Assembly: GCA_963841995.1 (NCBI GenBank)
Contig: CAWJEX010000003.1
Coordinates: 154,081 to 218,080, forward strand
DNA from: an uncultured Alphaproteobacteria bacterium
Lineage (GTDB): Bacteria; Pseudomonadota; Alphaproteobacteria; DATDPM01
Direction: 5' to 3'
Length of the DNA: 64,000 bases
Shown here: positions 1 to 64,000 of the stretch, piece after piece
Numbering within the stretch: the first letter of the stretch is position 1
Layout: the number at the start of each line of letters is the position of its first letter
Position numbers and translations under genes: made by a program
The notes under the pieces: model-generated
Databases searched by the model: none
The model's input: the letters and a program-made list of their open reading frames with translations, nothing else
What the model was told of the DNA's origin: nothing

Positions 1-1084
1 CGGCGACGGCGCTGCGAACGGGGCCTGGCCGAGCACCCGGAGCGACCCGACCAGAACCTCTGGCTTCCCATCGAAGCCGGTGGCGCGCAACGCGGAGACC
101 ACGAATTCATTGGGCGTCTTGACCTTCGGCAAAGGCTCCGCCCAAGTCTCTGGGGAGGAGACGAGTGCCAGCGCCAGGGCCTTCAGATTGCCGTCGGTTT
201 TCCGGAAAATATCGGTAAGCCGGGCGACCGCCGCCGGCGCCGGCTCATCGGCCATGAAGTGGCGGGCAAGCTTGGTGGCGACATGCTTGGCGGTCGCGGG
301 ATGGCGAGCAATAACCGCCAGCGCGCGCGTCCCTTCCTCTTCTCCCACTTCCCGATATTCGACGCCTAGAAGTGTCTTGTCGCCCGGTTCGTGAATCCGG
401 TCATAGAACTGGAAACTCCGATTGTCGGCTTGTTCGCCGTCTTTCAGCCTCACCACCGACCAGCCGGTCAGAATCTTGGCGAATTCACGCACGTCGGTTT
501 GGCTATAGCCGCCATCGACGCCGACCGTGTGCAGTTCGAGAATTCTCGCGCGCCAGATTTTCATTGAGCCCTTTGTTTTGGCGCCTCCCCGCAATCGAAT
601 CGGGACCGATCGACTGGGCGTTGTCGAGATAGAGCAGCATCGCCGGATGGCGGGTCGAAGCCGCGAGCATGTCGAGGAAACGGCCGGTCACATGGGGCCG
701 AATCGCCTCGCGTTCGAAGGCGCCGGAAAGTCCCAGGATCTTCGGGCGCTGCACGGAAACGGTGAAGTGATTCGACCAGAAGGCAACGAACCGTTCGAGG
801 ACCGGCTGCTTGGTCTCGATTTGATTCTGGGTTCGCGCCGCGGCCTCGGCCATATAAGCATCGCGCAAATTGCCGCGGATCATTTTTTGAAAATCGGGAT
901 TTTTCTTGTCTTGGGAAAAACGCTCGATTTCGGCCAGGCGCTGGCGGCCCGGCGCCAGATCGGCGAGGCGCGGCGGCAAGCCTGCTGGAAGTTCTAGCTG
1001 CTGGATGATCCAGCCGCGCGGAATCCGAAGCGGCCGCGGCCAACTCGCCGGGCTTGGCACCAAGCCCGAATCGGTTGACTGCAA
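1..1084 (-). CDS. DUF1800-family protein, runs off the window edge at its 3' end, with an apparent 1-nt frameshift near 541-547
   Basis: The ORF 503..1084 carries the DUF1800 signatures 'FWSNHFTV' and 'LYLDN...GLNENLARE'. Reading the minus strand below 540 in another frame continues the family pattern with no stop down to position 1: 'LELHTVGVDGGYSQTDVREFAKILTGW...FQFYDRIHEPGDKTLLGV...'. Confidence 0.6.
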
Positions 1085-1102
1085 TGGCGGCTTCCGGCGC
1101 GA

Positions 1103-1588
1103 TCACCGGTTGGGCGCTCCCCTATCCTTGTCCCATTCGGCGAGAGTTTTGCGCGCATCCGGCGAGAGATGGGAAATGGCGTCGGCCAGGGCGCTATGCA
1201 TTACTTTCTGCATGTCCTGCATCCGGCCGCGAACCTCCCCGAACGCCGCTTCCAGCGCGGTGCGATCGAAAGGATCGGCGGCGACGGCATCGCGTACCTT
1301 TTGCCGCGCATCGCGGACTTGCTTTTCCGCTGTCGCCATTTCCGCCCGGTATTCCACAATCACCGACAGGAATTGATCGCGGTCGGCGGCCGGCAGGCTG
1401 CTCGCCATGCGGTCGATGAAGGCGTGCATCCCGGGCCGTTCATTGGGCGAGCGCTGATCGGCGAATTCATGGGGCGGACGATGAAACCGGTGCGCGACCA
1501 CGAATCCGCCGATGAACAAATTGAGGCCGAGCGAAAGGAAGAGCGCCAGGAGCACCCATTTCGCGGCACGGGGATCGAGCGTCACCAT
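1103..1588 (-). CDS. Spy/CpxP-like periplasmic protein (LTxxQ-type periplasmic stress/heavy-metal sensor family)
   Basis: It has an N-terminal signal/TM segment, then helical LTxxQ-like repeats ('ADRDQFLSVI', 'LSPDARKTLAEW'). It is the last gene of the sigma/anti-sigma operon. Confidence 0.55.
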   Translation of the reverse strand: MVTLDPRAAKWVLLALFLSLGLNLFIGGFVVAHRFHRPPHEFADQRSPNERPGMHAFIDRMASSLPAADRDQFLSVIVEYRAEMATAEKQVRDARQKVRDAVAADPFDRTALEAAFGEVRGRMQDMQKVMHSALADAISHLSPDARKTLAEWDKDRGAPNR

Positions 1589-2016
1589 GGCGCGACGTCC
1601 GTGACCGTGAAGCCTGAAACTTGATCGGCGGCTTCGGCCTGAGTGCCCAAACTATAATCCGCGGCCAAGCCCATCCAGCCGACGATGCATCCGGCGGCAG
1701 CGGCAGCGGCAAGACCGGCGAAGCCCGGCCAAGCTCCGGTCAATGGAAATTTCCGGCGCGACGATTGGGGCAAGCGGTGAACGTTGCCCGTCGCGTCCCT
1801 GATCGCGGCAACAACGCCCTTCGCGTCCAGGCGCAGCTCGATCGCCTGGCCCGCTTCGTTCAGCAGCGAATCGAGCCGGCGCGCTTCGTCACGAAGGCGC
1901 TGCGCCTCCCGCGAATTGGCCAATAGCGCCAGTGCTCCATCCCGTTCGGTTTCCGGCCACCGCGCCGGATCCGCGCCAAAGGCGTCAAGAATTTGCCGCA
2001 AGCGTTCAATTGTCAT
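1582..2016 (-). CDS. anti-sigma factor (single-pass membrane protein)
   Basis: It starts at the ATG at 2016 ('MTIERLRQILDAFGADPARWPETER...'), which matches the 'AYGADPxRWP' N-terminus of alphaproteobacterial ECF anti-sigma factors. It has one TM helix ('WPGFAGLAAAAAAGCIVGWMGLAA'). Its start overlaps the sigma ORF stop by 4 bp (ATGA). Confidence 0.55.
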   Translation of the reverse strand: MTIERLRQILDAFGADPARWPETERDGALALLANSREAQRLRDEARRLDSLLNEAGQAIELRLDAKGVVAAIRDATGNVHRLPQSSRRKFPLTGAWPGFAGLAAAAAAGCIVGWMGLAADYSLGTQAEAADQVSGFTVTDVAPW

Positions 2017-2624
2017 CGTCGTTCCTCCTGCTCCCCTTCCCCTACTTGTCCACTGGCGCCTATTTGTCCATCGGTGCCATGAGATCGGCCAAATTTTCCC
2101 GCAACGTTCGCCGGGCCCGGACCAGCAGCGATTTCGATCGCCCCCACGCTGATCTCGAGAATCTCCGCCGCCTCGATATTGCTCACGCCTTCGAAATGGC
2201 AGAGCGTCAAGGCTGTGCGTTGACGGTCCGGCAATTGGGCAATCGCCGTTTGAACCCGGCGCGAGGTTTCGTTCGCCGCCAATATCTCGAGACCGTCCGG
2301 CTTCGAGTCCGCGATTTCGCCCGCCGCTTCGATCGGCGCCGGCGTCGGCTTCCGGGTGCGGTCGATGCAGAGATTCATGAGCACCCGGTAAAACCAGGTC
2401 GAAAACCGGGCACCGCCCTCGGCTTCGGGCTGCCACTCGGGAGCCTTGAGCCAAACCCGCAAAAACGCCTCCTGCACCACATCTTCCCCTTCGGCCTTGT
2501 TGCCAACGACCCGGGCGGCGAGCTTGCCCGCGTTAACCAGATGCCGTTCGACCAGTTTGGCAAAAGCCGCGTGATCGCCGGTACCCGAAAGCCGCATGAG
2601 CTCGTCGTCGGAACGTTCGTCCAT
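2013..2624 (-). CDS. ECF (sigma-70 family) RNA polymerase sigma factor with an aberrant C-terminus from an apparent +1 frameshift at ~2131-2135
   Basis: Regions 2 and 4 of sigma-70 are recognisable ('VQEAFLRVW...', 'LPDRQRTALTLCHFEGVSNIEAAEILEISVGAIE'). The canonical end of region 4.2, 'SKSLLVRARRTLRENLADLMAPMDK*', is encoded in the adjacent frame and stops at 2060. The annotated frame instead gives a Gly-rich 39-aa tail. Confidence 0.75.
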   Translation of the reverse strand: MDERSDDELMRLSGTGDHAAFAKLVERHLVNAGKLAARVVGNKAEGEDVVQEAFLRVWLKAPEWQPEAEGGARFSTWFYRVLMNLCIDRTRKPTPAPIEAAGEIADSKPDGLEILAANETSRRVQTAIAQLPDRQRTALTLCHFEGVSNIEAAEILEISVGAIEIAAGPGPANVAGKFGRSHGTDGQIGASGQVGEGEQEERR

Positions 2625-2750
2625 GGGCGATTCGGACCTAATGATTTATTCACGGAAGCGTGAGCGATTCCCTGCGCCGGCAATTACGCCGGGCGGGCGC
2701 CCCAGACTAAGGTTAATCGGGGATTAAGAAAATCCCGGGTTTGGAGGGGG

Positions 2751-3398
2751 CTAATTAGGCTGGGCGTCGGGCAATTTGCCGCCACCGGGCTGGCTGGGGG
2801 CAGGCTTGGCAGCGGGCGCCACAGGTGCCGTGGTGCTGACTGGCCGAACGCCAGGGGCGGCCACCGGGACGGCCGCCGGGGGTGCTACCCTGGGCGCTGT
2901 CTCGGCCTCAGTTTCGATCTTGGCCCAATTGGCGTCGGCAGTTTCGATAAATCCCTCGATTTCGGCCAACCACTGCTTTCTTACCGCCTCGGACGTATTG
3001 AGATAGAGCTTGCCGTCGAGGATCGTCCAAATCGTGGGATCGGCTACGGCCGGGGCGCCTTCGGCGACCGCATAGGCCGAATAGCCGCCGTATTGCGGCG
3101 CGTATTTCTCGGGCTTGGCCTTAAAGGAATCGCGGTGAGTGGGATCCGAGAACAGCCACGTTGCCCCCGCCCATTGATAAGCAAATTCTTTCGATCCCGC
3201 CTCGGCGTGGCCGTCGGCGAAATAGGCGACCGGGTCGTAGCCCTTTATCGCGACATTGTCGGCTCCCGACACGCTGATGTTGGATATGCCGTTCGGGGAG
3301 CCAGCAGCGGCTTGGCCAACCGCCATCAGCACTACGATCGCAGCGATGGCCGCGAGCTCGTGATCCCGCCGCAAATTAATCATGATCGGAAACTCCAC
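2751..3398 (-). CDS. secreted YHS-domain protein (putative metal-binding)
   Basis: It has a signal peptide and a YHS motif ('AIKGYDPVAYFADGHAEAGSKEFAYQWAGATWLF'). The C-terminal tail is Pro/Ala-rich. Confidence 0.6.
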   Translation of the reverse strand: MEFPIMINLRRDHELAAIAAIVVLMAVGQAAAGSPNGISNISVSGADNVAIKGYDPVAYFADGHAEAGSKEFAYQWAGATWLFSDPTHRDSFKAKPEKYAPQYGGYSAYAVAEGAPAVADPTIWTILDGKLYLNTSEAVRKQWLAEIEGFIETADANWAKIETEAETAPRVAPPAAVPVAAPGVRPVSTTAPVAPAAKPAPSQPGGGKLPDAQPN

Positions 3399-3579
3399 TT
3401 ATTGCACCGGCCTATGACCGCCGCTTTCACCTTGTATAGGAATGGGCCTCCGCCCGAAGACAATCAACACCTCCGGGTCTTTGCGGAATAGCCGATCCAT
3501 CAATAGGCGGCCTGGAAATATAACACGGGCCTGAAAAACCGGCCGCGACGGTCCACGCTTATCGCCGCGTCGAGCGGAA

Positions 3580-4116
3580 TTATTCGGCTTCGAGACGAAG
3601 CTGGCCGCGGCGCGGACCGCACGGGCGGCAATAGCAATCATGAATTTTCCGCCGAGGCGGGCGGACGAAATAATAGCGCTCGCCGCAATTGCCGCAGGCC
3701 CAGGTGACGACCGCATGAGCCCTGGCGGAAATATAGTCGATTTGATGCCGGACCACCGGATCTTCGCCGAGCAGTTCCATCGTCTGTTCCCAGCGCCAAT
3801 CATGCCCGCAATTCCGGCCCCAGTTGAGGTCGGCCAAGATATGGGCGCACTCGTGGAGAAAGGTGGTGTTGCGATCGCGCTCACGCCCGGCGCGCATCAG
3901 CGCGCCGTTCAAAACGATCCGCCGCTCCCGGGTATAGGCGGCGCCCGCTTGGATTTTGGCCCGCCGGCTCGCTTCGACGATCGTCCGCAAGCACTCGGTA
4001 TAGGCGTAGCCGAGCAACGCCGCCTTGAGCAGCCGCCCTTTAACTCTCCAGGCTGTGGCGAGTTCCGCCACCGTGCCCAAAACGTCCGTCGTCGATCCGT
4101 TTTTCATGATCCGCAA
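3580..4116 (-). CDS. SprT-like zinc metalloprotease-domain protein
   Basis: It carries an HExxH motif ('LHECAHILA') and a C-terminal Cys-rich zinc ribbon ('CGNCGERYYF...CYCRPCG'). Confidence 0.55.
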   Translation of the reverse strand: MRIMKNGSTTDVLGTVAELATAWRVKGRLLKAALLGYAYTECLRTIVEASRRAKIQAGAAYTRERRIVLNGALMRAGRERDRNTTFLHECAHILADLNWGRNCGHDWRWEQTMELLGEDPVVRHQIDYISARAHAVVTWACGNCGERYYFVRPPRRKIHDCYCRPCGPRRGQLRLEAE

Positions 4117-4402
4117 ATCTTAGCCGAGCCGAGGCCCTCGCGAAAAGAGACCGCCGCAGGATTCGTCCCTTGACTTTTGTCCTCGATTCGCTCCCCGGCC
4201 GGACCGCGGATTTTGGCCGAAAATCCAGTTCCGATTGCGCCCTTTCCAGCCGCACTTTAGTGTAATCCTTAAAGCCGAGCCAAGGGAGCTGCGCCTTTCC
4301 GGCCGGCGCGCAGCGCCCTTGGTTGGGGATTAACGGTCAAATCGGGGAGACCGGACATCCGTCCTATTTTCACGCAACTCAATTCCGACGCGGGGTAGAG
4401 CC

Positions 4403-5788
4403 ATGGATTTGTGGCGCACCAAAGCGCTGAACGCCGACGTTGTTCACGAGGGGCAGCTTCGGCGGGTGTTGGGCCCGGTCGATCTCACCGTGCTCGGCAT
4501 CGGGTGCATCATCGGCGCCGGCATTTTCGTTCTCACCGGACACGCGGCGGCGACGTCCGCCGGCCCGGGCATCGTTCTGTCCTATGTGATGTCGGGCTTG
4601 GCCTGCGCCTTCAGCGCGCTGGCCTATGCCGAGCTTGCCTCGGCGATCGGCGGCTGCGGCAGCGCCTATGGCTATGCCTATGCCGGCCTCGGCGAAATCA
4701 TGGCCTGGATCATCGGCTGGGATTTGCTTTTGGAATACGGCGTATCGGTGCCCACCGTGGCCTTGGGTTGGGCGAGCTATATGAACGACGCACTGACCAC
4801 GATGGGGCTGCCGATTCCCGACTCTCTCCTCCACAGCCCTTACGACCACGCCCAGGCCGGCATGGTGAATTTGCCCGCGGCGCTCATCATTCTGGCGCTG
4901 AGCGTCTTGCTCTGCATCGGAGTCAAGGTAAGCGCGCATTTCAACGCGCTGATGGTGACGGTGAAGCTCTGCGTGCTCGCCCTGTTCATCGCGATTGCGG
5001 TATTCGACGTCAATCCGGCGAATTGGCACCCTTTCATGCCCTTCGGCTGGGGCGGGGTGATGCAGGGTGCGGCCCTGATTTTCTTCGCCTATATCGGATT
5101 CGACGCGGTGTCGACCGCCGCCGAAGAAGCGCGCAATCCCCAGCGCGATCTGCCGATCGGAATTCTGGCCTCGCTCGCGATATGCACGGTGCTTTACATC
5201 GTCGTCTCGGGATTGCTGACCGGCATCGTTCCCTATTCGACGCTCAATGTGGCAAGCCCGGTGGCTGATGCGCTGATCCGCGCCGGGCACCGGATCGCGG
5301 GGGCTGCGATCGCGGTCGGAGCGATCGCGGGGCTCACGACCGTCATGCTCGTTCTCTATTACGGATTGACGCGAATCTTTTTGGCGATCGCCCGCGACGG
5401 ATTGCTGCCGCCGGTTTTTTCCGCGGTCAACAAAACAACGAAAACACCGATCCGCGTCATTCTGGTGAGCGGCGTGATCATGGCGTTGATCGCCGGCTTC
5501 ACCCCCATCGAGGGCGTGGCGCAGCTGGTGAATATCGGAACGCTCGCCGCCTTTGCATTGGTTTGCGCCGGCGTCATCGTGCTGCGCGCGACCGAGCCCG
5601 ACCTGCCTCGGCCGTTCAAGACCCCGTGGTCGCCGCTGATCCCGGTTCTCGGGATCGTCTTTTGTCTCTATCTGATCTACAGCCTGCCGGTCGTAACCTG
5701 GCTGCGCTTCGTGATCTGGATGGCGGTCGGCTTTGTCGTCTATTTCGGCTATTCGCATCGGAACAGCCTGCTCGCTCGGCAGTCCTAG
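4403..5788 (+). CDS. APC-family amino acid permease
   Basis: The 461-aa product has ~12 TM helices and the usual N-terminal 'LGPVDLTVLGIGCIIGAGIFVLTG' motif of amino-acid/polyamine transporters. Its TAG stop lies inside the MITE inverted repeat. Confidence 0.85.
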   Translation: MDLWRTKALNADVVHEGQLRRVLGPVDLTVLGIGCIIGAGIFVLTGHAAATSAGPGIVLSYVMSGLACAFSALAYAELASAIGGCGSAYGYAYAGLGEIMAWIIGWDLLLEYGVSVPTVALGWASYMNDALTTMGLPIPDSLLHSPYDHAQAGMVNLPAALIILALSVLLCIGVKVSAHFNALMVTVKLCVLALFIAIAVFDVNPANWHPFMPFGWGGVMQGAALIFFAYIGFDAVSTAAEEARNPQRDLPIGILASLAICTVLYIVVSGLLTGIVPYSTLNVASPVADALIRAGHRIAGAAIAVGAIAGLTTVMLVLYYGLTRIFLAIARDGLLPPVFSAVNKTTKTPIRVILVSGVIMALIAGFTPIEGVAQLVNIGTLAAFALVCAGVIVLRATEPDLPRPFKTPWSPLIPVLGIVFCLYLIYSLPVVTWLRFVIWMAVGFVVYFGYSHRNSLLARQS

Positions 5789-6013
5789 AGCATGATCTTG
5801 TCAGTTTGAATTGGCTGCGTTGCGCTTTTGGTGCGGCGATCCGCCAGGCGCGCCAAGCCCGCCAAGGCACAACCCCAAGGGCCCGGGTCTTTTGCCGCCG
5901 CGGGTTCGTCGAAGCGCTCGCCCGTAGTCCCTGCTACGCGCTTCGCGCTTCTCCTGCCCGGGGCGCAAAATACCTCCGGTGCAGCCGGTTCCAACTGACA
6001 AGATCATGCTCTA
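5786..6013 (+). mobile_element. MITE copy 1 (228 bp), with perfect 21-bp TIRs TAGAGCATGATCTTGTCAGTT and a GC-rich palindromic core
   Basis: The left end is tagagcatgatcttgtcagtt and the right end aactgacaagatcatgctcta. It is 228 bp, like copy 4 at 62045-62272. A TA dinucleotide sits at both element boundaries. Confidence 0.75.
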
Positions 6014-6055
6014 AGCCGCTATACGACGTCCGTCGGTCGCTTCATTGTCCGACCG

Positions 6056-6732
6056 TTAGATTTATCGAATACCGCCGTTCCGCCGCCTGCGGGAGAACAC
6101 GAGCCAGACGCCGCCAACTCCCAAAAAGAGCAGCCCCAACAGCGCGACCGGCCCAAGATTTCGTCTCCGGCGCGATGCGTTCGGCCACCGCGCTCGCAAC
6201 GGCGCCGGAAAACAGGATCGTGGGGGCCCAGAGGAAGGCCCACGCAACATTCGCCAGCCAAAAGCGCCCGCTGCATCCGCCTGATGCCGGCAGCCAGCGG
6301 GATCACCGCCCGCACCGGTCCGAAGAACCGTCCGATGAAGACGCTTTTCTGGCCATGCCGTTTGAAAAATGCGATCCCGCGCGGGATCAGCTCCGAATAT
6401 TTTGTGAACGGCCAAACGCGGTGCACCTCGTGACCGAATTGCCAGCCAATCCAGTAAGAAATGCCGTCGCCGAGGATGGCCCCGACGACGACGGCGATCA
6501 GAACTGGCCACACGGGCAGTATGCCCCGCGGCAACAGCGCTCCCGCCGCCAGCAGGATCACCGTGCCGGGGATCTGCAGACTGAGGAAGGCAAGCGATTT
6601 GCCAAACGCCGCCGCCAAGATGATCAGCGCCGCCCAAGCCGAGTACGTCGCGATGAAATCGGCCACGACATGAGTGGTGTGCTCCACGATTTGCCAGAAT
6701 AAACCAAGCGAATGGCGGCGACACCATCGCAT
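6056..6732 (-). CDS. DedA/SNARE-associated family membrane protein, with an apparent 1-nt frameshift at ~6266-6270
   Basis: The N-terminal ~150 aa are typical DedA ('GDGISYWIGWQFG', 'FGPVRAVIPLAAGI'). After 'RRMQR' the family continuation 'RFWLANVAWAFLWAPTILFSGAVAS...' is read in the adjacent frame and ends at 6056. The shift sits in a GGG run. Confidence 0.7.
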
Positions 6733-6872
6733 TTCGAGATTGCGTGTCGAATTTACAGGCGGCTTTGTCGTCTATTTAGGCTATTCGCATCGGAACAGCC
6801 TGCTCGCTCGGGCGGGCCAGCGCGGCCGATTTTCGAGTTGACGCGCGGCCCGCCCGGATAGCACCGCGGAAC

Positions 6873-7067
6873 TTAGACAGCCTCGCGCAGCGGGCTTTCC
6901 AGCCATGACGCCGGAATATTCGGCAGAATGAATTTGTGCCCGTTGAGATCGACCGCGACGTCGACTTGCGGCGTCCGTTCGATCGTCTTGCCGACAACTC
7001 TTCCGGTCAGTTGTATGTCCAATCGTACCGTATCATTGATGTCCATTGTCCACGCTCCATCCCCCAC
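6873..7067 (-). CDS. hypothetical small protein (possibly PRC-barrel-like)
   Basis: The 64-aa ORF reads 'VVGKTIERTPQVDVAVDLNGHKFILPN'. Support is weak. Confidence 0.3.
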   Translation of the reverse strand: MGDGAWTMDINDTVRLDIQLTGRVVGKTIERTPQVDVAVDLNGHKFILPNIPASWLESPLREAV

Positions 7068-7352
7068 TTCTGTTTCGTTGACGATCCGCCCTTTATCCGC
7101 CGCGTCAACCGCGCGGCGTGTTGTTAGACGTCTTATTGTGAGGCTTCTTTCGCCGCGTCATCCGCGCAGCGCTGACCTTCAATGTGGCCGATGAAAGGAT
7201 TAATTACACGCGCTTTTAAATAAAATTTTACCGATTAGTAACCTTAACGGCGCGCGCGTTATGGTTAATGGAGCCGGTGCTTAAAGACGGCGTAATCGGC
7301 ATCGCCGCGCCGCCGTGATGGCGGTGCGGTATTTTGACGGAACTTTGTCTTC

Positions 7353-8914
7353 CTAAACCTCCCCACGGATAAATCCGGGGGGTTCTGAAGAGCTGGCGGG
7401 CGATTTTCTCCCGCCTTTATCGGTTCTCCGCGGCCCTCCCGGATGAGCAATGCCCACCGGTACGCCGTCCGCAGCCTCGCCGATAACTATACCCTTCTTC
7501 GACGGGCGACCCGCTCCGACGGTCTTGCGGCCGTGGGGTGCCGGAAAACCGGACCCGCTTGCAGGTTGGTGTTCGCTTGACGCCGCCCGTCGCAGCAGCG
7601 GTTTCGCAGCCGGAAAGGCCAGTGTGGCCTGCCGGGCGTCAAGCGTGTTCAAGCTCACATGGCGAGCCAGAAAAGCGGAATAGAGATCGCGCTGTATTGC
7701 GCCGGAACCGTCGCCCAGGACATGCAGGCGCTGGCTCAACGGCTTTTTCGCGAAATCGCCGGTGGTGTGGTCGAACTGGCTAAGACAGGTCGTGCTGGTT
7801 TTGAACTCGATCAGCTGTCCGCCCGCGCGTTTGGTCTTGTATCGAAGAATGGCGAGAAAAGAACCGCAGCCGCGGACCTTAGTGCTGCGCCCGAAAGATT
7901 TCTGGAAGCCTGAATAAGACAGCTTCTCGGTCTTGATGGTCTTGCCTTGAGCTAGAATGCGGTTGGCAAGCTCGCCATGCGCCCTTTTGCGCTCAGCCGC
8001 CAGCCGGCGTTCGCGCTCGCGTCTTTTTGCGGCAAGGCGCTGATAGCGCTTCGAGCGGTTCCAGAGTTTACGTCCCTTCTTTGCTGTGCCGTTATCATTG
8101 AAGTTGTCTGGATTGGTCGCCCGCCTGGATCGGTCCATCGCGCGCTCGATGCGCCGCATTTGCTTCCAAGGCTGCTCGACGGTCGGGCAGAAAGATTCCA
8201 GCGTCGCATCGCGTCCGGATACCGCGGCAATCGTGCTGGGCCCGATATCCAGACCGACCACGCCATCACTTGCCGGATATTTGACGGTGCATCGCCTTCC
8301 TGGATCAGCTGCACCGACCAGCGGAGACTCCCGCGTATCTCGCGCCGGATCAGGCGGCAATACTTGGTATTGGTTTGCAACGCCTCGCCCTGCCATCGAT
8401 CGCCGGGTGCCAGCATTGCCGTTAGACGCAGTCCTGACCACTCCACAGCGCCGTCCCTGAACCGTATACCGGCCTTATTGGTCTTGCCTTCGACCGAATG
8501 AAGTTCACCAAAGTGCTTGAATCGCGGCCGCCCGCGTTTGCCAAAGGCGTAGTGCCGAACCGCCCGGAAGGCCCGTAGCGCCGCCTTCTGGGTTTCGTTG
8601 GACGACAGATGGCAGCCGACCCAGCAGTTGTTCTTGCAGGCGATCGCATAGCGGTCCGCCATCGAGGATTTGAAATCGAAGCGTTGGATAACCGATTTGA
8701 ACAGATCGGATCTGTCCTGGCCTTTGGGCATTGCCCGCGCCCGCCGCCAGTCGCGGCTTTCCCGCATCAAGGCTAGAACTCGCAAACATTCGCCCAGCAC
8801 CGCGTTGTAAATCTGACGGGCGGCGTCCAGGCGCACCGAGAGGTCGCGACCATCCCCCGCCGTCGTGTTTAACGGCAATTCCAGGACAAAGCTGGAAACG
8901 GAGGTGCTGGCCAT
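7353..8914 (-). pseudogene. tnpB: tnpB (IS605 OrfB, RuvC-like RNA-guided nuclease family), frameshifted near 8265-8290
   Basis: The N-terminal part ('FVLELPLNTTAGDGRDLSVRLDAARQIYNAVLGE') is in one frame. The RuvC-I motif 'VVGLDIGPSTIAAVSG', the zinc-finger region and 'RDLYSAFLARHV' are in another frame. Confidence 0.7.
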
Positions 8915-9308
8915 TCAGACCTTCTTCTGGTTGGCGACATACTGCTTGATGATTTCCAGCGGCGCGCCACCTACCGTGGCTACGAAATAACTGTTGGTCC
9001 ACAATGTGGGCAGCCTGGTCCGCAGACTTCTGAAATTCCTGACGCAAAAGCCTGGACGACCATCCCTTCATCGCCTTCACCAAGCGATGAATGCCAAACT
9101 GCGGATCGGCGTCGACCAGCACATGCACATGATCCGGCATGATCTCCATCTCGATCAGCTGGCATTTATGGGCTGCCACGACATCGATGAGGATCTGCTT
9201 CAAGCGGATCTCCACATCGCCGACAAGCACATTGCGGCGGTACTTCGGGCACCACACCACATGATATTTGCAGGAAAACACCACATTGTGGTTCGAGCGG
9301 TAATCCAT
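8915..9308 (-). pseudogene. tnpA: tnpA (IS200/IS605 Y1 transposase), frameshifted near 9030-9035
   Basis: 'MDYRSNHNVVFSCKYHVVWCPKYRR...HVHVLV...' is the HUH/Y1 transposase. The conserved C-terminus 'RSLRTRLPTLWTNSYFVATVGGAPLEIIKQYVANQKKV*' is read in the adjacent frame. Its TGA is immediately followed by the tnpB ATG. Confidence 0.7.
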
Positions 9309-9389
9309 GCGGCATTATATATCATGCCGCAGCATATGGTACAATACAGGAACGCTATATCACGCGCTTTCCTCCCCATGGCTGAAGCG

Positions 9390-9711
9390 AGGGGCTTCTC
9401 GCGCAGATTCGGTGATTCATTGCCTGGGCCCGGTTTACGGCCGCGACAATCCTTCGGCCGAATTGCTCGCGTCCTGCTATCGCAATGCGCTAAAGCTCGC
9501 GGAGGAACACGGCATCGCTTCCATCGCCTTCCCCGCGATCTCGACCGGCGTGTTCGGTTATCCGAAGGACGAGGCCGCCGCGGTCGCGCTTAAAACCGTG
9601 ATCGCCGAATTGCCGCGGCTCGCATCGGTCAAGCAGATCCGATTCGTGCTGTACGGGGCGGATGATCTGGAAATCTACGAGCGGGCGATGGAGGAATGGG
9701 CGCAGCAGTAG
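9390..9711 (+). pseudogene. macro-domain (O-acetyl-ADP-ribose deacetylase-like) gene, 3' fragment only. The 5' ~75 codons are missing where the IS abuts.
   Basis: 'VIHCLGPVYG...LLASCYRNALKLAEEHGIASIAFPAISTGVFGYPKDEAA...VKQIRFVLYGADDLEIYERAMEE' matches the C-terminal two-thirds of YmdB-type macro domains. There is no GDIT/DAIVNAAN N-terminal region upstream. Confidence 0.6.
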
Positions 9712-9717
9712 CAACCG

Positions 9718-11538
9718 CTACGCCGCGCTCTTCTTCGCTTCTCGGCGCCGCAACCCTTTCTCGAGCAGGCGCTTGCGGAGCCGCACCGATTTCGGCGTGA
9801 CTTCGACCAGCTCGTCGTCGGCGATATAGGCGATCGATTTTTCCAAAGTCATTTGAATCGGCGGAGTCAGGATCACCGCGTCGTCCTTGCCGGAGGCGCG
9901 GACATTGGTGAGCTGCTTGCCCTTGGTCGGGTTGACGTCGAGATCGCCGCCCCGCGCATGCTCGCCGATGATCATGCCGGGATAGACCTTCGTCCCCGGC
10001 TCGATAAACAGCGCGCCGCGCTCCTGGATGTACCAAAGCGCGTAAGCGACCGCCGAACCGGTTTCGGTCGAAACCAAAGTCCCCGTGCGGCGCGCCGGGA
10101 TCTGGCCTTTCAACGGCGCGTAACCGTGGAATAGCCGGTTCATGACGCCGGTGCCCCGCGTATCGCCGAGGAATTCGCCGTGATAGCCGATCAGGCCGCG
10201 CGAGGGCGCGAGGAAAACCAAGCGCAGCTTGCCGCCGCCGGTCGGGCGCATGTCGCGAAGCTCCGCCTTGCGCTGGGACAGCTTGTCCACCACCGTGCCG
10301 GAGAATTCCTCGTCCACGTCGATGGTGGCTTCCTCGATCGGCTCCATCTGCTGGCCGGTTTCGGGATCGTTGCGGTAAAGAACGCGCGGGCGCGAGATCG
10401 CCAGCTCGAAGCCTTCGCGGCGCATGGTCTCGATCAAAACTGCAAGCTGAAGTTCGCCGCGGCCGGAAACCTCGAACGCGCCGCGCTCGTCGCTCGGCGT
10501 CACCTTGATCGCCACATTGCCTTCGGCTTCCTGCATCAACCGGTCGCCCAGTAGGCGCGAGGTGACCTTATCGCCCTCTTGTCCCGCCAGCGGCGAATCG
10601 TTGATCGAAAACGTCATGGCGAGAGTCGAGGGATCGATCGGCTGGGCAGGAAGCGCTGTTTCAACGGACGGCTCGCAAATCGTATCGGCCACCGTCGCTT
10701 TGGAAAGCCCGGCGATGGCGACGATATCGCCCGCCTCGGCTTCTTCCACCGGCACGCGCTCCAATCCGCGGAAAGCCAGCAATTTGGTGATGCGGTTCTG
10801 TTCGAGAACGGTACCATCGCGCGACAGCGCCTTGATCGTCATGTTGGGCCGAGCAATTCCGGTTTCGATGCGGCCGGTGAGCACGCGGCCGAGATAAGGA
10901 TCGGCTTCGAGCGTGGTCGCCAGCATGGTGAAGGCGCCTTCGGCTTTCACTTTGGGGGCGGGAACGTGGGCAACGATGAGATCGAACAGCGCCGCCATAT
11001 CCTTGCGCTCGCCATCGAGGGTGCGTGAAGCCCAGCCCTGCTTGGCCGAAGCGAACATGGTCGGGAAATCGAGTTGTGCTTCGTTGGCGTCAAGGGCGGC
11101 GAAAAGATCGAACATCGCGCTTTCGACGTCGCTCGCGCGCTGATCGGGGCGATCGACCTTGTTGACGACGACGATGGGTGCCAAGCCCATGCGCAGCGCC
11201 TTGCCGAGCACGAATTTGGTTTGCGGCATCGGTCCTTCGGCGGCGTCCACCAGGATCAGCGCGCCATCAACCATGCCGAGAATGCGCTCCACCTCGCCAC
11301 CGAAATCGGCGTGGCCCGGGGTGTCGACGATATTGATCCGCGTACCGTGCCAAACCACCGAGGTGCATTTGGCGAGAATGGTGATCCCGCGCTCGCGCTC
11401 GATGTCGTTCGAATCCATGGCGCGCTCGGCCACCTTCTCGTTTTCGCGGAAGGTGCCGCTTTGGCGCAGCAGGCAATCGACCAAGGTCGTCTTGCCATGG
11501 TCGACGTGGGCGATGATCGCGATATTACGAAGCTTCAT
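9718..11538 (-). CDS. typA: translational GTPase TypA/BipA
   Basis: The 606-aa product starts '[17 protein letters not shown]' and continues '[14 protein letters not shown]', with the full G-domain and EF-G-like domains. Confidence 0.95.
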
Positions 11539-11774
11539 GTCGGTCCTCTTTGGGACGCCGGCTTTGGGATCCCCAATTCAAGCAAATCGCGGCCGGGAGG
11601 CCGGCCGCGTGCGTCGTTCTTATATAGGGTCGAACCGGGCGGGGGCAAGGCCGTAAGCCTTCGAAAAACCGCCATTTTCGGGCGGTATCGCCGGAATGGT
11701 TTCAGTCCGGCTTTGGATGATGTAAAAGTTATGTTTGGGCGGCCCCTTTGACTGGCCGGCCTTTAGGGGGATGA

Positions 11775-12317
11775 ATGGGGAAAATCCGCCTCAATGCGCG
11801 CGCCGCGGTCGGCTTGGCCGCCCTGCTCTCGATGCTGTCGGCCCAAGCCCGGGCGGCGAATAGTTGCGCCTTGCCGGACGAGCAGGCCGCGCTCGATACC
11901 CGGGTTCTTCAAACCGAATTGATCGTCGCCGCTCTGTCCTGCGGCACGAGCAGCCAATACAACGGCTTCGTGCAGAAATTCGAATCGGAGCTAGTCGCTC
12001 TCGGCGGCGTCTTCCGCAATTATTTTACCCGGATCTACGGACTGAACGGCGAGGATCGGATGGATCGGACCGTCACGCGACTGGCCAATATTGCGGAAGT
12101 CCGGAGCATGGGGCTGGGGCCGCAATATTGCGATTACGAAGCCCAGGTGTTCGCAACGCTCCAGGGAGTCGAGCCGGCGCAATTGGCGGCATTCGCCGCC
12201 GAGAATCCTTATGTAGGCGATCACGATATCCGGCCGTGCCCGGTAGCGGTTCGGGCGCAGAGCCCGAACGCGCCGGTCGCCGCAGCGCCCGACGCCGCGT
12301 CAGCCGATAAACCGTAG
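11775..12317 (+). CDS. hypothetical secreted protein
   Basis: It has a signal peptide ('AALLSMLSAQARA') and Cys pairs. No family was recognised. Confidence 0.45.
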   Translation: MGKIRLNARAAVGLAALLSMLSAQARAANSCALPDEQAALDTRVLQTELIVAALSCGTSSQYNGFVQKFESELVALGGVFRNYFTRIYGLNGEDRMDRTVTRLANIAEVRSMGLGPQYCDYEAQVFATLQGVEPAQLAAFAAENPYVGDHDIRPCPVAVRAQSPNAPVAAAPDAASADKP

Positions 12318-12341
12318 CGCCCGATCGTTCTTGAACGGAGT

Positions 12342-13095
12342 CTAGAGCCCCGTATTGGGATGGGATTCGAAGAGGCGAAAGGTCAGACGCTTCTTGCGCG
12401 GGCCATCGCCCTTTTGCCGGCGAACGAAGCGCCAAACGGCTGCCGGCGGAACATTCGAGCCAAATTCGTTCCGCGAGCTTTGCCGAAAGCCCGAGACGTG
12501 CGAGCAGGCGCTCCGGCACCGGCGAAACCGGGCCATAGGTGAACTGAATGAAAATTCCGTCGGCGTCCATAAGGTCGAAACATTGACGCAACAAAACGGT
12601 CTGCATGCGAGGCTTCATATTCAGCAACGGCAGGCCGGAAACGACCGCCGCGACTTTCTTGATCCCCGCCGCGCGAATCAAATGCTTTGCCCGCGTCGCG
12701 TCGCCGTGAATGATGTGGGACCCGGGAAAACGCTGGGCCAGCAAGCGGTAAAGGCCTTCGTCCCGCTCGACGACCACGAGATCGCGCGGGGCTATTCCTG
12801 AATTCAAAAGCGCCCGGGTAATGGATTCCGTCCCGCCGCCCAATTCGACGACAACGCCTTGCGGTTTGAATCGCAGGATTTCGGGGCGCAGGATTTCGGG
12901 ACCAAGCGCCGTCGCCATGGCCTTTGCCAGCGCCGCCCCGCTCGGAACGACGGCGCCGATACGCAACGGATTGCGCAACCACTTTCCGAACAGCATTTTT
13001 TCGTCTTCGACGTCCATCGCTTTCCTCGGCACCGCCAATGCAGTGTTCGCGAATTCAGGAGTGCTTTTTACCACCGCCGAGGCTTGGTGCGCCAC
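12342..13095 (-). CDS. class I SAM-dependent methyltransferase, phospholipid N-methyltransferase (PmtA)-like, with an apparent frameshift at ~12450-12458
   Basis: It has a GTG start. 'VVPSGAALAKAMA...VVELGGGTESITRALL...VVSGLPLLNMKP...FIQFTYGPVSPV' resembles Rhodobacter-type PmtA. The conserved C-terminus 'NVPPAAVWRFVRR' is in the adjacent frame and ends at 12342. The long ORF down to 12073 is read-through. Confidence 0.6.
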
Positions 13096-13105
13096 CTCAA
13101 TGCAT

Positions 13106-13419
13106 TAGAGCATGATCTTGTCAGTTGGAACCGGCTGCACCGGCGGTATTTTGCGCCGCGGGCAGGAGAAGCGCGAAGCGCGTAGCAGGGACTACGGGCG
13201 AGCGCTTCGACGAACCCGCGGCGGCAAAAGACCCGGGCCCTTGGGGTTGCGCCTTGGCGGGCGCCCGCGGCGTTGCGCCGTTCGGCCGATGCCCCACATC
13301 GCCCCCCGCGCTTTGCGCGCAAACGTTTGCCGGCAAGGCCGGCGGGCTTGGCGCGTCTGGCGGATCGCCGCACCAAAGGCGCAACGCAGCCGATTTCGAA
13401 CCGACAAGATCGTGCTCTA
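13106..13419 (-). mobile_element. MITE copy 2 (314 bp, inverted orientation, ~90-bp internal insertion, degenerate right TIR)
   Basis: It begins tagagcatgatcttgtcagtt and ends ccgacaagatcgtgctcta. The core is the reverse complement of the core in copies 1 and 4. Confidence 0.7.
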
Positions 13420-13561
13420 GGTAACGGATTGGGGCGCCAAGCTGAGAACGGGTCTGATCGCCGCCAAACCCACACCCCCTCGACGCCGATAAGTTGACCG
13501 CAAAATTGCCGCGGAATTGCGGGCAAGGTCCGCAAAGGTGTACTGTTCCGGCCAGCCCGAT

Positions 13562-14047
13562 ATGCCATCATTCGACATCGTATCCAAGACCGACGTCCAC
13601 GAAGTGGACAACGCCCTCGCCGGGGTTACCCGCGAGATCGGCCAGCGCTTCGATTTCAAAGGTTCGAAATGCACGCTGACCCGTGCCGATAACACGATCA
13701 CGATCCTGGCCGATGACGATATGAAGCTCCGCCAGATCCAGGAGCTTGTGAAAGGCTATATGACGCGGCGCAAGCTTTCGGCGGGAGCGCTCGATTTCCA
13801 GGAGCCGGAGCGAGCCGCCGGGAACGCTTTGCGCCAGACGGTGGTTATCAAGCAAGGCGTTGCCGCTGACCTGGCGAAAAGCATCGTCAAAGAAATCAAG
13901 GACAGCAAGCTGAAGGTCCAAGCCGCCATTCAAGGCGACGAGCTTCGGATTTCCGGCAAGAAAATCGACGATTTGCAGGCGGCGATCGCCCTCGTGCGCG
14001 GGCTCAAGATCGAGCAGCCGTTGCAATTCGTGAATATGCGGAGCTAA
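13562..14047 (+). CDS. yajQ: YajQ-family (UPF0234) nucleotide/c-di-GMP-binding protein
   Basis: 'MPSFDIVSKTDVHEVDNAL...FDFKGSK' is colinear with YajQ over its full length. Confidence 0.85.
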   Translation: MPSFDIVSKTDVHEVDNALAGVTREIGQRFDFKGSKCTLTRADNTITILADDDMKLRQIQELVKGYMTRRKLSAGALDFQEPERAAGNALRQTVVIKQGVAADLAKSIVKEIKDSKLKVQAAIQGDELRISGKKIDDLQAAIALVRGLKIEQPLQFVNMRS

Positions 14048-14120
14048 GGCATCGGGGCATGCTATATTGCTACTGAAGTACCGGCGCGCTCGTGACGTCC
14101 CGAAAAAACCAGGTCAGAAA

Positions 14121-14318
14121 ATGGCTCAAAAATACACCGTAGGAATGAGCGTCAACGGAAAATCGGATCACGTGGCGATCGATGCCGAGGATGCGCTTAT
14201 TGCAGCGCTCCGCGTCAAAAGTGAAAACCCGACAGCCACGATCACCTATGTGCGCAAGCGTAACGCCCGGGGCGATCGGCGGCACCCGCATCAGCGGGTC
14301 GGATCCGCGGCCCCTTGA
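14121..14318 (+). CDS. hypothetical small protein
   Basis: A 65-aa ORF ('MAQKYTVGMSVNGKSDHVAIDAEDALIAALRV') with a plausible RBS. Confidence 0.3.
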   Translation: MAQKYTVGMSVNGKSDHVAIDAEDALIAALRVKSENPTATITYVRKRNARGDRRHPHQRVGSAAP

Positions 14319-14926
14319 GCGCAATGCGCCGGCTTCCGCGACACTTATTGGCCGTGCTGTTTTGCGTGGGGCTGCTCGGCGCACACGGCGCCCTCGCCGC
14401 CGATGCGGCACCCGATCCCAATACCAAGCCGGCGACGCCGGCAGCGCAGGCTTTCGAGCAATTCTTGATCGCCAGTTCGCCGGTTTGTCTGAACGAGCCG
14501 TCGGCCCATTGCATCGATATCGGCTGGCGGTTTGCCGATACCGATCATGACGGCACGCTGTCGTTTGCCGAAATCCAGGCGGTGCGGACGGCCTTGCAGG
14601 ATTGGCTGTCGTGGAAATGGCCGGAGCTTTCGGCCAAAGACCGGACCAATATCACGCTCGGGCTGATGGTCGTCGATATCATCGGCCTGGATAAGCTGTT
14701 TGCCGGGCTGAATACCGCGGGCAACGGCAAGCTGTCGCGGGCCGAATTGCTGACCGACGTCACGCTTGACGACCGGCCGTTGGGGCCGGTTTTGCAGGAT
14801 CCCGATGCGGTCGATCGAAAAGCCCTGGCACAAAGATTGGGCCGCGTCGCGCCGATCGTGCAGAGCATGCTGGGCCAGCCGCGGGACCATGAGAGCAAGC
14901 GGGCCGCGCCCGCATCCTCGCAGTAA
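14315..14926 (+). CDS. secreted protein with an EF-hand-like calcium-binding loop
   Basis: It has a signal peptide and a 'DTDHDGTLSFAEI' loop (DxDxDG). Confidence 0.45.
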   Translation: MSAMRRLPRHLLAVLFCVGLLGAHGALAADAAPDPNTKPATPAAQAFEQFLIASSPVCLNEPSAHCIDIGWRFADTDHDGTLSFAEIQAVRTALQDWLSWKWPELSAKDRTNITLGLMVVDIIGLDKLFAGLNTAGNGKLSRAELLTDVTLDDRPLGPVLQDPDAVDRKALAQRLGRVAPIVQSMLGQPRDHESKRAAPASSQ

Positions 14927-14932
14927 TCCCGC

Positions 14933-15838
14933 CTACACGTTCCGGCAAATTTCAACGAGAAGCGAGCGGATCCATTCGTGAGCGGGATGACGGCTCAATT
15001 CCTTGTGCCAGAGCAAAGTCAAATCGATCGGATCCGGTTCGAGGGGAACCGGAACGATATGCAGATTGTTGACCTCGGCAAATCGCTCGGCGGTGCGCAA
15101 GGCGAGTGTCATGATCATGTCGGAATTCTGGATGATGAGCGGGGCGACGAGAAATTGATTGGCGGTCATCGCGATCCGTCGCGTCAATCCGCGCTTGCGC
15201 AGCAGCCGGTCCACGAATCCCGTCGCCTCGCCGGTCAAGGTGATAAGCAGATGGCGCGCCGACGCGAATTCTTCGAGCGTGATTCGCTCGCGCGCCAGCG
15301 GATGGCCGCTGCGCATCACGCAGACATAAGTCTCCCGGAACAGCACTAGGCCGTCGAAGCGCTCCGGCCATTCGGAGTGATAGCCGATGGCAAAGTCGAT
15401 CTCGTTGCGGTCGAGGAGCCCTAAGGCACTCACATTGTCGTTGATTCGCACCCGGATATCGACGGCGGGTGCTTCACGCTCCAGCCGGTGGGCCAAGGGC
15501 GGAAGGATCAGCGACGCCGCATAATCGGCCATCGCCAGCCGAAAGCTGTTGGTGGCGGCAGCGGGAGTAAAAGCGACCGGCTCCAGCGCCCGTTCCACCT
15601 GGGCCAGGGCTTCCCGTACCGGCCCCGCCAATTCCAGCGCCCGGGGCGTAGGCCGCATCCCCTTCGGACCCCGGAGGAAGAGGTCGTCCTTCACCAGTTG
15701 CCGAAGACGGCTGAGTGCCTGGCCGACGGCCGGCTGGGTGAGCCCTACGCGGCGCCCCGCACGGGTCACGCTGCGCTCCTGCATCAGGGCATCGAACACG
15801 ACGAGAAGATTGAGATCGATGCTTGCTAGGTTGAGCAT
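14933..15838 (-). CDS. LysR-family transcriptional regulator
   Basis: It has an N-terminal HTH ('LNLLVVFDALMQERSVTRAGRRVGLTQPAVGQALSRLR') and a substrate-binding domain. The start is taken at MLNLASIDL. Confidence 0.85.
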   Translation of the reverse strand: MLNLASIDLNLLVVFDALMQERSVTRAGRRVGLTQPAVGQALSRLRQLVKDDLFLRGPKGMRPTPRALELAGPVREALAQVERALEPVAFTPAAATNSFRLAMADYAASLILPPLAHRLEREAPAVDIRVRINDNVSALGLLDRNEIDFAIGYHSEWPERFDGLVLFRETYVCVMRSGHPLARERITLEEFASARHLLITLTGEATGFVDRLLRKRGLTRRIAMTANQFLVAPLIIQNSDMIMTLALRTAERFAEVNNLHIVPVPLEPDPIDLTLLWHKELSRHPAHEWIRSLLVEICRNV

Positions 15839-15985
15839 ATGCCCATGACTTATTAAGACGATAATAACTATCAATTTGAATTATTTTATATGGAATGTAA
15901 ATACCAAAGCCAAGACGCCACTCCTATGGGCGGCAGAATTCAACCCCGGGCCAAGGCCTGGGCAGCACGAATGGAGGTTAAAGCG

Positions 15986-16255
15986 ATGACAAAATTGAAG
16001 ACTTTGCTGGCAGCCGCCGCAACCGTGCTCGTTTCTTTCGCGGCTTCGGCCGAGGAATTGGCGGCACGGACCGATCGGCCGGTCACGCCTGTTTCGAAAA
16101 TCCTGAGATCAATCGAGGCGCGCCCGGATTACGAGAGCCAGGCATCGCTTCACTACAACCCGCAGGATCACGTTTATCTGGTCCTCTACAACACCAAGGA
16201 CGGCGATTCGAAACTCTTGATCATCGACGCCTACACCGGCCGGGAGACCGAGTAA
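15986..16255 (+). CDS. small secreted PepSY-domain protein
   Basis: A signal peptide is followed by a 'HYNPQDHVYLVLYNTKDGDSKLLIIDAYTGRE' PepSY-like beta-hairpin. A GGAGG sits 8 nt upstream of the ATG. Confidence 0.5.
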   Translation: MTKLKTLLAAAATVLVSFAASAEELAARTDRPVTPVSKILRSIEARPDYESQASLHYNPQDHVYLVLYNTKDGDSKLLIIDAYTGRETE

Positions 16256-16303
16256 CTCCCGCCGAACCGAATTAATTTTTTCTCCCCTTCCTCCCAACTT
16301 GGA

Positions 16304-16340
16304 CGCCCCGCAGGTCAAACCTGCGGGGCTTCTTCTTCGT
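16304..16340 (+). terminator. Rho-independent terminator
   Basis: The hairpin gccccgcagg-tcaaa-cctgcggggc is followed by cttcttcttcgtt. Confidence 0.6.
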
Positions 16341-16481
16341 TCAATGGCGCCCTTCTGACGGGTCCGGCGGATGCAGCGTTTTGACGCACTTTCGCGTAGG
16401 GCACCCTATGCTAAATATCCATTGAAAAATTAAGGATATTTGGCGCAGCCTGAATTGTCCCGAAAACTGGGGAGCAAGCCG

Positions 16482-17150
16482 ATGAACAAGCCGGTTTCCG
16501 CGGTCGGCGCGGCGATCTTTGCTGCCGTCGCCGCCAGCGCGGCGCCCGCCTATGCCCTCGACGGAGGCGACTGGCTAGTCCGCCTGCGCGGCATCGTCGT
16601 CGATCCGCAGGACAGCAGCAGCGGCATCAGCCCGGACCTGCCGACCGCCAAGATCGGCGTCGATAGCGCGCCCACCGCCGAAGTCGACTTCAGCTACATG
16701 TTCACCCAAAACATCGGCGCTGAGCTCATTCTCGCCAGCCCCATCCACGATTTGAACGGCCGCGGTGCTATCGCTGCACTCGGCCATATCGGCGACGCCG
16801 AATTGCTGCCGCCGGTCTTGACTCTGCAATACCACTTCATGCCGAAGAGCTGGATCCGCCCCTATCTCGGGGTCGGGGTCAACTACACGATCTTCTTCAA
16901 TGAAGACGCCAGCAACAGCCTCAATACCGCGTTGGGCGGTCCGACCAAGATTCGCATCGACAACAGCGTCGGACCCGCAGGCCAAGCCGGTGTCGATATC
17001 GACGTCACGGAAAATGTGTTCCTCAACTTCGATATCAAATTCGTTGACATGCAACCCGGTGTGCGCCTCATCACCGGCAACACCGTGCGTCACGCCAGTG
17101 TCGACATCAATCCGCTTATTATCGGCATCGGCGTCGGAACGCATTTCTAA
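16482..17150 (+). CDS. ompW: OmpW-family outer membrane protein
   Basis: It has a signal peptide, the motifs 'GDWLVRLRG' and 'NYTIFF', and a C-terminal 'GIGVGTHF' beta-barrel signature. Confidence 0.85.
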   Translation: MNKPVSAVGAAIFAAVAASAAPAYALDGGDWLVRLRGIVVDPQDSSSGISPDLPTAKIGVDSAPTAEVDFSYMFTQNIGAELILASPIHDLNGRGAIAALGHIGDAELLPPVLTLQYHFMPKSWIRPYLGVGVNYTIFFNEDASNSLNTALGGPTKIRIDNSVGPAGQAGVDIDVTENVFLNFDIKFVDMQPGVRLITGNTVRHASVDINPLIIGIGVGTHF

Positions 17151-17200
17151 GAATTGCCGAAGACGCCGGTCTTCCGGACCGGCGAGGCTAACACCCATTT

Positions 17201-17237
17201 TGCGGCCCGCAGATTTTGCGGGCCGCTTTTTTGCGCT
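17201..17237 (+). terminator. Rho-independent terminator
   Basis: The hairpin gcggcccgca-gatttt-tgcgggccgc is followed by ttttttgcg. Confidence 0.7.
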
Positions 17238-17310
17238 AATCGGCGCAGGGTTGCCGTTGCCGCGGCGTGTAAAGAGATAGCAGACCTCATGACCGGCGCG
17301 GATTCCTCGA

Positions 17311-17652
17311 ATGAAATCGAAAGACCTTCGAAGGCTAGCTGTGACTCATCGTTTTGCATTCATCGCCGCATCCCCGATCGGTCTTGCTTGCGCGCTACCG
17401 TCGATGGCGCTTGCGGAAGGCTGCGGCGATCCCTGGCGGGATGGCCACGACGTTTACGCGGACCGGCGGGACATCGTCCAGGATGAAGCGCGGCTGCGTT
17501 ATGACGAGTGGACCGGCAACTGGATTGCCGTCCGCCGCGATATTGAAGATCTCCGCGCCGATCACCGCGACGTCGCCCATGACGCCCGCGATTTGCATCG
17601 GGATTTCGCCGACCGCCGGGATTTTAGCCGCGGCGGATACGACGAACGCTGA
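17311..17652 (+). CDS. hypothetical secreted protein with RD-rich ~11-aa repeats
   Basis: It has a signal peptide and repeats of the form 'RRDIVQDEARLRYD / RRDIEDLRADHRD / ARDLHRDFADRRD'. Confidence 0.4.
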   Translation: MKSKDLRRLAVTHRFAFIAASPIGLACALPSMALAEGCGDPWRDGHDVYADRRDIVQDEARLRYDEWTGNWIAVRRDIEDLRADHRDVAHDARDLHRDFADRRDFSRGGYDER

Positions 17653-17685
17653 ACCCTTTGCGGTCAACCCTCCCTGACCGCACCT

Positions 17686-17745
17686 TCGGCCGGCTTCGAT
17701 CCGCCCCCCAATTCGAAGCCGGCCGAATTTATTTTCACTCGGTTT
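17686..17745 (+). terminator. Rho-independent terminator
   Basis: A 12-bp perfect stem ggccggcttcga...tcgaagccggcc is followed by gaatttattttc. Confidence 0.55.
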
Positions 17746-17755
17746 CGGCGCCCTC

Positions 17756-18028
17756 TAGAGCCTGATCTTGTCAGTTGGAACCGGCCGCGCCGGCGATATT
17801 TTGCGCCGCGGGCAGGAGAAGCCCGTAGCAGGGACTACGGGCGAGCGCTTCGACGAATCCCCGGCCGGCAAAAGACCGCCGCCCCTTGGGTTGCGCCTTA
17901 ATGGGCACCCGCGGCGTTGCGCCAAGCCCGCCAGCAAAGCCGGCGGGCTTGGCGCACTTGGCGCGCTTGGCGGATCGCCGCGCCAAAAGCGCAACGCAGC
18001 CGATTCGAACTGACAAAATCAGGCTCTA
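17756..18028 (-). mobile_element. MITE copy 3 (273 bp, inverted orientation, TIR variant TAGAGCCTGATCTTGTCAGTT)
   Basis: The ends are tagagcctgatcttgtcagtt and aactgacaaaatcaggctcta. The core is homologous to copy 2. Confidence 0.7.
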
Positions 18029-18424
18029 ATGGGACAAGGGTGACTCGCTCAAACTCTGGCTCGTACTCGAACCGCCGCCAAACCCCGATCCGCTGCCGCT
18101 TCCCGAAAGCGGCGCGGCGCTTAGACTTTGGCTAGTGCTCGAATTCCCACTGAATCCCGCCGACGGAGTCGAGCCGGGCTCGCCGGCGCCGCGCAGCGAA
18201 TCGCTCGTGCCGCCGTTGTCGAGTTCGCTGGGCGGACCGCTATCAAGGCTGGGATTGGACAAGGGTGCATCGCCGGGATTCGTCGGCGCAAAAGTGTCGC
18301 CGGTGTTCGATGTGCCGTCTTGCGCCAGAACCATCGGCGAAGCCGTGTCCGCTATCGCAGGCATTTGCGACAATAGCCCGGCGAGCACCAGGGGCAGCGC
18401 CGCCGCTGTGAATATCGATTTCAT
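18026..18424 (-). CDS. secreted Ser/Gly-rich low-complexity repeat protein
   Basis: It has a signal peptide and tandem units 'SGFGGGSSTSQSLSESPLS / AGFSGNSSTSQSLSAAPLS'. Its 3' end touches the MITE. Confidence 0.4.
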   Translation of the reverse strand: MKSIFTAAALPLVLAGLLSQMPAIADTASPMVLAQDGTSNTGDTFAPTNPGDAPLSNPSLDSGPPSELDNGGTSDSLRGAGEPGSTPSAGFSGNSSTSQSLSAAPLSGSGSGSGFGGGSSTSQSLSESPLSH

Positions 18425-18618
18425 GAAAGCCTCCCTGTCGCGTTAGGCGCGACTCTAGATCACGATTAAGCGTTAGATAGACGCCTTTTGGCCGCCTGCA
18501 ATTCCAGGGGCCGGCGGCAAATTGGCGGGGCTTTTTTTGGTCGAACGGCCATCAGCTTTTTGCGGCCAAGAGCCGTGGCGGCTGGTAGTCTGGAACCGCG
18601 ACCCCTTCAGGTGCCATC

Positions 18619-19071
18619 ATGATTCCAGCGCGTTTCTTTGGATTGGCCGTTCTGCCGCCGGCGGCTGCCGTGCTTATGGCGCGGCCGGCATCCGCCGCGC
18701 CTTTCATCCGTCCTGCCAGCATTACCGTTTCCGAATCGGCGCCGGCCGTGCCGGGCTTCGTTGTTTCATCCCCCCCTCTTGTCCATCACTTCAAGGGCAT
18801 TGCCGTCGTCAATTCAGAGACCGGCAATGAGGAAGCAGCGCTTCATCCGGACGAGGAACATCAGAAAGGAAGGCACCTCACCCAGTTCTGGCGGCTCTCC
18901 GATTACCGGGACCGGCCGCTCCATATCCTTTGCCAATACCTTCATACCAATGTGACGTTGTCCGCGGATTTGCCGGCCGAGCTTACGACTTGCGAAGCCA
19001 CTTATGTCTTCGACGAGAAAATCGGCACGATCGACGATCCGGACGATCCGGCCCGAATGATCTGCAACTAG
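18619..19071 (+). CDS. hypothetical secreted protein
   Basis: It has a signal peptide ('LPPAAAVLMARPASA'). No family was recognised. Confidence 0.4.
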   Translation: MIPARFFGLAVLPPAAAVLMARPASAAPFIRPASITVSESAPAVPGFVVSSPPLVHHFKGIAVVNSETGNEEAALHPDEEHQKGRHLTQFWRLSDYRDRPLHILCQYLHTNVTLSADLPAELTTCEATYVFDEKIGTIDDPDDPARMICN

Positions 19072-19083
19072 GGGCAAACGAAG

Positions 19084-19671
19084 GTGGCGAAAGACCGCGT
19101 TCTTTATCGCCGGGAAGGCGGAACCCATCTCATCGAGATGCGGCTCAATAGCGTCAATCAGCTCTTCGATTCGCTCGATCCGGCGCCGTTTCCGGAACGC
19201 AGTCTCGACAACGAGGCCGAGGCCTACATCATCGGCTCGGCCCAGGATTTACCGCTCTCGGACCCGATCAAGCTGATTTTCTATTTGCCGCGCGAGGAAA
19301 TGGCGGCGACGCGGGCGATCAGCCTCGGCGACGCGATCCACAACTATTTCGACTACCGGCTGATGATGGCCCAGCGGCAGATCCGGCATTATCGGCGCGA
19401 TGCGCGGATCACGCTGGCGATCGGGCTCGCATTCCTCTTTGCTTGCACCGCACTTCGCCAGCTCGTCTTCGCGTTCGGCCGGGAAACGCTCCAGCAAATT
19501 GTCGCGGAAGGCCTGTTGATCGCGGGCTGGGTTGCGATGTGGCGGCCGCTCCAGGCGCTTTTATACGACTGGTGGCCGCTCCATCGCACCCGCGCGGTAT
19601 TCGAGAAACTCAAGGAAGTGCCGGTCGAAGTGCGCCCGATCGAAGAAGCGCCGGCTGGACTGATGCGCTAG
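19084..19671 (+). CDS. hypothetical membrane protein
   Basis: The 195-aa product has two predicted TM helices in its C-terminal half. Confidence 0.4.
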   Translation: MAKDRVLYRREGGTHLIEMRLNSVNQLFDSLDPAPFPERSLDNEAEAYIIGSAQDLPLSDPIKLIFYLPREEMAATRAISLGDAIHNYFDYRLMMAQRQIRHYRRDARITLAIGLAFLFACTALRQLVFAFGRETLQQIVAEGLLIAGWVAMWRPLQALLYDWWPLHRTRAVFEKLKEVPVEVRPIEEAPAGLMR

Positions 19672-19678
19672 GCAGCGC

Positions 19679-20149
19679 TCAGATGTGGCAAACCGCGAGC
19701 CCGCGTTTTTCGAGATAGCGCTGATGATATTCTTCCGCCGGCCAGAACTGCGCCGCGGGAACGATCTGGGTCACGATCGGACGCTTGAAGCGGCCTGACG
19801 CGTCGAGCCGCGCCTTCGATTCGCGTGCGGCGCGCTCCTGTTCCGGGCTGTGAAAGAAGATCGCGGACCGGTACTGCTCGCCGACATCGGGTCCTTGGCG
19901 GTTGGGCGTCGTCGGATCGTGAATGCCCCAAAAAATATCCAGCAACTCTTCGTAGCGCACGCGCATCGGATCGAAGGTGACTTGCACTGCCTCGGCATGA
20001 CCGGTCGTTCCCGAACAGACGTCCTGATAAGTGGGACTGTCCAGCTTTCCGGCGGTATAGCCGACGGATGTTTCGACGACTCCCTCGACCTCGCGAAAGC
20101 GAGCCTCGATACCCCAGAAGCAGCCGGCGGCGAATGTGGCTTTGTCCAT
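19679..20149 (-). CDS. msrA: peptide methionine sulfoxide reductase MsrA
   Basis: It carries the catalytic motif '[10 protein letters not shown]', plus 'GYTAG' and '[19 protein letters not shown]'. Confidence 0.9.
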
Positions 20150-20275
20150 GAAACGCCTCACCACCGATCATTGAGAAGACAGGAAAGAAATGGGCCCTGC
20201 GTTGTGCCGCGCCAAGCCGCGCCGTGCACACGGGCCTTCACATTTGGGTGAACAAAGCGGGCGAGTGAAAGACGC

Positions 20276-20707
20276 CTAATGTCCCGCGTTCATCTTGCCG
20301 ACTTCCGGCTCCGGTGCGAGCGGTTCGTCGGGCGGAAGGCCAAGCGCCTGGCGATAGACTTTCTCCTGGAGATAACCTTGGCGCACCGCGCAACCGCCCT
20401 TGAACAGCACCAGCCAGGCATTGTGCGGATCCTCCGTGTGATGGAAAACCAACGCCTGATCCGCGTCGACGAGATGGGCGCCGGGGTAAGCGGCGGTGAA
20501 GGCCTTGTTCAAGTCCTTGACCTGGCTCTCGGTGAGCTTGTCCATGCTGCTGGCATCGGTCTGAAGTTGTTCGATCGCTTGGTTAAAGCTTACGCATTGC
20601 CCCTTTGCCGGCGCCCCTTCTGGTGCTGCGCTATCCGCCCGCGCTGCGCCTGCGGCGGCAACAAGGCCGAGCAATAGAACACTCGCTTTAACGATCGCGT
20701 TACGCAT
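20276..20707 (-). CDS. hypothetical secreted protein
   Basis: It has a signal peptide ('MRNAIVKASVLLLGLVAAAGAARA'). Confidence 0.4.
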   Translation of the reverse strand: MRNAIVKASVLLLGLVAAAGAARADSAAPEGAPAKGQCVSFNQAIEQLQTDASSMDKLTESQVKDLNKAFTAAYPGAHLVDADQALVFHHTEDPHNAWLVLFKGGCAVRQGYLQEKVYRQALGLPPDEPLAPEPEVGKMNAGH

Positions 20708-20918
20708 GGAACCCCACCCTTCTGACACCCTGAATCTAATACGAATACTCGGCCGTCAATGCGCCGGACGCGCGATGTTGTGGCAGGACCCGCGAGCGCT
20801 GACAAGCCCCCTCCCCGGGAAATCGATGACGATGATACGGCAAAAAAAGGGCGTGCATCGCGGCACGCCCCTCTCCTTGGTCACGGCAGCCAATGCTGGA
20901 TGCAATAGCCGACCGATA

Positions 20919-21245
20919 TTAATGCGGCCGTTCGGCCTCCTGCATCATCATGACCGACGGCGGCGCCGTTGCGCCAGCCGGGGTCACGCCGATGACGGCA
21001 AGCGCCCGTTTCAGATCCATTTGAGCCGTGGTTTCGTCGCCGGCGAGACACAGCTTTCGACCCTCGCCGGCAATCGCCTGGGCCTCGCCCACCCGCGCAT
21101 CGCCAGCATGAAAGGGAAGCTCGCCTTCGAATTGAGCAAGATAGGTGAGACAGCTTATCGGCTTCGTGGACTGCTGATCCGCCCGTGCGACAGTCGTCGC
21201 GCCCAGGATCAACATAGCCGTTGCCGTCACTATTGCGGTTCTCAT
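20919..21245 (-). CDS. hypothetical secreted protein
   Basis: It has a signal peptide ('MRTAIVTATAMLILGATTVARA'), similar to the neighbouring gene. Confidence 0.4.
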   Translation of the reverse strand: MRTAIVTATAMLILGATTVARADQQSTKPISCLTYLAQFEGELPFHAGDARVGEAQAIAGEGRKLCLAGDETTAQMDLKRALAVIGVTPAGATAPPSVMMMQEAERPH

Positions 21246-21716
21246 GATACCTCCAGTCGCCTGATCCAAACGACCAAGCGGTTAATCAATCCCCCAATTT
21301 GCGTATGCGAGTCATGTGGGATTGGGAAACGCGCAATACGACCCCAAAGTTCCGACTAAGGCGAAACTGGGGCAACGCAATGTTGTGAAGGACCGCCACG
21401 AACGCGGCCCATATTGTGAATTAGCGTCCGAGGTGAAGGGCTAAGGAAAGAATCACCAGCACGAAGAGAAGACCTGATGCGGCGAATGCAATCTTCACGG
21501 TCTTGCCGGGCGGCAAGGAATCATCGTTGGCGAGCGAGATCCGGGCGGATCGTTCGGCGCACAAAGGCGTCAAATTGCTGGCTTCGTGAGTCATCGTTTT
21601 CGTTGCGGCCAAGGAGCGCATGATTTCTTGCCTTCAAAATGCCTTGATTCCGGCAGGGCGAGCGGCGCGTCGATGCGCGTTATAGCGTGGAATTCCTTAA
21701 CCGTCGGTGAACGGAA

Positions 21717-22334
21717 CTACACTTTCGTTGCGTCGGTGTCGCTGTCTTGAGAAACACCCGTGATGACCGTGGCCGCCGCGAAATACGCACCGCCGGCAAA
21801 GCAGAAAAGGCTGGCGAATGCCGAAGCGATGGCGGCGATGCGCAACAAACGGCCCAGCCCGAGGCGGGGATGTCCACCGTCCTTAAATCGACCGGGGACA
21901 ATTGCGGGTTCGCCGCCGACGGGTTCGGCAATGTCGATTTCCCCGTCGTGAACTTCCGCGGCAAGCGCTCGCAATTTCAACAGAGCCATCCGGCTGCGCT
22001 GAATTTCGGCGAAATATCCGGAAGCCGTCGCGACTGCGGCGAGCAAGATGCCCGCGACGAACAAGGAGCCTGAATAGACGAATGACCCGAATGCGGCATC
22101 GAGATCGACATCGAGAAGGACGAGATAGATCGGGAAAATGAGAAGCGCCCCGCCGTTCAAGATAAACAGCGCGCGCAAGCCCAGTTGGCCGAGTGCCAGC
22201 GCGTTGCGATTGGACTCGGTGAACTTTTGTTCATAGCGATGGGCGGCGGCACGGGCCACGGTGACCCGGTCGGTGCGGACCGGGTCGGGTTGGCCGGGTA
22301 CCTCAAAGCGAAGAGGATTGGTCATTCGCCGCAT
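21717..22334 (-). CDS. hypothetical polytopic membrane protein
   Basis: It has 4-5 predicted TM helices. No family was recognised. Confidence 0.4.
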   Translation of the reverse strand: MRRMTNPLRFEVPGQPDPVRTDRVTVARAAAHRYEQKFTESNRNALALGQLGLRALFILNGGALLIFPIYLVLLDVDLDAAFGSFVYSGSLFVAGILLAAVATASGYFAEIQRSRMALLKLRALAAEVHDGEIDIAEPVGGEPAIVPGRFKDGGHPRLGLGRLLRIAAIASAFASLFCFAGGAYFAAATVITGVSQDSDTDATKV

Positions 22335-22514
22335 AGTCGCGCAAATAGACCATCAAGTCGAGCACCGGACTTTCCCGTCCGAACCCGGTCAAAATCCCGT
22401 GGATTTGGCTGCGGTCATGGGTCTGGTGGTCGAAGACATGGGAAAGGATAATGAGAAGGCCGTGCAATCCGTGGCGCCGAGGCGCGGCGGATCGCATCGC
22501 CGATCAATCACCGC

Positions 22515-22667
22515 TCACCACCGGCCGCAATGCCAGCAATCGTCGCGGTCTTGGAATTGATCGTCGTGAGGGTACGGGCGATAGGGATACGGCTCGTCGT
22601 AAACGACGCATCCCGCCAACGATCCCGCCACCACCAGGGATAAGACCATTGTTCGCAAGGCTTGCAT
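22515..22667 (-). CDS. putative small lipoprotein
   Basis: A 'VVAGSLAGC' lipobox is followed by a short mature peptide. Confidence 0.3.
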   Translation of the reverse strand: MQALRTMVLSLVVAGSLAGCVVYDEPYPYRPYPHDDQFQDRDDCWHCGRW

Positions 22668-22898
22668 GGCACGACTCCGTGTTTTGTCTTTAACAACAAC
22701 ACGGGGGAGACGCTTGTTCCCAGCGGATTGCAACGCACCGTTTTTTCATATCGCCGTGACAAGATTACAATTTCGTCATTAAGGAAGCCAACCCTGTCGC
22801 TGTGGGCGTATCGCACCCGTCGCCTCACGATGGAGAGAATTCGATAGGAAATATACGGACGAAGTTCGGCGGCGCCGGATGCCCGCCTACATCATGCT

Positions 22899-24639
22899 CT
22901 AATGCATCGGCGGCATCGGCATCGCGACGTCGACGCTATTCTTTCCGAACGCGACGACGCGGCTTGCCGGAAACGTCACCGTGACCACGGTCCCCTGGCC
23001 GACGGTGCTTTGCAACGCGATGGTCCCGCCATGAAGCGTGACAAGGCCGCGGGTAATGGAAAGCCCAAGTCCCACGCCCTCGAACTGGCCCGAGGTTTCG
23101 CGGCGGGCGCGCTCGAAGGGCTTGAAGACATGCTCGATCGAATCGGCCGGAATGCCGACGCCGGTATCGGAAACGCGGATCACCAAATCGCCGTTGTCGC
23201 CCCAGAGCGCGGTCATGTCGACCGCGCCGCCCTCGGGCGTGAATTTGATGGCGTTGGCCAGGAGATTGAGGAGAATTTGCCGCAAGGCTTTCGGGTCGGC
23301 CTCGATCGTGACGTTGCCGCAGGCGACGTCGGCGCGAAGCGCGATCGATTTCGCGCGGGCCTGAAGGCCGACGAATTTGATCGCCTGCTCGACCGCTTCG
23401 GCGAGCACCACATGCTCAATATTCAATGTGACGCGTCCCGCTTCGATCTTGGACATTTCCAAGAGATCGTTGATGAGCGCCAGCAGATGCTCGCCGCTCG
23501 AATGGATGAGCGCCGCATATTCCGTATATTCCTTGCTCGCGATCGGGCCGACGATTTCGCTTTTGATCATCGACGAGAAACCGATGATCGCGTTCAAGGG
23601 TGTTCGCAATTCGTGGCTCATATTGGCGAGAAACATCGATTTGGCGTTGCTGGCGCTCTGCGCTTCCTGCCGCTCGCTGACCAGGGCGACGATGGTCAGC
23701 ACATTGGTGGCCAGCACCACCACGAGCGTGCCGACCAACAGCAGGGGATTGGCCAAGGTTTGGTGCTGAAAGGGTCCAAATCCGGCGACCGTGCCGGCGG
23801 TGGCAAGCACGGCGACCAGCGAGACCAGGGTGTAGGCGGAACGGAGCGACATCCGCAACGCGATCCACGACAGCGGCACCACCAGCAGGAAGGGAAATGC
23901 CGGCCTGATGTCGTAGCCGCGCAGCGACGGCGTCAGGAACAGCATGAGGCTGATCAAAGCGACAAAGCCCCAAACCGCCATGTTCCGGCGATTGATCGCC
24001 CGGTCGGCCATGCGGACAGGCGTTTCAGGCTCCCGTTCGAGTCCCAGCCAAAGGATCACGGCCGGCGCCAGATAGAGCGTGCCGCCGCTGTCGGTGAGCC
24101 ACCACGTCACCCAGGTCGCGTAGAACTTGCCGGGATCGAACGGATGCCCGATCGCCAAAGCCGTGGCGCCGCCGGCGGCGCTGATCGCCGGGGCCAAAAA
24201 GGTGGTGCAGATGACGAAGGCCATCAGCCCGGCGATCGAGGTGAACAATCCGTTTTGCGGCCGCAAGCGCTTGAGGACCAGGATGCTGAGCACGGGACCG
24301 AGCGCGTTGGTCGCCGAAATGAGGGTGGTGATGTGCAAGGGCGGCGCGAACAAGATCGCATTGGCCAGAAACGAGCCCAGAAATATTCCCGGCAGCATCC
24401 GCAAATCGCCGACCATCGCAGCCACGATGGCAACGCTCGCCGGCAGCCAGATCGGCGCCGGGAACAGGCCATAGGAAGCGAAGAACGAATTGACCACCGA
24501 GCCGAGGGCGAAATAGAACGCCACGACCGCGGCATTGGCGCCGATCCAGGGCAAGGCACCGGCATCGGCAAGGAAGGGGGGCGTCCACGGCCGCGAGGGG
24601 CGTGGGATTGCGCCCGCGACCACTAATTCAACCGGCACT
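22899..24639 (-). CDS. sensor histidine kinase with a MASE1-type polytopic membrane sensor domain (orphan, no cognate response regulator nearby). The start is uncertain.
   Basis: The C-terminus has HisKA ('HELRTPLNAIIGF') and HATPase ('LLNLLANAIKF...GVGLGLSI') regions. The N-terminal ~330 aa form 8-9 TM helices. The ORF is open to 24824. A GTG at 24639 gives a plausible start. Confidence 0.8.
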
Positions 24640-24840
24640 GCAGATCCCCTGGCCCGGACACGGCGATGCCCCCCGACACGCGATACCCCCGTATTCTTAA
24701 CACGGGTATTCCGGATCAAAGGTTTTAAAGATTCCTGAAACCGGAAGATATTGGAATCGCGGGCCCGGGCGCCGGACAAAAATCCCAGGAAAATCCGAAG
24801 ATTTAGCCTGAGCCGCAACCGCAACTTGCCGACCGGCGGG

Positions 24841-25323
24841 TCAGGTTTGGGTATGCGCCTCGAGGAACCACAGCGCCTTGTCGAGGGCGCGGGAATAGGT
24901 TGTCAAAATATCCGCCGTGTCGGCGTCCCCGGCCGCGCTGGTCTCGTCGATACCGGCACGGACGGACTTGGCGACCTTGGCATAACGGTCGATCAGTGCC
25001 GCCAAATGATCTTTTTCCTTAAAGATGTCGGTCGGGTAGGGCGACAGGGCCGTGGATTTTGCAACTACTTGCGTGGTCCCGAGGGCGGTTCCGCCCAATT
25101 GCACGACGCGCTCGGCGATCGTGTCGACATGGGTGTCGAGTTCGGTTCGAAAGCCGTCGATCATTTCATGGAGGGCGATGAATTGCGGCCCCTTGATGTT
25201 CCAATGCGCCTGCTTGGTCAGCAGCGCCAGGTCGATCGAATCGGCCAGCCGCGCGTTGAGAATTTCGACGACGACTTTCTTTGTATTTGATTTCAGATCG
25301 TTATGGGCTTCGTACGATTTCAT
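24841..25323 (-). CDS. dps: Dps (DNA protection during starvation, ferritin-like)
   Basis: 'LNARLADSIDLALLTKQAHWNIKGPQFIALHEMIDGF' is the ferroxidase-centre region of Dps. Confidence 0.9.
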   Translation of the reverse strand: MKSYEAHNDLKSNTKKVVVEILNARLADSIDLALLTKQAHWNIKGPQFIALHEMIDGFRTELDTHVDTIAERVVQLGGTALGTTQVVAKSTALSPYPTDIFKEKDHLAALIDRYAKVAKSVRAGIDETSAAGDADTADILTTYSRALDKALWFLEAHTQT

Positions 25324-25427
25324 GCCTGCCCCCGTGATGGTTTAGAACTATGCCCGATACCGGATTTAATTAGGCGCGGAACCAGCCGGAAACAAGCCGG
25401 CACGCTGATTTGAATGGTGATCTGCCG

Positions 25428-26228
25428 TCACGCATGCCGGAATGCCTCGGCTGCTATCAACTCCTGATAGGCCTGCGCCAGCAAGCGCGCGAGCAGCGGA
25501 GCCCACGCTCGCTGCCCCTCGTCGCCGGCGATCAGGTCCTGGCGAATTTCGATTGCAACGTGATGGAGGCCTCGTCGCTCGCCGTGTACTGGGATGGTGT
25601 AATCCGTCGCGTCGGTCACGCTGTAGGGCTCGTTGTCGCCGACGATGAGCCCCTCTTCGCGTTTCAGCGCCGCCATGAGGAAATGGGCGAAACGCGGATC
25701 GCGATTGTAGAGCACGCCAACGTGCCAGGGCCGCGCCGCGCCCTTGAAGACAGGCGCAAAGCTATGCATCGCCACCAGCACCGCCGGTCGGCCGGCTTGC
25801 CGCCGCCGGTCAAGTTCGGCTTCGATCCGATCATGGTAGGGCCGGAAAATCTCGCCGACGCGCGCGGCCTTCCGGCCTTCGCTCAAGCCCGTATTTCCCG
25901 GAATAGGGGTCAGCTCGCTGATTTCCGGGATCGATGTCTCCGAGCCCGGCATGCGGTTGCAGTCGATGACCAGGCGCGAATAGCTCTGCTGCACCAGGGT
26001 GGCGTCGAGAGCGTCCGCGATGAGGCGGGAGACCGCGGCGACGCCGACGTCCCAGGCGATGTGGCGATCGCATTCGGCTTCCGGAACGCCCAGCCGGCCG
26101 AGCGCGCGCGGAATGGCATTGCCCGCGTGATCGGCGACGATCAGGAATGGCGACGAGCCGTTTTCGTTGCGCACCGTGACCGGCGCCGGCTCGTCGGCCG
26201 CCAACAGGCTATCGGACATCTCGGTCAT
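25428..26228 (-). CDS. N-formylglutamate amidohydrolase (HutG-like, FGase) family protein
   Basis: 'FLIVADHAGNAIP...' matches the FGase/zinc-hydrolase fold family over its full length. Confidence 0.7.
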   Translation of the reverse strand: MTEMSDSLLAADEPAPVTVRNENGSSPFLIVADHAGNAIPRALGRLGVPEAECDRHIAWDVGVAAVSRLIADALDATLVQQSYSRLVIDCNRMPGSETSIPEISELTPIPGNTGLSEGRKAARVGEIFRPYHDRIEAELDRRRQAGRPAVLVAMHSFAPVFKGAARPWHVGVLYNRDPRFAHFLMAALKREEGLIVGDNEPYSVTDATDYTIPVHGERRGLHHVAIEIRQDLIAGDEGQRAWAPLLARLLAQAYQELIAAEAFRHA

Positions 26229-26362
26229 TGGCGCTCACGCTCGTGGCTGAAACGCCGGTATGGTAGCGACATGCGCTGTTCTTGGCCCGAAAAATGCCTG
26301 TCTAGTAAAAATGCGTGTTTAGTAATGCATGTTAGTGGGGCTTGTCCCATTGGGGAACTGCA

Positions 26363-27257
26363 ATGCCGATAATCGCCATCAGGCACGTCACGACCTATCG
26401 CTATAAGCAACCGGTCTCGTTCGGCGAACACCGGATGATGTTGCGGCCGCGCGACGACGACGACCAGGAGCTGCTCGAATCCGAGCTCGAAATCACGCCC
26501 GAGCCGAGCCAACTTACCTGGATACAGGATATCTTCGGCAATCATGTCGCGATCGCCCGTTTCGCGGAGCCGGCCGCAGAGCTTCGCTTCGTCAGCACCA
26601 CTTGTGTCAACCACGCGCCGTCGGGGCTTCCACGCAGCCGATAGCGATAATTTTGCCCGAAGATATCCGTTTGGCTACGCCGCGGAAGATAGACCGGGGC
26701 TCGCGAGTTTTATCGCGCCGCTGGCATCGCAGCCCGCGCTCGATCGCTGGGTCGCCAGGTTTCTCCGCGAGGACGGATCGGCCGACACCCACGAACTTCT
26801 CGTCGACATGACGCAGACCATCAAGCGGACCTTCAAGCACACGGCGCGGCACGAGAAGGGCACCCAGGATCCGATCAGGACGCTGAAGCTCGCGAGCGGG
26901 AGTTGTCGCGACCTTGCGGTGCTCATGATCGCGGCGCTGCGCTCGCTTGGAATCGCCGCACGGTTCGTGTCCGGATATCTGCATCTTGCCGATGACGGCG
27001 ACCGTGTCGCCGGCGGTAACACCCATGCCTGGGTCCAGGTCCACGTTCCCGGCCCGGGCTGGGTCGACTTCGATCCGTCGAGCGGCATGGTCGGGAATCA
27101 GAACCTGGTGCGCGTCGCGGTCGTGCTCGAGCCGCGCGAGGCGATTCCGTTGCAAGGCACGTGGATCGGGACCGCGTCGGACCATCTCGCCATGAAGGTC
27201 GCGGTCAAGGTCACCGCGGCAGCGGATGCCGGCGCGACGTGGTCCCGCGCGGGATGA
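26363..27257 (+). CDS. transglutaminase-family protein (Bact_transglu_N + transglutaminase-like Cys-protease core), with an apparent frameshift at ~26595-26635
   Basis: 'MPIIAIRHVTTYRYKQPV...LRPRDD...DIFGNHVA' is the N-terminal domain (ORF 26342..26644). 'YPFGYAAEDRP...GSCRDLAVLMIAALRSLGIAARFVSGY...HAWVQVHVPGPGWVDFDPS' is the core with the catalytic Cys (ORF 26544..27257). The two overlap in different frames. Confidence 0.65.
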
Positions 27258-27353
27258 TGACCCGGCCTCGACGTGCGGCCATTCGTCGCGCGCGCGAAGA
27301 CCGGAATTTTCGGTCTCTCTTGGCACGCCGGCGCCGGCGCCGAGAGGTTTTCG

Positions 27354-28182
27354 ATGAAAATTCGTGCAGGCTACGAGATTTCCTATGACTGCCCGCAGCC
27401 GACGCCCATGATCCTGACGCTGAGCGTCCATCCGTCACGCGTTCCCGATCTGCTGACCCGGGATCGCATGCCGTCTCGATCCGCCCATCCCCGCCAACAC
27501 CTATCACGACAGTTTCGGCAATTTCTGCCACGTGATCCGCGCCCCCGCGGGCCGGCTGACCATGTCCACGGACTTCCTGGTGCAGGACAAGGGCGAGCCG
27601 GACGCGATCGCCCCGCAGGCGGAGCAGCATGCGCTCGAAGACCTTCCGGTGGAGGTCCTGATCTATCTGCTCGGCAGCCGCTACTGCGAGACCGATCGTC
27701 TATCGAATACGGCGTGGTCCCTGTTCGGGCAGGTTCCGAAGGGTTGGCCGCTGGTGAAGGCGATCTGCGACTACGTCCACGATCGCATCACCTTCGGTTA
27801 CGAGCACGCGAGCCCGACCAAGACGGCATGGGATGCCCATACCGAGCGACGCGGCGTGTGCCGGGACTTCGCCCACCTCGCGGTCACGCTGTGCCGCTGC
27901 ATGAACATTCCGGCGCGCTACTGCACCGGCTATCTCGGCGACATCGGCGTGCCGCTCGACGATCCGCCGATGGATTTCAGCGCCTGGTTCGAAGCCTATC
28001 TCGGCGGCCGCTGGTACACCTTCGATGCCCGCCACAACAAGCCGCGCATCGGCCGCATCCTGATGGCACGCGGGCGCGACGCCACCGACGTCGCGATCGT
28101 GACCTCATTCGGCCCGTGTACGCTCGCGAGCTTCAAGGTGATCACCGACGAGGTCACGTCGACCGCTCCCGCGAGTCCGTGA
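27354..28182 (+). CDS. transglutaminase-family protein, paralogue of the previous gene, with an apparent frameshift at ~27466-27480
   Basis: 'MKIRAGYEISYDCPQPTPMILTLSVHPSR' is in frame 1. 'DPPIPANTYHDSFGNFCHVIRAPAGRL...RGVCRDFAHLAVTLCRCMNIPARYCTGY...FSAWFEAYLGGRWYTFD' is in the adjacent frame. Confidence 0.65.
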
Positions 28183-29083
28183 CGGTTTCAAGCCCCGCGG
28201 CGCCGAAATTGTCGCTTCACTTGCCCTCGCGGCTGGCGATGGCGTCCCCTATGTCACCGTCTCGGCTGTCCTGGTGGATTTCTAAACGGTGCCGCCTTCA
28301 CCATCGGCAGCGTGAACAAAACCTCACCATCACCACCCAACAACTCACCAGCCCGAACCGGCAAGCGCGAGCGCGAACCCAGGAGGATAACTGGCGGAGG
28401 AAGGGAGGTGTTTGGTGGGGTTATTTTTGCTGACGCGCGCAGGTTACCCTATTCCGGGAAAATCCTTTCCTTGCCGTCGTCGGTTCTCAACAGACCACCA
28501 TAATATGGAGGCCCCGATGCAGCGTAATCCCGTATTTCCTGCGGTCTTAAAAGTCGTTCATGTACCATCAGAGCTTGCTTTGAGATTTCCCCGACATCGT
28601 CGAAGGCAGTTATGTTCAGTTCCGCTCCTACGACGAACCCCAGCGGAATCTCCTTGGGTGCTCCTGCACCGTCTTTCGTGATCGTTCGGGCCGAAGCAAC
28701 TGACGCACCAAGTCCTCAAACCGGTGCGGGTCTAAATCTTCAAAGTGAAGAGGATTTATGGTTTTCGTCGCCGACGACATACGTTAGCAAAGAGTTTGAT
28801 CAAGAGTGTCTAATTCCCTCTATTGGCCGGAATGGCTGCCGTATGAAGCATTTCGTTTATTGCTCGCCCAATCCTTTTCCACACCACCGCGCCGTCCAGA
28901 ACGCCAGCCGCCAGAAAATTGGCCGCCCTCATCGCCGCGTAAATACGGGCGTGTGTGCGCCGTGCTGCTTGATGCGGATGCGTGCGGAGCGGAACGCCAG
29001 AAGTCTTAGTCACCTGCATCCCTTCCGTTGTTTTTCGCACCTCTCTGCAGCATTATAGCTCGGCGCAAAGGACGGGGGATGGC

Positions 29084-29263
29084 ATGAAACCGACATTTTT
29101 CCTCATAACTGCGCTTTTCATCTTGACGGTGGCACCAACTATTGCTGCAGCCTTTGGCTGCGGCTTGCCACCGCTGCCACCGTTGGGTTGCGAGGCCTCA
29201 AGCGGACAATGCATTTGCGACGCGAACGGAAATTGCCAATGGATATTTACCCACTGCCACTAA
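29084..29263 (+). CDS. small secreted Cys-rich peptide (59 aa; six Cys in the ~35-aa mature part)
   Basis: 'MKPTFFLITALFILTVAPTIAAA|FGCGLPPLPPLGCEASSGQCICDANGNCQWIFTHCH'. The ORF has a signal peptide and a purine-rich stretch ahead of the ATG. It lies in locally low-GC DNA. Confidence 0.4.
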   Translation: MKPTFFLITALFILTVAPTIAAAFGCGLPPLPPLGCEASSGQCICDANGNCQWIFTHCH

Positions 29264-29856
29264 TCAATCGCGGGCTTTTCGAACCGACTGCCGACCCAGT
29301 GCTCATTATTTTGCGGCAGGGACGAAAGGTTATTCCGCTAGCCGCTCTTATCTTAGTAGCGGTTGTTTGGCTGCGTTCGCAGATCGACGGATTTCTACAC
29401 GGTCCAGATGGATGCGGGCCAGTAAGTGGGCGACTGACGCTACGCCAACTCCACCTTGCATTCAGAGCTCCATTTTCGAACAGGAATACTCGACGCGCCC
29501 CGCAATGCAATCGGGCGGCATCGGGGCTGCTCCCGACCGCAGGTAATGTGGCATTACATCCGGAGACGGCGACTGGGTTCCGTTCCGCGTGAACCGCGGC
29601 GTCGTCGCCGTACTGCTTGATGAGAATGTGCACGGAGCGCCAGATGCCGACGTCGCCTGTTGCCATTCGATGACGCGCTTTACGATTTCCCGACAAACAG
29701 TCGTGTTTTTTTACACTCAAGAATTGATGACAACGCTTAACCGCATGAATTCCCAGAAATCTCGGATATTGGCCCAAATCTTGCGTTAACTATTTTGGAC
29801 TACCGGAGATCTGGCTGGGTGGCACTTAATCTCCGGAGCAACTGGTGGAGTCACGA

Positions 29857-30462
29857 ATGCGGAAGCTTGGTTTATGGATGGCGTCGGCTGCCTTCATTGC
29901 TTTCCAGGTGCCGTACGCGAACGCAGATACTTTCGATTGGAGCTATACCGACGTACCGTTTGGAGGCTCCGACGTGGGGGGCGGCACGCTCACAGCAACC
30001 GATGATGGTTTAGGTCAATACACCCTTGATACAATTTCGGGCACGGCCGATGGGCAGACCGTTTTAGGGCCCAGCTCTTATGATGGTCCCGATCAGTTTT
30101 TGTATTATTTCCCTCCTCCTGATGTTCAATGCAGTGGCGCGAGTGCGCCTTGTCCGCCGGGAGGTACTTATGTCGCCCTTGATACGGGGGGGTTCTCATT
30201 CAGTGTGGGGGCGGGGACGGATTCGTACAATCTCTACGAAGATGATGGTGTCTTTAGTCCCGGCCCTCCCTATGGCTGCGGAGGAGTCTATTGCCTGTTG
30301 GGGCCGGGAACAGTTGGCGCTGGTGATCCATTTACTACCGTAGAGTTTTCGCTAACGCCCGTTCCCGAGCCAGCATCTCTCGGCATCTTCGGCATCGGTC
30401 TAGCGGGCCTCGGCTGGATGCGCCGCCGTCGCTTGGCCTCACGGGCTCTCAAGGCCGCGTAA
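29857..30462 (+). CDS. PEP-CTERM (exosortase-sorted) secreted protein
   Basis: It has a signal peptide and ends 'VPEPASLGIFGIGLAGLGWMRRRRLASR' (VPEP motif + TM + Arg cluster). The body is Gly/Thr/Asp-rich. Confidence 0.65.
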   Translation: MRKLGLWMASAAFIAFQVPYANADTFDWSYTDVPFGGSDVGGGTLTATDDGLGQYTLDTISGTADGQTVLGPSSYDGPDQFLYYFPPPDVQCSGASAPCPPGGTYVALDTGGFSFSVGAGTDSYNLYEDDGVFSPGPPYGCGGVYCLLGPGTVGAGDPFTTVEFSLTPVPEPASLGIFGIGLAGLGWMRRRRLASRALKAA

Positions 30463-30581
30463 ACCGGATCATCAAAGAGTTTTCCAGCGGCGGTTCCCTC
30501 GTGGAGCCGCCGTTTTTGTTTGCGCGTGAACCGCCACGCTTGCGCCGTCCTTGACGCAAGCGTGGCGGTCAAACGTATGCC

Positions 30582-30743
30582 CTACGAACCGGCGCGATCT
30601 TCCTGCATGGCGGCGAGATATTCATAAATCGTCGCCTTCCCAAGAACCAATCGGTGGGCGACGGCTGCTGCTTTCGGTGAAAGCGGCCGTTGTGCCCGTT
30701 CGATTATGTCCCGGAGAATTGGCGGAATCGGCATTTCTGACAT
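30582..30743 (-). CDS. orphan 53-aa HTH protein resembling the C-terminal HTH_7 domain of serine recombinases/resolvases
   Basis: 'MSEMPIPPILRDIIERAQRPLSPKAAAVAHRLVLGKATIYEYLAAMQEDRAGS*' was found by manual translation and is below the ORF-track length cutoff. The pattern 'VAHRLVLGKATIYEYL' is like 'VARRLGVSRSTLYRYL'. No catalytic domain lies upstream. Confidence 0.35.
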   Translation of the reverse strand: MSEMPIPPILRDIIERAQRPLSPKAAAVAHRLVLGKATIYEYLAAMQEDRAGS

Positions 30744-30942
30744 CACTTAAATCACCGCCTTTCGTGGGCGGGGAACTCAAGCGATCGGGTCGCGAATTCT
30801 ACCCGCCCGACACATAACGCTGCCGGCCGCGTGGGTGCAAGGTCCAGCTTCGGCTGGGGCTTTCGGGTGGCCTGGCTAATGGCGTATATTTTACAAATGC
30901 TTTACAGACGCCGGAGGCTGTTGCTTAAGCTATTGAAATGAT

Positions 30943-31018
30943 TGGCGTCCCCTAGGGGAGTCGAACCCCTGTTCCCGCCGTGAGAGGGCGGTGTCCTGGG
31001 CCACTAGACGAAGGGGAC
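30943..31018 (-). tRNA. tRNA-Glu (anticodon CUC)
   Basis: The reverse complement is a 76-nt cloverleaf with a 3' CCA: GTCCCCTTCGTCTAGTGGCCCAGGACACCGCCCTCTCACGGCGGGAACAGGGGTTCGACTCCCCTAGGGGACGCCA. The anticodon stem is CCGCC/GGCGG and the loop CTCTCAC. Confidence 0.9.
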
Positions 31019-31178
31019 TTGGCGGCCAATTGGAAGGATGGCCAGTCTTAGCGGATGGCCCGGGCCGGTTCAAGGCTAGCGCCTAAGTCCCTGTGCGCAT
31101 TGATCCCAGAGTGAAGATCCCTGAGAGAATTGATCCTGGGGCCTTGGCTCCCTGGGTGAATTGACCTTCGCACCTTGA

Positions 31179-31523
31179 TTAGGGACCGAAATCGAATTCG
31201 CCCAAGGCGGCGCCGGAATCGAGATCGACCACGATGAGGCGCGGGCTGCCATCGGCCAGGCGCAGTCTCAGGATCATGCGATTGCCGGATGTGATTACAT
31301 CGTCAAGATGCGCGCCTTCGGGGAGAGCGATGTGCTGGGTTCCGAAGCCGCGCTTTTCGGCCCCCGCGGTTTTCCCCACCTCGGTAGTTTTCTCGGCGGC
31401 CGGCGTTTCGTCTTTCGCCTCGAGATGCGCGGTCGTGCGCTTGTAGAGCGTCACCGCCACCAGACCGGCGCCGGCCGCGATCAATATCGCCATCAGGATG
31501 ACGAGGGCCTTGAGCGCTCGCAT
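31179..31523 (-). CDS. hypothetical small membrane-anchored protein
   Basis: It has an N-terminal TM helix ('ALVILMAILIAAGAGLVAV') and an ~85-aa soluble domain. The rest of the long ORF 31179..32540 is antisense to rluD. Confidence 0.4.
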   Translation of the reverse strand: MRALKALVILMAILIAAGAGLVAVTLYKRTTAHLEAKDETPAAEKTTEVGKTAGAEKRGFGTQHIALPEGAHLDDVITSGNRMILRLRLADGSPRLIVVDLDSGAALGEFDFGP

Positions 31524-31604
31524 GGTTCCGGTCCACCCTCTCCGCCGATAGAGTCCCGCCAATGCACTACGCCCCAACGAACGGGGCCGATAAGCAATTC
31601 GCCG

Positions 31605-32594
31605 ATGGCCGATTTGAACGAGCAGCGCCCCAACGAACAGCGCCATTATGTTGCGGCAACCGCCAAGCATAAGGGCGAGCGCCTGGACAAATTGCTCGCC
31701 GCGGCCTTGCCCGCGCTGTCGCGCACGCGCCTCAAGAATTTGATCGAAGCGGGCCGCGTTGCCTGCGCGGGTGCGACGATAACCGACGCCTCGCGCCGGG
31801 TCAAACCGGGGGAAATCTTCGAGATCGTGGTGCCGCCGCCGGTTCCCGCGGAACCGCGCGCGCAAAATATTCCGCTCGCGATCGTCTATGAGGACGAGGA
31901 TTTGATCGTGATCGACAAGCCGGCGGGGCTCGTCGTTCACCCGGCCCCCGGCAACCGCGACAACACGCTGGTCAACGCTCTCCTCGCCCATTGCGGAAAG
32001 AGTTTTTCGGGAATCGGCGGGGTGATGCGCCCCGGCATCGTTCATCGTCTCGACAAGGATACGAGCGGGCTGATGGTGGTGGCGAAAAACGACGCGGCCC
32101 ATGCGTCGCTGGCCCGGCAATTTGCCGAGCGGACGATGAGCCGCGCCTATTATGCGGTGGTCTGGGGCGTCCCGCGAAAAGCGGAGGGCGAGATTTCCGG
32201 GAATATCGGGCGCAATCCGCACTTTCGGAAAAAAATGGCGGTGGTGAAGAGCGGCGGCAAACCGGCGCTGACCCGCTACAAGGTTTTGCGCAGCTTCGGC
32301 AAGATGGCCAGTCTGATCGAATGCCGGCTGATGAGCGGCCGCACCCATCAGATCCGCGTCCACATGGCGGCCATCGGCCATCCGGTCATCGGCGATACGG
32401 TTTACGGCGGCAAATCGCCACCGGGAATCAAATTGGACCCCGCTCTCGCAACTGCAGCAAAGCACCTCGGCCGGCAGGCGCTTCACGCCTATTTGATTGG
32501 CTTCGATCACCCGAGAACCGGCGAGAGGCTCGAATTTCAATCAAATATAACTTCTGATATCAATATGTTGATAGAACTCTTGGAAAAATCATGA
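31605..32594 (+). CDS. rluD: 23S rRNA pseudouridine synthase RluD (RluA family)
   Basis: It has an S4 domain ('ERLDKLLAAAL...') and the catalytic 'HRLDKDTSGLMVVAKN' motif. Confidence 0.9.
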   Translation: MADLNEQRPNEQRHYVAATAKHKGERLDKLLAAALPALSRTRLKNLIEAGRVACAGATITDASRRVKPGEIFEIVVPPPVPAEPRAQNIPLAIVYEDEDLIVIDKPAGLVVHPAPGNRDNTLVNALLAHCGKSFSGIGGVMRPGIVHRLDKDTSGLMVVAKNDAAHASLARQFAERTMSRAYYAVVWGVPRKAEGEISGNIGRNPHFRKKMAVVKSGGKPALTRYKVLRSFGKMASLIECRLMSGRTHQIRVHMAAIGHPVIGDTVYGGKSPPGIKLDPALATAAKHLGRQALHAYLIGFDHPRTGERLEFQSNITSDINMLIELLEKS

Positions 32595-32766
32595 TCTAGC
32601 TTATATACCTGAGTAGGTTACTCAGATATTGTTGACGCACCGCCCGCAAAAGAGCTAAGTTAACGACAACGGGCGAGCGACCCCCAAAACCTTCGGGCCG
32701 GGGGGCTCGCCCGTTTCGCCCTAAGGGCCAGGGTACCAAACAGAAAAAATGGCCTAGGAGATTGGA

Positions 32767-33657
32767 ATGGCAACGAGCACCTCATACCGCCTGCCCAGCC
32801 TTGGATCGGAACGCGGCCTCTCGCGCTATCTCGGGGAGATTCGCAAGTTTCCGATGCTGACGCCGGAAGAGGAATTCATGCTCGCCAAGCGTTGGCGCGA
32901 GCATAGCGATTCCGAAGCCGCGCATCGTTTGGTCACGAGCCATCTCCGGCTCGTCGCCAAGATTGCGATGGGGTATCGCGGTTACGGACTGCCGCTCAAC
33001 GAACTTATTTCGGAAGGCAATGTCGGCATGATGCAAGCGGTCAAGCGCTTCGATCCCGACCGTGGCTTCCGGCTCGCGACCTATGCGATGTGGTGGATCC
33101 GCGCGGCAATCCAGGAATACATCCTGCATTCCTGGTCGCTGGTGAAACTCGGCACGACTGCGGCGCAGAAGAAGCTGTTCTTCAATCTGCGCAAGCTCAA
33201 GGGCCAGATCAAAGCGGTCGAAGAAGGCGATTTGACCCCCGAACACGTCAAGAAGATCGCCGAAGAGCTGAACGTGACCGAAGAAGACGTGATCTCGATA
33301 AATCGCCGGTTGATCGGCGCCGATCATTCGCTGAATGCGCCCTTGCGCGCCGACAGCGAGGGCGAGTGGCAGGATTGGCTGGTCGACGAAACGGCGAATC
33401 AAGAAGAGACGCTCGCCGAGAAAGAAGAAATGACCAATCGCCACGATCTGCTCGGACAGGCGCTGAAAACGCTGAGCGAACGCGAGCGGCATATCTTGAA
33501 CGAACGGCGCTTGCGCGACGAGCCGTTGACGCTCGAGGATTTGTCGCAGGAATACGGCATTTCCCGCGAACGGGTGCGGCAGATCGAGGTTCGCGCCTTC
33601 GAGAAGCTGCAAAAGGCGATGAAAAATCTGGTGATCGAGCAGCGCCTGGCAAAATAA
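32767..33657 (+). CDS. rpoH: RNA polymerase sigma-32 (heat-shock sigma factor RpoH)
   Basis: It carries the RpoH box 'QKKLFFNLRKLK' and sigma regions 2-4. Confidence 0.95.
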   Translation: MATSTSYRLPSLGSERGLSRYLGEIRKFPMLTPEEEFMLAKRWREHSDSEAAHRLVTSHLRLVAKIAMGYRGYGLPLNELISEGNVGMMQAVKRFDPDRGFRLATYAMWWIRAAIQEYILHSWSLVKLGTTAAQKKLFFNLRKLKGQIKAVEEGDLTPEHVKKIAEELNVTEEDVISINRRLIGADHSLNAPLRADSEGEWQDWLVDETANQEETLAEKEEMTNRHDLLGQALKTLSERERHILNERRLRDEPLTLEDLSQEYGISRERVRQIEVRAFEKLQKAMKNLVIEQRLAK

Positions 33658-33702
33658 TCTGGCGAAGTAATCAAGTCCCTTGGATCCCAAAAGCGAACGG
33701 GC

Positions 33703-33740
33703 TCTTAACAGAGCCCGTTTTCGTTTGTCCGTTTTCGGTC
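33703..33740. terminator. bidirectional Rho-independent terminator between rpoH and the convergent membrane-protein gene
   Basis: The hairpin aacgggctct-taac-agagcccgtt is flanked by a T-run on the plus strand. Confidence 0.55.
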
Positions 33741-33767
33741 TCGCCTGTTTTCGGATTCGGAGGCGCT

Positions 33768-34391
33768 TTATTGCGGCTTGGCCGGTGCTTTCGGCTCGGC
33801 GGCGATGCCCCATTCGTCGCGGAGCTTTGCTTGTTGCGCGCGCAGCGCCCCGATCTGCTGGGCCGCGTGGATCCTGAGAAAGCTGGCGACCAAGGGCGGG
33901 AGCCCCATGGACAAAAGCCAGCCCAGCGCCGCGGCACCATACATGACGAACCAGACATAGACGTCGCCCAGCATCGAGAGACTTTGGGTCAGCGTATTCG
34001 AGCCCTTCCACAGAATCGCGATGAAGGGTGCGACGCCGGCAAAATTGAGACCGAGCACGCAAATCGCGGCACTCTTGCCGGGGCTGCGATCCACGAAAAA
34101 CGCGACGGCGGTCGGAATCAAGCCGACGATCAGCAGCGGAACCGTCGGCAGAGCCAATACGAAGCCGAGCATCAGCAGGAATAAGCCGGCGACCCATGCG
34201 GCGGTGGCACTCGATTGCACCGGCCGCATGCTCGTTTTCACGGTGGCGGCCGGCTTGCCGGCCGGTTTTTTCGCCGATCGAGCCGATTGAACCGGCTTGG
34301 CCGGCGGCGTTGCCGGGGCCGGAGGCGCCGGCGGACGCTTGGCCGCTACTGGCAATTTGCGCCTAGGCGGCGGGGTTCTTAAGGTTGCCAT
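33768..34391 (-). CDS. hypothetical membrane protein (Pro/Ala/Lys-rich cytoplasmic N-terminus + 4 TM), translationally coupled to the upstream kinase-like gene
   Basis: Its ATG at 34391 lies 2 nt after the TAG of the upstream reading frame. The N-terminus reads 'PPAPPAPATPPAKP'. Confidence 0.45.
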   Translation of the reverse strand: MATLRTPPPRRKLPVAAKRPPAPPAPATPPAKPVQSARSAKKPAGKPAATVKTSMRPVQSSATAAWVAGLFLLMLGFVLALPTVPLLIVGLIPTAVAFFVDRSPGKSAAICVLGLNFAGVAPFIAILWKGSNTLTQSLSMLGDVYVWFVMYGAAALGWLLSMGLPPLVASFLRIHAAQQIGALRAQQAKLRDEWGIAAEPKAPAKPQ

Positions 34392-36457
34392 GGCGCTAAC
34401 CGTGTTGACGCATCAGCATGAGGATGCCGATGGTTGCGGTGATAACGACGGCGGAAATGATCCCGGCAACGCGCCCCGCCAGCGCCTGCGCCCGCCGGTT
34501 CATCCCTTGATCTTGGGAAAGAAAGACGATCGATTTCGGCTTCGGCGGCGGCGAAATTCGCAAGCGCGCCGCGGTAGCCGATTTCGTCGCGGGCACGGGC
34601 GCTGTCGTCGTCCACGAAATTCAAAAGCTCGATCAGACTTCCCTTCTTGATGACCCGTTCCAACTGCGCCTTCATCTCGATGCGAAGCGCGGTCTGGTGG
34701 TAGCCGTCGACAATCGATTCCGCGAGCTTGCCCATCCAGGCGGTAAGCCGCGGCACTTGCGACGGGCCGAGCCGCCACTGCATGATGGAAAGCGCGCGCA
34801 ATACCGCCAGAACGGCCGTTCGCGGATCGCTGCGGTCCGCGGTTTTTTCGACGTGATCTTCCGCTTCCGAACCAAATCGCGCGGCGATAAAGGCGGCAAC
34901 ATGGCGATCGATTGGAAACGAGGGCCGTGCGTTCGACGCGGCAACAACTTCAAGGACGGGAAGCAGGGATTCGGCATCCACGACGTAATAAGGTTCGAGC
35001 ATCGGGCTGAGGCACGGCAAGGCGGGATTGAGTTCGTAAAGGCAACGCTCGACGCCATAGCCCGGTAAGGGACGCTTCATGAAATAGCGCAGCCGGTCGA
35101 TGATCTTGACCAGCGTGCGCGCTTCAGGGCCGTCGCCATATCGCTTGTCGATCCACGCGAGCGGCAGATCGGAAGATATGAGTTGGGCGAAAGGTTGAAC
35201 GCCGTTGGGCTCGCGGGCCAAGCCGCACAACAGCGGTCCGATGCCATCGAGGGTCGCGGAAATATTCTTGAAACGAAGCGGGCCTTTGGGATCGAGGGCA
35301 ATGCACAGCCGGGCAGCCACTTGACCTTCTGCGGCACGGGCGGGATCGCCGCCGCTGGCCAGAACCTGACCGACCAAGTCGCCGGCCTTGTTGTCGCCCA
35401 CCGAGCGTCTGACCCAGGCTTCGAGATCGATTTCGCGCACCGCTTGGTTGGCTGCCGCCCAATTGCGGGCGATGGCATGAGCGAGCCCACGGCAGGAATA
35501 ATATTCGCCGCCGCAAAACGGGTAAGCGCGCCCGGCATGGGGCGGAACGGCCGGTTGAATCGGACTGAGCCGGCGGCCGTCGAGCCAGAACGACAACTCC
35601 TTCAGGCTCCATCGTTCCTTGGGATCGTCGGCGAGCAGGCCGCGAATTGCCTCGCGCAAAACCGAAGATATGCGATGGGAACCGGCGAGCGCGGTGTAAG
35701 AGCCCTTGGCGATTTTGGCACCGATCAAATCGTCAGGAGCGACGCCGGCAACCGGATTGAAGCCGAGGCTTAACAACAACAGCGTGGCGCCCAAGGAATA
35801 AAGATCGTCCCCGATCGAACCCGGGCCGCGCCCCAGCGGATCGGCCATGCCGTTCTCGATCGTCTCGAACAGCGGCGAGTTCGTCGAACCGGCGGGTGCG
35901 ATGGCGCCGTCGCCCAGAACGACCTGCCGGTGAGCGGCATCCTTGAAATAGATGTTGTCCGGGCGGATCGCGCGATGCGCAATGCCCCGCGACGAAAGCT
36001 CCGTGAGCGCGGTGGCGAGAGGCCGGGCGACATGTTCGATGAGCGCATCGTCGGTCATTGGTGTCACCGAGGCGAGAGACGGCATGACCGCCGTGCCGCC
36101 AGGCTGGCTGTAAAGGATCGCAAACCGCCGGCCGGCACCGTCCGGCCATTCGATCGCCGCCCAGCGATAGGCTTTGATGACAAACGGACAGTCCGTCGAG
36201 CGTAGCGACGGCAACACATCCATCCGCGGTGGATTCCGGTTGCGCGCCACCAGAGCCATCAGGTTTTCCCGAGCACCCTTGGTGTCGGTGACGGCGTAAC
36301 AGGTCGCGGCGGGCGTATCGTAAGCAGGGAGCGGACGGCCGGGATGAATTTCGTAGCGGTCGAGCGTCACCGCCGCCGCTGACGCGTCGTTATCCGCCGC
36401 GCGCCGGTTTCGGGCGGGCGGCGCCTCGTCTGCGGTCAAAGGTTCGACTTGCGCCAT
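34379..36457 (-). CDS. eukaryotic-like protein-kinase-fold protein, probable pseudokinase, with a ~350-aa C-terminal domain of unknown function
   Basis: The kinase catalytic-loop and APE/DxWS-like regions are recognisable, but 'GIAHRAIRPDNIYF' has HRA instead of HRD. The DFG position reads 'LGDGAIA', then 'DLYSLGATLLLLSLG'. There is no beta-3 Lys. The last ~25 aa look like frame garbage. The adjacent frame reads '...FLSQDQGMNRRAQALAGRVAGIISAVVITATIGILMLMRQHG*' (a TM helix), ending at 34396. Confidence 0.5.
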   Translation of the reverse strand: MAQVEPLTADEAPPARNRRAADNDASAAAVTLDRYEIHPGRPLPAYDTPAATCYAVTDTKGARENLMALVARNRNPPRMDVLPSLRSTDCPFVIKAYRWAAIEWPDGAGRRFAILYSQPGGTAVMPSLASVTPMTDDALIEHVARPLATALTELSSRGIAHRAIRPDNIYFKDAAHRQVVLGDGAIAPAGSTNSPLFETIENGMADPLGRGPGSIGDDLYSLGATLLLLSLGFNPVAGVAPDDLIGAKIAKGSYTALAGSHRISSVLREAIRGLLADDPKERWSLKELSFWLDGRRLSPIQPAVPPHAGRAYPFCGGEYYSCRGLAHAIARNWAAANQAVREIDLEAWVRRSVGDNKAGDLVGQVLASGGDPARAAEGQVAARLCIALDPKGPLRFKNISATLDGIGPLLCGLAREPNGVQPFAQLISSDLPLAWIDKRYGDGPEARTLVKIIDRLRYFMKRPLPGYGVERCLYELNPALPCLSPMLEPYYVVDAESLLPVLEVVAASNARPSFPIDRHVAAFIAARFGSEAEDHVEKTADRSDPRTAVLAVLRALSIMQWRLGPSQVPRLTAWMGKLAESIVDGYHQTALRIEMKAQLERVIKKGSLIELLNFVDDDSARARDEIGYRGALANFAAAEAEIDRLSFPRSRDEPAGAGAGGARCRDHFRRRYHRNHRHPHADASTRLAPWQP

Positions 36458-36616
36458 ACGCACCTTGGGCCATGGGCACCTTTCCCCGGCACTCTCGATC
36501 TTTAACCGCAAATGGTTGTTAAATGATTGATTTTGCCTGACCTGGCGCTGCTATTTTTTAAGCACTTATAATGGCTTACGCAGCAATCATCGGTTGCGAA
36601 ACCACATCCCTTGGGG

Positions 36617-37909
36617 TCAATCGGCGAAGGGATCGCGGACCAGGATGGTGTCTTCGCGTTTGGGGCTGGTGGAGAGAAGAGCCAGGGGCGCTTCAATCAG
36701 CTCTTCAATACGCCGGACATATTTGATGGCCGGGGCCGGCAGATCGGCAAAGCTGCGCGCCCCCTTGGTGCTTTCGAACCAGCCAGGAAGCGTCTCGTAA
36801 ACTGGTTCGACCGCCGCCTGAGCGCCAATACCCGCCGGAAGAAAGTCGAGTTTCGTGCCCTTATGGTTGTAGGCGATGCAGATTTTGAGCTCGTCCATGC
36901 CGTCGAGCACGTCGAGCTTGGTCAGGGCGATGCCATCGATGCCGCCCTGTTTCACCGCCTGACGGACCAGCACCGCATCGAACCAGCCGCAGCGGCGCTT
37001 TCTTCCCGTCACCGTCCCGAATTCATGTCCGCGTTCGCCAAGCCCTTGTCCCACGGCGTCCAAGAGCTCCGTCGGGAAAGGCCCGCGGCCGACCCGGGTC
37101 GTATAGGCCTTGGTGATGCCGAGAACGTAATCGAGCGCGCGGGGACCAAGCCCCGATCCCGCGGCCGCCTGTCCGGCCACGGTGTTGGATGACGTGACGT
37201 AAGGGTAAGTGCCATGGTCGACGTCGAGCATGGCGCCTTGCGCACCTTCGAACAGAATTCTTTTCCCGCGCTTTCGCGCCTCATCGAGACGTTCCCAAAC
37301 CCGATCGGCGTAGGGAAGAATTTTTCCCGCGATGTCCATCAGCAATTTGATGAGTTCATTGCGATCGACGGGGGCCGCATTGAGGCCGCGCAGCAGCGCA
37401 TTGTGATGCACCAAAAGCTGATCCACCCGATCGGCCAAGGTTTCCGGCTCGCGGAGATCGCACAGGCGCACCGCCCGGCGCCCGACCTTATCCTCGTAAG
37501 CGGGACCGATGCCGCGGCCGGTCGTTCCGATCTTTAAGGCTCCGCTGGCCTCTTCCCGCGCCCGGTCGATCTGGCCGTGGAGCGGCAAAATCAGCGCCGC
37601 GGTTTCCGAAACCTTCAGCGTGTCGGGCGAGACCGCGACACCGCGCGCTTTGATGGCGTCGATTTCCTTGATCAACGCCCACGGATCGACCACGACGCCG
37701 CTGCCGACAATCGACAGCTTTCCCGGCCGCAACACGCCGGAAGGCAATAAACTTAATGCGTAAGTCTGGCCGTCGACGACAAGAGTGTGCCCCGCATTGT
37801 GGCCGCCCTGAAAGCGCACCACCACATCGGCGCGCTCCGACAGCCAATCGACAATCTTTCCCTTGCCTTCGTCGCCCCATTGGGAGCCGACGACCACCAC
37901 ATTCGCCAT
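36617..37909 (-). CDS. purA: adenylosuccinate synthetase
   Basis: '[21 protein letters not shown]...GGHNAGHT' is the P-loop and signature of PurA. Confidence 0.95.
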
Positions 37910-37931
37910 GATTAGCCTCTGTTCGTTCGGG

Positions 37932-39065
37932 TTATGATAGCGCGGCGATTTTTCCGGCGAGAAAAACGTGGGTGCAACGAAGGCGCTTCGCTTCGGCCGT
38001 CGGCTCAATTTCTTCCAATCCGCAAACCGTTATCCAGCCTTCGCGACGAAGACGCTCCGCTTCATCGAGCGAAATTCCCACCGGCACAAAGACTCGCGCC
38101 CGCGCTTCGCCGCGCGGCAACGAATCGAGCACCGCATCGACAAAGAGGGTCGCCCCCGTCGCCGGTTCTCCTCCTGCGCGATAGCGCCCGCCCCGTCCCA
38201 TTTCGCCACGCGCACCATTGGCGAAAAGCGTGAAGCTCATGCCGCTGTGGTATTCGAAGCCGCGATGCTCGACCGGATCGATGGTGAGCGAGAGCGCCGG
38301 CATCGCCTTGGCAATTCGCGCCGCACCCTCGGTCAGCCGCCGGCACTCGGCAGCGGCAGACTCGGGCAAACTTAGTCGCGACAATGTTGCCAGCGCCAAC
38401 TCGGCGGGGCCCGATGCGCCGAGCAATTTCAGAAGTATCGGCGCCGCCGAGCCCCCTGCGGCGGCAACGCCGGCGGCGTCGCGGCGGTTGAGCGCAGCCT
38501 TGATTCGCGTTTCGGCATCGCTGGACAGCCCGGAGGCAGCGCAGACCGCGGGAACGAGCGTCGGCATGGTGAGATCGGCGGAAAGACCGTTCACGCCAAC
38601 CGATTCGAGGGCAGACACCGCAAGGGTCACGATTTCCACATCGGCCGCCGCCGAATCGGAACCCATCAGCTCGATCCCGGCTTCGGTGAATTGGCGCTCG
38701 GGGCGAAGCTGGGTTCCCTTCACCCGCAAAACCTGGCCGGCATAGCAAAGCCGGAGCGGACGCGGCGCATTGGCCAGCCTCGTCACGGCGATGCGGGCCA
38801 CCTGCACCGTCATGTCGGCGCGCACCCCCATCATGTGCTGGGACACCGGATCCATCAGGCGGAAGGTCTGGCTTGAGGTCGCAGCACCCGCGCCTGAAAG
38901 CAGGCTGTCCTCGAATTCGACCAAGGGCGGATCGACCTGCTCGTAGCCGTGGCTCTCGAAACAGGCCAAGAGCTTGGTCAGCGCCAGGGACGCGAACGCC
39001 GCATCGGGCGGCAGCACGTCGCGCAGGCCGGCCGGCAAAAGCGCCTTGTTCGAGACCTCGTTCAT
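37932..39065 (-). CDS. hisZ: ATP phosphoribosyltransferase regulatory subunit HisZ
   Basis: It has the class-II aaRS-like fold motifs ('[10 protein letters not shown]', '[11 protein letters not shown]') and HisZ length. Confidence 0.85.
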
Positions 39066-39184
39066 CTCATGTCCATGTAATTGGTTATGGCTAAAAAGGT
39101 TACGGCGCTGCCCGGGAAGGACAGCGCCTTGTTGCCCCCGTTGGTAGCGATTTTAGCCGCAAACGGCAACCGATACGATGGCAC

Positions 39185-40348
39185 TTAAAGTCCTGGTTCA
39201 GTGGTCTCAAACGCCCAATCCAGCCAGGCCGGAAGGGCTGAGATATCCGCCAATTCCACGGTTCCGCCGGTCCAAACCCGAAGCCCCGGCGGGGCCGTCC
39301 GGTAGGCATTGATGTCGAAGGCAACACCTTCGGTCTCCAAGAGGCTCGAAATCGCTTTGGCCCGGGCGCGCTTTTGGTCTTCGCCCAACCCCTTCAGCCT
39401 TGAGCCTTCAAGACACATGGAGACAGGTGTTGTGGGCCGGATTTCCGGACGTTGCGGCAGCTGGGCGACCCAATCGCATTGGCTGATCCATTGGTCCAGG
39501 ACCGCGCGATTGGCCTTGGCCCTTTCGATCATCCCGCGCAAACCGCCGATCGATTCGATCCAGGCGAGCGAGAACAGTGCGTCCTCGACGCAAAGCATCG
39601 ACGGCGTGTTGATGACGCCGCCTTCCCACAACATCGGATCGAGCTGGTTGTGTTTTTTCAGCCGGAACAGCTTCGGCACCGGCCAGGCCGGCGTGTAACC
39701 CAGTAATCGTTCGATGGCACGCGGACCCAAGACCAGCATCCCGTGCTGAGCTTCGCCGCCCATCGCCTTCTGCCAGGAAAATGTCGCGGCATCGAGAAGG
39801 TCCCAGGGAATATCCGCCGCGAACACCGCCGCCGTCGCATCGCAGATCGTCAGGCCCTGCCGGGTGTCCGGAATCCAATCGCCGCCGGGAACGCAAACAC
39901 CGGCGGTCGTGCCGGTCCAGGGAAAAACCAGATCCCGCGCCGGATCCCAGCGCGACAGATCGGGCATTTCGCCATAGCAGGATTTGAGCACCCGCACATC
40001 GGGAAGCCGGAGCTCGTCGATGGCGTCCCGCGCCCATTCCTGGCCGAAATAGTCGAAAGCGAGAACGTCCAGCCCGCGCGGCCCCAGCAGATTCCACATC
40101 GCGGCTTCGATGGCGCCGGTGTCGGAGCCGGGCAGAATCGCGATCCGGTGGCTTTCCGGAATCCCGAGCAGCGCGCGGGCTTTCGTCAGCAGCTCCTGCA
40201 GCCGCGCCCGTCCCGCTTCCGAGCGGTGATAGCGCCCGGTCAGCGCCGCGGAAAGCTTGGATGCCTCCCAGCCCGGCGGCTTGGCACAAGGCCCGGAAGC
40301 GAAATGCGGATTTGCCGGCCGGACGGCGGGTTTCGGAGGGTGCGTCAT
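39185..40348 (-). CDS. serC: phosphoserine aminotransferase (SerC, short archaeal/alphaproteobacterial type)
   Basis: 'NPHFASGPCAKPPGW...SHRS..G...' matches the short-form SerC N-terminus. A class-V aminotransferase fold follows. Confidence 0.8.
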   Translation of the reverse strand: MTHPPKPAVRPANPHFASGPCAKPPGWEASKLSAALTGRYHRSEAGRARLQELLTKARALLGIPESHRIAILPGSDTGAIEAAMWNLLGPRGLDVLAFDYFGQEWARDAIDELRLPDVRVLKSCYGEMPDLSRWDPARDLVFPWTGTTAGVCVPGGDWIPDTRQGLTICDATAAVFAADIPWDLLDAATFSWQKAMGGEAQHGMLVLGPRAIERLLGYTPAWPVPKLFRLKKHNQLDPMLWEGGVINTPSMLCVEDALFSLAWIESIGGLRGMIERAKANRAVLDQWISQCDWVAQLPQRPEIRPTTPVSMCLEGSRLKGLGEDQKRARAKAISSLLETEGVAFDINAYRTAPPGLRVWTGGTVELADISALPAWLDWAFETTEPGL

Positions 40349-40533
40349 GGGGGGAATAACTTCGATGCGGGCGGTCAGAATATCAATGCCCATTCGAGCG
40401 CGGTAGGCGTGAGAATCCGGATCGTGGGCCGTGGATCAGTTTCGGCGCGATTGTGCGGCAACCGGCACGGTTTCAGAGTAAAATTTACAAGACTTCTCAA
40501 TTGTATCGTATTTCCAACGATGAGCGGGTTGCC

Positions 40534-41100
40534 ATGGCGCGTCTCCCGAAATCACGCAGGCCGGTCGCAATGAAAGATCTGCCCTTGTCCAAGGTCTACC
40601 AGCTGCTCGAACCGGGCCCGGTGGTTCTGCTGACCACCGCCCGTAAGGGCCGCGCCAATGTCATGACGATGTCCTGGCATATGATGGTCGACTTCGAGCC
40701 GCCGCTGGTCGCCTGCGTGGTCAGCGGCGCCAATCACAGCTTTGCCGCGTTGCAGGCGACCGGGGAGTGTGTGATCGCGATTCCGGCGCGGAAGCTGGCG
40801 CCGATTGTGGTCAACGTCGGCAACTCATCGGGTCGCGACATCGATAAGTTCGACGCGTTCGGTCTGACCCCGGCGCCGGCCGAGCGCGTGGCGCCGCCTC
40901 TGGTGGCAGAGTGTTTCGCCAATCTCGAATGCAAGGTGACGGACCCGCGCTTCGTCAACAAATACAATCTCTTCATCCTTGAGGTGCTTAAGGCCTGGAT
41001 CGATCCGGCGCAGAAGAATCCCAAAACCATCCACCATCACGGCTACGGCACGTTCGTCGTGGATGGCGAGACGATCAAGCTGAAATCCAAGATGCCGTGA
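40534..41100 (+). CDS. flavin reductase-like (FMN-binding split-barrel) family protein
   Basis: 'VVLLTTARKGRANVMTMSWHMMVDFEPPLVACVV' is the signature of the flavin reductase-like domain. Confidence 0.7.
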   Translation: MARLPKSRRPVAMKDLPLSKVYQLLEPGPVVLLTTARKGRANVMTMSWHMMVDFEPPLVACVVSGANHSFAALQATGECVIAIPARKLAPIVVNVGNSSGRDIDKFDAFGLTPAPAERVAPPLVAECFANLECKVTDPRFVNKYNLFILEVLKAWIDPAQKNPKTIHHHGYGTFVVDGETIKLKSKMP

Positions 41101-41359
41101 TGCGCGCCGTCAAAGACTTCGGGCCTCGCAAGGCGGATGAGCCTGCGCTTCGAACAAGGCCCGGAGGCGAAATGCGGATTAGCCGGCCGGACGGCGGGTT
41201 TTGGTGGAGTGGTCATGCAGCGAAGATATCTGAGTGATAGTCAGATTATCACCGCGTTTATGATAGCTGTAGGTGTCAGAGAGATGACGGATTTGACCAA
41301 AGGTGGACCTAGCCAACTCAACGTCTTAACGCAATTGAAACGCAACCTAACAACGAAAC

Positions 41360-41997
41360 ATGACCGACCAGAGTCTAGTCGATCGAGCAAGTGAGATTCT
41401 TGAGAGCGCTAAGCTTCTCGACGCCGCCGTCGTAAATGCCCACGCTTTTTGGATGTTGTTAGGCAACCTAGTCGGACGTCCGCTGATTGCAGGGAAGACC
41501 CACACGCGAAAGCGTTGGATATGGCGCGGGCCGCAATCTTGCGAGCAGAAATTAGTGTACTGATGGCAATCCTCGATCCTGCAGATTGGCGAGGTAATCG
41601 AGCGAGTATTGGGCATATCGTAAAGGAGCTAAGAGACGAGCGGCTCTGGGCCCTCCTGCTATCGCGCCGCGAGGGTCAAACAGTGACCCGAAACGCGGCA
41701 AAACTCGCAGAGTTACAGAAGGGCTACAAATGCGTATGTGAAAACGAGTTACTTCAGCGCGTTAAACGATCACGAAACGATTCAATCGCGCATCTTCTCA
41801 GACCCGACATACCAACGCCATCCGTGGAACTCGCCGACGTTTTTTCTCTTCAAAATGAAGCAGAACGGCTCGTGATAACTTTGTTTGAAGGATTAGGAGG
41901 CGGCGAGCCTCAATTTATTGCTGCTCGGGAATCGATTCTTACAAGGGCTGAATTGTTTTGGGACACGTATTTTACTGGGATGCGACGATCGACATAG
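41360..41997 (+). CDS. hypothetical protein in a low-GC islet (frameshifted; possible HEPN-like Rx4-6H motif)
   Basis: The ORFs 41360..41563 and 41449..41997 overlap in different frames and read as one ~210-aa protein. 'RNDSIAH' fits Rx5H. Local GC is clearly lower than in the flanks. Confidence 0.35.
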
Positions 41998-42079
41998 ATT
42001 ACGCCAAATCTCAAACCGCCCCACCGCCAGACCTCGATCCCGCTTGACCCACCCTTCCTCCCGTTCCACCATGCCGGTT

Positions 42080-44085
<2,006 letters not shown>

Positions 44086-44124
44086 GATGGGGCCAAGTAA
44101 CGGCGGAGCGGAATAGCGCCGCGC

Positions 44125-44940
44125 TTATTTTTTCGCGGAAGTCTTTAGGGTGTGGCCGTGATTGATCGGCCCGAAGCCGCTGCCGAATTGCGGCGCCGAG
44201 CGAATAGCCTCAAGGACGTAATTTCTCGCCCGCACCACCGAATCGCGGATGCTCATGCCTTGGGCCAGGCTGACCGCGATCGCCGAAGCCAGCGTGCAGC
44301 CCGTTCCATGGGTATGACGGGTGTCGAGACGCGGGCTTTCGAAGACTTCGAACCCGTTTTCATCGTGCAAGATGTCGTGGACGACATTGCTGCGCTCGCT
44401 CCGCAGATCCCCGCCCTTGAGCAGAACCGCCTTCGGTCCCAGGGTGTGGATCATCTCCGCCGCGTGTTTCATGTCGTCGAGGTCGCGAATCGTCATGCCG
44501 GTCAGGGCCTCGGCTTCGGGCACATTGGGCGTTGCCACCGTGGCGTCGAGAAGCAAGACGCGCTTGAGGGTTTCGAGGGCCGAGTGCTTGAGAAGCTGCC
44601 GGCCGCCCTTGGCGATCATCAACGGATCGACGACGATGGGAATCCGCGACACCAAGGGGGCGATAATCTGGCCCACCGCTTCGATGATGGCGGCGGAGTA
44701 GAGCATGCCGGTTTTGATGCAATCCGCGCCAATATCCGAAAGCACCACCTCCATCTGCTTCGTCACGATGTCGACGGGAATGCAATGGATGGCGTGAATG
44801 TCATGGGTGTCCTGCGCGGTGACCGCGGTGATCGCGGTCGCGGCATAGCCGCCCAGCGCCGTCACGGTCTTGATATCGGCTTGGATTCCGGCGCCGCCGC
44901 TCGAGTCGCTGCCGGCGACGATAAGAACGCGACCTTTCAT
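44125..44940 (-). CDS. thiD: hydroxymethylpyrimidine/phosphomethylpyrimidine kinase ThiD
   Basis: 'VLIVAGSDSSGGAGIQADIKT' and the ribokinase-like fold. Confidence 0.9.
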   Translation of the reverse strand: MKGRVLIVAGSDSSGGAGIQADIKTVTALGGYAATAITAVTAQDTHDIHAIHCIPVDIVTKQMEVVLSDIGADCIKTGMLYSAAIIEAVGQIIAPLVSRIPIVVDPLMIAKGGRQLLKHSALETLKRVLLLDATVATPNVPEAEALTGMTIRDLDDMKHAAEMIHTLGPKAVLLKGGDLRSERSNVVHDILHDENGFEVFESPRLDTRHTHGTGCTLASAIAVSLAQGMSIRDSVVRARNYVLEAIRSAPQFGSGFGPINHGHTLKTSAKK

Positions 44941-44950
44941 CGAGATTTCC

Positions 44951-46309
44951 TCAGCTGGCCGCGCGCTCGATCGCGCGCTCGATCGCGCGCAAGACCTCAT
45001 CGATGACCGTGCCGACCATGTCTTCGTCGTCGCCTTCCGCCATGACGCGAATGACCGGTTCGGTGCCCGATTTGCGGATCAAAAGCCGGCCCCGGGTGCC
45101 CAAGCGTGCTTCGCAATTCCGGATCGCCGTCCGCACCGCATCCGATTCGAGCGGCTGGCCGCCATTGACCCGGACGCTGCGGAGCATTTGCGGCAAGGGC
45201 GTGAAAATCCGGCAGACTTCGCTGGCCCGGCGGTTGGACCGCACGATGGCGCTCAGCACCTGAAGGGCCGCGATCAAGCCGTCGCCGGTCGTCGAATGAT
45301 CGGCGAGAATGATGTGTCCCGATTGCTCGCCGCCGATGTTGAGGCCGTGGCGGCGCATATGTTCCACCACATAGCGGTCGCCGACCTGGGTGCGCGCCAG
45401 ACCGATGCCAATCGATTCGAGATAGCGCTCGAGCCCGAGATTGGACATCACGGTCGCCGCCACCGCGCCGCCCTTCAAGCGGTCGGATTGCTGCCAGGTT
45501 TGCGCGACCAGCGCCATGATCTGATCGCCGTCGAGAGTCGCGCCGTTCTCGTCGGCGAGGATGACGCGGTCGGCATCGCCGTCCAGCGACAGGCCGAGAT
45601 CGGCGCCGTGCATCACGACTTGCTGCCGCATTAACTCGGTATCGGTGGCGCCGCACCCTTGATTGATGTTGAAGCCATCGGGATCGACGCCGACCGGAAT
45701 GACTTCGGCCCCGAGCTCCCACAACACGGTGGGCGCCACGCGGTAAGCCGCACCGTTGGCGCAGTCGATGACGATCTTCAGGCCGTCGAGACGCAGGCCC
45801 TTCGGGAAACTGTTTTTGACATATTCGATATAGCGCCCTTGGGAATCGTCGAGGCGCCGGGCGCGGCCCAATCGGCCGGGGGTGGCGAGTTTTTCGGTGA
45901 CGCCGGTGGCGACCCGCTTTTCGATTTCATTTTCGACCGCATCCGACAGCTTAAATCCATCGGGACCGAATAGCTTGATGCCGTTGTCTTGATACGGATT
46001 GTGGGATGCGGAAATGACGACGCCGAGATCGGCGCGGAGCGAACGCGTCAGCATGGCAACCGCCGGTGTCGGCAGCGGCCCGACCAGGACCACGTCCATG
46101 CCCATCGAAATGAACCCGGCGGTCAGCGCCGGCTCCAGCATATAGCCGGAGAGCCGGGTGTCCTTGCCGATGACGGCGAGATGGCGGTGGTCGCCGCGAA
46201 TGAAATGATGGCCCGCGGCCTTGGCAACGCGGAGCGCCGTCTCGGCCGTCATGGGCTCGACATTGGCGGTGCCGCGGATGCCGTCGGTGCCGAAGAGTTT
46301 TGAGCGCAT
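44951..46309 (-). CDS. glmM: phosphoglucosamine mutase GlmM
   Basis: 'LFGTDGIRG' and the active-site '[10 protein letters not shown]'. The C-terminus has a 12-bp tandem duplication giving '[10 protein letters not shown]'. Confidence 0.95.
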
Positions 46310-46430
46310 TCCCCTGCAATCCCCCACGAATCATCGCCGATAGGCCGCTAATAAATTGTTACTCGCCGCTTTTATCGGCCGCTTTTACCGGAATTTCCCG
46401 GGCATCGATAGTATTCCACAGGAAGAGGAT

Positions 46431-47579
46431 TCAGCCCAGCGGGCCATGGACGGCGTCCCAGACCGCCAGCGCCTGCCGGGTCTCGGCGACGTCGTGTACC
46501 CGCAAGATTTGGCAGCCCTCGGATACCGCGGCCAGGGCCGCCGCCAGGGATCCGGGGAGTCTTTTGCCGGCCGGTTCGCCGCCGCTAGATCCCGAGACGA
46601 ATCCCTTGCGCGAAACCCCGATCATGAGACCGCAGCCCAAGCCGTGATAGAGGCCAAGGCGGTTCAGGATCTCGGTATTGTGCTGCCTGGTCTTGCCGAA
46701 GCCGATGCCGGGATCGACGACGATCTTGCTGCGCGGAATTCCGGCTCCCTCGCATGCCTTAATCCGCGTATCGAGTGCGTCGAAAACGTCGAGTGCGGCA
46801 TCCTCATAATGAGGATTGTTCTGCATCGTCGCCGGGATGCCTTGCATGTGCATGAGCACGACAAAGGCGCCGGTCTTGGCCGCCACCGAAACACTTCGCG
46901 GATCGCCGCCGAGCGCGCTGACGTCATTGATGATTTGCGCGCCCATGCCCATGGCCGCGTTCATCACGTCCGCGTTGCGGGTGTCGACGGAGACGACGGC
47001 ACCTTGAGCGGCCAATTGGCGAATGACGGGCAGGACGCGGCGTAGCTCCTCATCGGGGGAAACGGGCGTTGCGCCGGGTCTCGTCGATTCGCCGCCGATA
47101 TCGAGAATGGCCGCACCTTCCTGGCGCAGGGCATTCGCCTTGCCAAGCGCGTCCTCCGCCGCAAAAAATTCGCCGCCATCCGAAAAGCTATCCGGCGTAA
47201 CGTTGATGATCCCCATGAGGACGGTTTGGCCGGCACTTCCGGCGACGAGCGACAGACCCGCAAAATCGGGCCGCGGGCGGGTAAGCCGTGAAAATCTTTC
47301 CCCCGCGTCGGCGGCAACGATGCCCCCGGCCCCGTCGCACCAATCGAGAAGATCTTCGACCGAAACCAGAATCGAGTGGCTGTTGCGCAAGATGATCTCG
47401 CACAGGGTGAAAGCAAGATCGCCGCCAGCGAGAGCTTTTCCGCGCCCCGCTGCAATCGCTACTCTGCCTTCCATGCCTGAGAGCAGGCCCGCGGGACGTA
47501 GATAGAGGCCTTCGCTGGCCGCCCGCGGATTGTCGAGATAGGCCGCAACCTCAGCCGGGGTCGCAGCGAATTCGATCAT
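46431..47579 (-). CDS. folP: dihydropteroate synthase FolP with a ~110-aa N-terminal extension
   Basis: The core 'LMGIINVTPDSFSDGG...DIGGESTRPG' is present. The ORF is open for ~110 codons upstream of the usual start. Confidence 0.8.
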   Translation of the reverse strand: MIEFAATPAEVAAYLDNPRAASEGLYLRPAGLLSGMEGRVAIAAGRGKALAGGDLAFTLCEIILRNSHSILVSVEDLLDWCDGAGGIVAADAGERFSRLTRPRPDFAGLSLVAGSAGQTVLMGIINVTPDSFSDGGEFFAAEDALGKANALRQEGAAILDIGGESTRPGATPVSPDEELRRVLPVIRQLAAQGAVVSVDTRNADVMNAAMGMGAQIINDVSALGGDPRSVSVAAKTGAFVVLMHMQGIPATMQNNPHYEDAALDVFDALDTRIKACEGAGIPRSKIVVDPGIGFGKTRQHNTEILNRLGLYHGLGCGLMIGVSRKGFVSGSSGGEPAGKRLPGSLAAALAAVSEGCQILRVHDVAETRQALAVWDAVHGPLG

Positions 47580-47599
47580 ACGGGTGTAGGAGGGCTCGG

Positions 47600-49537
47600 T
47601 CAGGTTCCCGGCTGCGGCTCGGGCTCGAGGCCGCCAGGCTTTTCCTGCTTGTCCTTGGCGCCGCCGCTGGTCGGCACGGAAGACCGCCGGCCTTTGCGCT
47701 TGACCGGGGGCTCATCGTCCGGGTTCGGGCGGACGATGGGCTCGCCGCGCAGTAAGGCTCTGACCTCGTCGCCGGAAAGGGTCTCGTATTCGAGCAGCGC
47801 TTTGGCGACCTTATGGAGATCGTCCAAATGATCGGTCAGGATCTTGCGCGCGCGCTTTTCCGAGGCCTCGACGAATTTGCGGATTTCCTCATCGATGATT
47901 TGGGCGGTGTGGTCCGAGATGTTCTTGCGCTGAGTGACCGAATGGCCGAGGAACAACTCCTGCTCGTTCTCGGAATAGCGCAGCGGGCCCAATTTATCGC
48001 TGAAGCCGAATTCGGTAACCATGCGGCGGGCAATCTCGGTCGCCCGGCGAATATCGTCTTGGGCGCCGGTCGTGATATTGGCTTCGCCGAACACCAGCTC
48101 TTCCGCCAAGCGGCCACCGAATAAGCTCGTCATCAGCGCTTCCAGCTCTTTTTTCGATTGGCTGAAGCGATCGCGCTCGGGAAGGAACATGGTCATGCCC
48201 AGCGCCCGGCCGCGCGGGATGATTGTCACCTTGTGCAACGGCTCGTGGCCTTCGATGAACAGCATGACCAGCGCATGCCCGCCTTCGTGATAGGCGGTCA
48301 GCTTCTTTTCTTCGTCGGTCATCACCATGGAACGCCGCTCGGCGCCCATCATCACCTTGTCCTTGGCGTCTTCGAGCTCGGCCATGGTGACGTAGCGCTT
48401 ATTGCGCCGCGCGGCCAACAACGCCGCCTCGTTCACCAGATTGGCAAGATCGGCGCCCGAAAACCCGGGGGTGCCGCGAGCAATCACCTTGGCGTCCACA
48501 TCCGGGGCCAGCGGCACGCTGCGCATATGGACCTTCAAAATCTTTTCGCGGCCGACGATATCCGGATTCGGCACCACGACCTGGCGGTCGAAGCGTCCGG
48601 GGCGCAGAAGCGCTGGATCCAGCACGTCCGGCCTATTGGTCGCGGCGATGAGGATCACCCCTTCATTGGCCTCGAAGCCGTCCATCTCGACGAGCAATTG
48701 ATTGAGCGTTTGTTCCCGCTCGTCATTGCCGCCGCCTAGCCCTGCGCCGCGATGGCGGCCCACCGCGTCGATTTCATCGATGAAGATAATGCAGGGTGCG
48801 TTCTTCTTTCCCTGCTCGAACATGTCGCGCACCCGGCTCGCGCCGACGCCGACGAACATTTCGACGAAATCGGAGCCGGAAATGGTGAAGAACGGCACAT
48901 TCGCTTCGCCGGCGATCGCCCGGGCGAGCAAGGTCTTGCCGGTCCCCGGGGGACCAACCAACAACACGCCCTTCGGGATCTTTCCGCCGAGGCGCTGGAA
49001 TTTCTGCGGGTCGCGGAGGAACTCGACGATTTCTTCGACCTCCTGCTTGGCCTCTTCGACGCCCGCCACGTCCTCGAAAGTGACGCGGCCGAGCTTTTCG
49101 GTCAGCAGCCTCGCCCGCGATTTGCCGAAGCCCATCGCCTTGCCCCCGCCGGCCTGCATCTGGCGCATGAAGAAAATCCACACGCCGATAAGCAACAGCA
49201 TCGGGAACCAAGACACCAAAACGCCGAAGAGCGACGGCACGCCCTCGTCGGCCTGGGTGGCGCTGAATTTCACGCCCTTGTCCTTGAGGCGATCAACCAA
49301 TTTGGGATCTTCCGGCGCGGTGGTGGAAAAAGTCCGGCCGTCGGTGAAGTGACCGGTGACCTGATTCCCGGCGATGTTGACGTCGGCGACTTGCGAATTT
49401 TCCACCTGGGTCAAGAAGTCCGAATAGCCAATATTCGACTGCTGCCGGTTCGCCGATCCGTTGAACAACTGAAAGAGCGCCACCAGCAGCAAGCCGATGA
49501 TCACCCACAGCGCCAGATTTTTGCTGAAATTGCTCAC
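47600..49537 (-). CDS. ftsH: ATP-dependent zinc metalloprotease FtsH
   Basis: It has the AAA Walker A 'GPPGTGKT' and the HExxH 'HEGGHA', in a 645-aa product. Confidence 0.95.
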
Positions 49538-49633
49538 AATCCCAAGCCCTTACAGGGATTAGCCCCTGCCGTTGCGGCAGCCGCTTCGGGGACAGGTTCC
49601 CTTACGCCCCTATGAAATAGTGTGCGCCACCAT

Positions 49634-50935
49634 TTAAGCAACTGAAAATCCTGCGCGGGTCAGGGAATTTGCGGGTTGCCATACGACCCGGCAAAGTCCG
49701 TCACCGCGGCGCAATTTAGCACGACGATAGCCCAGATGGGGCACCGCAACGACCCCCTTGGAGTCCCAGAGAGCGGGAAGCGAAAAACGCGCCGGCAGCG
49801 GAATGGCGCTTTCGCGGAGCGTGGGCGCCGCTTGAACGATTTCCCGCCAACCCTCGTAACCAAGTGGTCCCAACCACGTTGCTCCGCCCCGATCGGAGCG
49901 CACGATCTTAAATCGCCCATCCCAAAGGAAGGAATTCCCGGGCGGCGCTATGGCAGCGGTCGCCGCCCTGGCCTCTTCCCGGCAAATGAGAATCGACCCA
50001 CCATCCTCCACGGAGGGCTGACGGACGATCCGGCAGCCGGCAAGCGTACGGGCAAATGTTTCGGCAGCGGGGGAGGCGCGAAGATCCGCGCATAAACTCT
50101 CAAGCTTCTCCCCTCGCGGTGGGTAGCCGGCGCCCGACACACAAAGCAGGCAGCGCTGCACCGAATCCGCGGCAATGTCGGCGGGCGCCGCGTTGACCAT
50201 CGCCCCGTCGAGTTCGACAAAGCCGGACGGGTCGACGGCTGCCGCCCGCGCAAGAAACTTGGCGACAATTCTCTCGCGCGCTCGCCGCGCCAATCCGAGT
50301 TCGCCCGCGCTGCGGGCGATCCGGGACGCCAGAACGGCGATTCCGCCGAATTCCGACAAGAACTGCCTCACCTCGACCCGGGCGAAGCCGAGATTCTTAT
50401 TGCTCGGATCCTCGATCCATCCTTGCTTGCCGGCCTGTAACGTTGCGATGAGCCGCGCCTTGGGCAGGATCAGCAAGGGCCGCAGGATCCGGAGATCGGG
50501 CTCCTCCGAAATCCCGGACATCGCCGCCAGCCCGCCGACCCCGCTTCCCCGATCCAGGCGCAAAAGAAAGGTCTCTGCTTGATCGTCGCGAGTATGGGCC
50601 ACCAGCAAGTGCAAGATGCCCTTACGGCGGCACCATTCGCTCAGCAGCCGATAGCGCGCCGTCCGAGCAGCGGCTTGAATCCCCGTGCGGGGCTTCGGCC
50701 CTGTCCAGGTCAGAATGTGATGAGCGACCCCGGCATCGCGCAGCCAGCGGCCAACGGCCCTCGCCTCTCCCGCCGAATCCTTGCGCAGGCCGTGATCGAC
50801 GGTTAGTGCCACGATCCGGCCACGTCTCTTGGCGGCCCACGCCGCCGCAAGAAATGCCAGCGCCAAGCTATCCGGTCCGCCTGAGACGGCAACGGCAAGG
50901 CTAGGTCTTGGTTCGAAGGGCGCGAAAGGCGCCAT
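49634..50935 (-). CDS. tilS: tRNA(Ile)-lysidine synthetase TilS
   Basis: It has the PP-loop 'AVSGGPDSLAL'. It sits in the conserved position between cpoB and ftsH. Confidence 0.85.
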   Translation of the reverse strand: MAPFAPFEPRPSLAVAVSGGPDSLALAFLAAAWAAKRRGRIVALTVDHGLRKDSAGEARAVGRWLRDAGVAHHILTWTGPKPRTGIQAAARTARYRLLSEWCRRKGILHLLVAHTRDDQAETFLLRLDRGSGVGGLAAMSGISEEPDLRILRPLLILPKARLIATLQAGKQGWIEDPSNKNLGFARVEVRQFLSEFGGIAVLASRIARSAGELGLARRARERIVAKFLARAAAVDPSGFVELDGAMVNAAPADIAADSVQRCLLCVSGAGYPPRGEKLESLCADLRASPAAETFARTLAGCRIVRQPSVEDGGSILICREEARAATAAIAPPGNSFLWDGRFKIVRSDRGGATWLGPLGYEGWREIVQAAPTLRESAIPLPARFSLPALWDSKGVVAVPHLGYRRAKLRRGDGLCRVVWQPANSLTRAGFSVA

Positions 50936-51025
50936 CAGCGCCGCGAATTCCCGGGAGCGAATTGGGGTGCGAACCGGGTCCGCGGGAGAGCAGGCTGAGC
51001 CAGTTCGGGTCCTAGGCAGGCGGGA

Positions 51026-52063
51026 TCACCTGCAGTTGCGCTGCTTGCGTTCGGCAGCGGCGCGGTCCCGGATATCGGCCCGGGCAGTGGGGAATTTCTT
51101 GTCGATCTCGGCGAAGGCTTTGCAAGCCGGGTCGTTCTGACCGAGATTGCCGAGCGACAAACCGAGTTTCAACAAATTGTCCGGAGCTTTCGAGCCGTTT
51201 GAAAATCGCTTATAGCCGTCGGCATAGGTGACCGCGGCATTGGTGTAGTCGGACCGGACGTAATAGGTCTCGGCCAGCCAGTATTCGGCGTTTTCCGTCA
51301 GTTCGTTGTTGGGATAGGCCTTGAGAAAGGCTCTCAAGCTTTTCTCCGCGCCGGGGTAATCGGCCTTGGCGAGCTGGGCGCGCGCAAATTGATATTGTTC
51401 CATCGGGCTGCCTTGGGGCAGCGACTCCTCGGTGGAAGCGGTTGCCGGCTGCTCGGCCCCGGCTGTCGCCGCGCCGGGAGCGACCTGCGCCGTCTCGGTC
51501 TTCTCGCCGGGCTTGGCCGCCCCGGCCACGCCAGCCGCATTAAATCCGGGCGGCTTGGTCGCCGCCGCAGACGTTGGTTCGGTTGCCGCCGCGACCGCCG
51601 GATTCGACTCAGCCCCCTTGGCCTTCTGCTCGATTGCCGTCAGGCGCATATCCACGTCGGCAACGAGCTTGTCGAGGCGGGTTCGCAATTCGTCGATCGA
51701 ATGCCTCTCTTCCTCCACGCCGCCGGTCACGCTGCGCATTTGCGATTCAAGGGTGCTCATGCGCACTTCCATGTCGGCGGCGGCATTCCCGGAGATGCCC
51801 GACGGTCCACCGGGCGGCGCCCCAGGCGAAGGAGCCGGCGTATCGCCATCTTCCAACTTGCCCCGATAAACCTGCCGTTGCAGAAGATTGAGATCGCGCT
51901 CCAACCGGTCGAGGCGGTCGAGGATTGGCCGATAGTCATCGCCGCCTTGGTCTTGCTGGGCTTGCGCCTGAACGGTAGCGAAACTAAGGGCGGCAAGCAG
52001 ACCGAGCGCGACGATACCGCTCTGCCATAACGCGTCGATTCTGCTGCTTCGGCTCATCGCCAT
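51026..52063 (-). CDS. cpoB: Tol-Pal system protein CpoB/YbgF
   Basis: It has a signal peptide, a coiled coil and a C-terminal TPR ('YQFARAQLAKADYPGAEKSLRAFLKAYPN...'). It sits directly downstream of pal. Confidence 0.8.
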   Translation of the reverse strand: MAMSRSSRIDALWQSGIVALGLLAALSFATVQAQAQQDQGGDDYRPILDRLDRLERDLNLLQRQVYRGKLEDGDTPAPSPGAPPGGPSGISGNAAADMEVRMSTLESQMRSVTGGVEEERHSIDELRTRLDKLVADVDMRLTAIEQKAKGAESNPAVAAATEPTSAAATKPPGFNAAGVAGAAKPGEKTETAQVAPGAATAGAEQPATASTEESLPQGSPMEQYQFARAQLAKADYPGAEKSLRAFLKAYPNNELTENAEYWLAETYYVRSDYTNAAVTYADGYKRFSNGSKAPDNLLKLGLSLGNLGQNDPACKAFAEIDKKFPTARADIRDRAAAERKQRNCR

Positions 52064-52247
52064 GGTTGGGTATCTCAAACCCCAGGATTGCGCTTTCTCG
52101 CGGATGGAGCGCCTCACGCAAGAGTTGAGACATTCCGCGGAAACCGGCGACTATGCCCTCAAAATTAGGAAAAAATAAGGCGCTTTCCCCACCCCTGGCG
52201 CATAACGCCCGAAGCCGGAAAAGCGCCTATCTCAGGCCGAAACCGCC

Positions 52248-52763
52248 CTATTGAACGACCAGCACCGCACGACGGTTCTGGGACCAGGCGGCTTCGTTCG
52301 AACCAACGACCGCCGGCCGTTCCTTGCCGTAGGAAATCGTCTGGAGGCGCTTGGCGTCGATGCCCTTGGCGACCAGATAGCTTTTCGCCGCATTGGCGCG
52401 GCGTTCGCCGAGCGCCAAGTTGTATTCACGCGTACCCCGTTCGTCACAATGGCCTTCGATGACGGCCGTTGCCTGCGGATATTTCTTCAGCCAGTCGGAC
52501 CACCCATCGAGGCGGGTACGGGCGTCGACGCGAATATCCGATTTATCGAAATCGAAGAAGATGCGATCGCCGACATTGGCAACAAGGTCTTGCTCCGTGC
52601 CGGGCGTAACACCCGGCATGCCGCCTTGTTCGGTGGTCGGCGCCGGCGCGGTCGTGGTTGCGGCGCCGCCCGTTCCGGCCGCCTTCTTCGTCGTCTCTGG
52701 AGCCGTTTGGCAGGCAGCAAGAAGTAATGCAGCCGCGAGCACGCTAATGAACCTAAAGCTCAT
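52248..52763 (-). CDS. pal: peptidoglycan-associated lipoprotein Pal
   Basis: A 'LLAAC' lipobox is followed by an OmpA-like domain ('IEGHCDERGTREYNLALGERRA'). Confidence 0.9.
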   Translation of the reverse strand: MSFRFISVLAAALLLAACQTAPETTKKAAGTGGAATTTAPAPTTEQGGMPGVTPGTEQDLVANVGDRIFFDFDKSDIRVDARTRLDGWSDWLKKYPQATAVIEGHCDERGTREYNLALGERRANAAKSYLVAKGIDAKRLQTISYGKERPAVVGSNEAAWSQNRRAVLVVQ

Positions 52764-52912
52764 GTATATCATCCCCTTAATACGGCATGCGCCGAGTGAT
52801 GAAGGATAAAGTCCCGGCATAATGACGCCGCGAGTTTATCCATGAAACCCCCGAAAAACAACCTTAGTCCGGTGAATATCATGCAAGATTACCGTGTGGC
52901 AAGGCTTTCTCC

Positions 52913-54271
52913 TTACGGCAGTAACGGCGACCACGCCGGATCGGACCCATCGAGCGGGGTGATAATCTCGCGCTCGTTATACCCCGTGATGTCGATGGAA
53001 TAGAGGCGGACATTGCCGCCATGGCCGGTCTCGTCGGTCGGCTGTTGCCGGAAATAGGCGAGAACGCGCCCATTTGGCGCCCAAGTCGGGCCTTCCACCA
53101 GGAAACCCTGGGCCAAACTGCGCTCCCCGGAGCCGTCCGGATGCATCACCCCGATATAGAATTCGCCGCCCGCTTGTTTGGTGAAAGCGATCAGATCGCC
53201 GCGCGGCGACCACACCGGCGTCGTGTACTTGCCGCTGCCGAAACTGATGCGGTGCTGATTGGCGCCGTTCGCATCCATCACATAGAGCTGCGGCGATCCG
53301 CCGCGGTCCGAATTGAAAGCGATCTGCTTGCCGTCGGGCGAGGCGCTGGGGGAGGTGTCAATCGCCGCCGTATCGGTCAAGCGCACGACGGACCGCGTGC
53401 GCAAATCCATCGTGTAGATATTCGAATTGCCCTCGGTGGACATGCTCATCAGCACGCTGTTGCCATCGGGAGAGAACCGGGGCGCGAAGGTCATGCCCGG
53501 AAAATCTCCGAGAACTTCCTGCTGCCCGGTGTCGATATTGAAGATGTAGACCCGCGGCTTGTTGTTCACATAGGAAAGATAGGTGATTTCCTGGGCGGTC
53601 GGCGAAAAACGCGGGGTGAGGACGAGCTCCCGGCCATCGGTCAAAAAGGTGTGATCGGCACCGTCCTGATCCATGATCGCGAGACGCTTGATGCGCCGTT
53701 TCTGGGAGCCGGTCTCGGACACGTAGACGATCCGCGTGTCGAAGTAACCGTCCTCGCCGGTGACTCGCTTGTACACGGCGTCGGATATCTTGTGGGCGAG
53801 GCGGCGCCAATTCTGCGGTACGGTAAAGAAAGCGAAACCGATCATCTGCTGCTCGGCGAAAACATCCCACAGCCGGAATTCAACCTTGAGCCGGCCGTCT
53901 TCTTGAAATTCCGCTTTGCCGGTCAACAGCGCCTGCGCGTTGATGACGCGCCAATCGGCGAAGCGCGGCTGAACCTGAAGCGAGGACGGGGTTTGAATGA
54001 ACGCGGCGGGATCGATCGGCTTGAACAGTCCCGACCGCTCCAAATCGCCCGAAACAACCTCGGAGATTTGCTGGCCGATCTGCTTCTCCTTGTCGATATT
54101 GCCGTCGAAGGCGGTGACCGCGATCGGCAGCGGTTCGACATGGCCGCGCGTGACGTCGATGTGCAACTCGGCGCGCGCCGGCGGCGCCCCGAACAAGATC
54201 GCGGCGATCAAGAGGGCCGATACCGCAATCGCGCGCCGCCAATTTCTATCGATCGATAAATCCATCGTCAC
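52913..54271 (-). CDS. tolB: Tol-Pal system beta-propeller protein TolB
   Basis: The 452-aa product has a signal peptide, a TolB N-terminal domain and WD-like beta-propeller repeats. Confidence 0.9.
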
Positions 54272-54274
54272 GAT

Positions 54275-55129
54275 TCACGCTCCGGTCATTTGCTTCGGGT
54301 TGAAGGTGATAACCATGTCTTTCCATTCGTCGTACTGATCCGACCGGAGCCCGACGTCCTGCAGCGAGCTGCACAGCGGATTGAGAACCGCCCTCAACGC
54401 GCTTTCCGCGGCTGCACGATAGAACGGATCGGTCGCGATGCGCCCGGTATTCACGATCTCGGCGCGCTGCACCGAGGCGTCGGGCGACAGGCTGACGCGA
54501 ATGTCCACCGCAAGATCCTCGGCATCCCGCGCCCCCGCCGGAATATTCCAGCATTTTTCGAAATGCCGGCGGATCGCATCGATCTGGCTGATCGTGACCG
54601 GCGATGCCGGATTATATTCGCGCGGCGCGGGTTTTTGATTCGTCAGCGCCTCCGCCGCTTCGACCGGCGTCTGCTCGTGCTGTTGCGGTTTCAGCTTTTC
54701 GACCGATTTCAAGACCGATTCCATGTCGTCGGGCGGCGGCGGCTTGCGTTCCGGCTTGATATCCTTGACCGGCGGTTCCGGCTTTACCTTGGGTTTCGGC
54801 GGCGGCGGCGGCGCTTCGGCCACCGCTTCGGGTTTTTGTTCCGGCTTGGGCGGTTCCGGCGGTGGCGTCTGGGCTTGCGGCGGCGGCGGCGGCGCTTTTT
54901 GCTCCTCGGGCTTGGGCGGTTCCGGCTTCGGCGGCTCCGGCTTTTCCACCTTGGGCGCCGGAGGCGGCGGCGCGTTCGTGGTCTCGGCGATGGTCACCAC
55001 GTCGATCGGAACCGGAAGACTCTCCATAGGAAGATCGCGGGCAAAATGCGGCAAGCCGAAGATGGCTAGCAGCAGGATGGCCAGGTGAAACAGGCCGGAA
55101 CAGATGGCGCCGCGATACATGTCGGGCAT
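54275..55129 (-). CDS. tolA: TolA-like cell-envelope protein (Pro/Lys/Glu-rich)
   Basis: An N-terminal TM anchor is followed by a long 'PPKPEPPKPEE' region and a C-terminal TolA-like domain. It lies between tolR and tolB. Confidence 0.7.
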   Translation of the reverse strand: MPDMYRGAICSGLFHLAILLLAIFGLPHFARDLPMESLPVPIDVVTIAETTNAPPPPAPKVEKPEPPKPEPPKPEEQKAPPPPPQAQTPPPEPPKPEQKPEAVAEAPPPPPKPKVKPEPPVKDIKPERKPPPPDDMESVLKSVEKLKPQQHEQTPVEAAEALTNQKPAPREYNPASPVTISQIDAIRRHFEKCWNIPAGARDAEDLAVDIRVSLSPDASVQRAEIVNTGRIATDPFYRAAAESALRAVLNPLCSSLQDVGLRSDQYDEWKDMVITFNPKQMTGA

Positions 55130-55149
55130 GTCGGGGCGGTGGCTCCTTT

Positions 55150-55629
55150 TTAATGGGCCGCGGGTTTCGCTTGGGGCAGCGGGCGCGCGATGGGGGCCGG
55201 CGCGCCATGCGGCATCTCGGCGATCAGCGCCACCTTGGAAAACCCGGCGGAACTGATGGTTCCCATCACTTCCATGATTCTGCCGTAGGGAACCGATTTG
55301 TCGCCGCGCACGAAAATTCGCGTATCGGGCTTCGACTGGGTGATCGCCGTCAAGCGCGGCACCAGCGCGTCCATATCGGTCTCGGTTTCCTGAAGGAAAA
55401 TTTTTCCTTCGGCATTGATGGTGACGACCAGGGGCTCGATCGCCTCATTGATTTGTGCCGCCTGGGTCTTCGGCAGATCCACCGGCACGCCGACGGTGAG
55501 CAACGGCGCCGTGATCATGAAAATCACCAACAGCACGAGCATCACGTCCACCATCGGCGTGACGTTGATCTCCGACATCGGACGGTAGCGACCGCGACCG
55601 CGGGTGGCTTGTGATGCGACGCTGACGGC
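55150..55629 (-). CDS. tolR: TolR (ExbD/TolR family)
   Basis: 'INVTPMVDVMLVLLVIFMITAP' is the ExbD/TolR motif. Confidence 0.85.
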   Translation of the reverse strand, partial: AVSVASQATRGRGRYRPMSEINVTPMVDVMLVLLVIFMITAPLLTVGVPVDLPKTQAAQINEAIEPLVVTINAEGKIFLQETETDMDALVPRLTAITQSKPDTRIFVRGDKSVPYGRIMEVMGTISSAGFSKVALIAEMPHGAPAPIARPLPQAKPAAH

Positions 55630-55631
55630 CA

Positions 55632-56366
55632 TCAGCGGCCCTCTTCGAGCTGGCGCGACAGGATCGCGCTGAATTCGCCGGAAAAAGATTCGAGTTTGTT
55701 CGCGTAGCGCGAGAGATCGCTGCTGAGCTTGTTGTAGGCGATCACCGCGGGGATGGCGGCGACCAATCCGAGGGCCGTCGCGAACAAGGCTTCGGCAATG
55801 CCGGGGGCCACCACCGAGAGGCTCGTATTGTGCGTGGCGCCGATGGATTGAAAGCTGTTCATGATGCCCCACACGGTGCCGAACAACCCGACGAAGGGCG
55901 CCGTCGATCCGACCGATGCCAGAAAGATCATATAGCGTTCGAGCCGCTCCATCTCGCGCCCGACGGCCACCTGCATCACCCGCTCGATGCGCTGTTGCAG
56001 GCTTTCTTGAACGCCGCCCCCCGCGATAACCCGCCCCTTGGAAACCGAGCGCCGCCACTCGCGCATCGCCGCCGCGAACACCGCCGACATCGGATGCTGA
56101 GGCCTGGTACCGACCCGGTCATAAAGATCGTCGAGCGATCCGCCGGACCAGAAGTTATCTTCGAACTCGGTGGTTTGTTTTTCCAGACGGCGCATCCGGA
56201 TCACTTTGTCGAAGATGATCGCCCAACTCCAAAACGACGCCAGCATGAGCAGCAGAATGACCGTTTTCACGATCAAATCGGCCCGCATGAAGAGACCCCA
56301 CATCGACAAATTGTAGGCCTCCGCCGCACTTGCGACGGCGTTGGGATCCATAACCGTTGTTTCCAT
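55632..56366 (-). CDS. tolQ: TolQ (MotA/TolQ/ExbB proton channel)
   Basis: It has three TM helices and 'GLFGTVWGIMNSF'. Confidence 0.9.
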   Translation of the reverse strand: METTVMDPNAVASAAEAYNLSMWGLFMRADLIVKTVILLLMLASFWSWAIIFDKVIRMRRLEKQTTEFEDNFWSGGSLDDLYDRVGTRPQHPMSAVFAAAMREWRRSVSKGRVIAGGGVQESLQQRIERVMQVAVGREMERLERYMIFLASVGSTAPFVGLFGTVWGIMNSFQSIGATHNTSLSVVAPGIAEALFATALGLVAAIPAVIAYNKLSSDLSRYANKLESFSGEFSAILSRQLEEGR

Positions 56367-56403
56367 TTTTCGCTCGCTACCTCACTTCCGGTTTATTTTT
56401 CGT

Positions 56404-56850
56404 TTATTCCCGAATCACGTTTTCCAAAGCCGTCCGCAGCATCGGCGGCAACCGCAGCAACCTTCCGTCCGGACCGAGACAAGCCAGCCGCACCCGAAGC
56501 CGCGTAATTTCGTCGCCGCTGCGGTGAATGACTTGGTCCGCGGTCACCGACGCACCCGCAGCTTCGGTGACCGAAGTCCGCACTTCCAAGACGTCATCCA
56601 ATTTGGCGGGGGCCAGAAAATCCACTTCGACGCGCCGGACGGCAAAGGCAATGGTGTGCTGCGCTACCAAGTCCCGGTAGCCGACGTCAAGCAGATGCAT
56701 CATTTCAGTGCGCGCCCGCTCGGCGAATTTAAGATAGTTGGCGTAATAAACAATACCGGCGGCATCCGTATCCTCGTAATAGACCCGCAGGGGATAAACA
56801 TGGATGCCGTCCTGAAAGCTCCCCGGACAGGGCGAATTGTCTTCAGCCAT
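56404..56850 (-). CDS. ybgC: YbgC-type acyl-CoA thioesterase (4HBT fold)
   Basis: '[20 protein letters not shown]' is the hot-dog thioesterase motif. It sits upstream of tolQ. Confidence 0.8.
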
Positions 56851-57910
56851 CGCCGGTGGCCTGCTCTTCGTTCAAGAAATCGAGCTGCGGCGCTTGGGAT
56901 TGCGGACGCGGCGTCAAGCCGAGATGCCGGTACCCGGATTCGGCAACCATGCGGCCGCGGGGCGTGCGAAGCACCAAGCCCTGCTGAATGAGATAGGGCT
57001 CGATCACGTCTTCGATCACGTCGCGCTGCTCGGAAAGAGCGGCGGCCACGGCGTCAACGCCCACCGGACCGCCGGAATAGGTTTCGACGATGCAATTCAA
57101 ATACCGCCGATCCATCGAATCCAAGCCGCGGACGTCCACCTCGAGCCTATTCAAAGCCGCATCGGCCGCTTTCGCGTCGACGCGCTTGGCGCCGGAAACG
57201 GCGGCGAAATCGCGGACCCGGCGGAGCAGACGCCCTGCCACCCGCGGCGTGCCGCGGGAGCGCCGGGCGATCTCGGCGGCCCCGTCGGGGGCGAGGTCGA
57301 AGCCGAGAATCCGCGCGCCGCGATTGACGATCTCTTCGAGTTCGGCTGGCTCGTAGAACGAGAGCCGCACCGGAATGCCGAAGCGCTCGCGCAACGGTGT
57401 CGCGATCAATCCTGAACGAGTCGTGGCGCCGACCAGAGTGAAGGGCGGAAGATCGATCCGCACGGAACGCGCGGCCGGACCCTCGCCGATGATGAGATCG
57501 AGTTGGTAATCCTCCATCGCGGGGTAAAGAATTTCCTCGACCACCGGGTTGAGCCGATGAATTTCATCGATGAAAAGCACGTCGCGCGGCTGGAGATTGG
57601 TCAGAATGGCGGCGAGATCGCCGGCCCGCGACAGCATGGGGCCCAAACAAGTGCGGAAACCCACGCCCAATTCACGGGCGACGATCTGCGCCAGCGTGGT
57701 TTTGCCCAAGCCCGGCGGGCCGCTGAACAGCACGTGATCGAGGGCTTCGCCCCGCACCTTGGCCGCCGAAATGAAGACGCGAAGATTCGCGCGCAGCTGG
57801 GCCTGGCCGATGAACTCGTCGAGGGTTTGCGGGCGAAGCGCGTTTTCCGGCGCGTCGCGCTCGGCATCGAAATTCGGAGCCGCCACGGTCCTGCTCTCGG
57901 CCGCCGTCAT
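56843..57910 (-). CDS. ruvB: Holliday junction branch-migration helicase RuvB
   Basis: It has the Walker A '[11 protein letters not shown]' and full RuvB colinearity. Confidence 0.95.
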
Positions 57911-58512
57911 CGCCCGAGCTCCTGCAATCCAGCGCGGATCAGATCGGCGACCGGCGCATTGCCGCCGAGACGTTGCGCCGCCTGGGCGACCGCGCCGAAG
58001 GCTTCGGTCCGGCGATAGCCGAGATTGACCAGGGCGGACACCGCGGCGGTTGCGTCATCGCCCGCACCCGGCGGCCGCGCGGCCGGCGGTTGCGCCGCGG
58101 CAAGCTCGACGGTTCCGATGCGGTCCTTCAACTCGCTGACGATGCGTGTCGCCAATTTCTGTCCGACGCCATCGGCCCGGGTCAGCATTTCCTTGTCGCC
58201 TGCCGCGATCGCCCGCAGCAAATCGTCCGGGCGCAGCGTCGACAAAAGCGCCAGCGCCAGCTTCGCCCCCACGCCTTGCACCGTCGTCAGCCGGCGGAAC
58301 CATTCCCGCTCGGCCTGATCGGCAAAGCCGAAGAGTTGAATCCGGTCTTCCCGGACATGGGTATCGATGAGCAGGCTCACCGGTTCGCCCACCGCCGGCA
58401 AGCGGCTCTGGGTCGCGGACGAACAAGAGACGAGATAGCCGACACCCGCGACATCGAGAATAACGCCGTCGGCAGTCGCCGAATCCAGAATGCCCGTCAA
58501 CTTTGCGATCAT
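57907..58512 (-). CDS. ruvA: Holliday junction DNA helicase subunit RuvA
   Basis: '[10 protein letters not shown]...' with OB-fold and HhH domains. The ATGA overlaps ruvB. Confidence 0.9.
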
Positions 58513-59036
58513 TATTCGCCTCCCGCCGCTTTGGCCCAGACGCGCAGAGTCGACGCATGATGGGCGTGGCAAACCGCAACTGCGAGCGCATCGGCCGCAT
58601 CGCCGCTGGCGAGTTCGCAGCCCGGAAACAGCACGCGGATCATCATCGCCACCTGTTCTTTTTGCGCGTGCCCATTGCCCACCACCGACTGCTTGACGAG
58701 ATTGGCAGAATATTCGGCAACCGGGATGCCGGCTTGGGCGGGGGCCAGCATGACTACCCCCCGGGCGTGGCCGAGTTTCAATGTGGACACCGGATTTTTG
58801 TTCACGAAGGTCTTTTCGACCGCGGCCTCTTCCGGTTTGTATTCGGCGATGATGCGGGCAACGCCCTCGCAGAGCTGCAAGAGCCTTTCGGCCAAGGAAT
58901 CATTTTCGTCGGAGTGAATGACGCCGTTAGCAATATGGCGGAGCCGATTGCCGTCGGCTTCGATGACGCCCCATCCGGTGTGGCGCAGCCCGGGATCGAG
59001 TTCCCAACACCCTCACGCCCTATTTGCCTTTTGCAT
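58512..59036 (-). CDS. ruvC: crossover junction endodeoxyribonuclease RuvC, interrupted by two closely spaced compensating 1-nt indels (~59018-59021 and ~59001-59002) that create an in-frame TGA
   Basis: The C-terminal 127 aa are in ORF 58512..58895. Upstream in the same frame comes '[34 protein letters not shown]'. Then 'R A * G C W E' replaces the consensus 'xIRVLG'. The 5 codons between the two indels read 'VRVLG' in the adjacent frame, restoring 'M...[16 protein letters not shown]'. Confidence 0.8.
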
Positions 59037-59042
59037 TCCGTC

Positions 59043-59792
59043 TCACGCCGTCAGCTTGGCGAAGGTCTCTTCGGAAACGTCGTAATTGGCGAACACCGCC
59101 TGAATGTCGTCATTGTCTTCCAGCGCATCGATCAGCTTGAACAGCAACGCGGCGCCGTCGCCCTCGATCGGCACCCGCGTCTTCGCCCGCCATTCGAGCT
59201 TGGCGGCCGCAGGCTCGCCGAATTTCTTGGTCAGCGTATCGCGCACCGCATTGAGATCGTCGGGGGCGCAGGAAATCTCATGGCCGGCGCCGCTCGAATC
59301 GACGTCCGCCGCACCGGCCTCCAACGCGGCTTCGAAGATCGCGTCGGCGCTCGCCTTCTCCGCCGCATAGCGGATGATGCCGAGCTTGTCGAACATGAAG
59401 CCGACGCTGCCGGTTTCGCCCAGGCTGCCGCCGAATTTGGTGAAGGCGGAGCGGACGTCGCCCGCCGTGCGGTTGCGATTGTCGGTCAAGGCCTCGGCGA
59501 TGATGGCGATGCCGCCCGGGCCATAGCCCTCATAGCGGATCTCTTCGAAATTGGTGCCTTCTTCCTGCCCCGCACCCCGCCGGATCGCGCGCTCCATCGT
59601 GTCTTTCGGCATGTTGGCGTCGCGGGCGGCGATGATCGCGGCCCGCAGCCGTGGATTCAGGTTCGGATCGGCGATGCCGCTCCGCGCGGCAGTCGTCAGT
59701 TCCCGGATGATTTTGGTGAAAACCTTGGCGCGCTTGGCGTCCTGCGCGCCCTTCCGGTACATGATGTTCTTGAATTGGGAATGACCAGCCAT
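59043..59792 (-). CDS. yebC: YebC/PmpR-family transcriptional regulator
   Basis: 'MAGHSQFKNIMYRKGAQDAKRAKVFTKIIRE' is the YebC N-terminus. The product is 249 aa. Confidence 0.9.
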   Translation of the reverse strand: MAGHSQFKNIMYRKGAQDAKRAKVFTKIIRELTTAARSGIADPNLNPRLRAAIIAARDANMPKDTMERAIRRGAGQEEGTNFEEIRYEGYGPGGIAIIAEALTDNRNRTAGDVRSAFTKFGGSLGETGSVGFMFDKLGIIRYAAEKASADAIFEAALEAGAADVDSSGAGHEISCAPDDLNAVRDTLTKKFGEPAAAKLEWRAKTRVPIEGDGAALLFKLIDALEDNDDIQAVFANYDVSEETFAKLTA

Positions 59793-59991
59793 CGTAACTC
59801 GACACCGCGATCAGGCGCTCGGAATCGCAAAATTCTGAGTCATATCCGCCGCCTTATACCATATGTGGTAGCGAAAAAGTAATGCGCTTAGAGCGGCCTA
59901 GCGGCCGGAAATCCGCCTTTGCCTTGCTGAAGACCGGCAGCTATCAAACCAATATGGCAATTATTGGGCCGTAAGCCGCGCCGTGCATATC

Positions 59992-60615
59992 TCACACACC
60001 CACGAATCTCTTCGCACTTTGCTCCGTCACCACCCAATCAAGCCGCTCATCGGTCTCGTCGCAGGGGACGCGATCAACTTCCTGGGCGGCATAAGCGATG
60101 CCGACCGCGAGCGGCCGGCGACGAGCGCGCGAACGCAGCTTCGAGATCGTCCGGTCATAGAACCCCGCGCCATAGCCGAGCCGGTTGCCCTGGGCATCGA
60201 AGGCCAGAAGCGGGACAAGCAGCAGTTCCGGGATCATTTCGGCGGAGTCATCGGGCGGGACCGGGATGCCCCACCGTCCTTCGATCAACGGCCTTTCCGG
60301 GTCCCAGTGTTTGAACAGAAGCGGGGTGTGTTTCGCAACGATGACCGGCAAACCGCAAAGATGCCCGCGTTTGTGCAAGACGTGGAGGAGCGGCTTGACG
60401 TCGATCTCTTCCTTCACCGGCCAATAACCCGACACCAATTCGCTGGTGCGCAATTCGACGGCTTCGAGAAAATTGCGCATCAGGGCCTGGCCGGCATGCT
60501 CGCGCCCGGACGGACCCATTTGCTCATGGGCCTTGGCCCGACGCGCCATCGCTTCGGCGCGTGCCGCTTTCTTGGCTTCGTCGAGCGTGTTAGTAGCGGA
60601 TTGAGGGGAAGTCAT
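59992..60615 (-). CDS. ygfA: 5-formyltetrahydrofolate cyclo-ligase
   Basis: 'GYGAGFYDRT' and 'LLLVPLLAFDAQGNRLG' are the 5-FCL motifs. Confidence 0.8.
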   Translation of the reverse strand: MTSPQSATNTLDEAKKAARAEAMARRAKAHEQMGPSGREHAGQALMRNFLEAVELRTSELVSGYWPVKEEIDVKPLLHVLHKRGHLCGLPVIVAKHTPLLFKHWDPERPLIEGRWGIPVPPDDSAEMIPELLLVPLLAFDAQGNRLGYGAGFYDRTISKLRSRARRRPLAVGIAYAAQEVDRVPCDETDERLDWVVTEQSAKRFVGV

Positions 60616-60624
60616 GCCACGGCC

Positions 60625-60820
60625 TTCATGAATGGAGCGGCCGTTGTAGCATGAACGTCAGAAGCAGGTGGAGCCGCGGGGCCGTTGGCCATTGTAACCC
60701 TTGGAGCCTGCCTCAGCAGGTGGGCGCCATATGTCCAGAACCAAGGTTCCAGCAGGGACGGCTCCCTTTGTAGAAGTGTTGGCCCCGGGGAAAACTGAGG
60801 CCTGACGCACCGCGCAGCCC
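60625..60820 (-). ncRNA. ssrS: 6S RNA (SsrS), inferred. Ends are approximate.
   Basis: A non-coding gap lies between zapA and ygfA, the conserved position of ssrS (it is cotranscribed with ygfA in E. coli). The region has long-range complementary arms (cgtcag...ctgacg, gcctcag...ctgaggc, ccccggggcc...ggccccgcgg) typical of the 6S closing stems. The only ORF there (60658..60861) has an implausible composition. Confidence 0.5.
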
Positions 60821-60835
60821 CACCCGTATTTGACT

Positions 60836-61243
60836 CTAGACGCGCTCCAGCCGAGCGGCAATATCCTCGATCGTCCGCGCCGCCACTTCGAGCCGGTCGG
60901 CCATTTCCGATTCCGGAATCATATCGAGCATGATGGGCAATGGACTTTGTAGGGGCGCCGTGCTTGGCATCGGCGCTGCGCTTTGCATGGGCGCTGCTTC
61001 GGGCGCGGATTTTTCCTCGCGAACCGCGTCGAGTTCATCGTAAAGCTCCGAGAGTTCATCGGCAATCAACAGCGCCACCATCACCAGCAGCCGGGTATCG
61101 CCGACCTGGCCCACTTGCGCGACCAAATCCTTGACCCGCTTGTCCAAATAGGCGCCGAGTTCGCCAAGGTGCTTTTCCTGGCCCTCTTCACAAGCGATCT
61201 GATAGCTGCGCCCGTTCACGGTGATCGAAAGTTGGCTCATCAT
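60836..61243 (-). CDS. zapA: cell division protein ZapA
   Basis: 'LSITVNGRSYQIACEEGQEKHL...DTRLLVMVALLIADEL' is the ZapA signature. Confidence 0.8.
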   Translation of the reverse strand: MMSQLSITVNGRSYQIACEEGQEKHLGELGAYLDKRVKDLVAQVGQVGDTRLLVMVALLIADELSELYDELDAVREEKSAPEAAPMQSAAPMPSTAPLQSPLPIMLDMIPESEMADRLEVAARTIEDIAARLERV

Positions 61244-61485
61244 TACGCCTCCAAAACCGTACGCAGCCGGTGGATCGTATCGTCGAGACGATGCGACACC
61301 GTCCGTGTGACTTCGCGGAGTGCCGCGTATTCGCTTTGGGTTGCCTGAAGCGCCTCGGTCAGGCCTTCGGTGAGCTTCTCATGCAGCCGGGCGTCGCCGG
61401 ACTGCGCCGCGAACGCCCGCGCCGCCGCATCGAGCCGCGCCAGAGCTTTTTCGAAGCGTTCGGTGGCCTTTTCTATTTTTGTCAT
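61243..61485 (-). CDS. DUF4164-family small coiled-coil protein (conserved zapA neighbour)
   Basis: The 80-aa helical protein has an ATGA overlap with zapA, the usual alphaproteobacterial arrangement. Confidence 0.55.
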   Translation of the reverse strand: MTKIEKATERFEKALARLDAAARAFAAQSGDARLHEKLTEGLTEALQATQSEYAALREVTRTVSHRLDDTIHRLRTVLEA

Positions 61486-61630
61486 CGCGTGCCGCTGGCG
61501 CCAATGCTTGAATGCCAGGATAGGCCCCGCCGCTTCGAAGCGTCAACCGCTGCATCTTGTATTTACGACGTCATGATTCGGCATGAAATTTGATTTTACC
61601 GTCTGAAGCGATGCAAAATTTGTCGCCCCC

Positions 61631-62047
61631 ATGGCCCGCGCAATTGTCATTCATTCCTTGGAACACGCCCGCGCTGCGCTCGCCGCTGCCGTGCACCTCC
61701 GCGTCGCGGTCACGCTATGGAGCGCGGAGGGAGCGGCCGGCAATGCCGGGCCGTTGTGGTTCGTCGAGTTGATCAAAGCGGCGGAAGAAGAATTTCCGTC
61801 AGCGACGTTCGCGGCGGTTCTCGATTGCGGCGATGCGCCGGGATACGCGCTCGCGGCTTTGCGCGCCGGGTGCCGTGCGATTCGTTTTAACGGCAAGCCT
61901 GCCGTCGCCGCCAAGATCAAGGCGATCGCCCGTCAATATGGCGCTGTGCTGCATACGGGAAAGCCGGCGAATTCCGGCAAGGCCCTCGATCTGGCCGGCA
62001 AATCCGATCCCCTCACCGCTTGCCGCCAATGGCTGAGCAAGCGCTAG
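61631..62047 (+). CDS. hypothetical protein; its TAG stop is supplied by the MITE TIR
   Basis: The 138-aa ORF ends '...SKR' + tag, where tag is the first 3 nt of the MITE. Confidence 0.4.
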   Translation: MARAIVIHSLEHARAALAAAVHLRVAVTLWSAEGAAGNAGPLWFVELIKAAEEEFPSATFAAVLDCGDAPGYALAALRAGCRAIRFNGKPAVAAKIKAIARQYGAVLHTGKPANSGKALDLAGKSDPLTACRQWLSKR

Positions 62048-62272
62048 AGCATGATCTTGTCACTTCGAATCGACTGCGTTGCGCCTTTGGTGCGGCGATC
62101 CGCTAGGCGCGCCAAGCCCGCCACGGCGCAACCCAAAGGGCCCGGGTCTTTTGCCGCCGCGGGTTCGTCGGAGCGCTCGCCCGTAGTCCCTGCTACGCGC
62201 TTCGCGCTTCTCCTGCCCGCGGCGCAAAATACCGCCGGTGCAGCCGGTTCCAACTGACAAGATCATGCTCTA
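62045..62272 (+). mobile_element. MITE copy 4 (228 bp, same orientation as copy 1 and ~95% identical to it)
   Basis: tagagcatgatcttgtcac...gttccaactgacaagatcatgctcta. Confidence 0.75.
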
Positions 62273-62319
62273 ATGGAGGCCCTCGTTTTGCCATCGCCCT
62301 GGTCGCAATCGCCTCGGAA

Positions 62320-62964
62320 TTGATTTTGTCCCGTCTTTATCTCATCACTCCCGAAAGACTCGATCTGGCGGATTTTGCCGATCCGCTTTCCGCGGCCCTC
62401 GATGCCGGCGAGGTGGCCGCCGTGCAGCTTCGCCTCAAGAACTACGATGACAAGTTTATCCGCCATGCCGTCTCGATTCTCCGTCCCATCGTCCAGAAAC
62501 AAAATGCCGCGTTCATCTTGAACGACCGCGCCGATCTTGCCGCCGAGACCGGATGCGACGGCGTTCATATCGGCCAGCAGGATGGCTCCTATGCCGAGGC
62601 GCGCGACGCGGTCGGGCCGGATTCGATCGTCGGCGTCACTTGTCACGACTCGCGCCATCTGGCGATCGAGGCCGCCGAACAGGGAGCCGATTACGTCGCT
62701 TTCGGCGCCTTTTTCCCGACCCAGACCAAGATCGCCAGCGGCCATCCGACACCGGATATCCTGGAATGGTGGACAGACGTGATGGTGGTGCCTTGCGTGG
62801 CCATCGGCGGCATCACGCCGGAAAATGTGGCGCAGGTGATCGCCGCCGATTTCATCGCCGTCTGCTCGGGCATCTGGAATCATCCCCAAGGTCCCGCTGC
62901 GGCGGTGAAAGCTTACCTTTCGGCCATCGAGCGCGCCGTCCACGATCAAGGCATCACCGGCTAG
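62320..62964 (+). CDS. thiE: thiamine-phosphate synthase ThiE
   Basis: 'LYLITPE...AVQLRLKN...VGVTCHDS...GGITPENV' follows the ThiE fold. Confidence 0.85.
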   Translation: MILSRLYLITPERLDLADFADPLSAALDAGEVAAVQLRLKNYDDKFIRHAVSILRPIVQKQNAAFILNDRADLAAETGCDGVHIGQQDGSYAEARDAVGPDSIVGVTCHDSRHLAIEAAEQGADYVAFGAFFPTQTKIASGHPTPDILEWWTDVMVVPCVAIGGITPENVAQVIAADFIAVCSGIWNHPQGPAAAVKAYLSAIERAVHDQGITG

Positions 62965-64000
62965 GACCGGCCACCGGCGCCCACAGCACGTCTTCGATCG
63001 AATTCGCACCGGTTGCCAGCATCACCAAGCGATCGAAGCCCAGTGCCACACCGGCACAGTCCGCCAATCCGCGATCCAGCGCCGCCAGGAAATCCGCATC
63101 CGCGGGATATTGGACGCCGTAAAGGCGCTGCTTGATCTCCATGTCACGCGCAAAGCGCCGGCGATGCTCGGCGGCATCGGTCAGTTCGGCGCAGCCATTG
63201 GCCAGCTCGACGCCGCAAACATAAATCTCGAACCGGTCGGCCAGGCGCGGATCGCGTGCCTTCGCTTTCGCCAGCGCGGAAAGGCAGAGCGGATAGCCGT
63301 AAAGCACGGTCGGGCGGGCTTTTCCCAAATTGGGTTCGATGCGCGCGAGCAAAACTCTAAAGAATACGTCTTCGAACCGGTCGCGATCCTCGCATTTGAT
63401 CCCGATGCGCCGCGCCTCGGCCCTGATCGGCGCCGGATCGGGATCGTCGCCCCCATCGCCCGGGGGGCCGAGCGTGGAGAGGAGATTGATCCCGGCATCC
63501 CGCGTAAACGCGTCGACGACGCTGAGGCGCTCCCATTCGGCAAAGGGATCGCAAGTCGCGCCTTTGCGCTGAAACAATTTCGCGCCGGCTGCGGTTGCCG
63601 CGGCGCGGACGACACCCGCGCAATCTTCGACGATCCCCGCAATGCCGGCGCCCGCGCGATACCATTCAAGCATGGTGAATTCGGGATGATGGAGATCGGA
63701 GCGCTCGCCGTCCCGGAATGCGTGGGCGAGTTGAAACAGGCGGGGCATTCCGGCAACGATGAGTTTTTTCATCGCGAATTCCGGCGAGGTATGAAGATAG
63801 AGCGCGCTTTGCCCGTTTAGGGGCCCGCCGAAGGGTTCGTGAAGCGCCGTCGCAAGCGCCTTCAAATGCGGCTCCAGGCCCGGCGAAACCTGAAGCGCCG
63901 GGGTTTCAACTTCGACGAAGGCTTGGCTGTCGAAATAGCTCCGCGCCGCGCGCGCAATCCGGGCGCGGGCCTCCAATCGAAGGCGCTTTTCGGCAAAGCG
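62954..64000 (-). CDS. epmA: EF-P beta-lysine ligase EpmA/GenX (lysyl-tRNA synthetase class-II paralogue), with the 5' end beyond the window
   Basis: 'VEVETPAL...LHTSPEFAMKKLIVAG...FRDGERSDLHHPEFTMLEWY' are class II motifs 1-2 of the GenX type. The N-terminal ~40 aa expected for the family are missing, so the gene continues past 64000. Confidence 0.75.
   Translation of the reverse strand, partial: RFAEKRLRLEARARIARAARSYFDSQAFVEVETPALQVSPGLEPHLKALATALHEPFGGPLNGQSALYLHTSPEFAMKKLIVAGMPRLFQLAHAFRDGERSDLHHPEFTMLEWYRAGAGIAGIVEDCAGVVRAAATAAGAKLFQRKGATCDPFAEWERLSVVDAFTRDAGINLLSTLGPPGDGGDDPDPAPIRAEARRIGIKCEDRDRFEDVFFRVLLARIEPNLGKARPTVLYGYPLCLSALAKAKARDPRLADRFEIYVCGVELANGCAELTDAAEHRRRFARDMEIKQRLYGVQYPADADFLAALDRGLADCAGVALGFDRLVMLATGANSIEDVLWAPVAGPSR

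Follow-up and report, generated by a model that had tools for sequence, protein, structure and literature searches.

The DNA analyzed here, a 64,000-nt stretch of a contig from an uncultured alphaproteobacterium (hereafter the window), carries 13 reading-frame breaks spread over 11 genes. An earlier note on this DNA had claimed at least eleven frameshifted genes, and that count was borne out. The genes it listed do shift frame at or near the positions it gave, and the conserved continuation of each protein could be recovered by minimal edits. A full-length ORF is restored in every listed gene by one base per break, the exception being the first DedA break, which takes two. Four assemblies (GCA_049280315.1, GCA_052916045.1, Logan SRR28011880, and one ENA assembly) provided independent copies that are 99.85-99.99% identical to the window. 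The same-species comparison covered 30.4 kb, outside 25.9-34.1 kb and 38.0-58.9 kb, and yielded 28 differences. The two stretches fell outside the comparison because five of the 12 contig look-ups, those with the FGase, flavin reductase, ThiC, GlmM, and RpoH proteins, returned no same-species contig, owing either to a wrongly guessed start codon or to window-specific substitutions. For six sites, the reading of the window is opposed by two or three concurring assemblies, and positions 1148, 5812, and 11575 are each contradicted by two or three agreeing assemblies.

Table 1. Interrupted genes and other differences in the window (positions in nt; + and - within differences denote inserted and missing bases; G>A sites are relative to independent assemblies).
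Feature	Position	Strand	Difference
DUF1800 gene, running off the left window edge	1..1106	(-)	+A at 543 (GATTC>GAATTC); +T at 1022 (GGATCC>GGATTCC)
ECF sigma-70 gene	2060..2624	(-)	+A at 2132 (GAATC>GAAATC)
DedA/VTT-domain gene, two breaks	6062..6687	(-)	G-run 6267-6269; GAAATC 6157-6162
TnpB-family gene, IS200/IS605-type element	7353..8914	(-)	-1 at 8283-8287 (CCGTC vs. expected CCGGTC)
tnpA (Y1 transposase)	8915..9308	(-)	+A at 9028 (GAGTC>GAAGTC)
Intergenic 1-nt deletion	9404		2 nt from a GAATC site
PmtA-like methyltransferase gene	12342..13017	(-)	+C at 12456
Intergenic insertion	13394		+T in GATTC, inside a MITE-like repeat copy
Transglutaminase-like gene 1 (Bact_transglu_N + Transglut_core)	26363..27257	(+)	GGG>GGGG at 26623-26626
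Transglutaminase-like gene 2	27354..28182	(+)	C>CC at 27471-27472 (ATGCCGT vs. expected ATGCGT)
Kinase-like gene, 686 aa	34396..36457	(-)	+T at 34518 (TT>TTT); last ~40 residues altered
HEPN_AbiU2 island gene	41360..41997	(+)	1 base missing at ~41492-41496 (GGGAA vs. expected GGGGAA)
ruvC	58512..59016	(-)	single +A at 59001 (GACTC>GAACTC), 4 codons past the GTG start
G>A miscalls in GANTC	1148, 5812, 6440, 6600, 6692, 6839, 6967, 11575, 12463, 35648, 60437
G>A miscalls in RGATCY	4409, 12827

Seven of the breaks are single-base insertions that independent assemblies of this organism lack. They lie in the DUF1800 gene (two), the ECF sigma factor, tnpA, the methyltransferase, the kinase-like tail, and ruvC. 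The DUF1800 gene had been credited with a single break near 543; that site was confirmed, but a second insertion follows at 1022, and removal of both extra bases yields one ORF. The gene is intact in L002, where it encodes a 446-aa protein and lacks both insertions, and the one at 1022 is missing from L003 as well. L002 also carries an intact 187-aa ECF sigma factor with Sigma70_r2 and r4_2 domains; after repair, the window's version ends in ...GAIESLLVRARRTLRENLADLMAPMDK. A one-base edit likewise restores the ORFs of tnpA, which is an intact 130-aa Y1_Tnp protein in L004, and of the methyltransferase, which is intact in L009 (224 aa, ...AERIWLNVPPAAVWRF...). A GATTC site 6 nt away from the methyltransferase insertion is likewise miscalled, with G>A at 12463, and a further C>T at 12827, in GGATCC, alters the SAM-binding motif from GGGTGS to GGGTES. 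The kinase-like tail (~34530) had been offered as a possible further case and proved to be one, the extra T being absent from L008, where a 686-aa protein is encoded; this gene, whose Pkinase match is weak, also carries a G>A in GATTC at 35648. For ruvC, two compensating indels bracketing an in-frame TGA had been proposed. One inserted A suffices, and the TGA is merely the other frame crossing GTGA; L001 reads GTGAGGGTGTTGGGACTCGATCCC, its gene there matches Pfam RuvC, and dropping the A restores the ORF.

Three breaks, in the two transglutaminase-like genes and the AbiU2 gene, are contradicted by all orthologues examined. The Pfam halves of transglutaminase 1 are split over two frames, and its junction is read in a single frame in 70 orthologous loci, 62 of them gapless within ±8 aa. 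Orthologues of transglutaminase 2 read ...DRMRLDPP..., in a single frame across the junction in 155 loci (154 gapless); GATC sites lie on both sides of this break, 5-6 nt off. Scans of metagenomes and genomes found no same-species copy of the transglutaminase locus, the best matches being 92 and 90%, respectively, and these scans served for orthologue colinearity only. The AbiU2 protein matches PF18734, and eight homologues are colinear with ...GNLVGRPLIAG/EDPHAKAL... (the slash marks the break), so that adding one G gives a 212-aa ORF. A placement of this break at the T5 run 41444-41448 was rejected, as homologues keep the first frame to ...GNLVGRPLIAG.

The remaining three breaks, two in DedA and one in tnpB, are the same in L002, an independent assembly that is otherwise free of GANTC errors and in which several contigs stop at repeats, as those of short-read assemblies do. 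Because they are common to an independent assembly, these breaks are probably genuine mutations, and the two genes pseudogenes. The DedA break had been assigned to a GGG run; this run indeed has two G fewer than in homologues, but a gene model with one break only was discarded when the homologue alignment showed a second, the GAAATC motif having one A too many. Homologues (76-85% identity) are colinear with frames 0, 1, and 2 in succession, and joining the frames extends the VTT_dom match from 1-98 to 1-122 of 123 and improves NF008102 by 10 bits. The window is identical to L002 over 6010-6300, and window-specific G>A errors lie at 6440, 6600, and 6692. The joined TnpB protein (520 aa) matches NF040570 guided_TnpB over 12-383/389 in one stretch and is 93% identical to the intact 520-aa protein P0135, gapless across ...GDAPVKYPA...; the gene shows no indels relative to L002. 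GC3 and codon-usage frame plots, too noisy at 62% GC, neither placed the breaks nor decided the DedA tail.

What sets the differences apart is where they fall. Sixteen of the 28 lie inside GANTC, a motif that makes up 1.3-1.6% of bases, and two more lie within 6 nt of such a site. Among the first 24 differences, 15 were inside GANTC (binomial P~1e-21, with the motif at 1.6% of bases); of 69 GANTC sites, 16 were affected. Three of the remaining 10 fall in RGATCY, a motif (0.45% of bases) that was defined only after inspection of the data; they hint that a second motif is modified. The 13 substitutions associated with the motifs are without exception G>A, and the same-species indels comprise eight insertions vs. 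one deletion. One strand carries eight consecutive G>A errors, from 1148 to 6967, an indirect hint of strand-specific miscalling. The errors are very unevenly spread, 7-8 of the nine same-species indels lying within 0.5-13.4 kb. No same-species indel was found at 18.6-25.8 kb, where none of 18 GANTC sites is affected, and at 37.9-56 kb no truncated domains were detected by Pfam, all genes being full length. About one quarter of GANTC sites are affected in some stretches and zero in others; flanking-base context (CGANTCG) did not separate affected from intact sites.

We consider it highly probable (about 0.88) that most of the breaks are long-read base-calling errors focused on methylated GANTC rather than signs of decaying genes, and thus mostly an artefact of a known kind. 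The window would derive from a long-read metagenome assembly, most likely nanopore-only, of an organism whose DNA would carry CcrM-type N6-methyladenine at GANTC and, probably, another modification at RGATCY. Methylated bases would distort the pore signal, and a base-caller or polisher without methylation awareness would then call a neighboring G as A or add a base within the motif. Where coverage was low or reads came mostly from one strand, we infer that such read errors would dominate the consensus and leave clusters of G>A changes and single-base insertions, the latter splitting genes. A minority of breaks (transglutaminase 1, AbiU2, and the kinase-like tail, all outside GANTC) would be ordinary short-run length errors. 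Several lines of background are consistent with this account. The nearest relatives in a genome scan are Alphaproteobacteria near Methylocystis and Xanthobacter, and CcrM methylates GANTC (an m6A motif) in Alphaproteobacteria (10.1101/2024.03.01.583015); the window itself contains no ccrM gene. Many of them are Microflora Danica MAGs, whose assembly used Flye, a single round of Medaka 1.8.0, and no reads other than nanopore (PMC12313526). According to a preprint (10.64898/2026.01.14.699587), G>A prevails among the excess errors at methylation motifs of bacteria in R10 nanopore data, SNP-like sites show strand imbalance, and native reads exceed amplified reads in insertions consistently on CycloneSEQ and more variably in R10.

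The earlier note had attributed the breaks to a poorly polished assembly of error-prone reads. This reading is supported by the seven breaks missing from independent assemblies and the three at odds with all orthologues, but its explanation, indels mostly in homopolymer runs, was for the most part not upheld. Ordinary run-length errors with no role for methylation would account for transglutaminase 1 (G3>G4), AbiU2 (G4>G3), 34518 (T2>T3), and transglutaminase 2 (C>CC), plain run-length changes with no GANTC nearby. As the general cause, however, they are unlikely. Most indel events turn runs of 1-2 nt into runs of 2-3 nt inside or adjoining GANTC or RGATCY, and longer runs elsewhere in the window are intact; runs of at least 3 nt occur only at transglutaminase 1 (G3/G4), AbiU2 (G4/G3), and the first DedA break, the other breaks being 1>2 or 2>3, so that runs of ~4 nt or more are not what characterizes the indels. 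Homopolymer error also predicts neither the 16 of 28 differences in GANTC nor exclusively G>A substitutions. The other option in the earlier note, genuine pseudogenes, fits DedA and tnpB better; their breaks suit true decay, in one case of a redundant paralogue encoding a membrane protein and in the other of an IS copy. Extended to the remaining genes, so that the strain itself would have acquired the frameshifts and G>A changes through ongoing pseudogenization, it is quite improbable. Nine indels and 13 G>A changes, nearly all at two short motifs, make an implausible mutational history, and one that would have struck ruvC, a sigma factor, and a SAM-binding motif while the window differs from other assemblies outside the motifs at only ~5-7 positions per 30 kb and the genes at 37.9-56 kb stay full length. 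The breaks at 543, 1022, 2132, 9028, 12456, 34518, and 59001 also fail to reappear in independent assemblies.

The GANTC-bound changes could conceivably be real in another sense, if mutation in a sub-population had been directed at CcrM/HinfI-type sites. The motif may have been removed by G>A or by a 1-nt insertion when, for example, methylated or restricted sites were processed in an error-prone way. The sole hint of this is the extra A in the DedA GAATC (6157-6162), which resembles the window's error type yet is present in L002, and we regard such a history as very improbable. Programmed frameshifts occur in some IS transposases, and programmed frameshifting or transcriptional slippage could in principle keep broken genes expressed. 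The idea is scarcely credible here, since orthologues and same-species copies are single-frame at every site, the breaks have no common slippery motif, and the ruvC break comes only 4 codons past the start.

Systematic base-calling and consensus error at methylated motifs has close parallels in nanopore data, for example at Dam GATC and Dcm CCWGG in enterobacteria and in the G>A excess at motifs in R10 data (10.64898/2026.01.14.699587), with the same focus on short motifs, dominance of G>A among substitutions and of insertions among indels, one-strand runs, and SNP-like or frameshift artefacts surviving in finished consensus sequences. Unlike those cases, the motif here is GANTC (CcrM), the sequence is from a MAG, and both the methylation and the read technology are inferred. 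As with the homopolymer indels of long-read assemblies, which made short-read polishing necessary before R10.4 (PMC9262707), single-base indels split ORFs and reduce coding density; in contrast to them, the runs are mostly 1-3 nt and lie at a methylation motif, and the homopolymer model accommodates no more than 3-4 of the 13 breaks. The window also resembles genomes under reduction in that numerous conserved genes are interrupted by frameshifts. Genuine pseudogenes accumulate in this way in Mycobacterium leprae and in recent symbionts. Here, unlike there, near-identical independent assemblies hold intact genes, only DedA and tnpB look like pseudogenes, and nonsense mutations and deletions are absent, the changes being tied to motifs instead.

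The value of these results lies in a caution about sequence quality, not in new biology. Roughly a fifth of the genes in the window are mis-called. ORF-based annotation would falsely report loss of ruvC, the ECF sigma factor, and the methyltransferase, among others. Conserved residues are also altered by silent-looking G>A errors, as in the SAM-binding motif. Such errors can be corrected by methylation-aware polishing or short reads. Given their location at GANTC, they would be expected again in other alphaproteobacterial nanopore assemblies that lack polishing. The error pattern may also serve as a methylome read-out, pointing to CcrM-type methylation at GANTC, and possibly to a modification at RGATCY, in an uncultured soil alphaproteobacterium.

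The 13 G>A substitution errors and two intergenic indels (9404 and 13394) are additions to the earlier listing. At 9404, L004 and the Logan contig L005 have an extra C, and the T inserted at 13394 is missing from L006 and L007. As an internal control, three copies of the repeat span the 13394 site and two of them differ exactly at its GATTC, and the paralogous copy at 62040-62280 has kept GATTC.

Since spurious ORFs are plentiful in the window at its GC content of 62%, each claimed frameshift was tested by comparison with other sequences, and ORF logic was not relied on. Comparison contigs were found by exact-protein look-up of intact genes neighbouring the breaks, and the independent assemblies recovered in this way evidently represent the same organism: GCA_049280315.1 at NCBI (contigs L001, L002, L004, L006, L008 and L090; 99.85-99.99% identity to the window), GCA_052916045.1 at NCBI (L003, L009), the Logan assembly of SRR28011880 (L005), ENA contig L007 and JGI contig L091. 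The same-organism comparison spans 30.4 kb (1-15926, 18565-25865, 34076-38029 and 58857-62216). Exact-sequence look-ups of RpoH (32767-33657), ThiC (42265-44085) and GlmM (44951-46309) returned no record, even though the collection includes the neighbouring organism. The start codons may have been guessed wrongly, or the window may carry further substitution errors of its own in these regions.

Proteins of DUF1800 (446 aa), ECF sigma factor (187 aa), TnpA (130 aa), the methyltransferase (224 aa) and the kinase-like protein (686 aa) are intact in the comparison assemblies, as is the start of ruvC. Relative to these assemblies, the window carries single extra bases at 543, 1022, 2132, 9028, 12456, 34518 and 59001, and deletion of each of the seven restores the full ORF. 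The break at 1022, a second one in the DUF1800 gene, had previously escaped notice. The earlier note's observation of single-nucleotide frameshifts in conserved genes largely holds. In ruvC, a pair of compensating indels bracketing a TGA had been proposed, but one edit (59001) is enough, the GTG start at 59016 having been crossed in the wrong frame. The island ORF (41360-41997) encodes a HEPN_AbiU2 protein; its homologues follow the first frame through ...GNLVGRPLIAG and the second from EDPHAKAL, placing a one-base loss at ~41492-41496 and not in the T5 run.

The breaks in this ORF and in the two transglutaminase-like genes are judged by orthologues or homologues only. The junction in the second of these genes (27354-28182) is crossed in a single frame by 155 orthologous loci, 154 of them gapless, and their reading of ...DRMRLDPP... 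at this point indicates a surplus C in the window at 27471-27472. In the first gene (26363-27257), where the window has a surplus G in the run 26623-26626, 70 orthologous loci cross the junction in a single frame (62 gapless).

Differences from the comparison assemblies are concentrated in GANTC, which makes up 1.6% of bases and yet holds 15 of the 24 differences over the first 21.8 kb (P~1e-21), where 16 of 69 such sites are affected. Over the whole 30.4 kb, 16 of 28 differences lie within GANTC and two others are 2 and 6 nt away from one. Among the remaining ten, three fall in RGATCY (AGATCC once and GGATCC twice; 4409, 1022 and 12827), a motif of 0.45% of bases that was defined post hoc from the same data and that may point to modification at a further motif. 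GATC is unusually frequent (565 sites per 64 kb window), and the errors at 27471 and 34518 sit 5-7 nt from one. Each of the 13 substitutions associated with the motifs is a G>A change on one of the two strands, with eight consecutive ones from 1148 to 6967 on the same strand; indels comprise eight insertions and one deletion. The seven differences outside the motifs (five mixed substitutions, plus 34272 and the insertion at 34518, which lie 4-5 nt from a GATC) are too few for strain separation. There are six sites where the window is contradicted by two or three independent assemblies in agreement. A MITE-like repeat of ~230 bp, with terminal inverted repeats TAGAGCATGATCTTGTCAG...CTGACAAGATCATGCTCTA, provides an internal control: three of its four copies span a GATTC site, and two of the three are altered exactly there. 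One copy has a ~100-bp internal insert and another is truncated. Several comparison contigs stop at this repeat or are misjoined across it, and L009 is chimeric.

Errors are dense in 0.5-13.4 kb. In 18565-25751, all 18 GANTC sites are unaltered and a single mismatch to L090 occurs in 7.2 kb, vs. ~23% of sites affected elsewhere; from 37.9 to 56 kb all Pfam domain matches are full length and thereby show no frameshift. Flanking bases do not account for error-dense vs. error-free stretches; the contrast would likely stem from local depth or from strand ratio.

In Alphaproteobacteria, the adenine methyltransferase CcrM acts on GANTC (10.1101/2024.03.01.583015). The closest relatives of the window belong to this class and lie near Methylocystis and Xanthobacter. 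A preprint on native versus amplified DNA reports that the excess errors at methylation motifs of bacteria are dominated by G>A in R10 nanopore data, that the resulting false variants are strand-imbalanced, and that insertions are higher in native reads, consistently on CycloneSEQ and more variably in R10 (10.64898/2026.01.14.699587). Microflora Danica MAGs account for many of the closest genomes; they were built from nanopore reads only, using Flye and a single round of Medaka 1.8.0 (PMC12313526). The best explanation is therefore methylation-induced base-calling error retained in the consensus, where we infer the read technology, the methylation and the cause of clustering alike. Assembly error had been proposed in the earlier note, and that origin stands in substance; the homopolymer cause largely does not, since the differences track methylation motifs, and no more than four breaks (both transglutaminase-like genes, AbiU2 and 34518) fit simple homopolymer error. 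Single-frame coding in orthologues contradicts programmed frameshifting. Mass pseudogenization, the alternative raised initially, is excluded for the window-specific sites and survives only for DedA and tnpB.

The frame changes in these two genes are present in the window and backed by joined-frame matches. With the DedA frames joined (6062-6687, minus strand), VTT_dom coverage grows to 1-122 of 123 positions, compared with 1-98 before, and the DedA model score rises by 10 bits; homologues at 76-85% identity exposed a second break at GAAATC (6157-6162). The joined TnpB matches an intact homologue at 93% identity, gapless over all 520 residues. L002, the contig spanning these genes, has the window's sequence at all three breaks, although the remaining errors of the window are absent from it. 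In the assembly to which L002 belongs, several contigs terminate at repeats (an IS element and the 230-bp repeat), which points to short reads as its source. On these grounds the three breaks are most likely genuine mutations, affecting a DedA paralogue in decay and an IS copy that is now dead. The break at 6157-6162 consists of an extra A within GAATC. It is of the same kind as the window-specific GANTC insertions, yet it occurs in L002, which is otherwise free of such errors.

The phenomenon is already known, and the main value of these results is as an annotation and quality warning. By-products are an inferred methylome and two genes that are probably true pseudogenes. A C>T miscall at 12827, in GGATCC, changes the SAM-binding motif of the methyltransferase from GGGTGS to GGGTES, so substitution errors also damage conserved residues while keeping the frame. 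Within the ruvC-to-ftsH cluster, ruvC alone is disrupted, via the insertion at 59001; tolR, tolB, pal, cpoB, tilS and ftsH have full-length Pfam domains and the remaining genes are ORFs of expected size. A stretch of ~3 kb (28200-31180) is lower in GC and lacks a clear coding signal.

Coordinates of repeats, genes and RNA elements in the window
Feature	Position	Strand	Remark
MITE-like repeat	5780-6020	-	
MITE-like repeat	13095-13425	+	
MITE-like repeat	17750-17930	+	
MITE-like repeat	62040-62280	-	
PEP-CTERM-type ORF	29845-30462		intact; within 28200-31180
tRNA gene	30946-31018	-	within 28200-31180
TPP riboswitch	42076-42209	+	upstream of thiC; above Rfam gathering score
ruvC-ruvA-ruvB-ybgC-tolQ-tolR-tolA-tolB-pal-cpoB, then tilS, ftsH	52248-59016	-	standard gene order
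6S RNA gene	60667-60823	-	downstream of 5-FTHF cyclo-ligase/ZapA region; above Rfam gathering score

Follow-up and report, generated by a model that had tools for sequence, protein, structure and literature searches.

A probable IS630-type MITE family of uncultured Alphaproteobacteria with copies seated in stop codons

Four repeats are dispersed over the 64-kb window (the whole stretch of 64,000 nucleotides that was analysed, from an uncultured alphaproteobacterium), and they are very probably copies of a non-autonomous, TA-duplicating MITE of the IS630/Tc1-mariner superfamily. This assignment, proposed earlier in a sequence-only reading of the same DNA, is now backed by relatives in which the insertion site is empty, by an IS630-family insertion sequence (IS) that carries the MITE terminus, and by a uniform Y-TA-R target. 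The family is real, rare and apparently undescribed, and its kind, the IS630-type MITE, is well known. At most of its loci, the end of the element doubles as the stop codon of a neighbouring gene.

Four copies with common termini

The repeats in the window (n = 4) measure 228, 314, 273 and 228 bp, and all of them have the termini TA followed by GAGCATGATCTTGTCAGTT:

5786–6013, + strand: MITE copy 1, 228-bp short form, placed by TIR matches and alignment; TA duplications at 5786–5787 and 6012–6013, 19-nt TIRs at 5788–5806 and 5993–6011
13106–13419, − strand: MITE copy 2, 314-bp long form, with extra modules X and Y
17756–18028, − strand: MITE copy 3, 273 bp, the most diverged copy of the window (about 89% to the others)
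62045–62272, + strand: MITE copy 4, 228-bp short form; element proper at 62047–62270 (224 bp), with the duplicated TA on both sides

The sequence-only reading had placed four copies at these positions and on these strands, and all are present: the 21-mer TAGAGCATGATCTTGTCAGTT, searched at up to 3 mismatches, has eight matches in the window, one per end of each copy, against an expectation of 0 from 100 dinucleotide shuffles. The copies had also been credited with perfect 21-bp TIRs, diverged in copies 2 and 3, and with a flanking TA, a description that holds in part. Perfect 21-mers at both ends occur in copy 1 only, with 1–2 mismatches per terminus in copies 2, 3 and 4; the TA duplication is genuine, but the quoted 21-mer opens with this TA, so that the TIR proper is the 19 nt after it. 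Imperfect pairing extends beyond the 19-nt TIR to about 33–34 nt, and the arms are 88–91% complementary. Copies 1 and 4, once described as nearly identical, have a measured identity of 95%. Within the window, neither a sensitive blastn search nor an nhmmer search with a profile of 11 full copies returned further copies or fragments.

The four window copies align end to end with nine further loci from related MAGs and metagenomes. The 13 independent loci (window, two related MAGs and metagenome contigs) lie next to unrelated genes. Copies are 228–315 bp long, with one locus reduced to a 44-bp TIR-TIR remnant; the interior is GC-rich and modular, measures 224 to about 311 bp and encodes no gene. 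Small and non-coding, bounded by TIRs, dispersed in multiple copies and polymorphic for presence or absence with a target duplication, these repeats have the attributes of a MITE.

The ORFs reported inside the copies had been suspected of being repeat artefacts, and they proved to be so. A Pfam search of the internal ORFs gave no match, and clusters related to the element-derived ORFs number only four among 5.8 billion proteins. Their reading frames are broken by gaps of 1, 7, 42, 44 and 131 columns in the alignment of the copies, whose indels have lengths not divisible by three. The nucleotide sequence was just as unfamiliar: the element had no blastn match in the PLSDB plasmids, no copy matched Rfam at the gathering threshold (nor did copy 2 at E ≤ 1), and the TIR string was found in no full-text paper, so the family still looks undescribed, as first supposed.

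Insertion duplicates a TA dinucleotide

The locus of copy 4 is conserved in relatives and is framed by two genes:

61631–62047, + strand: gene of a conserved 138-aa protein; the TA and the G that follows it in copy 4 form its stop codon TAG
62320–62964, + strand: thiamine-phosphate synthase gene, downstream of copy 4; the conserved neighbour that defines the empty site

At three loci (L017, L018 and L019) the site orthologous to that of copy 4 is empty, with a single TA left. Two relatives read ...GCAAGCGC-TA-ATGG... (GCGC-TA-ATGG) without the element, and the filled site of the window reads ...GCAAGCGC-TA-(224 bp)-TA-ATGG..., with element ends GAGCATG...CATGCTC; these junctions were aligned by eye, MAFFT having put the gap in the wrong place. 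The empty-site relatives carry orthologs of the 138-aa protein gene at 91% and 82% identity, and on their contigs thiamine-phosphate synthase again lies downstream, across a gap of only 36–67 bp. The TA was duplicated on insertion, and the element proper of copy 4 is 224 bp. A comparison of empty sites in related strains had been suggested as a check on the TA duplication, and at this locus it confirms it.

The same comparison bears on a non-mobile alternative, in which the repeat would be a conserved gene for a structured RNA, or a cis-regulatory one, and relatives would show the same sequence without TIR or target-site features. A strong predicted fold and a few compensatory pairs would suit such an RNA. 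It is contradicted by the empty site, for the orthologous locus of the relatives is precisely devoid of the element, one TA remaining; moreover, copies stand beside unrelated genes in both orientations, their lengths range from 44 to 315 bp, and Rfam is unmatched (in the window at the gathering threshold, for copy 2 at E ≤ 1). We regard a structured RNA as hardly credible.

Across the family, 21 of the 24 termini of full copies have the TA, and the three exceptions are each one base off (TG, GA and AA). Wherever the flanks of a MITE locus could be read (12 loci), the reconstructed target is Y-TA-R, as it is at all four related IS sites; in the window, this context surrounds only 15.7% of TA sites (n = 1,207). 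Since eight of these 16 sites are not stop codons, the preference is not a mere by-product of stop codons. The Y-TA-R target agrees with the preference of IS630 for TA within CTAG, which is reportedly, judging by its title, the subject of a 1991 paper by Tenzen and Ohtsubo cited in PMC2170065.

These target features also speak to REP/BIME-type palindromes spread by a RAYT, a tyrosine transposase of IS200/IS605 type, which the repeats recall in being intergenic, GC-rich and hairpin-forming, with a mosaic interior. REPs, however, are short single palindromes (tens of nt) that are not known to make a target duplication, whereas the present copies have a TA duplication, a Y-TA-R target and long TIRs in common with an IS630-family IS, and no Y1 transposase was seen near the copies. 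An origin of this sort is extremely improbable.

An IS630-family IS with the same terminus

The window itself holds no transposase gene by tblastn. The sequence-only reading had recommended a search for a full-length IS630-like element with the same TIRs, and such an element, carrying the MITE terminus, was found on a 1.2-kb contig of a soil metagenome (L014). It is a complete IS of 1,052 bp (73–1124) with TA on both flanks. Its two overlapping ORFs match HTH_Tnp_IS630/HTH_23 and DDE_3 (E = 8e-34), their overlap holds an A8 slippery run in the usual frameshift layout, and the transposase ORF extends to the terminal TAG. At the end 3' of the transposase gene, the IS is identical to the MITE terminus over 22/22 positions, followed by a patchy likeness that runs out at about 45 nt; at the other end, 11/11 positions are identical, then 20/29. 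The perfect match is thus limited to one end, and past about 45 nt similarity is absent. By this terminus match, an L014-type IS is identified as the partner of the family, with mobilisation of the MITE putative. The closest annotated relatives of the L014 transposase are ‘IS630 family transposase’ genes of Rhizobiales (66–72% aa), with Shinella, Methylocystis, Sinorhizobium and Rhizobium plasmids as hosts. Two of the related Rhizobiales ISs have TA-GAG... ends, a subterminal GAATCGG motif and sites in C-TA-G. A TA duplication, together with a TIR shared with an IS that encodes HTH_Tnp_IS630 and DDE_3, marks the repeats as IS630-derived.

The domains of the partner transposase also led us to reject an origin in the IS5 family. 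The IS427/IS1031-type groups of IS5 likewise end in GAG... and make short duplications of TA or TNA, and Y-TA-R is the target consensus of IS5 too; termini beginning with GAGC, a short duplication and a Y-TA-R target would all be at home there. The sole IS found with the same terminus, however, encodes HTH_Tnp_IS630 and DDE_3, not DDE_Tnp_1, and its annotated relatives belong to the IS630 family. A duplication of 3 or 4 bp is imperfect in every copy, whereas a 2-bp TA fits all of them and the empty site. A MITE of the IS5 family is accordingly very improbable.

Under the favoured IS630-type reading, an IS630-family IS with the same ends (GAGCATGATCTTGTCAGTT) would supply, in trans, the DDE transposase that moves the element. 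By analogy with the family, this transposase would bind the TIRs through its N-terminal helix-turn-helix domain, and the element would be cut out and pasted into a TA dinucleotide, preferably within 5'-Y-TA-R-3', with duplication of the TA. A TA target duplication, a transposase of HTH plus DDE type and cut-and-paste movement constitute the described mechanism of the IS630 family (PMC2170065).

A second IS630-type candidate, L013, appeared to share 64 bp with the left end of the MITE and was rejected as partner upon comparison with its relatives L022–L024: the IS truly ends at 1478, and the 59 bp beyond are a truncated MITE. L013 is an IS630-type IS with different TIRs, inserted into an internal C-TA-G of a MITE copy. 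The ISs at L022–L024 have related but different TIRs, and none of them is a better partner than L014.

Element ends serve as stop codons

The TIR starts with G, and each end of the element therefore reads TAG inward from the TA. At nine of the 13 independent loci, a real gene stops at the terminal TA plus G. Besides the 138-aa protein gene upstream of copy 4, the window has two such genes:

4403–5788, + strand: amino-acid permease gene (Pfam AA_permease); its stop codon TAG (5786–5788) combines the duplicated TA with the first G of copy 1
18026–18424, − strand: 132-aa ORF, called as a gene in three assemblies, whose N-terminus resembles a signal peptide; the terminal TAG of copy 3 (reverse complement of 18026–18028) provides its stop codon

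Two earlier statements about genomic setting do not survive. Copies were said to be all intergenic, and the terminal TAG of copies 1, 3 and 4 is the stop codon of the adjacent gene; they were also said to lie always after gene ends, and copy 2, which is inverted relative to copy 1, occupies a divergent intergenic (promoter) region between a methyltransferase-like ORF (12073–13095, − strand) and a DUF520 gene (13538–14047, + strand). Elsewhere in the family, the genes with overlapping stops encode a LeuA-like synthase, OMP decarboxylase (OMPdecase), CbtB, a DUF4202 protein, a SHOCT protein and a lipoprotein-like ORF. Genes with overlapping stops are supported by Pfam, homologs or independent gene calls, and the CbtB gene that takes its stop from the element is matched through the last profile position. 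The repeat family is a clean case of a TA-duplicating element with a G-initial TIR seated in a stop codon with the protein unaltered. In the 138-aa protein family, all close homologs end in ...WLSKR at the same residue, and the stop is TAG in the window and TAA in both relatives with an empty site for which the DNA was read. An ORF at 62263–63009 (− strand), which would end inside the TIR of copy 4, was discarded as an antisense shadow of the thiamine-phosphate synthase gene (62320–62964, + strand).

Under a crude null, in which stops account for at most 25% of the intergenic-or-stop Y-TA-R sites, nine or more such loci among 13 have a P of about 1e-3, a rough value, since genes were called with a home-made tool and the 13 loci were ascertained by one exact 21-mer that includes the TA. 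The three copies with a decayed TA (TG, GA and AA) all belong to the four loci outside stop codons, which fits selection that preserves the TAG of copies serving as stops. A TAA or TAG stop that took in the element at its TA would be rebuilt in place, with the protein unchanged, and this rebuilding probably explains why most surviving copies overlap stop codons. The stop-codon habit follows from a TA duplication joined to a G-initial TIR, and it has a precedent in the pneumococcal BOX repeats: of 58 CDSs overlapping BOX, 36 get their stop codon from the repeat with no clear truncation, and the enrichment of BOX 3' of CDSs has been read as insertion tolerance (PMC3049150). BOX is a modular repeat but not of the TA/IS630 type, whereas the stop codon here is a duplicated TA completed by the G that opens the TIR.

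Predicted RNA structure

Transcribed as a whole, the element is predicted to fold at −131.9 kcal/mol (z = −9.6 against shuffles), and the consensus structure of 11 copies has a 34-bp terminal stem. The GC-rich core had been thought to form a long hairpin. Folded alone (5820–5979), it reaches z = −1.9 and −1.6 on the two strands, marginally better than shuffles, which does not bear this out; the z of the whole element comes mainly from pairing of the TIRs and subterminal regions. The covariation term is unfavourable (+3.66) despite six pairs with double changes, and there is therefore no case for a selected RNA structure.

The copies had further been proposed to act as transcription terminators or RNA-stability elements. 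On this view, the repeat would be a MITE by origin that was co-opted as a terminator or as a stability hairpin at the 3' end of mRNAs. Most copies do lie directly 3' of a gene, a transcript through any of them would form the 34-bp terminal stem, and an inner hairpin (GAAGCGC...GCGCTTC) has undergone a C-G to G-C double change in 2/11 copies. Against this, no canonical terminator of a stem plus T-run is found inside copies 1, 2 and 4, and in copy 3 the sole match is a weak one of 5 bp. Nor is there an orientation preference: a gene reads into the left end at five loci and into the right end at three. Copy 3 is inserted between a stop codon and a pre-existing hairpin (17685–17745) with its T-run, that is, ahead of a native terminator, while copy 2 and two other copies (L004 and L009) lie upstream of genes. 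The core is not unusually structured, the covariation term is unfavourable, and the relatives with an empty site manage without the element. Co-option is consequently improbable, and a host function is not indicated. A long hairpin in a 3'-UTR, as predicted by folding, could still affect the mRNA.

Distribution and history of the family

Searched for the exact TIR, a set of 185,579 species with one genome each yielded eight loci, all in two MAGs labelled ‘Alphaproteobacteria bacterium’; one of them, JBGOXX01, has about 91.5% identity to the window over 4.5 kb. A metagenome scan for the TIR added seven contigs. The family does not extend beyond a few MAGs of uncultured Alphaproteobacteria.

The family is old (4–15% divergence among copies), because its copies are 85–96% identical over 215 shared columns and no two are identical; a sign of current activity is absent from the sequences. 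Copies have decayed into length variants through internal deletion and rearrangement. The middle is modular, and a module of roughly 42 nt stands on either side of one of roughly 30 nt, with opposite orientations from copy to copy. Copies 2 and 3 had been taken to carry insertions, a polarity that finds no support: forms of 272–315 bp predominate in relatives, and because of this the 228-bp form is probably a deletion derivative. Both 228-bp copies have exactly the same deletion boundaries, and a master that was already deleted has therefore probably transposed.

At the stop codon of the amino-acid permease gene, the same TA holds a 228-bp copy here and an inverted 314-bp copy in a sister species (L007). 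Either the TA was hit twice independently, or a single insertion later underwent inversion and deletion. Occupation of this TA in both species, with opposite orientations, is a hint of site reuse.

Comparison with known systems

The closest described analogue is RUP with IS630-Spn1. RUP, a pneumococcal MITE thought to be mobilised by IS630-Spn1 (PMC2229807), is a precedent for a bacterial MITE mobilised by an IS630 element. Like the present element, it is non-coding, has TIRs that match an IS630-family IS and pair in the transcript, and inserts at TA (PMC2229807; PMC3049150). RUP is 107 bp long and AT-rich and has about 100 copies in Firmicutes, whereas the present element is 228–315 bp long, has about 70% GC and a modular interior, and resides in uncultured Alphaproteobacteria; sequence similarity between the two is nil. 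A preference for IS elements has been proposed for RUP, in contrast to the Y-TA-R targets and the survival at stop codons seen here.

With the IS630 family proper (IS630, ISY100 and the Rhizobiales elements), the repeats have in common the TA duplication, TIRs placed right after the TA and a CTAG-type target, and the family has an HTH plus DDE transposase, as does the partner IS. The Rhizobiales relatives also match in the terminal GAG and the subterminal GAATCGG. Unlike these ISs, the element encodes nothing and has a quarter of the IS length; only its terminal 22–45 nt resemble the nearest IS.

The Correia elements (CREE/NEMIS) are likewise TA-flanked MITEs with long TIRs and length variants produced by internal deletion, and they are co-transcribed with neighbouring genes (PMC2229807). 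Their TIR sequences are different and their host is Neisseria, so that the architecture is similar and the sequence unrelated. Correia elements carry promoter elements as well as sites for IHF and for RNase III processing. No transposase partner of theirs is known, whereas an IS630-type partner has been identified here by its terminus match.

Implications

The IS630-type MITEs gain a family from an uncultured, GC-rich lineage of Alphaproteobacteria, with a mechanism that is textbook IS630/Tc1-mariner. For annotation, the family is worth masking as a source of spurious ORFs of 60–100 aa, and it also supplies annotated stop codons of real genes. MAG contigs break at its copies, one of them stopping 4 nt into copy 3.

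A bolder idea, which we hold only tentatively and consider rather unlikely, is that the element and the IS630-family clade with TA-GAG... ends are adapted to live in stop codons. If this were true, the Y-TA-R target and the G-initial TIR would make every TAA or TAG stop a harmless landing site, rebuilt as TAG, and would amount to a strategy of target choice, as opposed to the passive survival of random insertions, and stop codons would be the main refuge of the family, even reusable hot spots, in a genome of 62% GC.

Two forms of the element at the permease stop codon

In the window, the amino-acid permease gene (4403-5788, +) terminates in a TAG built from the flanking TA and the first G of MITE copy 1 (5786-6013). 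At the identical TA of the permease stop codon, a sister-species MAG (L007, 91.5% nucleotide identity) carries the element at positions 4494-4807, where it is present in its 314-bp form and in the orientation opposite to that of the 228-bp copy 1. Either the site is a hot spot that received separate insertions, or one insertion was inverted and shortened by a deletion in place.

A 52-nt direct repeat around copy 1

The 3' end of the permease gene is duplicated in the window as a 52-nt direct repeat (5728-5779 and 6760-6811, 98% identical), and the segment of ~980 bp separating the two repeats contains MITE copy 1 and a VTT-domain gene (6019-6687, -). This segment is missing from a sister lineage (L029, 92% nucleotide identity), in which the permease C-terminus reads ...ARAG*, and likewise from a 99.96% identical Logan contig (L030), in which the permease is 498 residues long and joined to the downstream tail. 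The difference is either a polymorphic insertion/deletion mediated by the 52-nt repeats or an assembly collapse.

Copy 3 and its surroundings

Copy 3 (17756-18028, -) has an A-to-C change at position 7 of one terminal inverted repeat (TIR) and a matching T-to-G change at the base that pairs with it in the second TIR (window 17762 and 18022), so that the complementarity of the two TIRs is preserved. Just outside copy 3 lies a hairpin, which the consensus scan did not pick up; with the TTTATTTT that follows, it looks like the native terminator. The hairpin and the structured RNAs of the window, the latter detected with Rfam at scores above gathering, are the following:

17685-17745: perfect GC-rich hairpin, then TTTATTTT, in the interval that separates gene 17404-17652 (+) from the convergent gene 18026-18424 (-)
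30946-31018 (-): tRNA
42076-42209 (+): TPP riboswitch, upstream of gene 42265-44085
60667-60823 (-): 6S RNA

The window also contains a 78-nt direct repeat unrelated to the element (40279-40356 and 41147-41224, 83% identical), which flanks gene 40570-41100 on both sides and has a third, weaker match at 41118-41172.

A public MAG contig from the same population (L027) stops 4 nt into copy 3 (window 18022-18028). The element breaks short-read assemblies, and copy numbers taken from MAGs are therefore underestimates.

Modular interior, interrupted and reduced copies

Comparison of window positions 13262-13340 with two further loci (L005 and L007) revealed a modular organisation in the variable middle part of the element. 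In copy 2, L010 and L016, a hairpin-rich module of ~42 nt, GCGCTTTGCGCGCAAACGTTTGCCGGCAA..CCGGCGGG, has the GGGCGATGTGGGGCATCGGCC module on its right. In L005 and L007 the ~42-nt module is reversed and lies on the right-hand side of the GGGCGATGTGGGGCATCGGCC module.

Another locus (L013; region considered, 414-1537) contains an IS630-family IS with its own TIRs (414-1478), inserted at the internal C-TA-G of a MITE copy (GATCCGC/TA/GGCG). Only the left 59-62 bp of the interrupted MITE are left, and the opposite flank of the IS is unrelated, so either a deletion occurred or the contig is chimeric. The smallest derivative, of 44 bp (L002, 4301-4344), consists of the two TIRs and nothing else. It separates the stop codon of a LeuA-like gene from the ATG start of the gene that follows, a position implying that the two genes originally met in an overlapping TAATG.

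Follow-up and report, generated by a model that had tools for sequence, protein, structure and literature searches.

The IS630/Tc1-mariner elements are recognised by their insertion into the dinucleotide TA and the duplication of this TA; for IS630, the preferred TA is the one in CTAG (PMC2170065). RUP of Streptococcus pneumoniae is the classic bacterial MITE of the TA-duplicating type and is mobilised by IS630-Spn1 (PMC2229807). In the same species, the BOX repeat covers the extreme 3' end of 36 genes and encodes their stop codon, and strong evidence of truncation was not seen in alignments of orthologues (PMC3049150). The Correia/NEMIS elements of Neisseria are abundant small TIR elements that are located near ORFs or fused with them, and their hairpins, when transcribed, are substrates for processing by RNase III (PMC2229807). 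IS5 is described as preferring the tetranucleotide CTAA/TTAG (PMC11677980, PMC5493358).

The window analysed here, a stretch of 64,000 nucleotides from the genome of an uncultured Alphaproteobacteria bacterium, contains four copies of a small element that can be compared with each of these systems. The element resembles the IS630/Tc1-mariner MITEs in being short and non-coding, in its TIRs and in the 2-bp TA duplication, which is seen here by way of empty sites. It also shares with IS630 the preference for a longer context around the TA; however, this context is CTAG for IS630 and C-TA-A(TGG/GCC) for the present element. The Correia/NEMIS elements, which duplicate TA as well, are likewise small TIR elements next to ORFs, but their sequence is unrelated, and some Correia forms fuse open frames to genes, whereas no gene is extended or shortened here. 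RUP differs in that it is reported to prefer IS elements and not stop codons. The outcome is the same as for BOX, namely a stop codon from a repeat without truncation. BOX is, however, modular and of unrelated sequence, the passages concerned report no TA-duplication logic for it (PMC3049150), and the unchanged stop position is proven here base by base from the empty sites.

Structure and distribution of the element

The core of the TIR, GAGCATGATCTTGTCA, has eight matches in the window (0.43 are expected), and these form four inverted pairs. The four copies delimited by the pairs are described here with one flanking TA counted on each side. Copy 1 is at 5786-6013 (228 nt), copy 2 at 13106-13419 (314 nt), copy 3 at 17756-18028 (273 nt), and copy 4 at 62045-62272 (228 nt); the lengths in the window thus range from 228 to 314 nt. 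Copy 2 is the full-length form, and copy 3 is oriented in the same way. Copies 1 and 4 are 95% identical to each other. Both are inverted relative to copy 2, and their interior is shorter by about 78-86 nt, copy 1 being a deletion derivative. The TIRs are ~33 nt long, start with GAGCATGATCTTGTCAGTT, and are 85-97% identical across copies and arms. The predicted fold has an energy of -131.9 kcal/mol for copy 1 (z -9.6) and -191.8 kcal/mol for copy 2 (z -9.1).

The ORFs inside the copies are 56-102 aa long and overlap one another on both strands of GC-rich sequence. They are below the size of a DDE transposase; the absence of an internal transposase was judged from this ORF length. The element is short, multicopy and bounded by TIRs, has no internal transposase gene and, as shown below, duplicates its target site, in keeping with the definition of a MITE. 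Rfam covariance models were run across the window, and no family matched any of the four copies. The only Rfam matches in the window were a 6S RNA at 60667-60823 (minus strand, 79 bits), a TPP riboswitch at 42076-42209 (plus strand), directly upstream of thiC (42265-44085), and one tRNA gene at 30946-31018 (minus strand). The window also contains a 78-nt direct repeat (40279-40356 and 41147-41224, 83% identical) that flanks a flavin-reductase-like gene at 40453-41100 and is unrelated to the MITE.

A genome scan with 21 nt of the TIR found the element in only two MAGs besides the window, both related to it, where further copies are present. A second assembly, GCA_049280315.1, is 99.8% identical to the window over 8.3 kb and shows the same features. 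The permease described below is 100% identical to an NCBI protein annotated for an Alphaproteobacteria MAG. No transposase gene was found within the window. The genome scan for the TIR returned MITE copies and remnants only, and no autonomous element. BLASTN of the MITE against 72,556 plasmids (PLSDB) gave only weak GC-rich chance matches, none of them on the TIRs. The metagenome scan with a 16-nt TIR core gave 120 loci, all of them isolated chance matches that lacked a second, paired TIR and in which the identity did not extend further, and the TIR string had no match in the literature. Two loci with one TIR each, L002 and L007, were considered as full-length elements and rejected: they are remnants of 36 nt and about 68 nt, with no transposase ORF. 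The element thus very probably represents a new, lineage-restricted, non-autonomous MITE family of a known kind, which duplicates TA on insertion.

Stop codons formed by the element ends

The gene of an amino-acid permease of the APC family (461 aa; 4403-5788, plus strand) ends ...ARQS followed by TAG at 5786-5788. Similarly, a conserved 138-aa gene with weak class-II aldolase similarity (61631-62047, plus strand) ends ...SKR followed by TAG at 62045-62047. In both genes this TAG is bases 1-3 of TAGAGCATGATCTTGTCA. The first-pass annotation had stated that the TIR supplies the stop codons of these two genes, and the junction sequences bear this out. A third case had been missed. The minus-strand ORF at 18026-18424, which encodes a secreted low-complexity protein of 132 aa, has as its stop the reverse complement of 18026-18028, that is, the outer TAG at the other (right) end of copy 3. 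This means that three of the four copies in the window (1, 3 and 4) coincide precisely with a real gene's stop codon. Copy 2 is located between divergent genes, a methyltransferase-like ORF at 12073-13095 (minus strand) and a DUF520/YajQ gene from 13517, and overlaps no stop codon that belongs to a real gene. Copy 4 lies between the 138-aa gene and thiE (62320-62964), within a likely operon.

Empty sites and the target-site duplication

All four copies in the window are flanked by TA on both sides, as are the copies at L001, L004 and L006. Excision in silico of the element together with one TA gave aag cgc TAA tgg for copy 4, cag tcc TAA gcc, in frame, for copy 1, and ccc cat TAG agg on the gene strand for copy 3.

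The empty sites of copies 3 and 4 are present in orthologous loci. There are 180 homologues in the conserved family of the 138-aa protein; the C-terminus is ...WLSKR in each of the seven nearest (82-94% identity). The MITE-free loci L130-L135 read ...agcaagcgc TAA tggaggccctcgttttgc, which corresponds to the flanks of copy 4 joined via one TA, and from the stop onward these loci read TAA-tggaggccc. The 132-aa protein is also conserved, and its homologues end ...SPLSH. At locus L142, where no MITE is present, the sequence is ...tcccat TAG aggg...gcgccga...aaattcggccggcttcgaat; it joins the right flank of copy 3 through the TA to the left flank. The empty sites carry a single TA, in agreement with the earlier proposal that the element targets TA. 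Comparison of the filled and empty sites of copies 3 (L142) and 4 (L130-L135) shows that the TA on either side results from duplication of a 2-bp target site. Of the TAG that had been assigned to nucleotides 1-3 of the element, only the G is therefore derived from the element; the TA is duplicated host sequence. It should be mentioned that, as C is the terminal base of the element, duplications of 3 bp (CTA) and 2 bp (TA) are formally indistinguishable; TA is favoured, since it leaves perfectly symmetric TIRs.

Insertion of copy 4 changed TAA to TAG at the same codon, insertion of copy 3 kept the TAG, and both proteins are unchanged. This bears on the other proposal of the first-pass annotation, according to which the element inserted inside the 3' ends of ORFs, the TAG of the TIR acted as a premature stop, the native C-termini were lost, and a longer tail of the permease is kept at 6760-6840. 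The stop codons do sit on the element end, as this proposal demands. However, the comparison of C-termini with MITE-free orthologues, which had itself been suggested as a check, showed that the 138-aa and 132-aa proteins end at the identical residue without the MITE (L130-L135 and L142, respectively), where the corresponding codon is a native TAA or TAG. Trimming is thus refuted for these two genes, and the part of the earlier statement that stands is that the insertion re-creates the stop.

L142 contains, at about 2860-2900, a tandem duplication of the 14 nt that surround the stop (gtcccattagaggg), and two TAGs consequently follow each other at a distance of 14 nt at the site of the MITE in the window. 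Three copies in a related MAG (L003 259-530, L005 7700-7971 and L008 3066-3304) have one imperfect flank each (TG, GA or AA) and are located away from gene ends. These flanks could be mutated duplications or imprecise insertions; imprecise insertions have reportedly been seen in vitro with ISY100.

The 3' end of the permease gene

The exact empty junction of copy 1 (31 specified bases) had no match in the metagenome scan. The sole close relative, locus L006 of MAG JBGOXX01 (92% nucleotide identity), likewise has an element at the permease TA. In L006 a 314-nt form (4494-4807) occupies the TA of the permease stop in the orientation opposite to that of the 228-nt copy 1. The opposite orientations fit an independent second insertion at a preferred site, or else a flip of the element between its TIRs.

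The nearest MITE-free orthologues of the permease end ...ARQPA, ...AKQGA and ...AKQAA. The tail ARQS looks native, because the rebuilt site gives an in-frame TAA and the tails of the orthologues resemble ARQS. Judging from these sequences, the native stop at the site of copy 1 would have been TAA, and the C-terminus of the permease would be unchanged. The TAG now present would consist of the target TA and the first base of the TIR.

The duplicated permease 3' end that had been noticed before was confirmed as a 52-nt direct repeat, 5728-5779 and 6760-6811, the two copies of which are 98% identical and on the plus strand. The first copy is the authentic 3' end of the permease gene. The second is a piece of the permease 3' end that stands alone, is joined to unrelated sequence and reads into the tail ...ARAGQRGRFSS, the frame ending at 6841. 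The presence at 6760-6841 of such a fragment, with a different and longer tail, seems to favour trimming of the permease, and 6758-6840 had been taken for its longer original tail. However, this tail is like that of no orthologue, and the remainder of the permease gene is absent there; the three orthologue tails resemble ARQS and none resembles ARAGQRGRFSS. Furthermore, the repeat breaks off 6 nt ahead of the MITE and not at its border, and removal of copy 1 with one TA restores the in-frame stop. The rearrangement that produced the repeat is no evidence for a trimmed tail. Trimming is very unlikely for the permease, and as an account of the whole family it is extremely improbable.

The two repeat copies bracket copy 1 and a DedA/VTT-domain gene (6019-6732, minus strand), which is apparently frameshifted. 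The Pfam match of this gene covers residues 54-154 of frame A, and a hydrophobic, membrane-like C-terminus is found in the overlapping frame 6062-6727. The frameshifted state is likewise present in an independent assembly (L009). The genes downstream of the permease are different in every relative compared (five orthologous contexts), and the sequence after either copy of the 52-nt repeat had no match among these five contexts. The region 5728-6841 looks like a rearrangement hotspot. As a guess, the repeat might have originated by single-crossover integration of a circle of ~1 kb. Beside this region, two ORFs of different frame overlap at 7353-8914 (minus strand). The one that encodes the C-terminus weakly matches models of the RNA-guided endonuclease TnpB (E 8.5e-12; 45 bits, well short of the cut-off of 100) and has no Pfam match. 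This is probably a decayed TnpB-like gene and is unrelated to the MITE.

Bias toward stop codons

When the window and the two related MAGs are taken together, 7 of 11 independent MITE sites are on the stop codon of real-looking genes. In addition to the three genes of the window, these are a LeuA/CimA-like synthase (L001 4301-4344, a 44-nt mini-copy consisting of two TIR halves), a SHOCT-domain protein (L004), PyrF (L007 6264-6331, the about 68-nt one-ended remnant), and a lipoprotein-like ORF (L002 7123-7158, the 36-nt one-ended remnant). The permease, the LeuA/CimA-like synthase, PyrF and the SHOCT-domain protein were accepted as real genes by Pfam, and the 138-aa and 132-aa genes by their conserved homologues. 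The lipoprotein-like ORF, with a signal and a lipobox-like N-terminus and no Pfam match, only looks like a real gene. The long frames next to the copies of L001 (to the right), L003 and L008 did not qualify as stop-codon cases: their Arg/His-rich composition marks them as antisense artefacts, and they were not counted.

Gene calls for the TA statistics were made with a rough codon-usage caller (63 genes, 75% of the window), which replaced an earlier GC3-based caller that covered only 59% of the window. After removal of the MITE interiors, the window contains 1189 TA sites, of which 712 are in genes, about 440 are intergenic, and 38 are in TAA or TAG stops. According to the same rough calls, stop usage in the window is TGA 25, TAG 19 and TAA 19, and 3 of the 19 TAGs are formed by the MITE; TAG seems frequent for a GC-rich alphaproteobacterium.

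The bias might be explained by plain TA targeting and purifying selection only, with no extended target preference. Selection must indeed act, for insertions within genes would be lost, and the regenerated stop makes stop-codon sites neutral. By the rough gene calls, however, stops account for ~8% of the non-coding TA sites but for 3 of 4 insertions in the window and 7 of 11 at all sites. Under plain TA targeting, the probability of at least 3 of 4 is 0.002 for the window. The probability of at least 7 of 11, with the related MAGs included, is 5e-6, or 3e-4 if the intergenic TAs are overcounted twofold.

Probable preference for an extended target

The sites share more than the TA. When suitably oriented, nine of the ten sites read C-TA-A and then TGG (copies 3 and 4, L001), TGC (copy 2) or GCC (copy 1, which is the L006 site, L003 and L004). 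The GCC class comprises three independent sites, as copy 1 and L006 count as one. The MITE-removed window has 12 CTAATG/CTAAGC sites (complements included) among its 1189 TA sites, and all four insertions of the window fall within these 12. The chance of this is about 1e-8, for a motif that was derived from 9-10 sites, in part the same as those used in the test, and that is seen independently in L001, L003 and L004. At the 7-mer level, four of the six target sites in the window are occupied, as against none of the >1100 other TA sites. One CTAATGG, at 30877 and some 70 nt away from the tRNA gene, is unoccupied.

The preferred target therefore seems to be longer than TA, namely 5'-C-TA-A followed by TGG, TGC or GCC. 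This motif is found mostly at stop codons because it contains TAA and the genome is 61% GC. Among the ten non-coding CTAATG/CTAAGC sites, five are stop codons, and given the extended target, three stops in four insertions are unremarkable (P = 0.31). The bias toward stop codons would thus follow from the length of the target, and selection could add to it. Plain TA targeting is improbable: in addition to the counts given above, C-TA-A-TGG or C-TA-A-GCC is common to independent sites, and the permease TA is filled in two lineages by oppositely oriented copies.

Relationship to IS630 and IS5

The target of IS5 is YTAR, often CTAA, and the ends of IS5-family elements often start with GAG or GGA. 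The start of the present TIR resembles such ends. In addition, the preference for CTAA/TTAG is common to IS5 and the MITE of the window. IS5 duplicates 4 bp, in contrast to the net 2 bp (at most an ambiguous CTA) observed here. At the junctions of the MITE the sequence is C-TA-G...C-TA-A, and a single CTAA is present at the empty site. Because the CTAG on the left differs from the CTAA on the right, a 4-bp duplication of YTAR is excluded. An origin of the MITE from the IS5 family (IS427-like) is at most possible. Insertion at TA and the 2-bp duplication of TA are found here as in the IS630/Tc1-mariner elements. The element thus behaves like an IS630-type MITE, its family membership being one of mechanism only, and by analogy a transposase of the IS630/Tc1-mariner type may be the mobiliser.

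Discussion

The observations can be combined into the following model. The MITEs (228-314 bp) would insert at a TA, duplicating it, within the longer target C-TA-A(TGG/TGC/GCC). As this target contains TAA (TTAG on the opposite strand), it would be found largely in stop codons and spacers of a densely coding genome with 61% GC. Both ends of the element read TA and then G inward, and a TAA or TAG stop would consequently be rebuilt as an in-frame TAG. As this holds whichever side of the element the gene is on, such an insertion would leave the protein unchanged, be close to neutral and persist. We hold this explanation, that is, a TA-duplicating MITE family with an extended target and neutral rebuilding of stops, with good confidence as a whole.

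Alternatively, retention of the copies at gene ends might reflect a benefit that they confer there. As a hairpin in the 3' UTR, the element might stabilise the mRNA, be processed, or attenuate read-through, and such mRNA roles of 3' hairpins have been proposed for Correia/NEMIS and other bacterial repeats. A very stable structure is predicted (z about -9), the truncated remnants L002 and L007 retain the end adjoining the stop codon, and copy 4 is upstream of thiE within the likely operon. However, no T-tract terminator or promoter-like site is found in or around copy 4, the copies have no Rfam match, and copy 2 and three copies of a related MAG are located away from gene ends. This makes a useful hairpin very improbable as the reason for the positions of the copies.

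A further reading goes beyond near-neutral insertion. The element and its unseen transposase may have evolved to use stop codons as a dedicated safe haven, with a target motif built on TAA/TAG and the terminal G kept because it restores a stop codon that is hit, whatever the strand. We consider this conceivable but unlikely. If it were true, the preferred sites would be near saturation (four of six in the window), and repeated independent insertions at the same stop would be part of the pattern, as with the permease stop, which is filled in opposite orientations in two lineages. It would then be a niche strategy comparable to that of insertion sequences specialised on REP sequences or tRNA genes.

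Similar cases are known from the pneumococcal BOX repeat, and MITEs at stop codons open no new question. For annotation, a stop codon overlapped by the end of a repeat need not signal a truncated gene; where the element duplicates TA, its flanks are sufficient to reconstruct the native stop. For the biology of mobile elements, the locus provides an example at the level of single bases of how a target motif and the first base of a TIR hide an insertion from the protein. It shows why such elements accumulate at gene ends in GC-rich genomes.

Follow-up and report, generated by a model that had tools for sequence, protein, structure and literature searches.

The window, the 64-kb stretch of DNA that we analysed as a whole, carries on its plus strand (4403-5788) a gene for an APC-family amino-acid permease of 461 aa with the C-terminus LLARQS. 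The protein is BcaP-like and contains the Pfam domains AA_permease_2, AA_permease and AA_permease_C, with a score under the cut-off of the NCBIfam BcaP model. A repeat search of the window found a 52-nt direct repeat at 5728-5779, where it forms the permease codons ...GFVVYFGYSHRNSLLAR, and at 6760-6811 on the same strand. The copies are identical at 51 of 52 positions, a match far above chance. They are spaced 1032 bp apart, with 980 bp separating them, and a search of the full 64 kb for a further copy found none. The sole mismatch is TTC (Phe) in the permease gene, a residue kept in all homologues whose C-termini we inspected, versus TTA (Leu) in the second copy. This second copy, which we call the relic, lies in frame within an ORF at 6674-6841 that ends in ...GFVVYLGYSHRNSLLARAGQRGRFSS before a stop of its own. 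An earlier note on this DNA had claimed as much, and its view of the second copy as a remnant of the permease 3' end, with dedA between the copies, is supported in outline; the repeat it reported at 5737-5783 and 6758-6805 is real, with positions up to 9 nt off.

The content between the copies consists of a 224-bp MITE and, on the minus strand, a dedA pseudogene (6062-6687; VTT/SNARE-associated domain, Pfam VTT_dom). A spacer (6688-6759) runs from the dedA start to the relic and ends on the right in the inner junction, where ...TTTACAGG meets CGGCTTTG. To the right of the 52 nt come the sequence GCGGGCTAA and a strong hairpin; the old tail codons of the relic are GCG GGC CAG in the window (6812-6820, plus strand). 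The hairpin (6808-6857) overlaps the relic end and stands between the relic stop and a conserved 57-aa ORF (6873-7046, minus strand), which is convergent with the permease gene. The relic occupies a 185-nt gap between the co-oriented 57-aa gene and dedA. The architecture of repeat and dedA, with the relic at the same place, recurs in independent assemblies of other samples (L001, L096, L097, L098, L181 and L182), which excludes an assembly artefact.

The MITE and dedA between the copies

The MITE occupies 5788-6011, or 5786-6013 when its TA target duplications (5786-5787 and 6012-6013) are included. It is short and non-coding, has terminal inverted repeats with 33-nt arms that are 91% complementary, and belongs to a family with four copies of 224-310 bp in the window, each bordered by TA. 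Terminal inverted repeats, TA duplications, several copies and the lack of an ORF are shared with other TA-targeting MITEs, presumably of the IS630/Tc1-mariner family; no autonomous partner element was found within the window. The target was the TA of the permease stop codon TAA, and insertion regenerated a TAG stop. L097 retains the empty site (CGG CAA TCC TAA GCC), and L098 has a MITE at the identical TA in reversed orientation. Because the element is absent in L097 and opposite in L098, the MITE is a separate, later event that struck the permease stop codon. The earlier proposal that MITE and dedA form one cassette fails on these relatives, since L097 has dedA and the relic with no MITE and L098 has the MITE reversed. 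The MITE is not the source of the 52-nt duplication.

Compared with four intact relatives, dedA carries two indels, one of +1 near 6157-6162 and one of -2 near 6263-6266, and its reading frame in the window runs through three frames. Intact orthologues of 207-219 aa are present in L097, L098, L181 and L182. The frameshifts are confined to this strain and a near-identical sister strain. The MITE-free insert of L097 measures 755 bp, and in five lineages the insert is exactly one gene, dedA, plus the spacer. On its other side, dedA of L182 adjoins an ABC ATPase gene and not the permease, a sign of further rearrangement. A more distant dedA homologue (P0129, 63% identity) sits in an unrelated context and is uninformative on the donor.

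Age of the duplication and evolution of its copies

We collected the loci of close relatives by protein searches followed by exact-protein look-ups. The right junction of the relic is identical in L097, L098, L181 and L182; the inner junction on its left is common to L097, L098 and L182 and deleted in L181. The duplication is old and comes from an ancestor of this small clade, because four sister lineages share the relic at the same right junction, with dedA DNA that matches the window at no more than 80-88% identity. A junction shared across such diverged lineages means that the event was not recent. In outgroups with the same gene order upstream (ADH...SprT-permease), dedA is missing from the site, and it follows that dedA arrived beside the permease. 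To this extent the idea of an insertion beside a gene end, with that end duplicated, was the right kind of story. The outgroup loci also lack the 57-aa gene and have varied content downstream of the permease, which places the permease as the last gene of a conserved block, beside a variable spot. The earlier note had opposed a conserved intergenic sequence to an ORF remnant; relatives do keep the duplicate in an intergenic region, but it is still the remnant of an ORF.

The high identity of the copies does not reflect their age. Five columns of the repeat (30, 31, 34, 42 and 49) carry lineage-specific substitutions that each genome shows in both of its copies. Identity between the copies within genomes is 51/52, 50/52 or 52/52, and their co-variation was seen in four lineages. 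Judged from the alignment, these paired lineage-specific substitutions show that gene conversion homogenises the two copies. Near-identity is the result of conversion and not of youth, and the original allelic divergence within the 52 nt is wiped out. Between lineages, the relic is conserved at 47 of 52 positions, compared with 65/72 and 62/72 for the adjacent spacer. Since the relic diverges at the rate of the spacer, homogenisation and not purifying selection explains the identity of the copies. An apparent unusual conservation of the relic (51/52 between L182 and the window) was dropped, as the L182 spacer is just as close (68/72).

Beyond the 52 nt, the copies part abruptly: none of the last 6 nt before the stop is identical (0/6), versus at least 96% in the preceding 52 nt. 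The working tail is QS or QV and retains a Gln. The same residue follows directly after Arg or Lys in 5 of the 6 closest outgroup permease tails, and permease orthologues at 82-86% identity end in QPA, QGA, QAA, QAAAAE or RAAAAE. The relic tail of the relatives reads GCG GGC followed by TAA or TGA (AG before the stop), which lacks the Gln typical of the permease clade and places the stop at the offset of the working gene, an agreement that coincidence could explain (about 5%). Next comes the hairpin, with a predicted fold of -38.5 kcal/mol (z = -4.55) in the window and of -29 to -38 kcal/mol (z = -3.8 to -4.6) in three relatives. Its 9-bp outer stem is invariant, and it is probably an old bidirectional terminator. 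The 57-aa ORF behind it is 95-98% identical at the amino-acid level in L097, L181 and L182 and has no match in Pfam or NCBIfam. Both copies look like genuine gene ends at the sequence level, because the working tail keeps the outgroup Gln and the relic reaches a stop at a matching offset, with a hairpin and a convergent gene directly behind it. Separately, the right flank of the relic seemed tentatively similar to the RAAAAE tail of L082 after removal of one base; this similarity was indistinguishable from chance likeness of GC-rich DNA and was set aside.

Possible origins of the second permease end

The earlier note had pointed to a like architecture at serC, and this likeness is real. The serC gene (39185-40348, minus strand; phosphoserine transaminase, NCBIfam NF002841, 552 bits versus a cut-off of 477) has its working 5' end at 40279-40356, comprising the start codon and 23 codons. 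A relic 5' end, again ATG and 23 codons, lies at 41147-41224 on the same strand. The repeat spans 78 nt at 83% identity with a 48-nt core at 96%, and it too occurs only twice in the window. Between the copies lies a single gene, for a flavin reductase (40453-41100, plus strand; Pfam Flavin_Reduct), which is 75% identical to a gene downstream of the permease in L082-L086. A similar scar is present at the same permease in L092/L093. Third codon positions account for 7 of the 10 differences in the serC relic and for 5 of the 7 in the L093 relic, a combined bias (12/17) that is only modestly significant. Such mostly synonymous differences would be expected if each relic had once been the coding end of a diverged allele. 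The three inserts, dedA and a 79-aa membrane protein gene at the permease and the flavin reductase gene at serC, are each antisense to the duplicated gene. Their ends have only chance 9-13-mers in common, with no inverted repeats and no recombinase, which speaks against the shared mechanism that had been suggested. The common factor of the serC and permease cases is general recombination at the edges of conserved gene blocks.

We consider it reasonably probable that the second copy is what remains of the 3' end of another permease allele, either an older or an alternative one, and hence a recombination scar that was later homogenised. A segment of the conserved anchor gene is duplicated, with the insert between the copies and no recombinase, terminal repeats or att-like motif; the permease itself is intact despite the adjoining insert, whose borders both carry the direct repeat of the gene end. 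The exact route, and the involvement of two different alleles, we infer as follows. Two arrangements would have been joined, one in which a permease ending in QS was convergent with dedA and another in which a permease ending in AG was followed by the terminator hairpin and the convergent 57-aa gene. One crossover would have been homologous, within the conserved permease, and the other join illegitimate, just upstream of dedA. This might have happened by single-crossover (Campbell-type) integration of a circularised fragment that carried dedA and about 60 nt of the permease end, or by homology-facilitated illegitimate recombination. Either would leave the permease intact, with dedA next to it and an orphan permease end of 61 nt beyond. 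Repeated gene conversion between the 52-nt copies, about 0.8-1 kb apart, has since kept them near-identical within genomes and different between genomes. Later and independently, this strain received the MITE in the TA of the permease stop and two frameshifts in dedA, the relic lost its stop and its Phe codon, and an IS200/IS605 element inserted further downstream. The missing parental arrangements, the loss of allelic divergence within the 52 nt, the relic tail that has no Gln, a stop offset that may coincide by chance, the L182 context of dedA and the modest third-position bias count against this reading.

Duplication in place, in which the 52 nt were copied within one genome with no second allele, is an unlikely alternative that several observations would nonetheless suit. 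The copies are 96-100% identical in every genome, the repeat ends are sharp, and gene conversion masks the original state of the copies. Neither conceivable parent, a permease(AG)-hairpin-57-aa arrangement that has no dedA or a permease-dedA arrangement that has no relic, occurs among 91 permease loci. Searches of genomes and metagenome contigs with the permease likewise gave, among the matches listed, only relatives at 68% identity or less, with neither close synteny nor a parental arrangement. A simple duplication, however, predicts an identical continuation of the copies or random sequence on one side, whereas the 52 nt of the relic lead into two codons unlike those of the gene, then into a stop at the matching offset and a conserved terminator-like hairpin, and the working copy continues with Gln like the outgroups. 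Several routes are conceivable. Tandem duplication of the permease tail and dedA, followed by deletion of the second dedA, requires two precise events; a template switch or break repair could have copied the 52 nt over a distance of 0.8 kb; and a very long target-site duplication, made on insertion of dedA, is at odds with an insert that has no terminal inverted repeats. To our knowledge, no transposon makes a duplication of 52 nt.

A second alternative, which we regard as quite improbable, is site-specific integration by an integrase of a small element that brought a replacement permease end and later shrank to dedA alone. The layout is that of e14 in icd, with the relic as the chromosomal end and the working end brought by the insert, and both 3'-end (permease) and 5'-end (serC) cases are present here. 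Pfam scans and gene content, however, revealed no integrase or other recombinase in or beside the 755-bp insert in five lineages. An insert of one gene plus spacer, three inserts with no common end motif, and the absence of any observed presence/absence polymorphism with precise ends also count against it.

That the relic was kept for a function is very unlikely. It could pair as an antisense RNA with the end of the permease mRNA, or the copies could allow dedA to be lost reversibly by acting as recombination handles. In the antisense version, the relic within a 57aa-dedA mRNA would form a 52-nt perfect antisense, and co-variation would reflect selection for pairing. Its position between co-oriented genes, the co-variation in four lineages and its persistence across about 20% DNA divergence would fit. 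Against this, the relic diverges between lineages as fast as the neighbouring spacer, its left half is decayed and partly deleted in L181, and the within-genome mismatches (C/A, G/T and C/T) are not wobble-compatible; gene conversion is the simpler account of co-variation. A scan of 5600-7400 found no sigma-70-like promoter site, and its terminator-like matches were inside genes or irrelevant. Rfam searches of 5000-10000 returned sub-threshold noise only, and a consensus fold of the 57aa-dedA intergenic RNA had no covariation support beyond the invariant hairpin stem. There is little chance that the locus holds something more novel, either antisense pairing of the 57aa-dedA RNA that couples two membrane-protein genes or a lineage that recurrently inserts single genes through about 40-80 nt of gene-end homology by an undescribed route, a pattern that the three inserts would fit.

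Three known kinds of element were rejected. A transposon with target-site duplication does not fit, as the L097 insert shares no end motif with the other two inserts, the only inverted repeat between the copies in the window is the MITE's own, and the duplication is 52 nt and not of a short fixed length. A diversity-generating retroelement, considered since the mismatch is an A in the relic, does not fit, as none of the ORFs scanned near the locus encodes a reverse transcriptase, a single adenine out of 8 differs in the window, and the mismatches in relatives do not fall on adenines (G/T and C/T in L097). An integron gene cassette would bring an attC site at its end and an integron integrase with attI; no integrase was found, nor any imperfect inverted repeat shared by the insert ends.

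Meaning and comparison with known systems

With the second copy read as a recombination scar, the locus is a clean natural case of accessory genes joining a conserved block at its edge, with the bordering gene unbroken and the scar still visible. A fragment of 52 nt stays in concerted evolution with its parent gene while neighbouring DNA diverges by 10-20%, and taking the near-identity of the copies at face value would misdate the duplication as recent. For annotation, such repeats can be misread as target-site duplications of a mobile cassette, a later MITE hit can be lumped with an older insertion, and the relic ORF can be called a gene. The locus is a tidy but ordinary piece of genome history that reveals no new mechanism.

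The tufA/tufB genes and silent pilS with pilE are known cases of concerted evolution by gene conversion between short repeats. As in those pairs, lineage-specific changes are common to both copies within a genome. The tract here differs in being only 52 nt long, with one partner a non-coding relic, and nothing indicates that its exchange serves to create variation.

Orphan 3' ends in Rhs, CDI and T6SS effector loci are likewise old ends displaced downstream by incoming modules, with short homology to the main gene and the ability to recombine with it (PMC5361080). In those loci the orphan ends are under selection and code for alternative toxin domains, accompanied by immunity genes (PMC5361080), whereas the alternative tail here is two residues long and has no sign of function.

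Experiments in E. coli most often yielded integration of a re-circularised fragment by a single crossover, and 109-950 bp of the homologous gene end were duplicated on either side of the insert (PMC3240628). Homology-facilitated illegitimate recombination is the subject of work by de Vries and Wackernagel and by Prudhomme et al. (both 2002; cited in PMC5361080). Both types of integration place foreign DNA beside a homologous anchor and duplicate part of the anchor beyond the insert, which has no recombination machinery of its own, as at the permease. By comparison, the homology here is short, at about 52-61 nt, the event lies far back and is reconstructed in place of being observed, and donor and recipient arrangements are missing from the 91 permease loci.

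Prophage e14 in icd leaves a 163-bp pseudo-icd' on its far side, and in the same strain, E. coli K-12, Rac occupies the 5' end of ttcA (PMC6379469). Unlike the present inserts, each of which is a single ordinary gene with no integrase, e14 and Rac are prophages with an integrase and att sites. They resemble the permease and serC loci in that the insert brings a replacement end that keeps the gene whole, the original end persists past the insert as a short direct repeat, and both 3'-end and 5'-end versions exist.

The duplicated end of the permease gene

A repeat search of the window identified a 52-nt direct repeat at 5728-5779 and 6760-6811 (51/52 identical, spacing 1032 bp), with no third copy within the 64 kb. 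The sequence is the one the earlier note described, although the coordinates it gave were a few bases off. Copy 1 is the 3' end of the gene for a 461-aa APC-family amino-acid permease (4403-5788, plus strand; Pfam AA_permease, AA_permease_2, AA_permease_C). Copy 2, which lies beyond dedA, is indeed an in-frame permease tail with its own stop, in a short ORF ending ...GFVVYLGYSHRNSLLARAGQRGRFSS. The sole mismatch turns a Phe codon (TTC) in copy 1 into Leu (TTA) in copy 2. Because this Phe is invariant among the homologues with inspected C-termini, copy 1 is the working end and copy 2 a relic.

Relatives were collected by homologue searches and exact-protein look-ups and form three groups. The same-species assemblies L001 and L096 have a layout identical to the window. 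The sister lineages are L097 and L098 (about 93% and 91% DNA identity to the window) and the more distant L181 and L182 (80-84% identity in dedA DNA). The outgroup permease loci, L082-L095, encode permeases that are 82-86% identical. All four sister lineages share the relic and its right junction (...CGG/GCGGGCT...), so the duplication is old and not the recent event that the likeness of its copies would suggest. The left junction (...TTACAGG/CGGCTTTG...) is common to L097, L098, and L182 and was removed in L181 by a 14-nt deletion. The permease was called only as a 250-aa fragment in L097 (7675-8427), possibly from a frameshift or assembly error, and in L182 (1061-1378) an ABC ATPase gene, not the permease, follows dedA, though the relic is present.

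Outgroups retain the upstream synteny ADH-SRAP-OsmC-...-sigma70-YHS-SprT-permease. Downstream of the permease their content differs widely: L082-L086 carry ABC transporter genes, a flavin reductase, and a Macro gene, L089 goes straight to a Macro gene, L094 has DUF1993, and L092/L093 have a 79-aa gene; the L087 contig stops inside the ABC genes. The permease is thus the last gene of a conserved block adjoining a variable spot. Neither dedA nor the 57-aa ORF beyond the relic occurs at the permease locus of any outgroup. It joined the locus as dedA in the ancestor of the window clade, and the relic is at least that old.

The two copies match at 51/52 positions in the window, 50/52 in L097, and 52/52 in L098; in L181 they agree throughout the right-hand 18 nt, whereas the relic is decayed in its left part. 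Five lineage-varying substitutions are mirrored in both copies of the same genome: G at column 30 and A at column 34 in L098, G at column 42 in L181, T at column 31 in the window and L182 (C in L097 and L098; in L181, C in the working copy and G in the decayed relic), and T at column 49 in the window and L182 (G elsewhere). Since the shared junctions mean a single duplication, these mirrored changes require repeated gene conversion between the copies. The near-identity that hinted at a recent event is homogenisation. Between lineages, the relic diverges no slower than the adjoining spacer (47/52 versus 65/72 and 62/72), and nothing in this comparison pointed to added purifying selection on the relic.

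The MITE and dedA between the copies

The MITE at 5788-6011 (224 bp, 33-nt inverted ends, TA duplications) has three more copies in the window, likewise TA-flanked, at 13106-13419, 17756-18028, and 62045-62272. Family members measure 224-310 bp, and no autonomous element with these ends was found in the window. The MITE and dedA had been taken for a single cassette, but the MITE is a later, separate event. It is absent from L097, where the empty site reads CGG CAA TCC TAA GCC; the window MITE therefore went into the TA of this TAA, the permease stop, where its leading G restored a stop as TAG. In L098 a longer MITE sits at this TA and points the other way, and is therefore an independent hit. 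One MITE family has struck this stop twice (window 5786-6013; L098 reverse complement 6639-6954), with a TAG stop remade each time. A second MITE in L098 (reverse complement 7752 onward) lies in the TA just past the relic, at the place of the relic's TAA stop in L097 and L182.

The dedA gene (6062-6687, minus strand; VTT domain by Pfam) is intact in 4/4 sister lineages (207-219 aa). Against these orthologues, the window gene shows two indels, +1 near 6157-6162 and -2 near 6263-6266, its reading frame runs through all three frames, and it is a pseudogene both here and in the 99.85%-identical L001 (GCA_049280315.1). Over 1-8660 the window and L001 differ by 3 single-base indels and 10 substitutions, eight of which set a window T against an L001 C, all on one strand; this one-sided bias may stem from deamination or from an artefact of sequencing or consensus building. 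An IS200/IS605-type insertion occupies 7353-9405, with a Pfam-matched Y1 transposase and a large second ORF split over two frames without a Pfam match. L097 lacks the element; about 630 nt stand there instead, among them the 5' part of the Macro-domain gene, so the window Macro ORF (9307-9711) is truncated. The region around the relic is now decaying in this strain.

Two permease ends and their possible joining

Working tails end in QS before the stop in the window, L097, and L098, and in QV in L181. Of the six closest outgroup tails, five (QPA, QGA, QAA, QAAAAE, and QAAAE) have a Gln after Arg/Lys, which the working tails retain; the remaining outgroup tail is RAAAAE. The relic continues GCG GGC TAA in L097 and L182 and GCG GGC TGA in L181, encoding AG with a stop at the same codon offset as the working copy; in the window a change to CAG has abolished this stop, so the ORF extends to ...FSS. 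In the two codons before the stop, working copy and relic agree at 0/6 nt.

A strong hairpin overlaps the relic's last codons (-38.5 kcal/mol, z = -4.55 in the window) and recurs in three relatives (-29 to -38 kcal/mol, z = -3.8 to -4.6) with an invariant outer 9-bp stem. It sits between the relic stop and that of a convergent, well-conserved 57-aa ORF (6873-7046, minus strand, no family match), whose protein is 95-98% identical across lineages with DNA 80-93% identical. The ORF probably represents a genuine small gene, perhaps transcribed together with dedA. This arrangement resembles a gene end, a predicted bidirectional terminator, and a convergent gene. Given the tail Gln on one side and the stop offset, hairpin, and convergent ORF on the other, both copies look like true permease ends.

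The repeat pattern fits the joining of two alleles that differed in what lay downstream, one permease(QS)-dedA and the other permease(AG)-hairpin-57-aa ORF. One exchange would have fallen within the homologous permease and the other would be an illegitimate join upstream of dedA. Less probably, the 52 nt were duplicated in place, a reading kept alive by gene conversion, which has wiped out their original state, and by the failure to find a parental arrangement among 91 permease loci or the genome and metagenome matches listed. We favor the two-allele reading, in which the feature is apparently an old recombination scar held similar to its parent gene by gene conversion.

Parallels at other gene ends and known systems

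Among the 91 permease loci, such a relic occurs only in the window clade and in L092/L093, the closest outgroup, where it is independent. There the last 38 nt of the permease, stop included, recur past a single antisense gene for a 79-aa membrane protein (L092 1584-1960; L093 1619-1995). In L093, 5/7 differences fall at third codon positions and are mostly synonymous; the L092 relic is closer to its own working copy in the middle, which suggests partial homogenisation by conversion. A short GC-rich inverted repeat (CCCTCCC...GGGAGGG) follows, with a predicted fold no more stable than shuffled sequence (z = -1.0).

The serC gene (39185-40348, minus strand; phosphoserine transaminase, NF002841) has a duplicated 5' end. 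A second copy of the start codon plus 23 codons (40279-40356) lies at 41147-41224 (83% over 78 nt, 96% in a 48-nt core), with 7/10 differences at third codon positions. The sole gene between the copies is a flavin reductase (40453-41100, opposite to serC) that is 75% identical to L082 9254-9781, located downstream of the permease between the ABC and Macro genes in L082-L086; such small genes thus move between variable spots. A small defence-gene islet probably separates serC from thiC: directly beyond the serC relic, an AT-rich segment (41225-41997, about 52% GC versus about 62% around it) carries a 182-aa ORF matching HEPN AbiU2 (29.9 bits, cut-off 26.8). From their translations, we take the genes adjoining serC to be purA- and hisZ-like.

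The three inserts (dedA, the 79-aa gene, and the flavin reductase) are alike in position, each at the edge of a conserved block, as judged for the permease (ADH...permease) by synteny in relatives and for serC by genes read in the window. Their ends share no sequence, and there was no sign of the special mechanism proposed as common to both genes. The earlier note was right in kind, in that DNA was inserted next to a gene end and the former end stayed beyond it; its inclusion of the MITE and its shared mechanism do not hold, and the duplication is old. In none of the lineages examined did the dedA block come with a recombinase, an inverted repeat, or an att-like motif, and general recombination is therefore favored over a dedicated element.

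When a re-circularised fragment integrates by a single crossover, 109-950 bp of the homologous gene end become duplicated around the insert; this outcome outnumbered homology-facilitated illegitimate recombination in conjugation experiments with E. coli (PMC3240628). Comparable layouts made by an integrase are those of e14 in icd, with a 163-bp pseudo-icd', and Rac at the ttcA 5' end (PMC6379469), whereas the dedA block has no recombinase. The relic is a fresh instance of this known kind of event, and the concerted evolution of its 52 nt is neat but unsurprising.

What the first reader, a model, noticed from the sequence alone, without database searches (positions are those of the whole stretch)
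28190..31018. Low-GC islet abutting the tRNA-Glu(CUC) 3' end: Cys-rich peptide, PEP-CTERM protein, orphan recombinase-HTH
Between the second transglutaminase gene and the 3' end of tRNA-Glu (30943), GC content drops and gene density is low. The credible genes are a 59-aa signal-peptide-bearing peptide with six Cys (29084-29263), a PEP-CTERM-tagged secreted protein (29857-30462), and a 53-aa resolvase-type HTH fragment (30582-30743) with no catalytic domain. tRNA 3' ends are classic integration sites. The orphan HTH plus degraded ORFs at 28400-29060 suggest a decayed integrative element whose cargo is the secreted peptide/PEP-CTERM pair.
Basis: partly seen in the sequence, partly recalled or inferred. 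Interest (0 to 1): 0.55.

Follow-up and report, generated by a model that had tools for sequence, protein, structure and literature searches.

The report
Decayed tRNA-Glu genomic islet, secreted cargo
A 2.7-kb low-GC stretch next to a tRNA-Glu gene is most likely the worn-down remnant of a mobile element: a 12-base copy of the tRNA's end marks its far edge, no recombinase survives, and two small secreted-protein genes remain, which is an ordinary kind of bacterial genome scar.

Summary
Window 28183-30942 has 56% GC, the lowest of any 2.76-kb stretch in the window (mean 61.5%). It abuts the 3' end of tRNA-Glu(CUC) (30943-31018, minus strand) and is gene-poor.

The last 12 nt of the tRNA gene (TGGCGTCCCCTA, 30943-30954) recur exactly once, at 28240-28251. 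That is 58 nt past the neighbouring gene's stop, where GC falls (simulated P about 1.5e-4). This is the signature of site-specific integration into a tRNA 3' end.

No recombinase remnant exists. Six-frame Pfam finds only the PEP-CTERM tag. The 53-aa "HTH" ORF has no homologue among 5.8 billion proteins and no resolvase-HTH match.

The PEP-CTERM protein is real, with about 23 homologues that elsewhere sit beside IS110 transposases or another tRNA. The 6-Cys peptide belongs to a widespread unannotated family (at least 151 clusters). The two never co-occur elsewhere.

No empty site could be found, because no close relative keeps this gene order.

Verdict: an integrase-less, CIME-like remnant of a tRNA-integrated islet. 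It is a new member of a known kind and of modest interest. The Cys-peptide family is the most novel by-product.

The parts
28183..28239 (.). Spacer between the transglutaminase-2 stop (28182) and the distal repeat. It is the putative original 3' trailer of tRNA-Glu before the insertion.
   Evidence: Inference from the position of the repeat. Homology to relatives L097, L098 and L089 stops at 28182-28184, so this stretch is lineage-specific.
28240..28251 (+). Distal 12-nt direct repeat TGGCGTCCCCTA. It is the candidate displaced fragment of the tRNA 3' end, i.e. the far att site.
   Evidence: It is the only direct match of 10 nt or more between 30920-31018 and 20000-30900. There are only two copies in 64 kb on both strands, even with one mismatch allowed. 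P(anchored 12-mer in 2.76 kb) is about 1.5e-4 in 20,000 Markov simulations.
28252..30942 (.). Islet body: low GC, low coding density.
   Evidence: No similarity to plasmids or to any fetched locus outside the PEP-CTERM CDS.
28810..29040 (-). DUF6961-like small gene, copy 1, read in two frames (frameshifted pseudogene or assembly indel).
   Evidence: Frames shown. The reconstructed 65-aa sequence hits Pfam DUF6961 at E 7e-4 (20.1 bits, below the cut-off of 27).
29084..29263 (+). Gene for a 59-aa Sec-type secreted peptide with six conserved Cys in a mature part of about 35 aa.
   Evidence: At least 151 representative clusters at E<=1e-3. Alignment A1 has invariant or near-invariant C26, C36, C43, C45, C51 and C58, and the motif CG-x-x-P-x-PP-x-GC...C-x-CD-x-x-G-N-C-x-W. 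The AF2 mature part has pLDDT of about 90. There is a GGGGGA Shine-Dalgarno 5 nt upstream.
29583..29666 (-). DUF6961-like fragment, copy 2 (N-terminal part only: MATGDVGIWRSVHILIKQYGDDAAVHAE).
   Evidence: 34-nt direct repeat, 82% identical, 28958-28991 against 29606-29639 (family D7). Translation.
29857..30462 (+). Gene for a 201-aa PEP-CTERM-tagged secreted protein: signal peptide, small beta-barrel domain, then VPEP + TM helix + RRRR.
30486..30524 (+). Intrinsic terminator of the PEP-CTERM gene (12-bp stem plus a T run).
   Evidence: A similar hairpin and tail follow the homologue in L086 (sequence).
30530..30569 (.). Perfect 15-bp inverted repeat (ACCGCCACGCTTGCG / CGCAAGCGTGGCGGT) with a 10-nt loop. 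Function unknown.
   Evidence: It is unique in the window.
30582..30743 (-). Orphan 53-aa ORF with a helix-turn-helix-like motif (…LGKATIYEYL…). Its coding status and function are unproven.
   Evidence: It has one amino-acid difference in the second MAG.
30943..30954 (+). Proximal 12-nt repeat. It is the last T-stem base, the 3' acceptor strand, the discriminator and CCA of the tRNA gene.
30943..31018 (-). Intact tRNA-Glu(CUC) gene.
   Evidence: The order tRNA-Glu(CUC) - small membrane protein - rluD - rpoH recurs in many Alphaproteobacteria.

Best explanation
The islet is the decayed, integrase-less remnant of a small genomic island. The island once inserted by site-specific recombination into the 3' end of the tRNA-Glu(CUC) gene.

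The incoming circular element carried an att site containing the last 12 nt of the tRNA (TAGGGGACGCCA on the tRNA strand). Recombination regenerated an intact tRNA at 30943-31018. It pushed the original 12-nt terminus and its trailer to the far end (28240-28251 and 28183-28239).

Later deletions and mutational decay removed the integrase and most genes. What is left is:
- debris: two DUF6961-like fragments and non-coding stretches;
- an orphan HTH-like ORF;
- two intact, separately acquired or retained genes for exported proteins, a 6-Cys mini-protein and a PEP-CTERM surface protein.

Shown: the repeat, its placement, the compositional anomaly, the absence of recombinase domains, and the reality of both cargo gene families.

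Inferred: that the repeat arose by integrase action, that an integrase was once present, and that the element is now immobile unless an integrase acts in trans.
For: - The exact 12-nt direct repeat is anchored precisely at the tRNA terminus. Its only other copy is 58 nt beyond the flanking gene's stop, at the GC transition. Simulated chance is about 1.5e-4 for the anchored 12-mer and 0.004 for any tRNA 12-mer.
- There are no terminal inverted repeats at the islet ends (read directly from the sequence), which argues against a transposon target duplication.
- GC is the lowest in the window, and GC3 is 0.55-0.57 against 0.70-0.87 for host genes.
- Gene debris is present.
- PEP-CTERM homologues sit in variable or mobile contexts elsewhere. 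They lie directly beside IS110 transposases in L082 and L085. In a Rhizomicrobium MAG one lies 80 nt from the 3' end of tRNA-Gly(TCC), in a low-GC patch.
- Homology with the closest relatives ends right at the transglutaminase stop.
- The proximal junction (islet-tRNA-rluD-rpoH) is confirmed by an independent assembly at 99.8% identity.
- Literature. The regenerated tRNA gene and its displaced fragment mark island ends (PMC4383910). Att core repeats are generally 8-60 bp, and elements that lost their integration genes but kept attL and attR are known as CIMEs (PMC5704250). The asymmetric tRNA 3' end is a recognised integration sublocation (bioRxiv 10.1101/2020.11.02.365908).
Against: - No integrase, recombinase or transposase remnant appears in any frame. 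The HTH ORF has no homologue.
- The repeat is only 12 nt, shorter than the 15-221 bp seen for Klebsiella tRNA islands (10.1101/2020.11.02.365908).
- No empty site was found: 0 hits in JGI metagenomes. No close relative with the same gene order was retrieved, so variable presence is unproven.
- Low GC could also arise by AT-biased decay of unconstrained DNA.
- Both neighbouring transglutaminase genes are frameshifted in this assembly. Some 'pseudogene' calls may therefore be assembly indels.
Confidence: 0.58

Rival explanations
1. This is not a mobile element. It is an ordinary fast-evolving, weakly constrained intergenic zone at a synteny break downstream of a tRNA. Lineage-specific small genes arise, duplicate and decay there. 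The 12-nt repeat is a coincidence, and the low GC reflects AT-biased mutation in unconstrained DNA.
For: - No recombinase remnant.
- The HTH ORF is an orphan.
- No empty site was found.
- The region beyond tRNA-Glu differs in every alphaproteobacterial locus examined.
- The neighbouring genes are themselves frameshifted.
Against: - The anchored 12-mer has P of about 1.5e-4 and sits exactly at the compositional boundary.
- The intact PEP-CTERM gene, which has an SD and a terminator, also has foreign-like GC3 of 0.55.
- Its homologues elsewhere lie next to IS110 transposases or another tRNA.
Confidence: 0.24
2. This is a still-functional, non-autonomous mini-element, mobilisable in cis or in trans. 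The two 12-bp repeats are live att cores. The 53-aa HTH protein beside the tRNA-proximal att acts as an excisionase-like directionality factor. An integrase encoded elsewhere in the genome, or on a co-resident element, excises and integrates the islet.
For: - Both repeats are perfect.
- The HTH ORF lies about 200 nt from the proximal att and is intact in two assemblies.
- Small HTH directionality factors are notoriously sequence-diverse (general knowledge).
- The CIME precedent (PMC5704250).
- In the second MAG the contig breaks inside the islet, at window 29723. This could reflect population heterogeneity.
Against: - No homologue of the HTH exists anywhere, so no family of such elements is visible.
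- The protein is near-neutral rather than basic (counted from the sequence).
- Most of the islet is debris.
- No attP-like junction occurs in viral contigs.
- No integrase is present in the 64-kb window (TM and ORF survey). The rest of the genome is unseen.
Confidence: 0.12
3. This is an assembly artefact. The low-GC segment was mis-joined into the MAG contig from another organism.
For: - The source is a metagenome-assembled genome (names).
- The distal junction near 28183-28400 is seen in only one assembly.
- The other MAG's contig begins at 29723.
- Indel-type differences and frameshifts nearby suggest imperfect consensus.
Against: - The independent assembly covers 29723-33191 at 99.8% identity, including the islet-tRNA junction.
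- A chimera would not be expected to create an exact copy of the tRNA terminus at the other junction.
Confidence: 0.05

Closest known systems
tRNA-integrated genomic islands as defined by the Islander principle (PMC4383910)
   Same: - It lies immediately 3' of an intact tRNA gene.
- A fragment identical to the tRNA 3' end marks the far boundary.
- Its composition is deviant.
- Its cargo consists of accessory (secreted) proteins.
   Different: - There is no integrase gene.
- It is only 2.7 kb, whereas the smallest integrase-bearing tRNA islands in Klebsiella were 3.5 kb (10.1101/2020.11.02.365908).
- The repeat is 12 nt, at the short end of known cores.
- Variable presence among strains is not demonstrated.
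[quoted passage not shown]
   Same: [quoted passage not shown] It has no recombination or transfer genes, and its content is decayed.
   Different: CIMEs were defined in Firmicutes by relation to known ICEs and by observed accretion and cis-mobilisation. Here no parent element, no helper and no mobility are known.
PEP-CTERM / exosortase-sorted surface proteins (Pfam PF07589, TIGR02595)
   Same: The 201-aa protein has the canonical architecture: a signal peptide, a passenger domain, then VPEP, a hydrophobic helix and an Arg cluster.
   Different: - The passenger domain matches no named PEP-CTERM subfamily; NCBIfam hits cover only the tag.
- Orthologous passengers in other organisms carry a different C-terminal tag, TPLPAxLPLFATGLG…GWRRKRK.
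- No exosortase is present in the window.
   Same: It has a short helical ORF with a '…ATIYEYL' recognition-helix-like motif.
   Different: - It has no HTH_7 or Resolvase Pfam match.
- No homologue exists anywhere.
- There is no room for a catalytic domain upstream: only 199 nt separate it from the tRNA.

Membership tests
tRNA-integrated genomic island (Islander criteria) | Abuts the 3' end of an intact tRNA or tmRNA gene | tested here: met
   The tRNA-Glu(CUC) is at 30943-31018 (minus strand) and is intact. The islet ends at 30942.
tRNA-integrated genomic island (Islander criteria) | A displaced fragment of the tRNA 3' end, as a direct repeat, at the distal boundary | tested here: met
   An exact 12 nt at 28240-28251, identical to 30943-30954. 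It is unique in the window, with P of about 1.5e-4. It is short compared with typical repeats.
tRNA-integrated genomic island (Islander criteria) | An integrase gene (usually a tyrosine recombinase) inside the island | tested here: not met
   The six-frame Pfam scan finds only PEP-CTERM. PHROGs, PADLOC and plasmid searches give no significant match.
tRNA-integrated genomic island (Islander criteria) | Composition that deviates from the host | tested here: met
   GC 0.56 against 0.615. GC3 0.55-0.57 against 0.70-0.87.
tRNA-integrated genomic island (Islander criteria) | Variable presence: an empty site in related strains | tested here: inconclusive
   The empty-site pattern has 0 hits in JGI metagenomes. 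The nearest relatives found lack the tRNA next to the transglutaminase genes. The genome-collection scan returned only relatives at 60% identity or less.
CIME (cis-mobilizable element) | Retains both att sites and lacks integration and transfer genes | tested here: met
   Two perfect 12-nt repeats and no recombinase or transfer domains.
CIME (cis-mobilizable element) | Derives from, and is mobilised by, a related functional integrative element | not testable with these tools
   Only 64 kb of the genome is available. No parent element was found in the plasmid or viral collections.
PEP-CTERM exosortase substrate | C-terminal PEP motif, then a transmembrane helix, then a basic cluster | tested here: met
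   PF07589 at 33 bits (cut-off 20.7). TIGR02595 at 27 bits (cut-off 16). The sequence is VPEPASLGIFGIGLAGLGWMRRRR.
PEP-CTERM exosortase substrate | N-terminal signal peptide | tested here: met
   Hydrophobic N-terminus MRKLGLWMASAAFIAFQVPYANA, conserved across alignment A2. AF2 models helix 4-16. No dedicated signal-peptide predictor was available.
PEP-CTERM exosortase substrate | A cognate exosortase (XrtA/EpsH family) encoded in the genome | not testable with these tools
   The window holds no further PEP-CTERM protein. Its only two polytopic membrane ORFs look, from the sequences, like an amino-acid permease (read from its N-terminal sequence) and a MASE1 histidine kinase (Pfam). The rest of the genome is unseen.
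Serine recombinase (resolvase) HTH | Match to the resolvase HTH (HTH_7) and/or an adjacent Resolvase catalytic domain | tested here: not met
   Only HTH_IclR (E 0.02) and HTH_22 (E 0.04), both below their cut-offs. No Resolvase domain in six frames. No homologues.
DUF6961 (Pfam PF22284) | Profile match above the gathering threshold | tested here: inconclusive
   The frame-corrected copy 1 scores 20.1 bits, E 7e-4, against a cut-off of 27.

The most novel reading that the evidence does not exclude
The 59-aa product of 29084-29263 may represent an undescribed, widespread family of Sec-exported bacterial mini-proteins. The mature part is about 35 aa, with the motif CG-x-x-P-x-PP-x-GC-x(6)-C-x-C-D-x-x-G-N-C-x-W-x-F-x-x-C, three presumed disulfides and a confidently predicted beta-hairpin core that has no PDB match. 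On this reading it acts as an extracellular effector (antimicrobial, toxin or signal) and is spread horizontally on tiny integrase-less tRNA islets such as this one, which are moved in trans.
Probability: 0.15. Interest if true: 0.6.

Novelty: new member of a known kind. Interest (0 to 1): 0.3.

Why it matters
For the islet itself the value is mainly technical. A 12-nt displaced tRNA terminus can still delimit a fully decayed, integrase-less island in an uncultured alphaproteobacterium. Automated island finders that require an integrase or a repeat of at least 15 nt would miss it.

It also shows that PEP-CTERM passenger domains travel between hosts and swap sorting tags.

The more useful lead is the 6-Cys peptide. 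It belongs to a large family with no Pfam or NCBIfam model and no name, found from 36%-GC to 62%-GC bacteria. It would be cheap to test for disulfide structure and bioactivity.

Tried and rejected
- A 27-mer of the tRNA 3' end with up to 3 mismatches has no second copy. The 20-mer scan at 16/20 or better also found none. Only the exact-word search revealed the 12-mer.
- The generic repeat finder listed nothing tRNA-related.
- Rfam found nothing in 26-33 kb except the tRNA.
- Folding of 28183-28450 on both strands gave z of about 0, so there is no structured RNA at the distal end.
- The metagenome scan for the empty-site junction returned 0 hits. The scan with the small membrane protein returned only relatives at 33% identity.
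- Transglutaminase homologues at 88-92% identity were traced to contigs. None keeps the tRNA next to the gene, so no empty or occupied comparison was possible.
- I suspected a restriction-endonuclease-like N-terminus in the minus-strand ORF 28628-28780 (INPLHFEDLDPHRFEDLVRQLL) from memory. Pfam, NCBIfam, PHROGs and PADLOC gave nothing, so the idea is dropped.
- A transposon with a 12-bp target duplication is rejected. The islet ends (TGTCACCGTC… and …TTGAAATGAT) are not inverted repeats.
- Plasmid and viral links for the islet DNA, HTH, Cys peptide and PEP-CTERM protein: none. The family-profile scan for the Cys peptide in viral contigs could not be run.
- The exact-sequence look-up of the Cys peptide found no called gene in the collection.
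Full report
**1. The observation**

ARAGORN and Rfam place a single tRNA in the window, tRNA-Glu(CUC), at 30943-31018 on the minus strand. The islet therefore abuts its 3' end.

GC falls from about 0.65 in the transglutaminase genes to 0.52-0.57 between about 28200 and 30200. The stretch 28183-30942 has GC 0.560. The minimum over all windows of that size in the 64 kb is 0.559, starting at 28206 (mean 0.615, sd 0.015). The islet ORFs have GC3 of 0.55-0.57, against 0.70-0.87 for host genes.

**2. The att test**

A 27-mer of the tRNA 3' end has no second copy, even with three mismatches. An exact-word comparison of 30920-31018 against 20000-30900 gave a single hit. TGGCGTCCCCTA, which is exactly the last 12 nt of the tRNA gene (30943-30954), recurs at 28240-28251. 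On the tRNA strand these 12 nt are the last T-stem base, the 3' acceptor strand, the discriminator and CCA.

These are the only two copies in the whole window on either strand, with one mismatch allowed. The distal copy lies 58 nt after the transglutaminase-2 stop, where GC drops.

In 20,000 first-order Markov simulations of the islet, a 12-mer anchored at the tRNA terminus appeared with P of about 1.5e-4. Any 12-mer of the tRNA appeared with P of about 0.004. Similarity does not extend beyond the 12 nt. The islet ends are not inverted repeats, so a transposon target duplication is unlikely.

This is the arrangement expected after site-specific integration into a tRNA 3' end. The regenerated gene and its displaced fragment mark the island's ends (PMC4383910). 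Core repeats of 8-60 bp are usual (PMC5704250). The asymmetric 3' end is a recognised sublocation (bioRxiv 10.1101/2020.11.02.365908). In that Klebsiella survey the repeats were 15-221 bp, so 12 nt is short.

**3. Is a recombinase left?**

None was found.

- A six-frame translation of 28183-30942, scanned against Pfam at E<=1, returns the PEP-CTERM motif and otherwise only one non-significant hit (DUF4791, E 0.11); no recombinase, integrase or transposase domain.
- The 53-aa ORF at 30582-30743 (minus strand) has sub-threshold hits to HTH_IclR (E 0.02) and HTH_22 (E 0.04), and none to the resolvase HTH.
- It has no homologue among 5.8 billion clustered proteins except its own 98% allele in a second MAG.
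- PHROGs gives only one non-significant hit (E 0.18, family of unknown function); PADLOC and a tblastn search of plasmids give nothing.
- Only 199 nt separate it from the tRNA, so a lost catalytic domain upstream is not plausible.

It is an orphan HTH-like ORF, not a demonstrable recombinase remnant.

**4. Other content**

On the minus strand, a 34-nt direct repeat (28958-28991 against 29606-29639, 82% identity) marks two copies of a small gene. Copy 1 (28810-29040) reads in two frames. After frame correction it hits Pfam DUF6961 at E 7e-4, which is below threshold. Copy 2 (about 29583-29666) keeps only the N-terminal part.

I could not substantiate a remembered resemblance of ORF 28628-28780 to restriction-endonuclease N-termini.

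One caveat applies. Both adjacent transglutaminase genes are frameshifted in this assembly (about 26630 and about 27471). Some 'decay' may therefore be consensus error.

**5. The PEP-CTERM protein (29857-30462)**

The tag is confirmed. The exact protein is also in NCBI MAG GCA_049280315.1. That contig (L001) is 99.8% identical to window 29723-33191, which independently confirms the islet-tRNA-rluD-rpoH junction.

There are 23 homologues at 41-58% BLASTP identity, nearly all from metagenomes. Alignment A2 shows a conserved passenger of about 140 aa with two invariant Cys, and a 16-aa insertion unique to the window protein. Several homologues replace VPEP with a TPLPAxLPLFATGLG…GWRRKRK tag, which neighbouring proteins in L082 also carry.

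The contexts are not conserved but are suggestive:

- IS110 transposases lie directly downstream in L082 and L085.
- In a Rhizomicrobium MAG the homologue ends 80 nt from the 3' end of tRNA-Gly(TCC), in a low-GC patch. No repeat was detectable there.

The homologues' GC3 is also below that of their neighbours. No exosortase and no second PEP-CTERM protein lie in the window.

**6. The Cys-rich peptide (29084-29263)**

A full HMMER scan of 1.84 billion representatives found at least 151 proteins at E<=1e-3. Most are 45-65 aa. A few listed hits are low-complexity artefacts.

Alignment A1 shows a signal peptide and a mature module with six conserved Cys and the motif CG-x-x-P-x-PP-x-GC…C-x-CD-x-x-GNC-x-W-x-F. 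No member hits Pfam and none carries a name.

Two contexts were examined, in genomes of 45% and 36% GC. They are unrelated to each other and to PEP-CTERM genes. AF2 gives pLDDT of about 90 for the mature part, and there is no significant PDB match.

The gene is therefore real, but the 'peptide/PEP-CTERM pair' is not a conserved unit.

**7. Comparative test**

The order tRNA-Glu(CUC) - small membrane protein - rluD - rpoH recurs across Alphaproteobacteria. The tRNA is therefore ancestral, and what lies beyond its 3' end varies.

The closest relatives retrievable share the transglutaminase genes at 82-90% nucleotide identity. Homology stops at 28182-28184 and no tRNA follows. The empty-site junction pattern had no hit in JGI metagenomes. 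A protein-based scan found only relatives at 33% identity. Presence or absence of the islet in relatives therefore remains untested.

**8. Verdict**

The best reading (confidence about 0.58) is an integrase-less, CIME-like remnant of a tRNA-Glu-integrated islet. It is bounded by 12-nt repeats (28240-28251 and 30943-30954). It carries two intact exported-protein genes, an orphan HTH-like ORF and gene debris.

The rivals are:

- a non-mobile decaying intergenic zone with a chance repeat (about 0.24);
- a still-mobile non-autonomous element that uses the HTH as a directionality factor (about 0.12);
- an assembly chimera (about 0.05).

This is a new member of a known kind and of modest interest. 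The unannotated 6-Cys peptide family is the most novel by-product.

Noticed in passing
window 29084-29263 (alignment A1; proteins P0150-P0299): The 6-Cys peptide belongs to a large family of secreted mini-proteins with no name and no Pfam or NCBIfam model. There are at least 151 clusters at 50% identity. The motif is CG-x-x-P-x-PP-x-GC…CxCDxxGNCxW. A three-repeat variant with two Cys per repeat also exists (P0159). Members occur in genomes from 36% to 62% GC.
   Followed up: partly
window 26342-27257 and 27354-28182: Both transglutaminase-like genes next to the islet are frameshifted in this assembly, near 26630 and 27471. The relative L097 has an independent 1-nt deletion about 15 nt away in the second gene. 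These are either real pseudogenisation of the pair or indel errors in the assemblies.
   Followed up: partly
window about 7350-9310 (second low-GC zone, about 6560-9700): From its sequences this looks like an IS200/IS605-type element: a TnpA-like ORF at 8505-9308 (minus strand) and a TnpB-like gene split into 7952-8914 and 7353-8441 (minus strand). It abuts a Macro-domain gene that keeps only profile positions 53-118 (9307-9711). Pfam gave no hit for the N-terminal TnpB-like piece. The identification rests on reading the sequences.
   Followed up: partly
L082 1809-2411, 2906-3442, 8001-8558, 11814-12494; also P0002-P0006: Homologues of the PEP-CTERM passenger domain carry a different C-terminal sorting tag in some organisms (TPLPAxLPLFATGLG…GWRRKRK). 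Several unrelated neighbouring proteins share that tag. The same passenger has therefore been re-tagged for different sorting systems.
   Followed up: partly
L086 8001-8718; L082 8972-11308; L085 8747-9781: The PEP-CTERM homologue in a Rhizomicrobium MAG also ends about 80 nt from the 3' end of a tRNA, tRNA-Gly(TCC), in a low-GC patch. In two other contigs IS110-family transposase genes lie immediately downstream of the homologue.
   Followed up: partly
window 29723 (start of L001, GCA_049280315.1 JBAPPV010000385.1): The second MAG's contig breaks inside the islet, just upstream of the PEP-CTERM gene. This may reflect low coverage or strain heterogeneity in the distal half of the islet. The two assemblies differ by 5 substitutions and 2 single-A indels over 3.47 kb.
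   Followed up: no
window 30530-30569: A perfect 15-bp inverted repeat with a 10-nt loop lies between the PEP-CTERM terminator and the HTH ORF stop. It has no T-run on either strand and is unique in the window. Its function is unknown.
   Followed up: partly
window 30080-30145 (residues about 76-97 of the PEP-CTERM protein): The window protein has a 16-residue insertion, (Y)YFPPPDVQCSGASAPCPPGG, with two extra Cys. It is absent from all 23 homologues, and AF2 models it with low confidence.
   Followed up: no
window 30943-33657 and loci L003, L005, L006, L025, L029, L024, L045, L057: The arrangement tRNA-Glu(CUC) - small membrane protein (weak DUF6476 match) - rluD - rpoH is conserved across distant Alphaproteobacteria. 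The DNA beyond the tRNA 3' end differs in every genome.
   Followed up: partly
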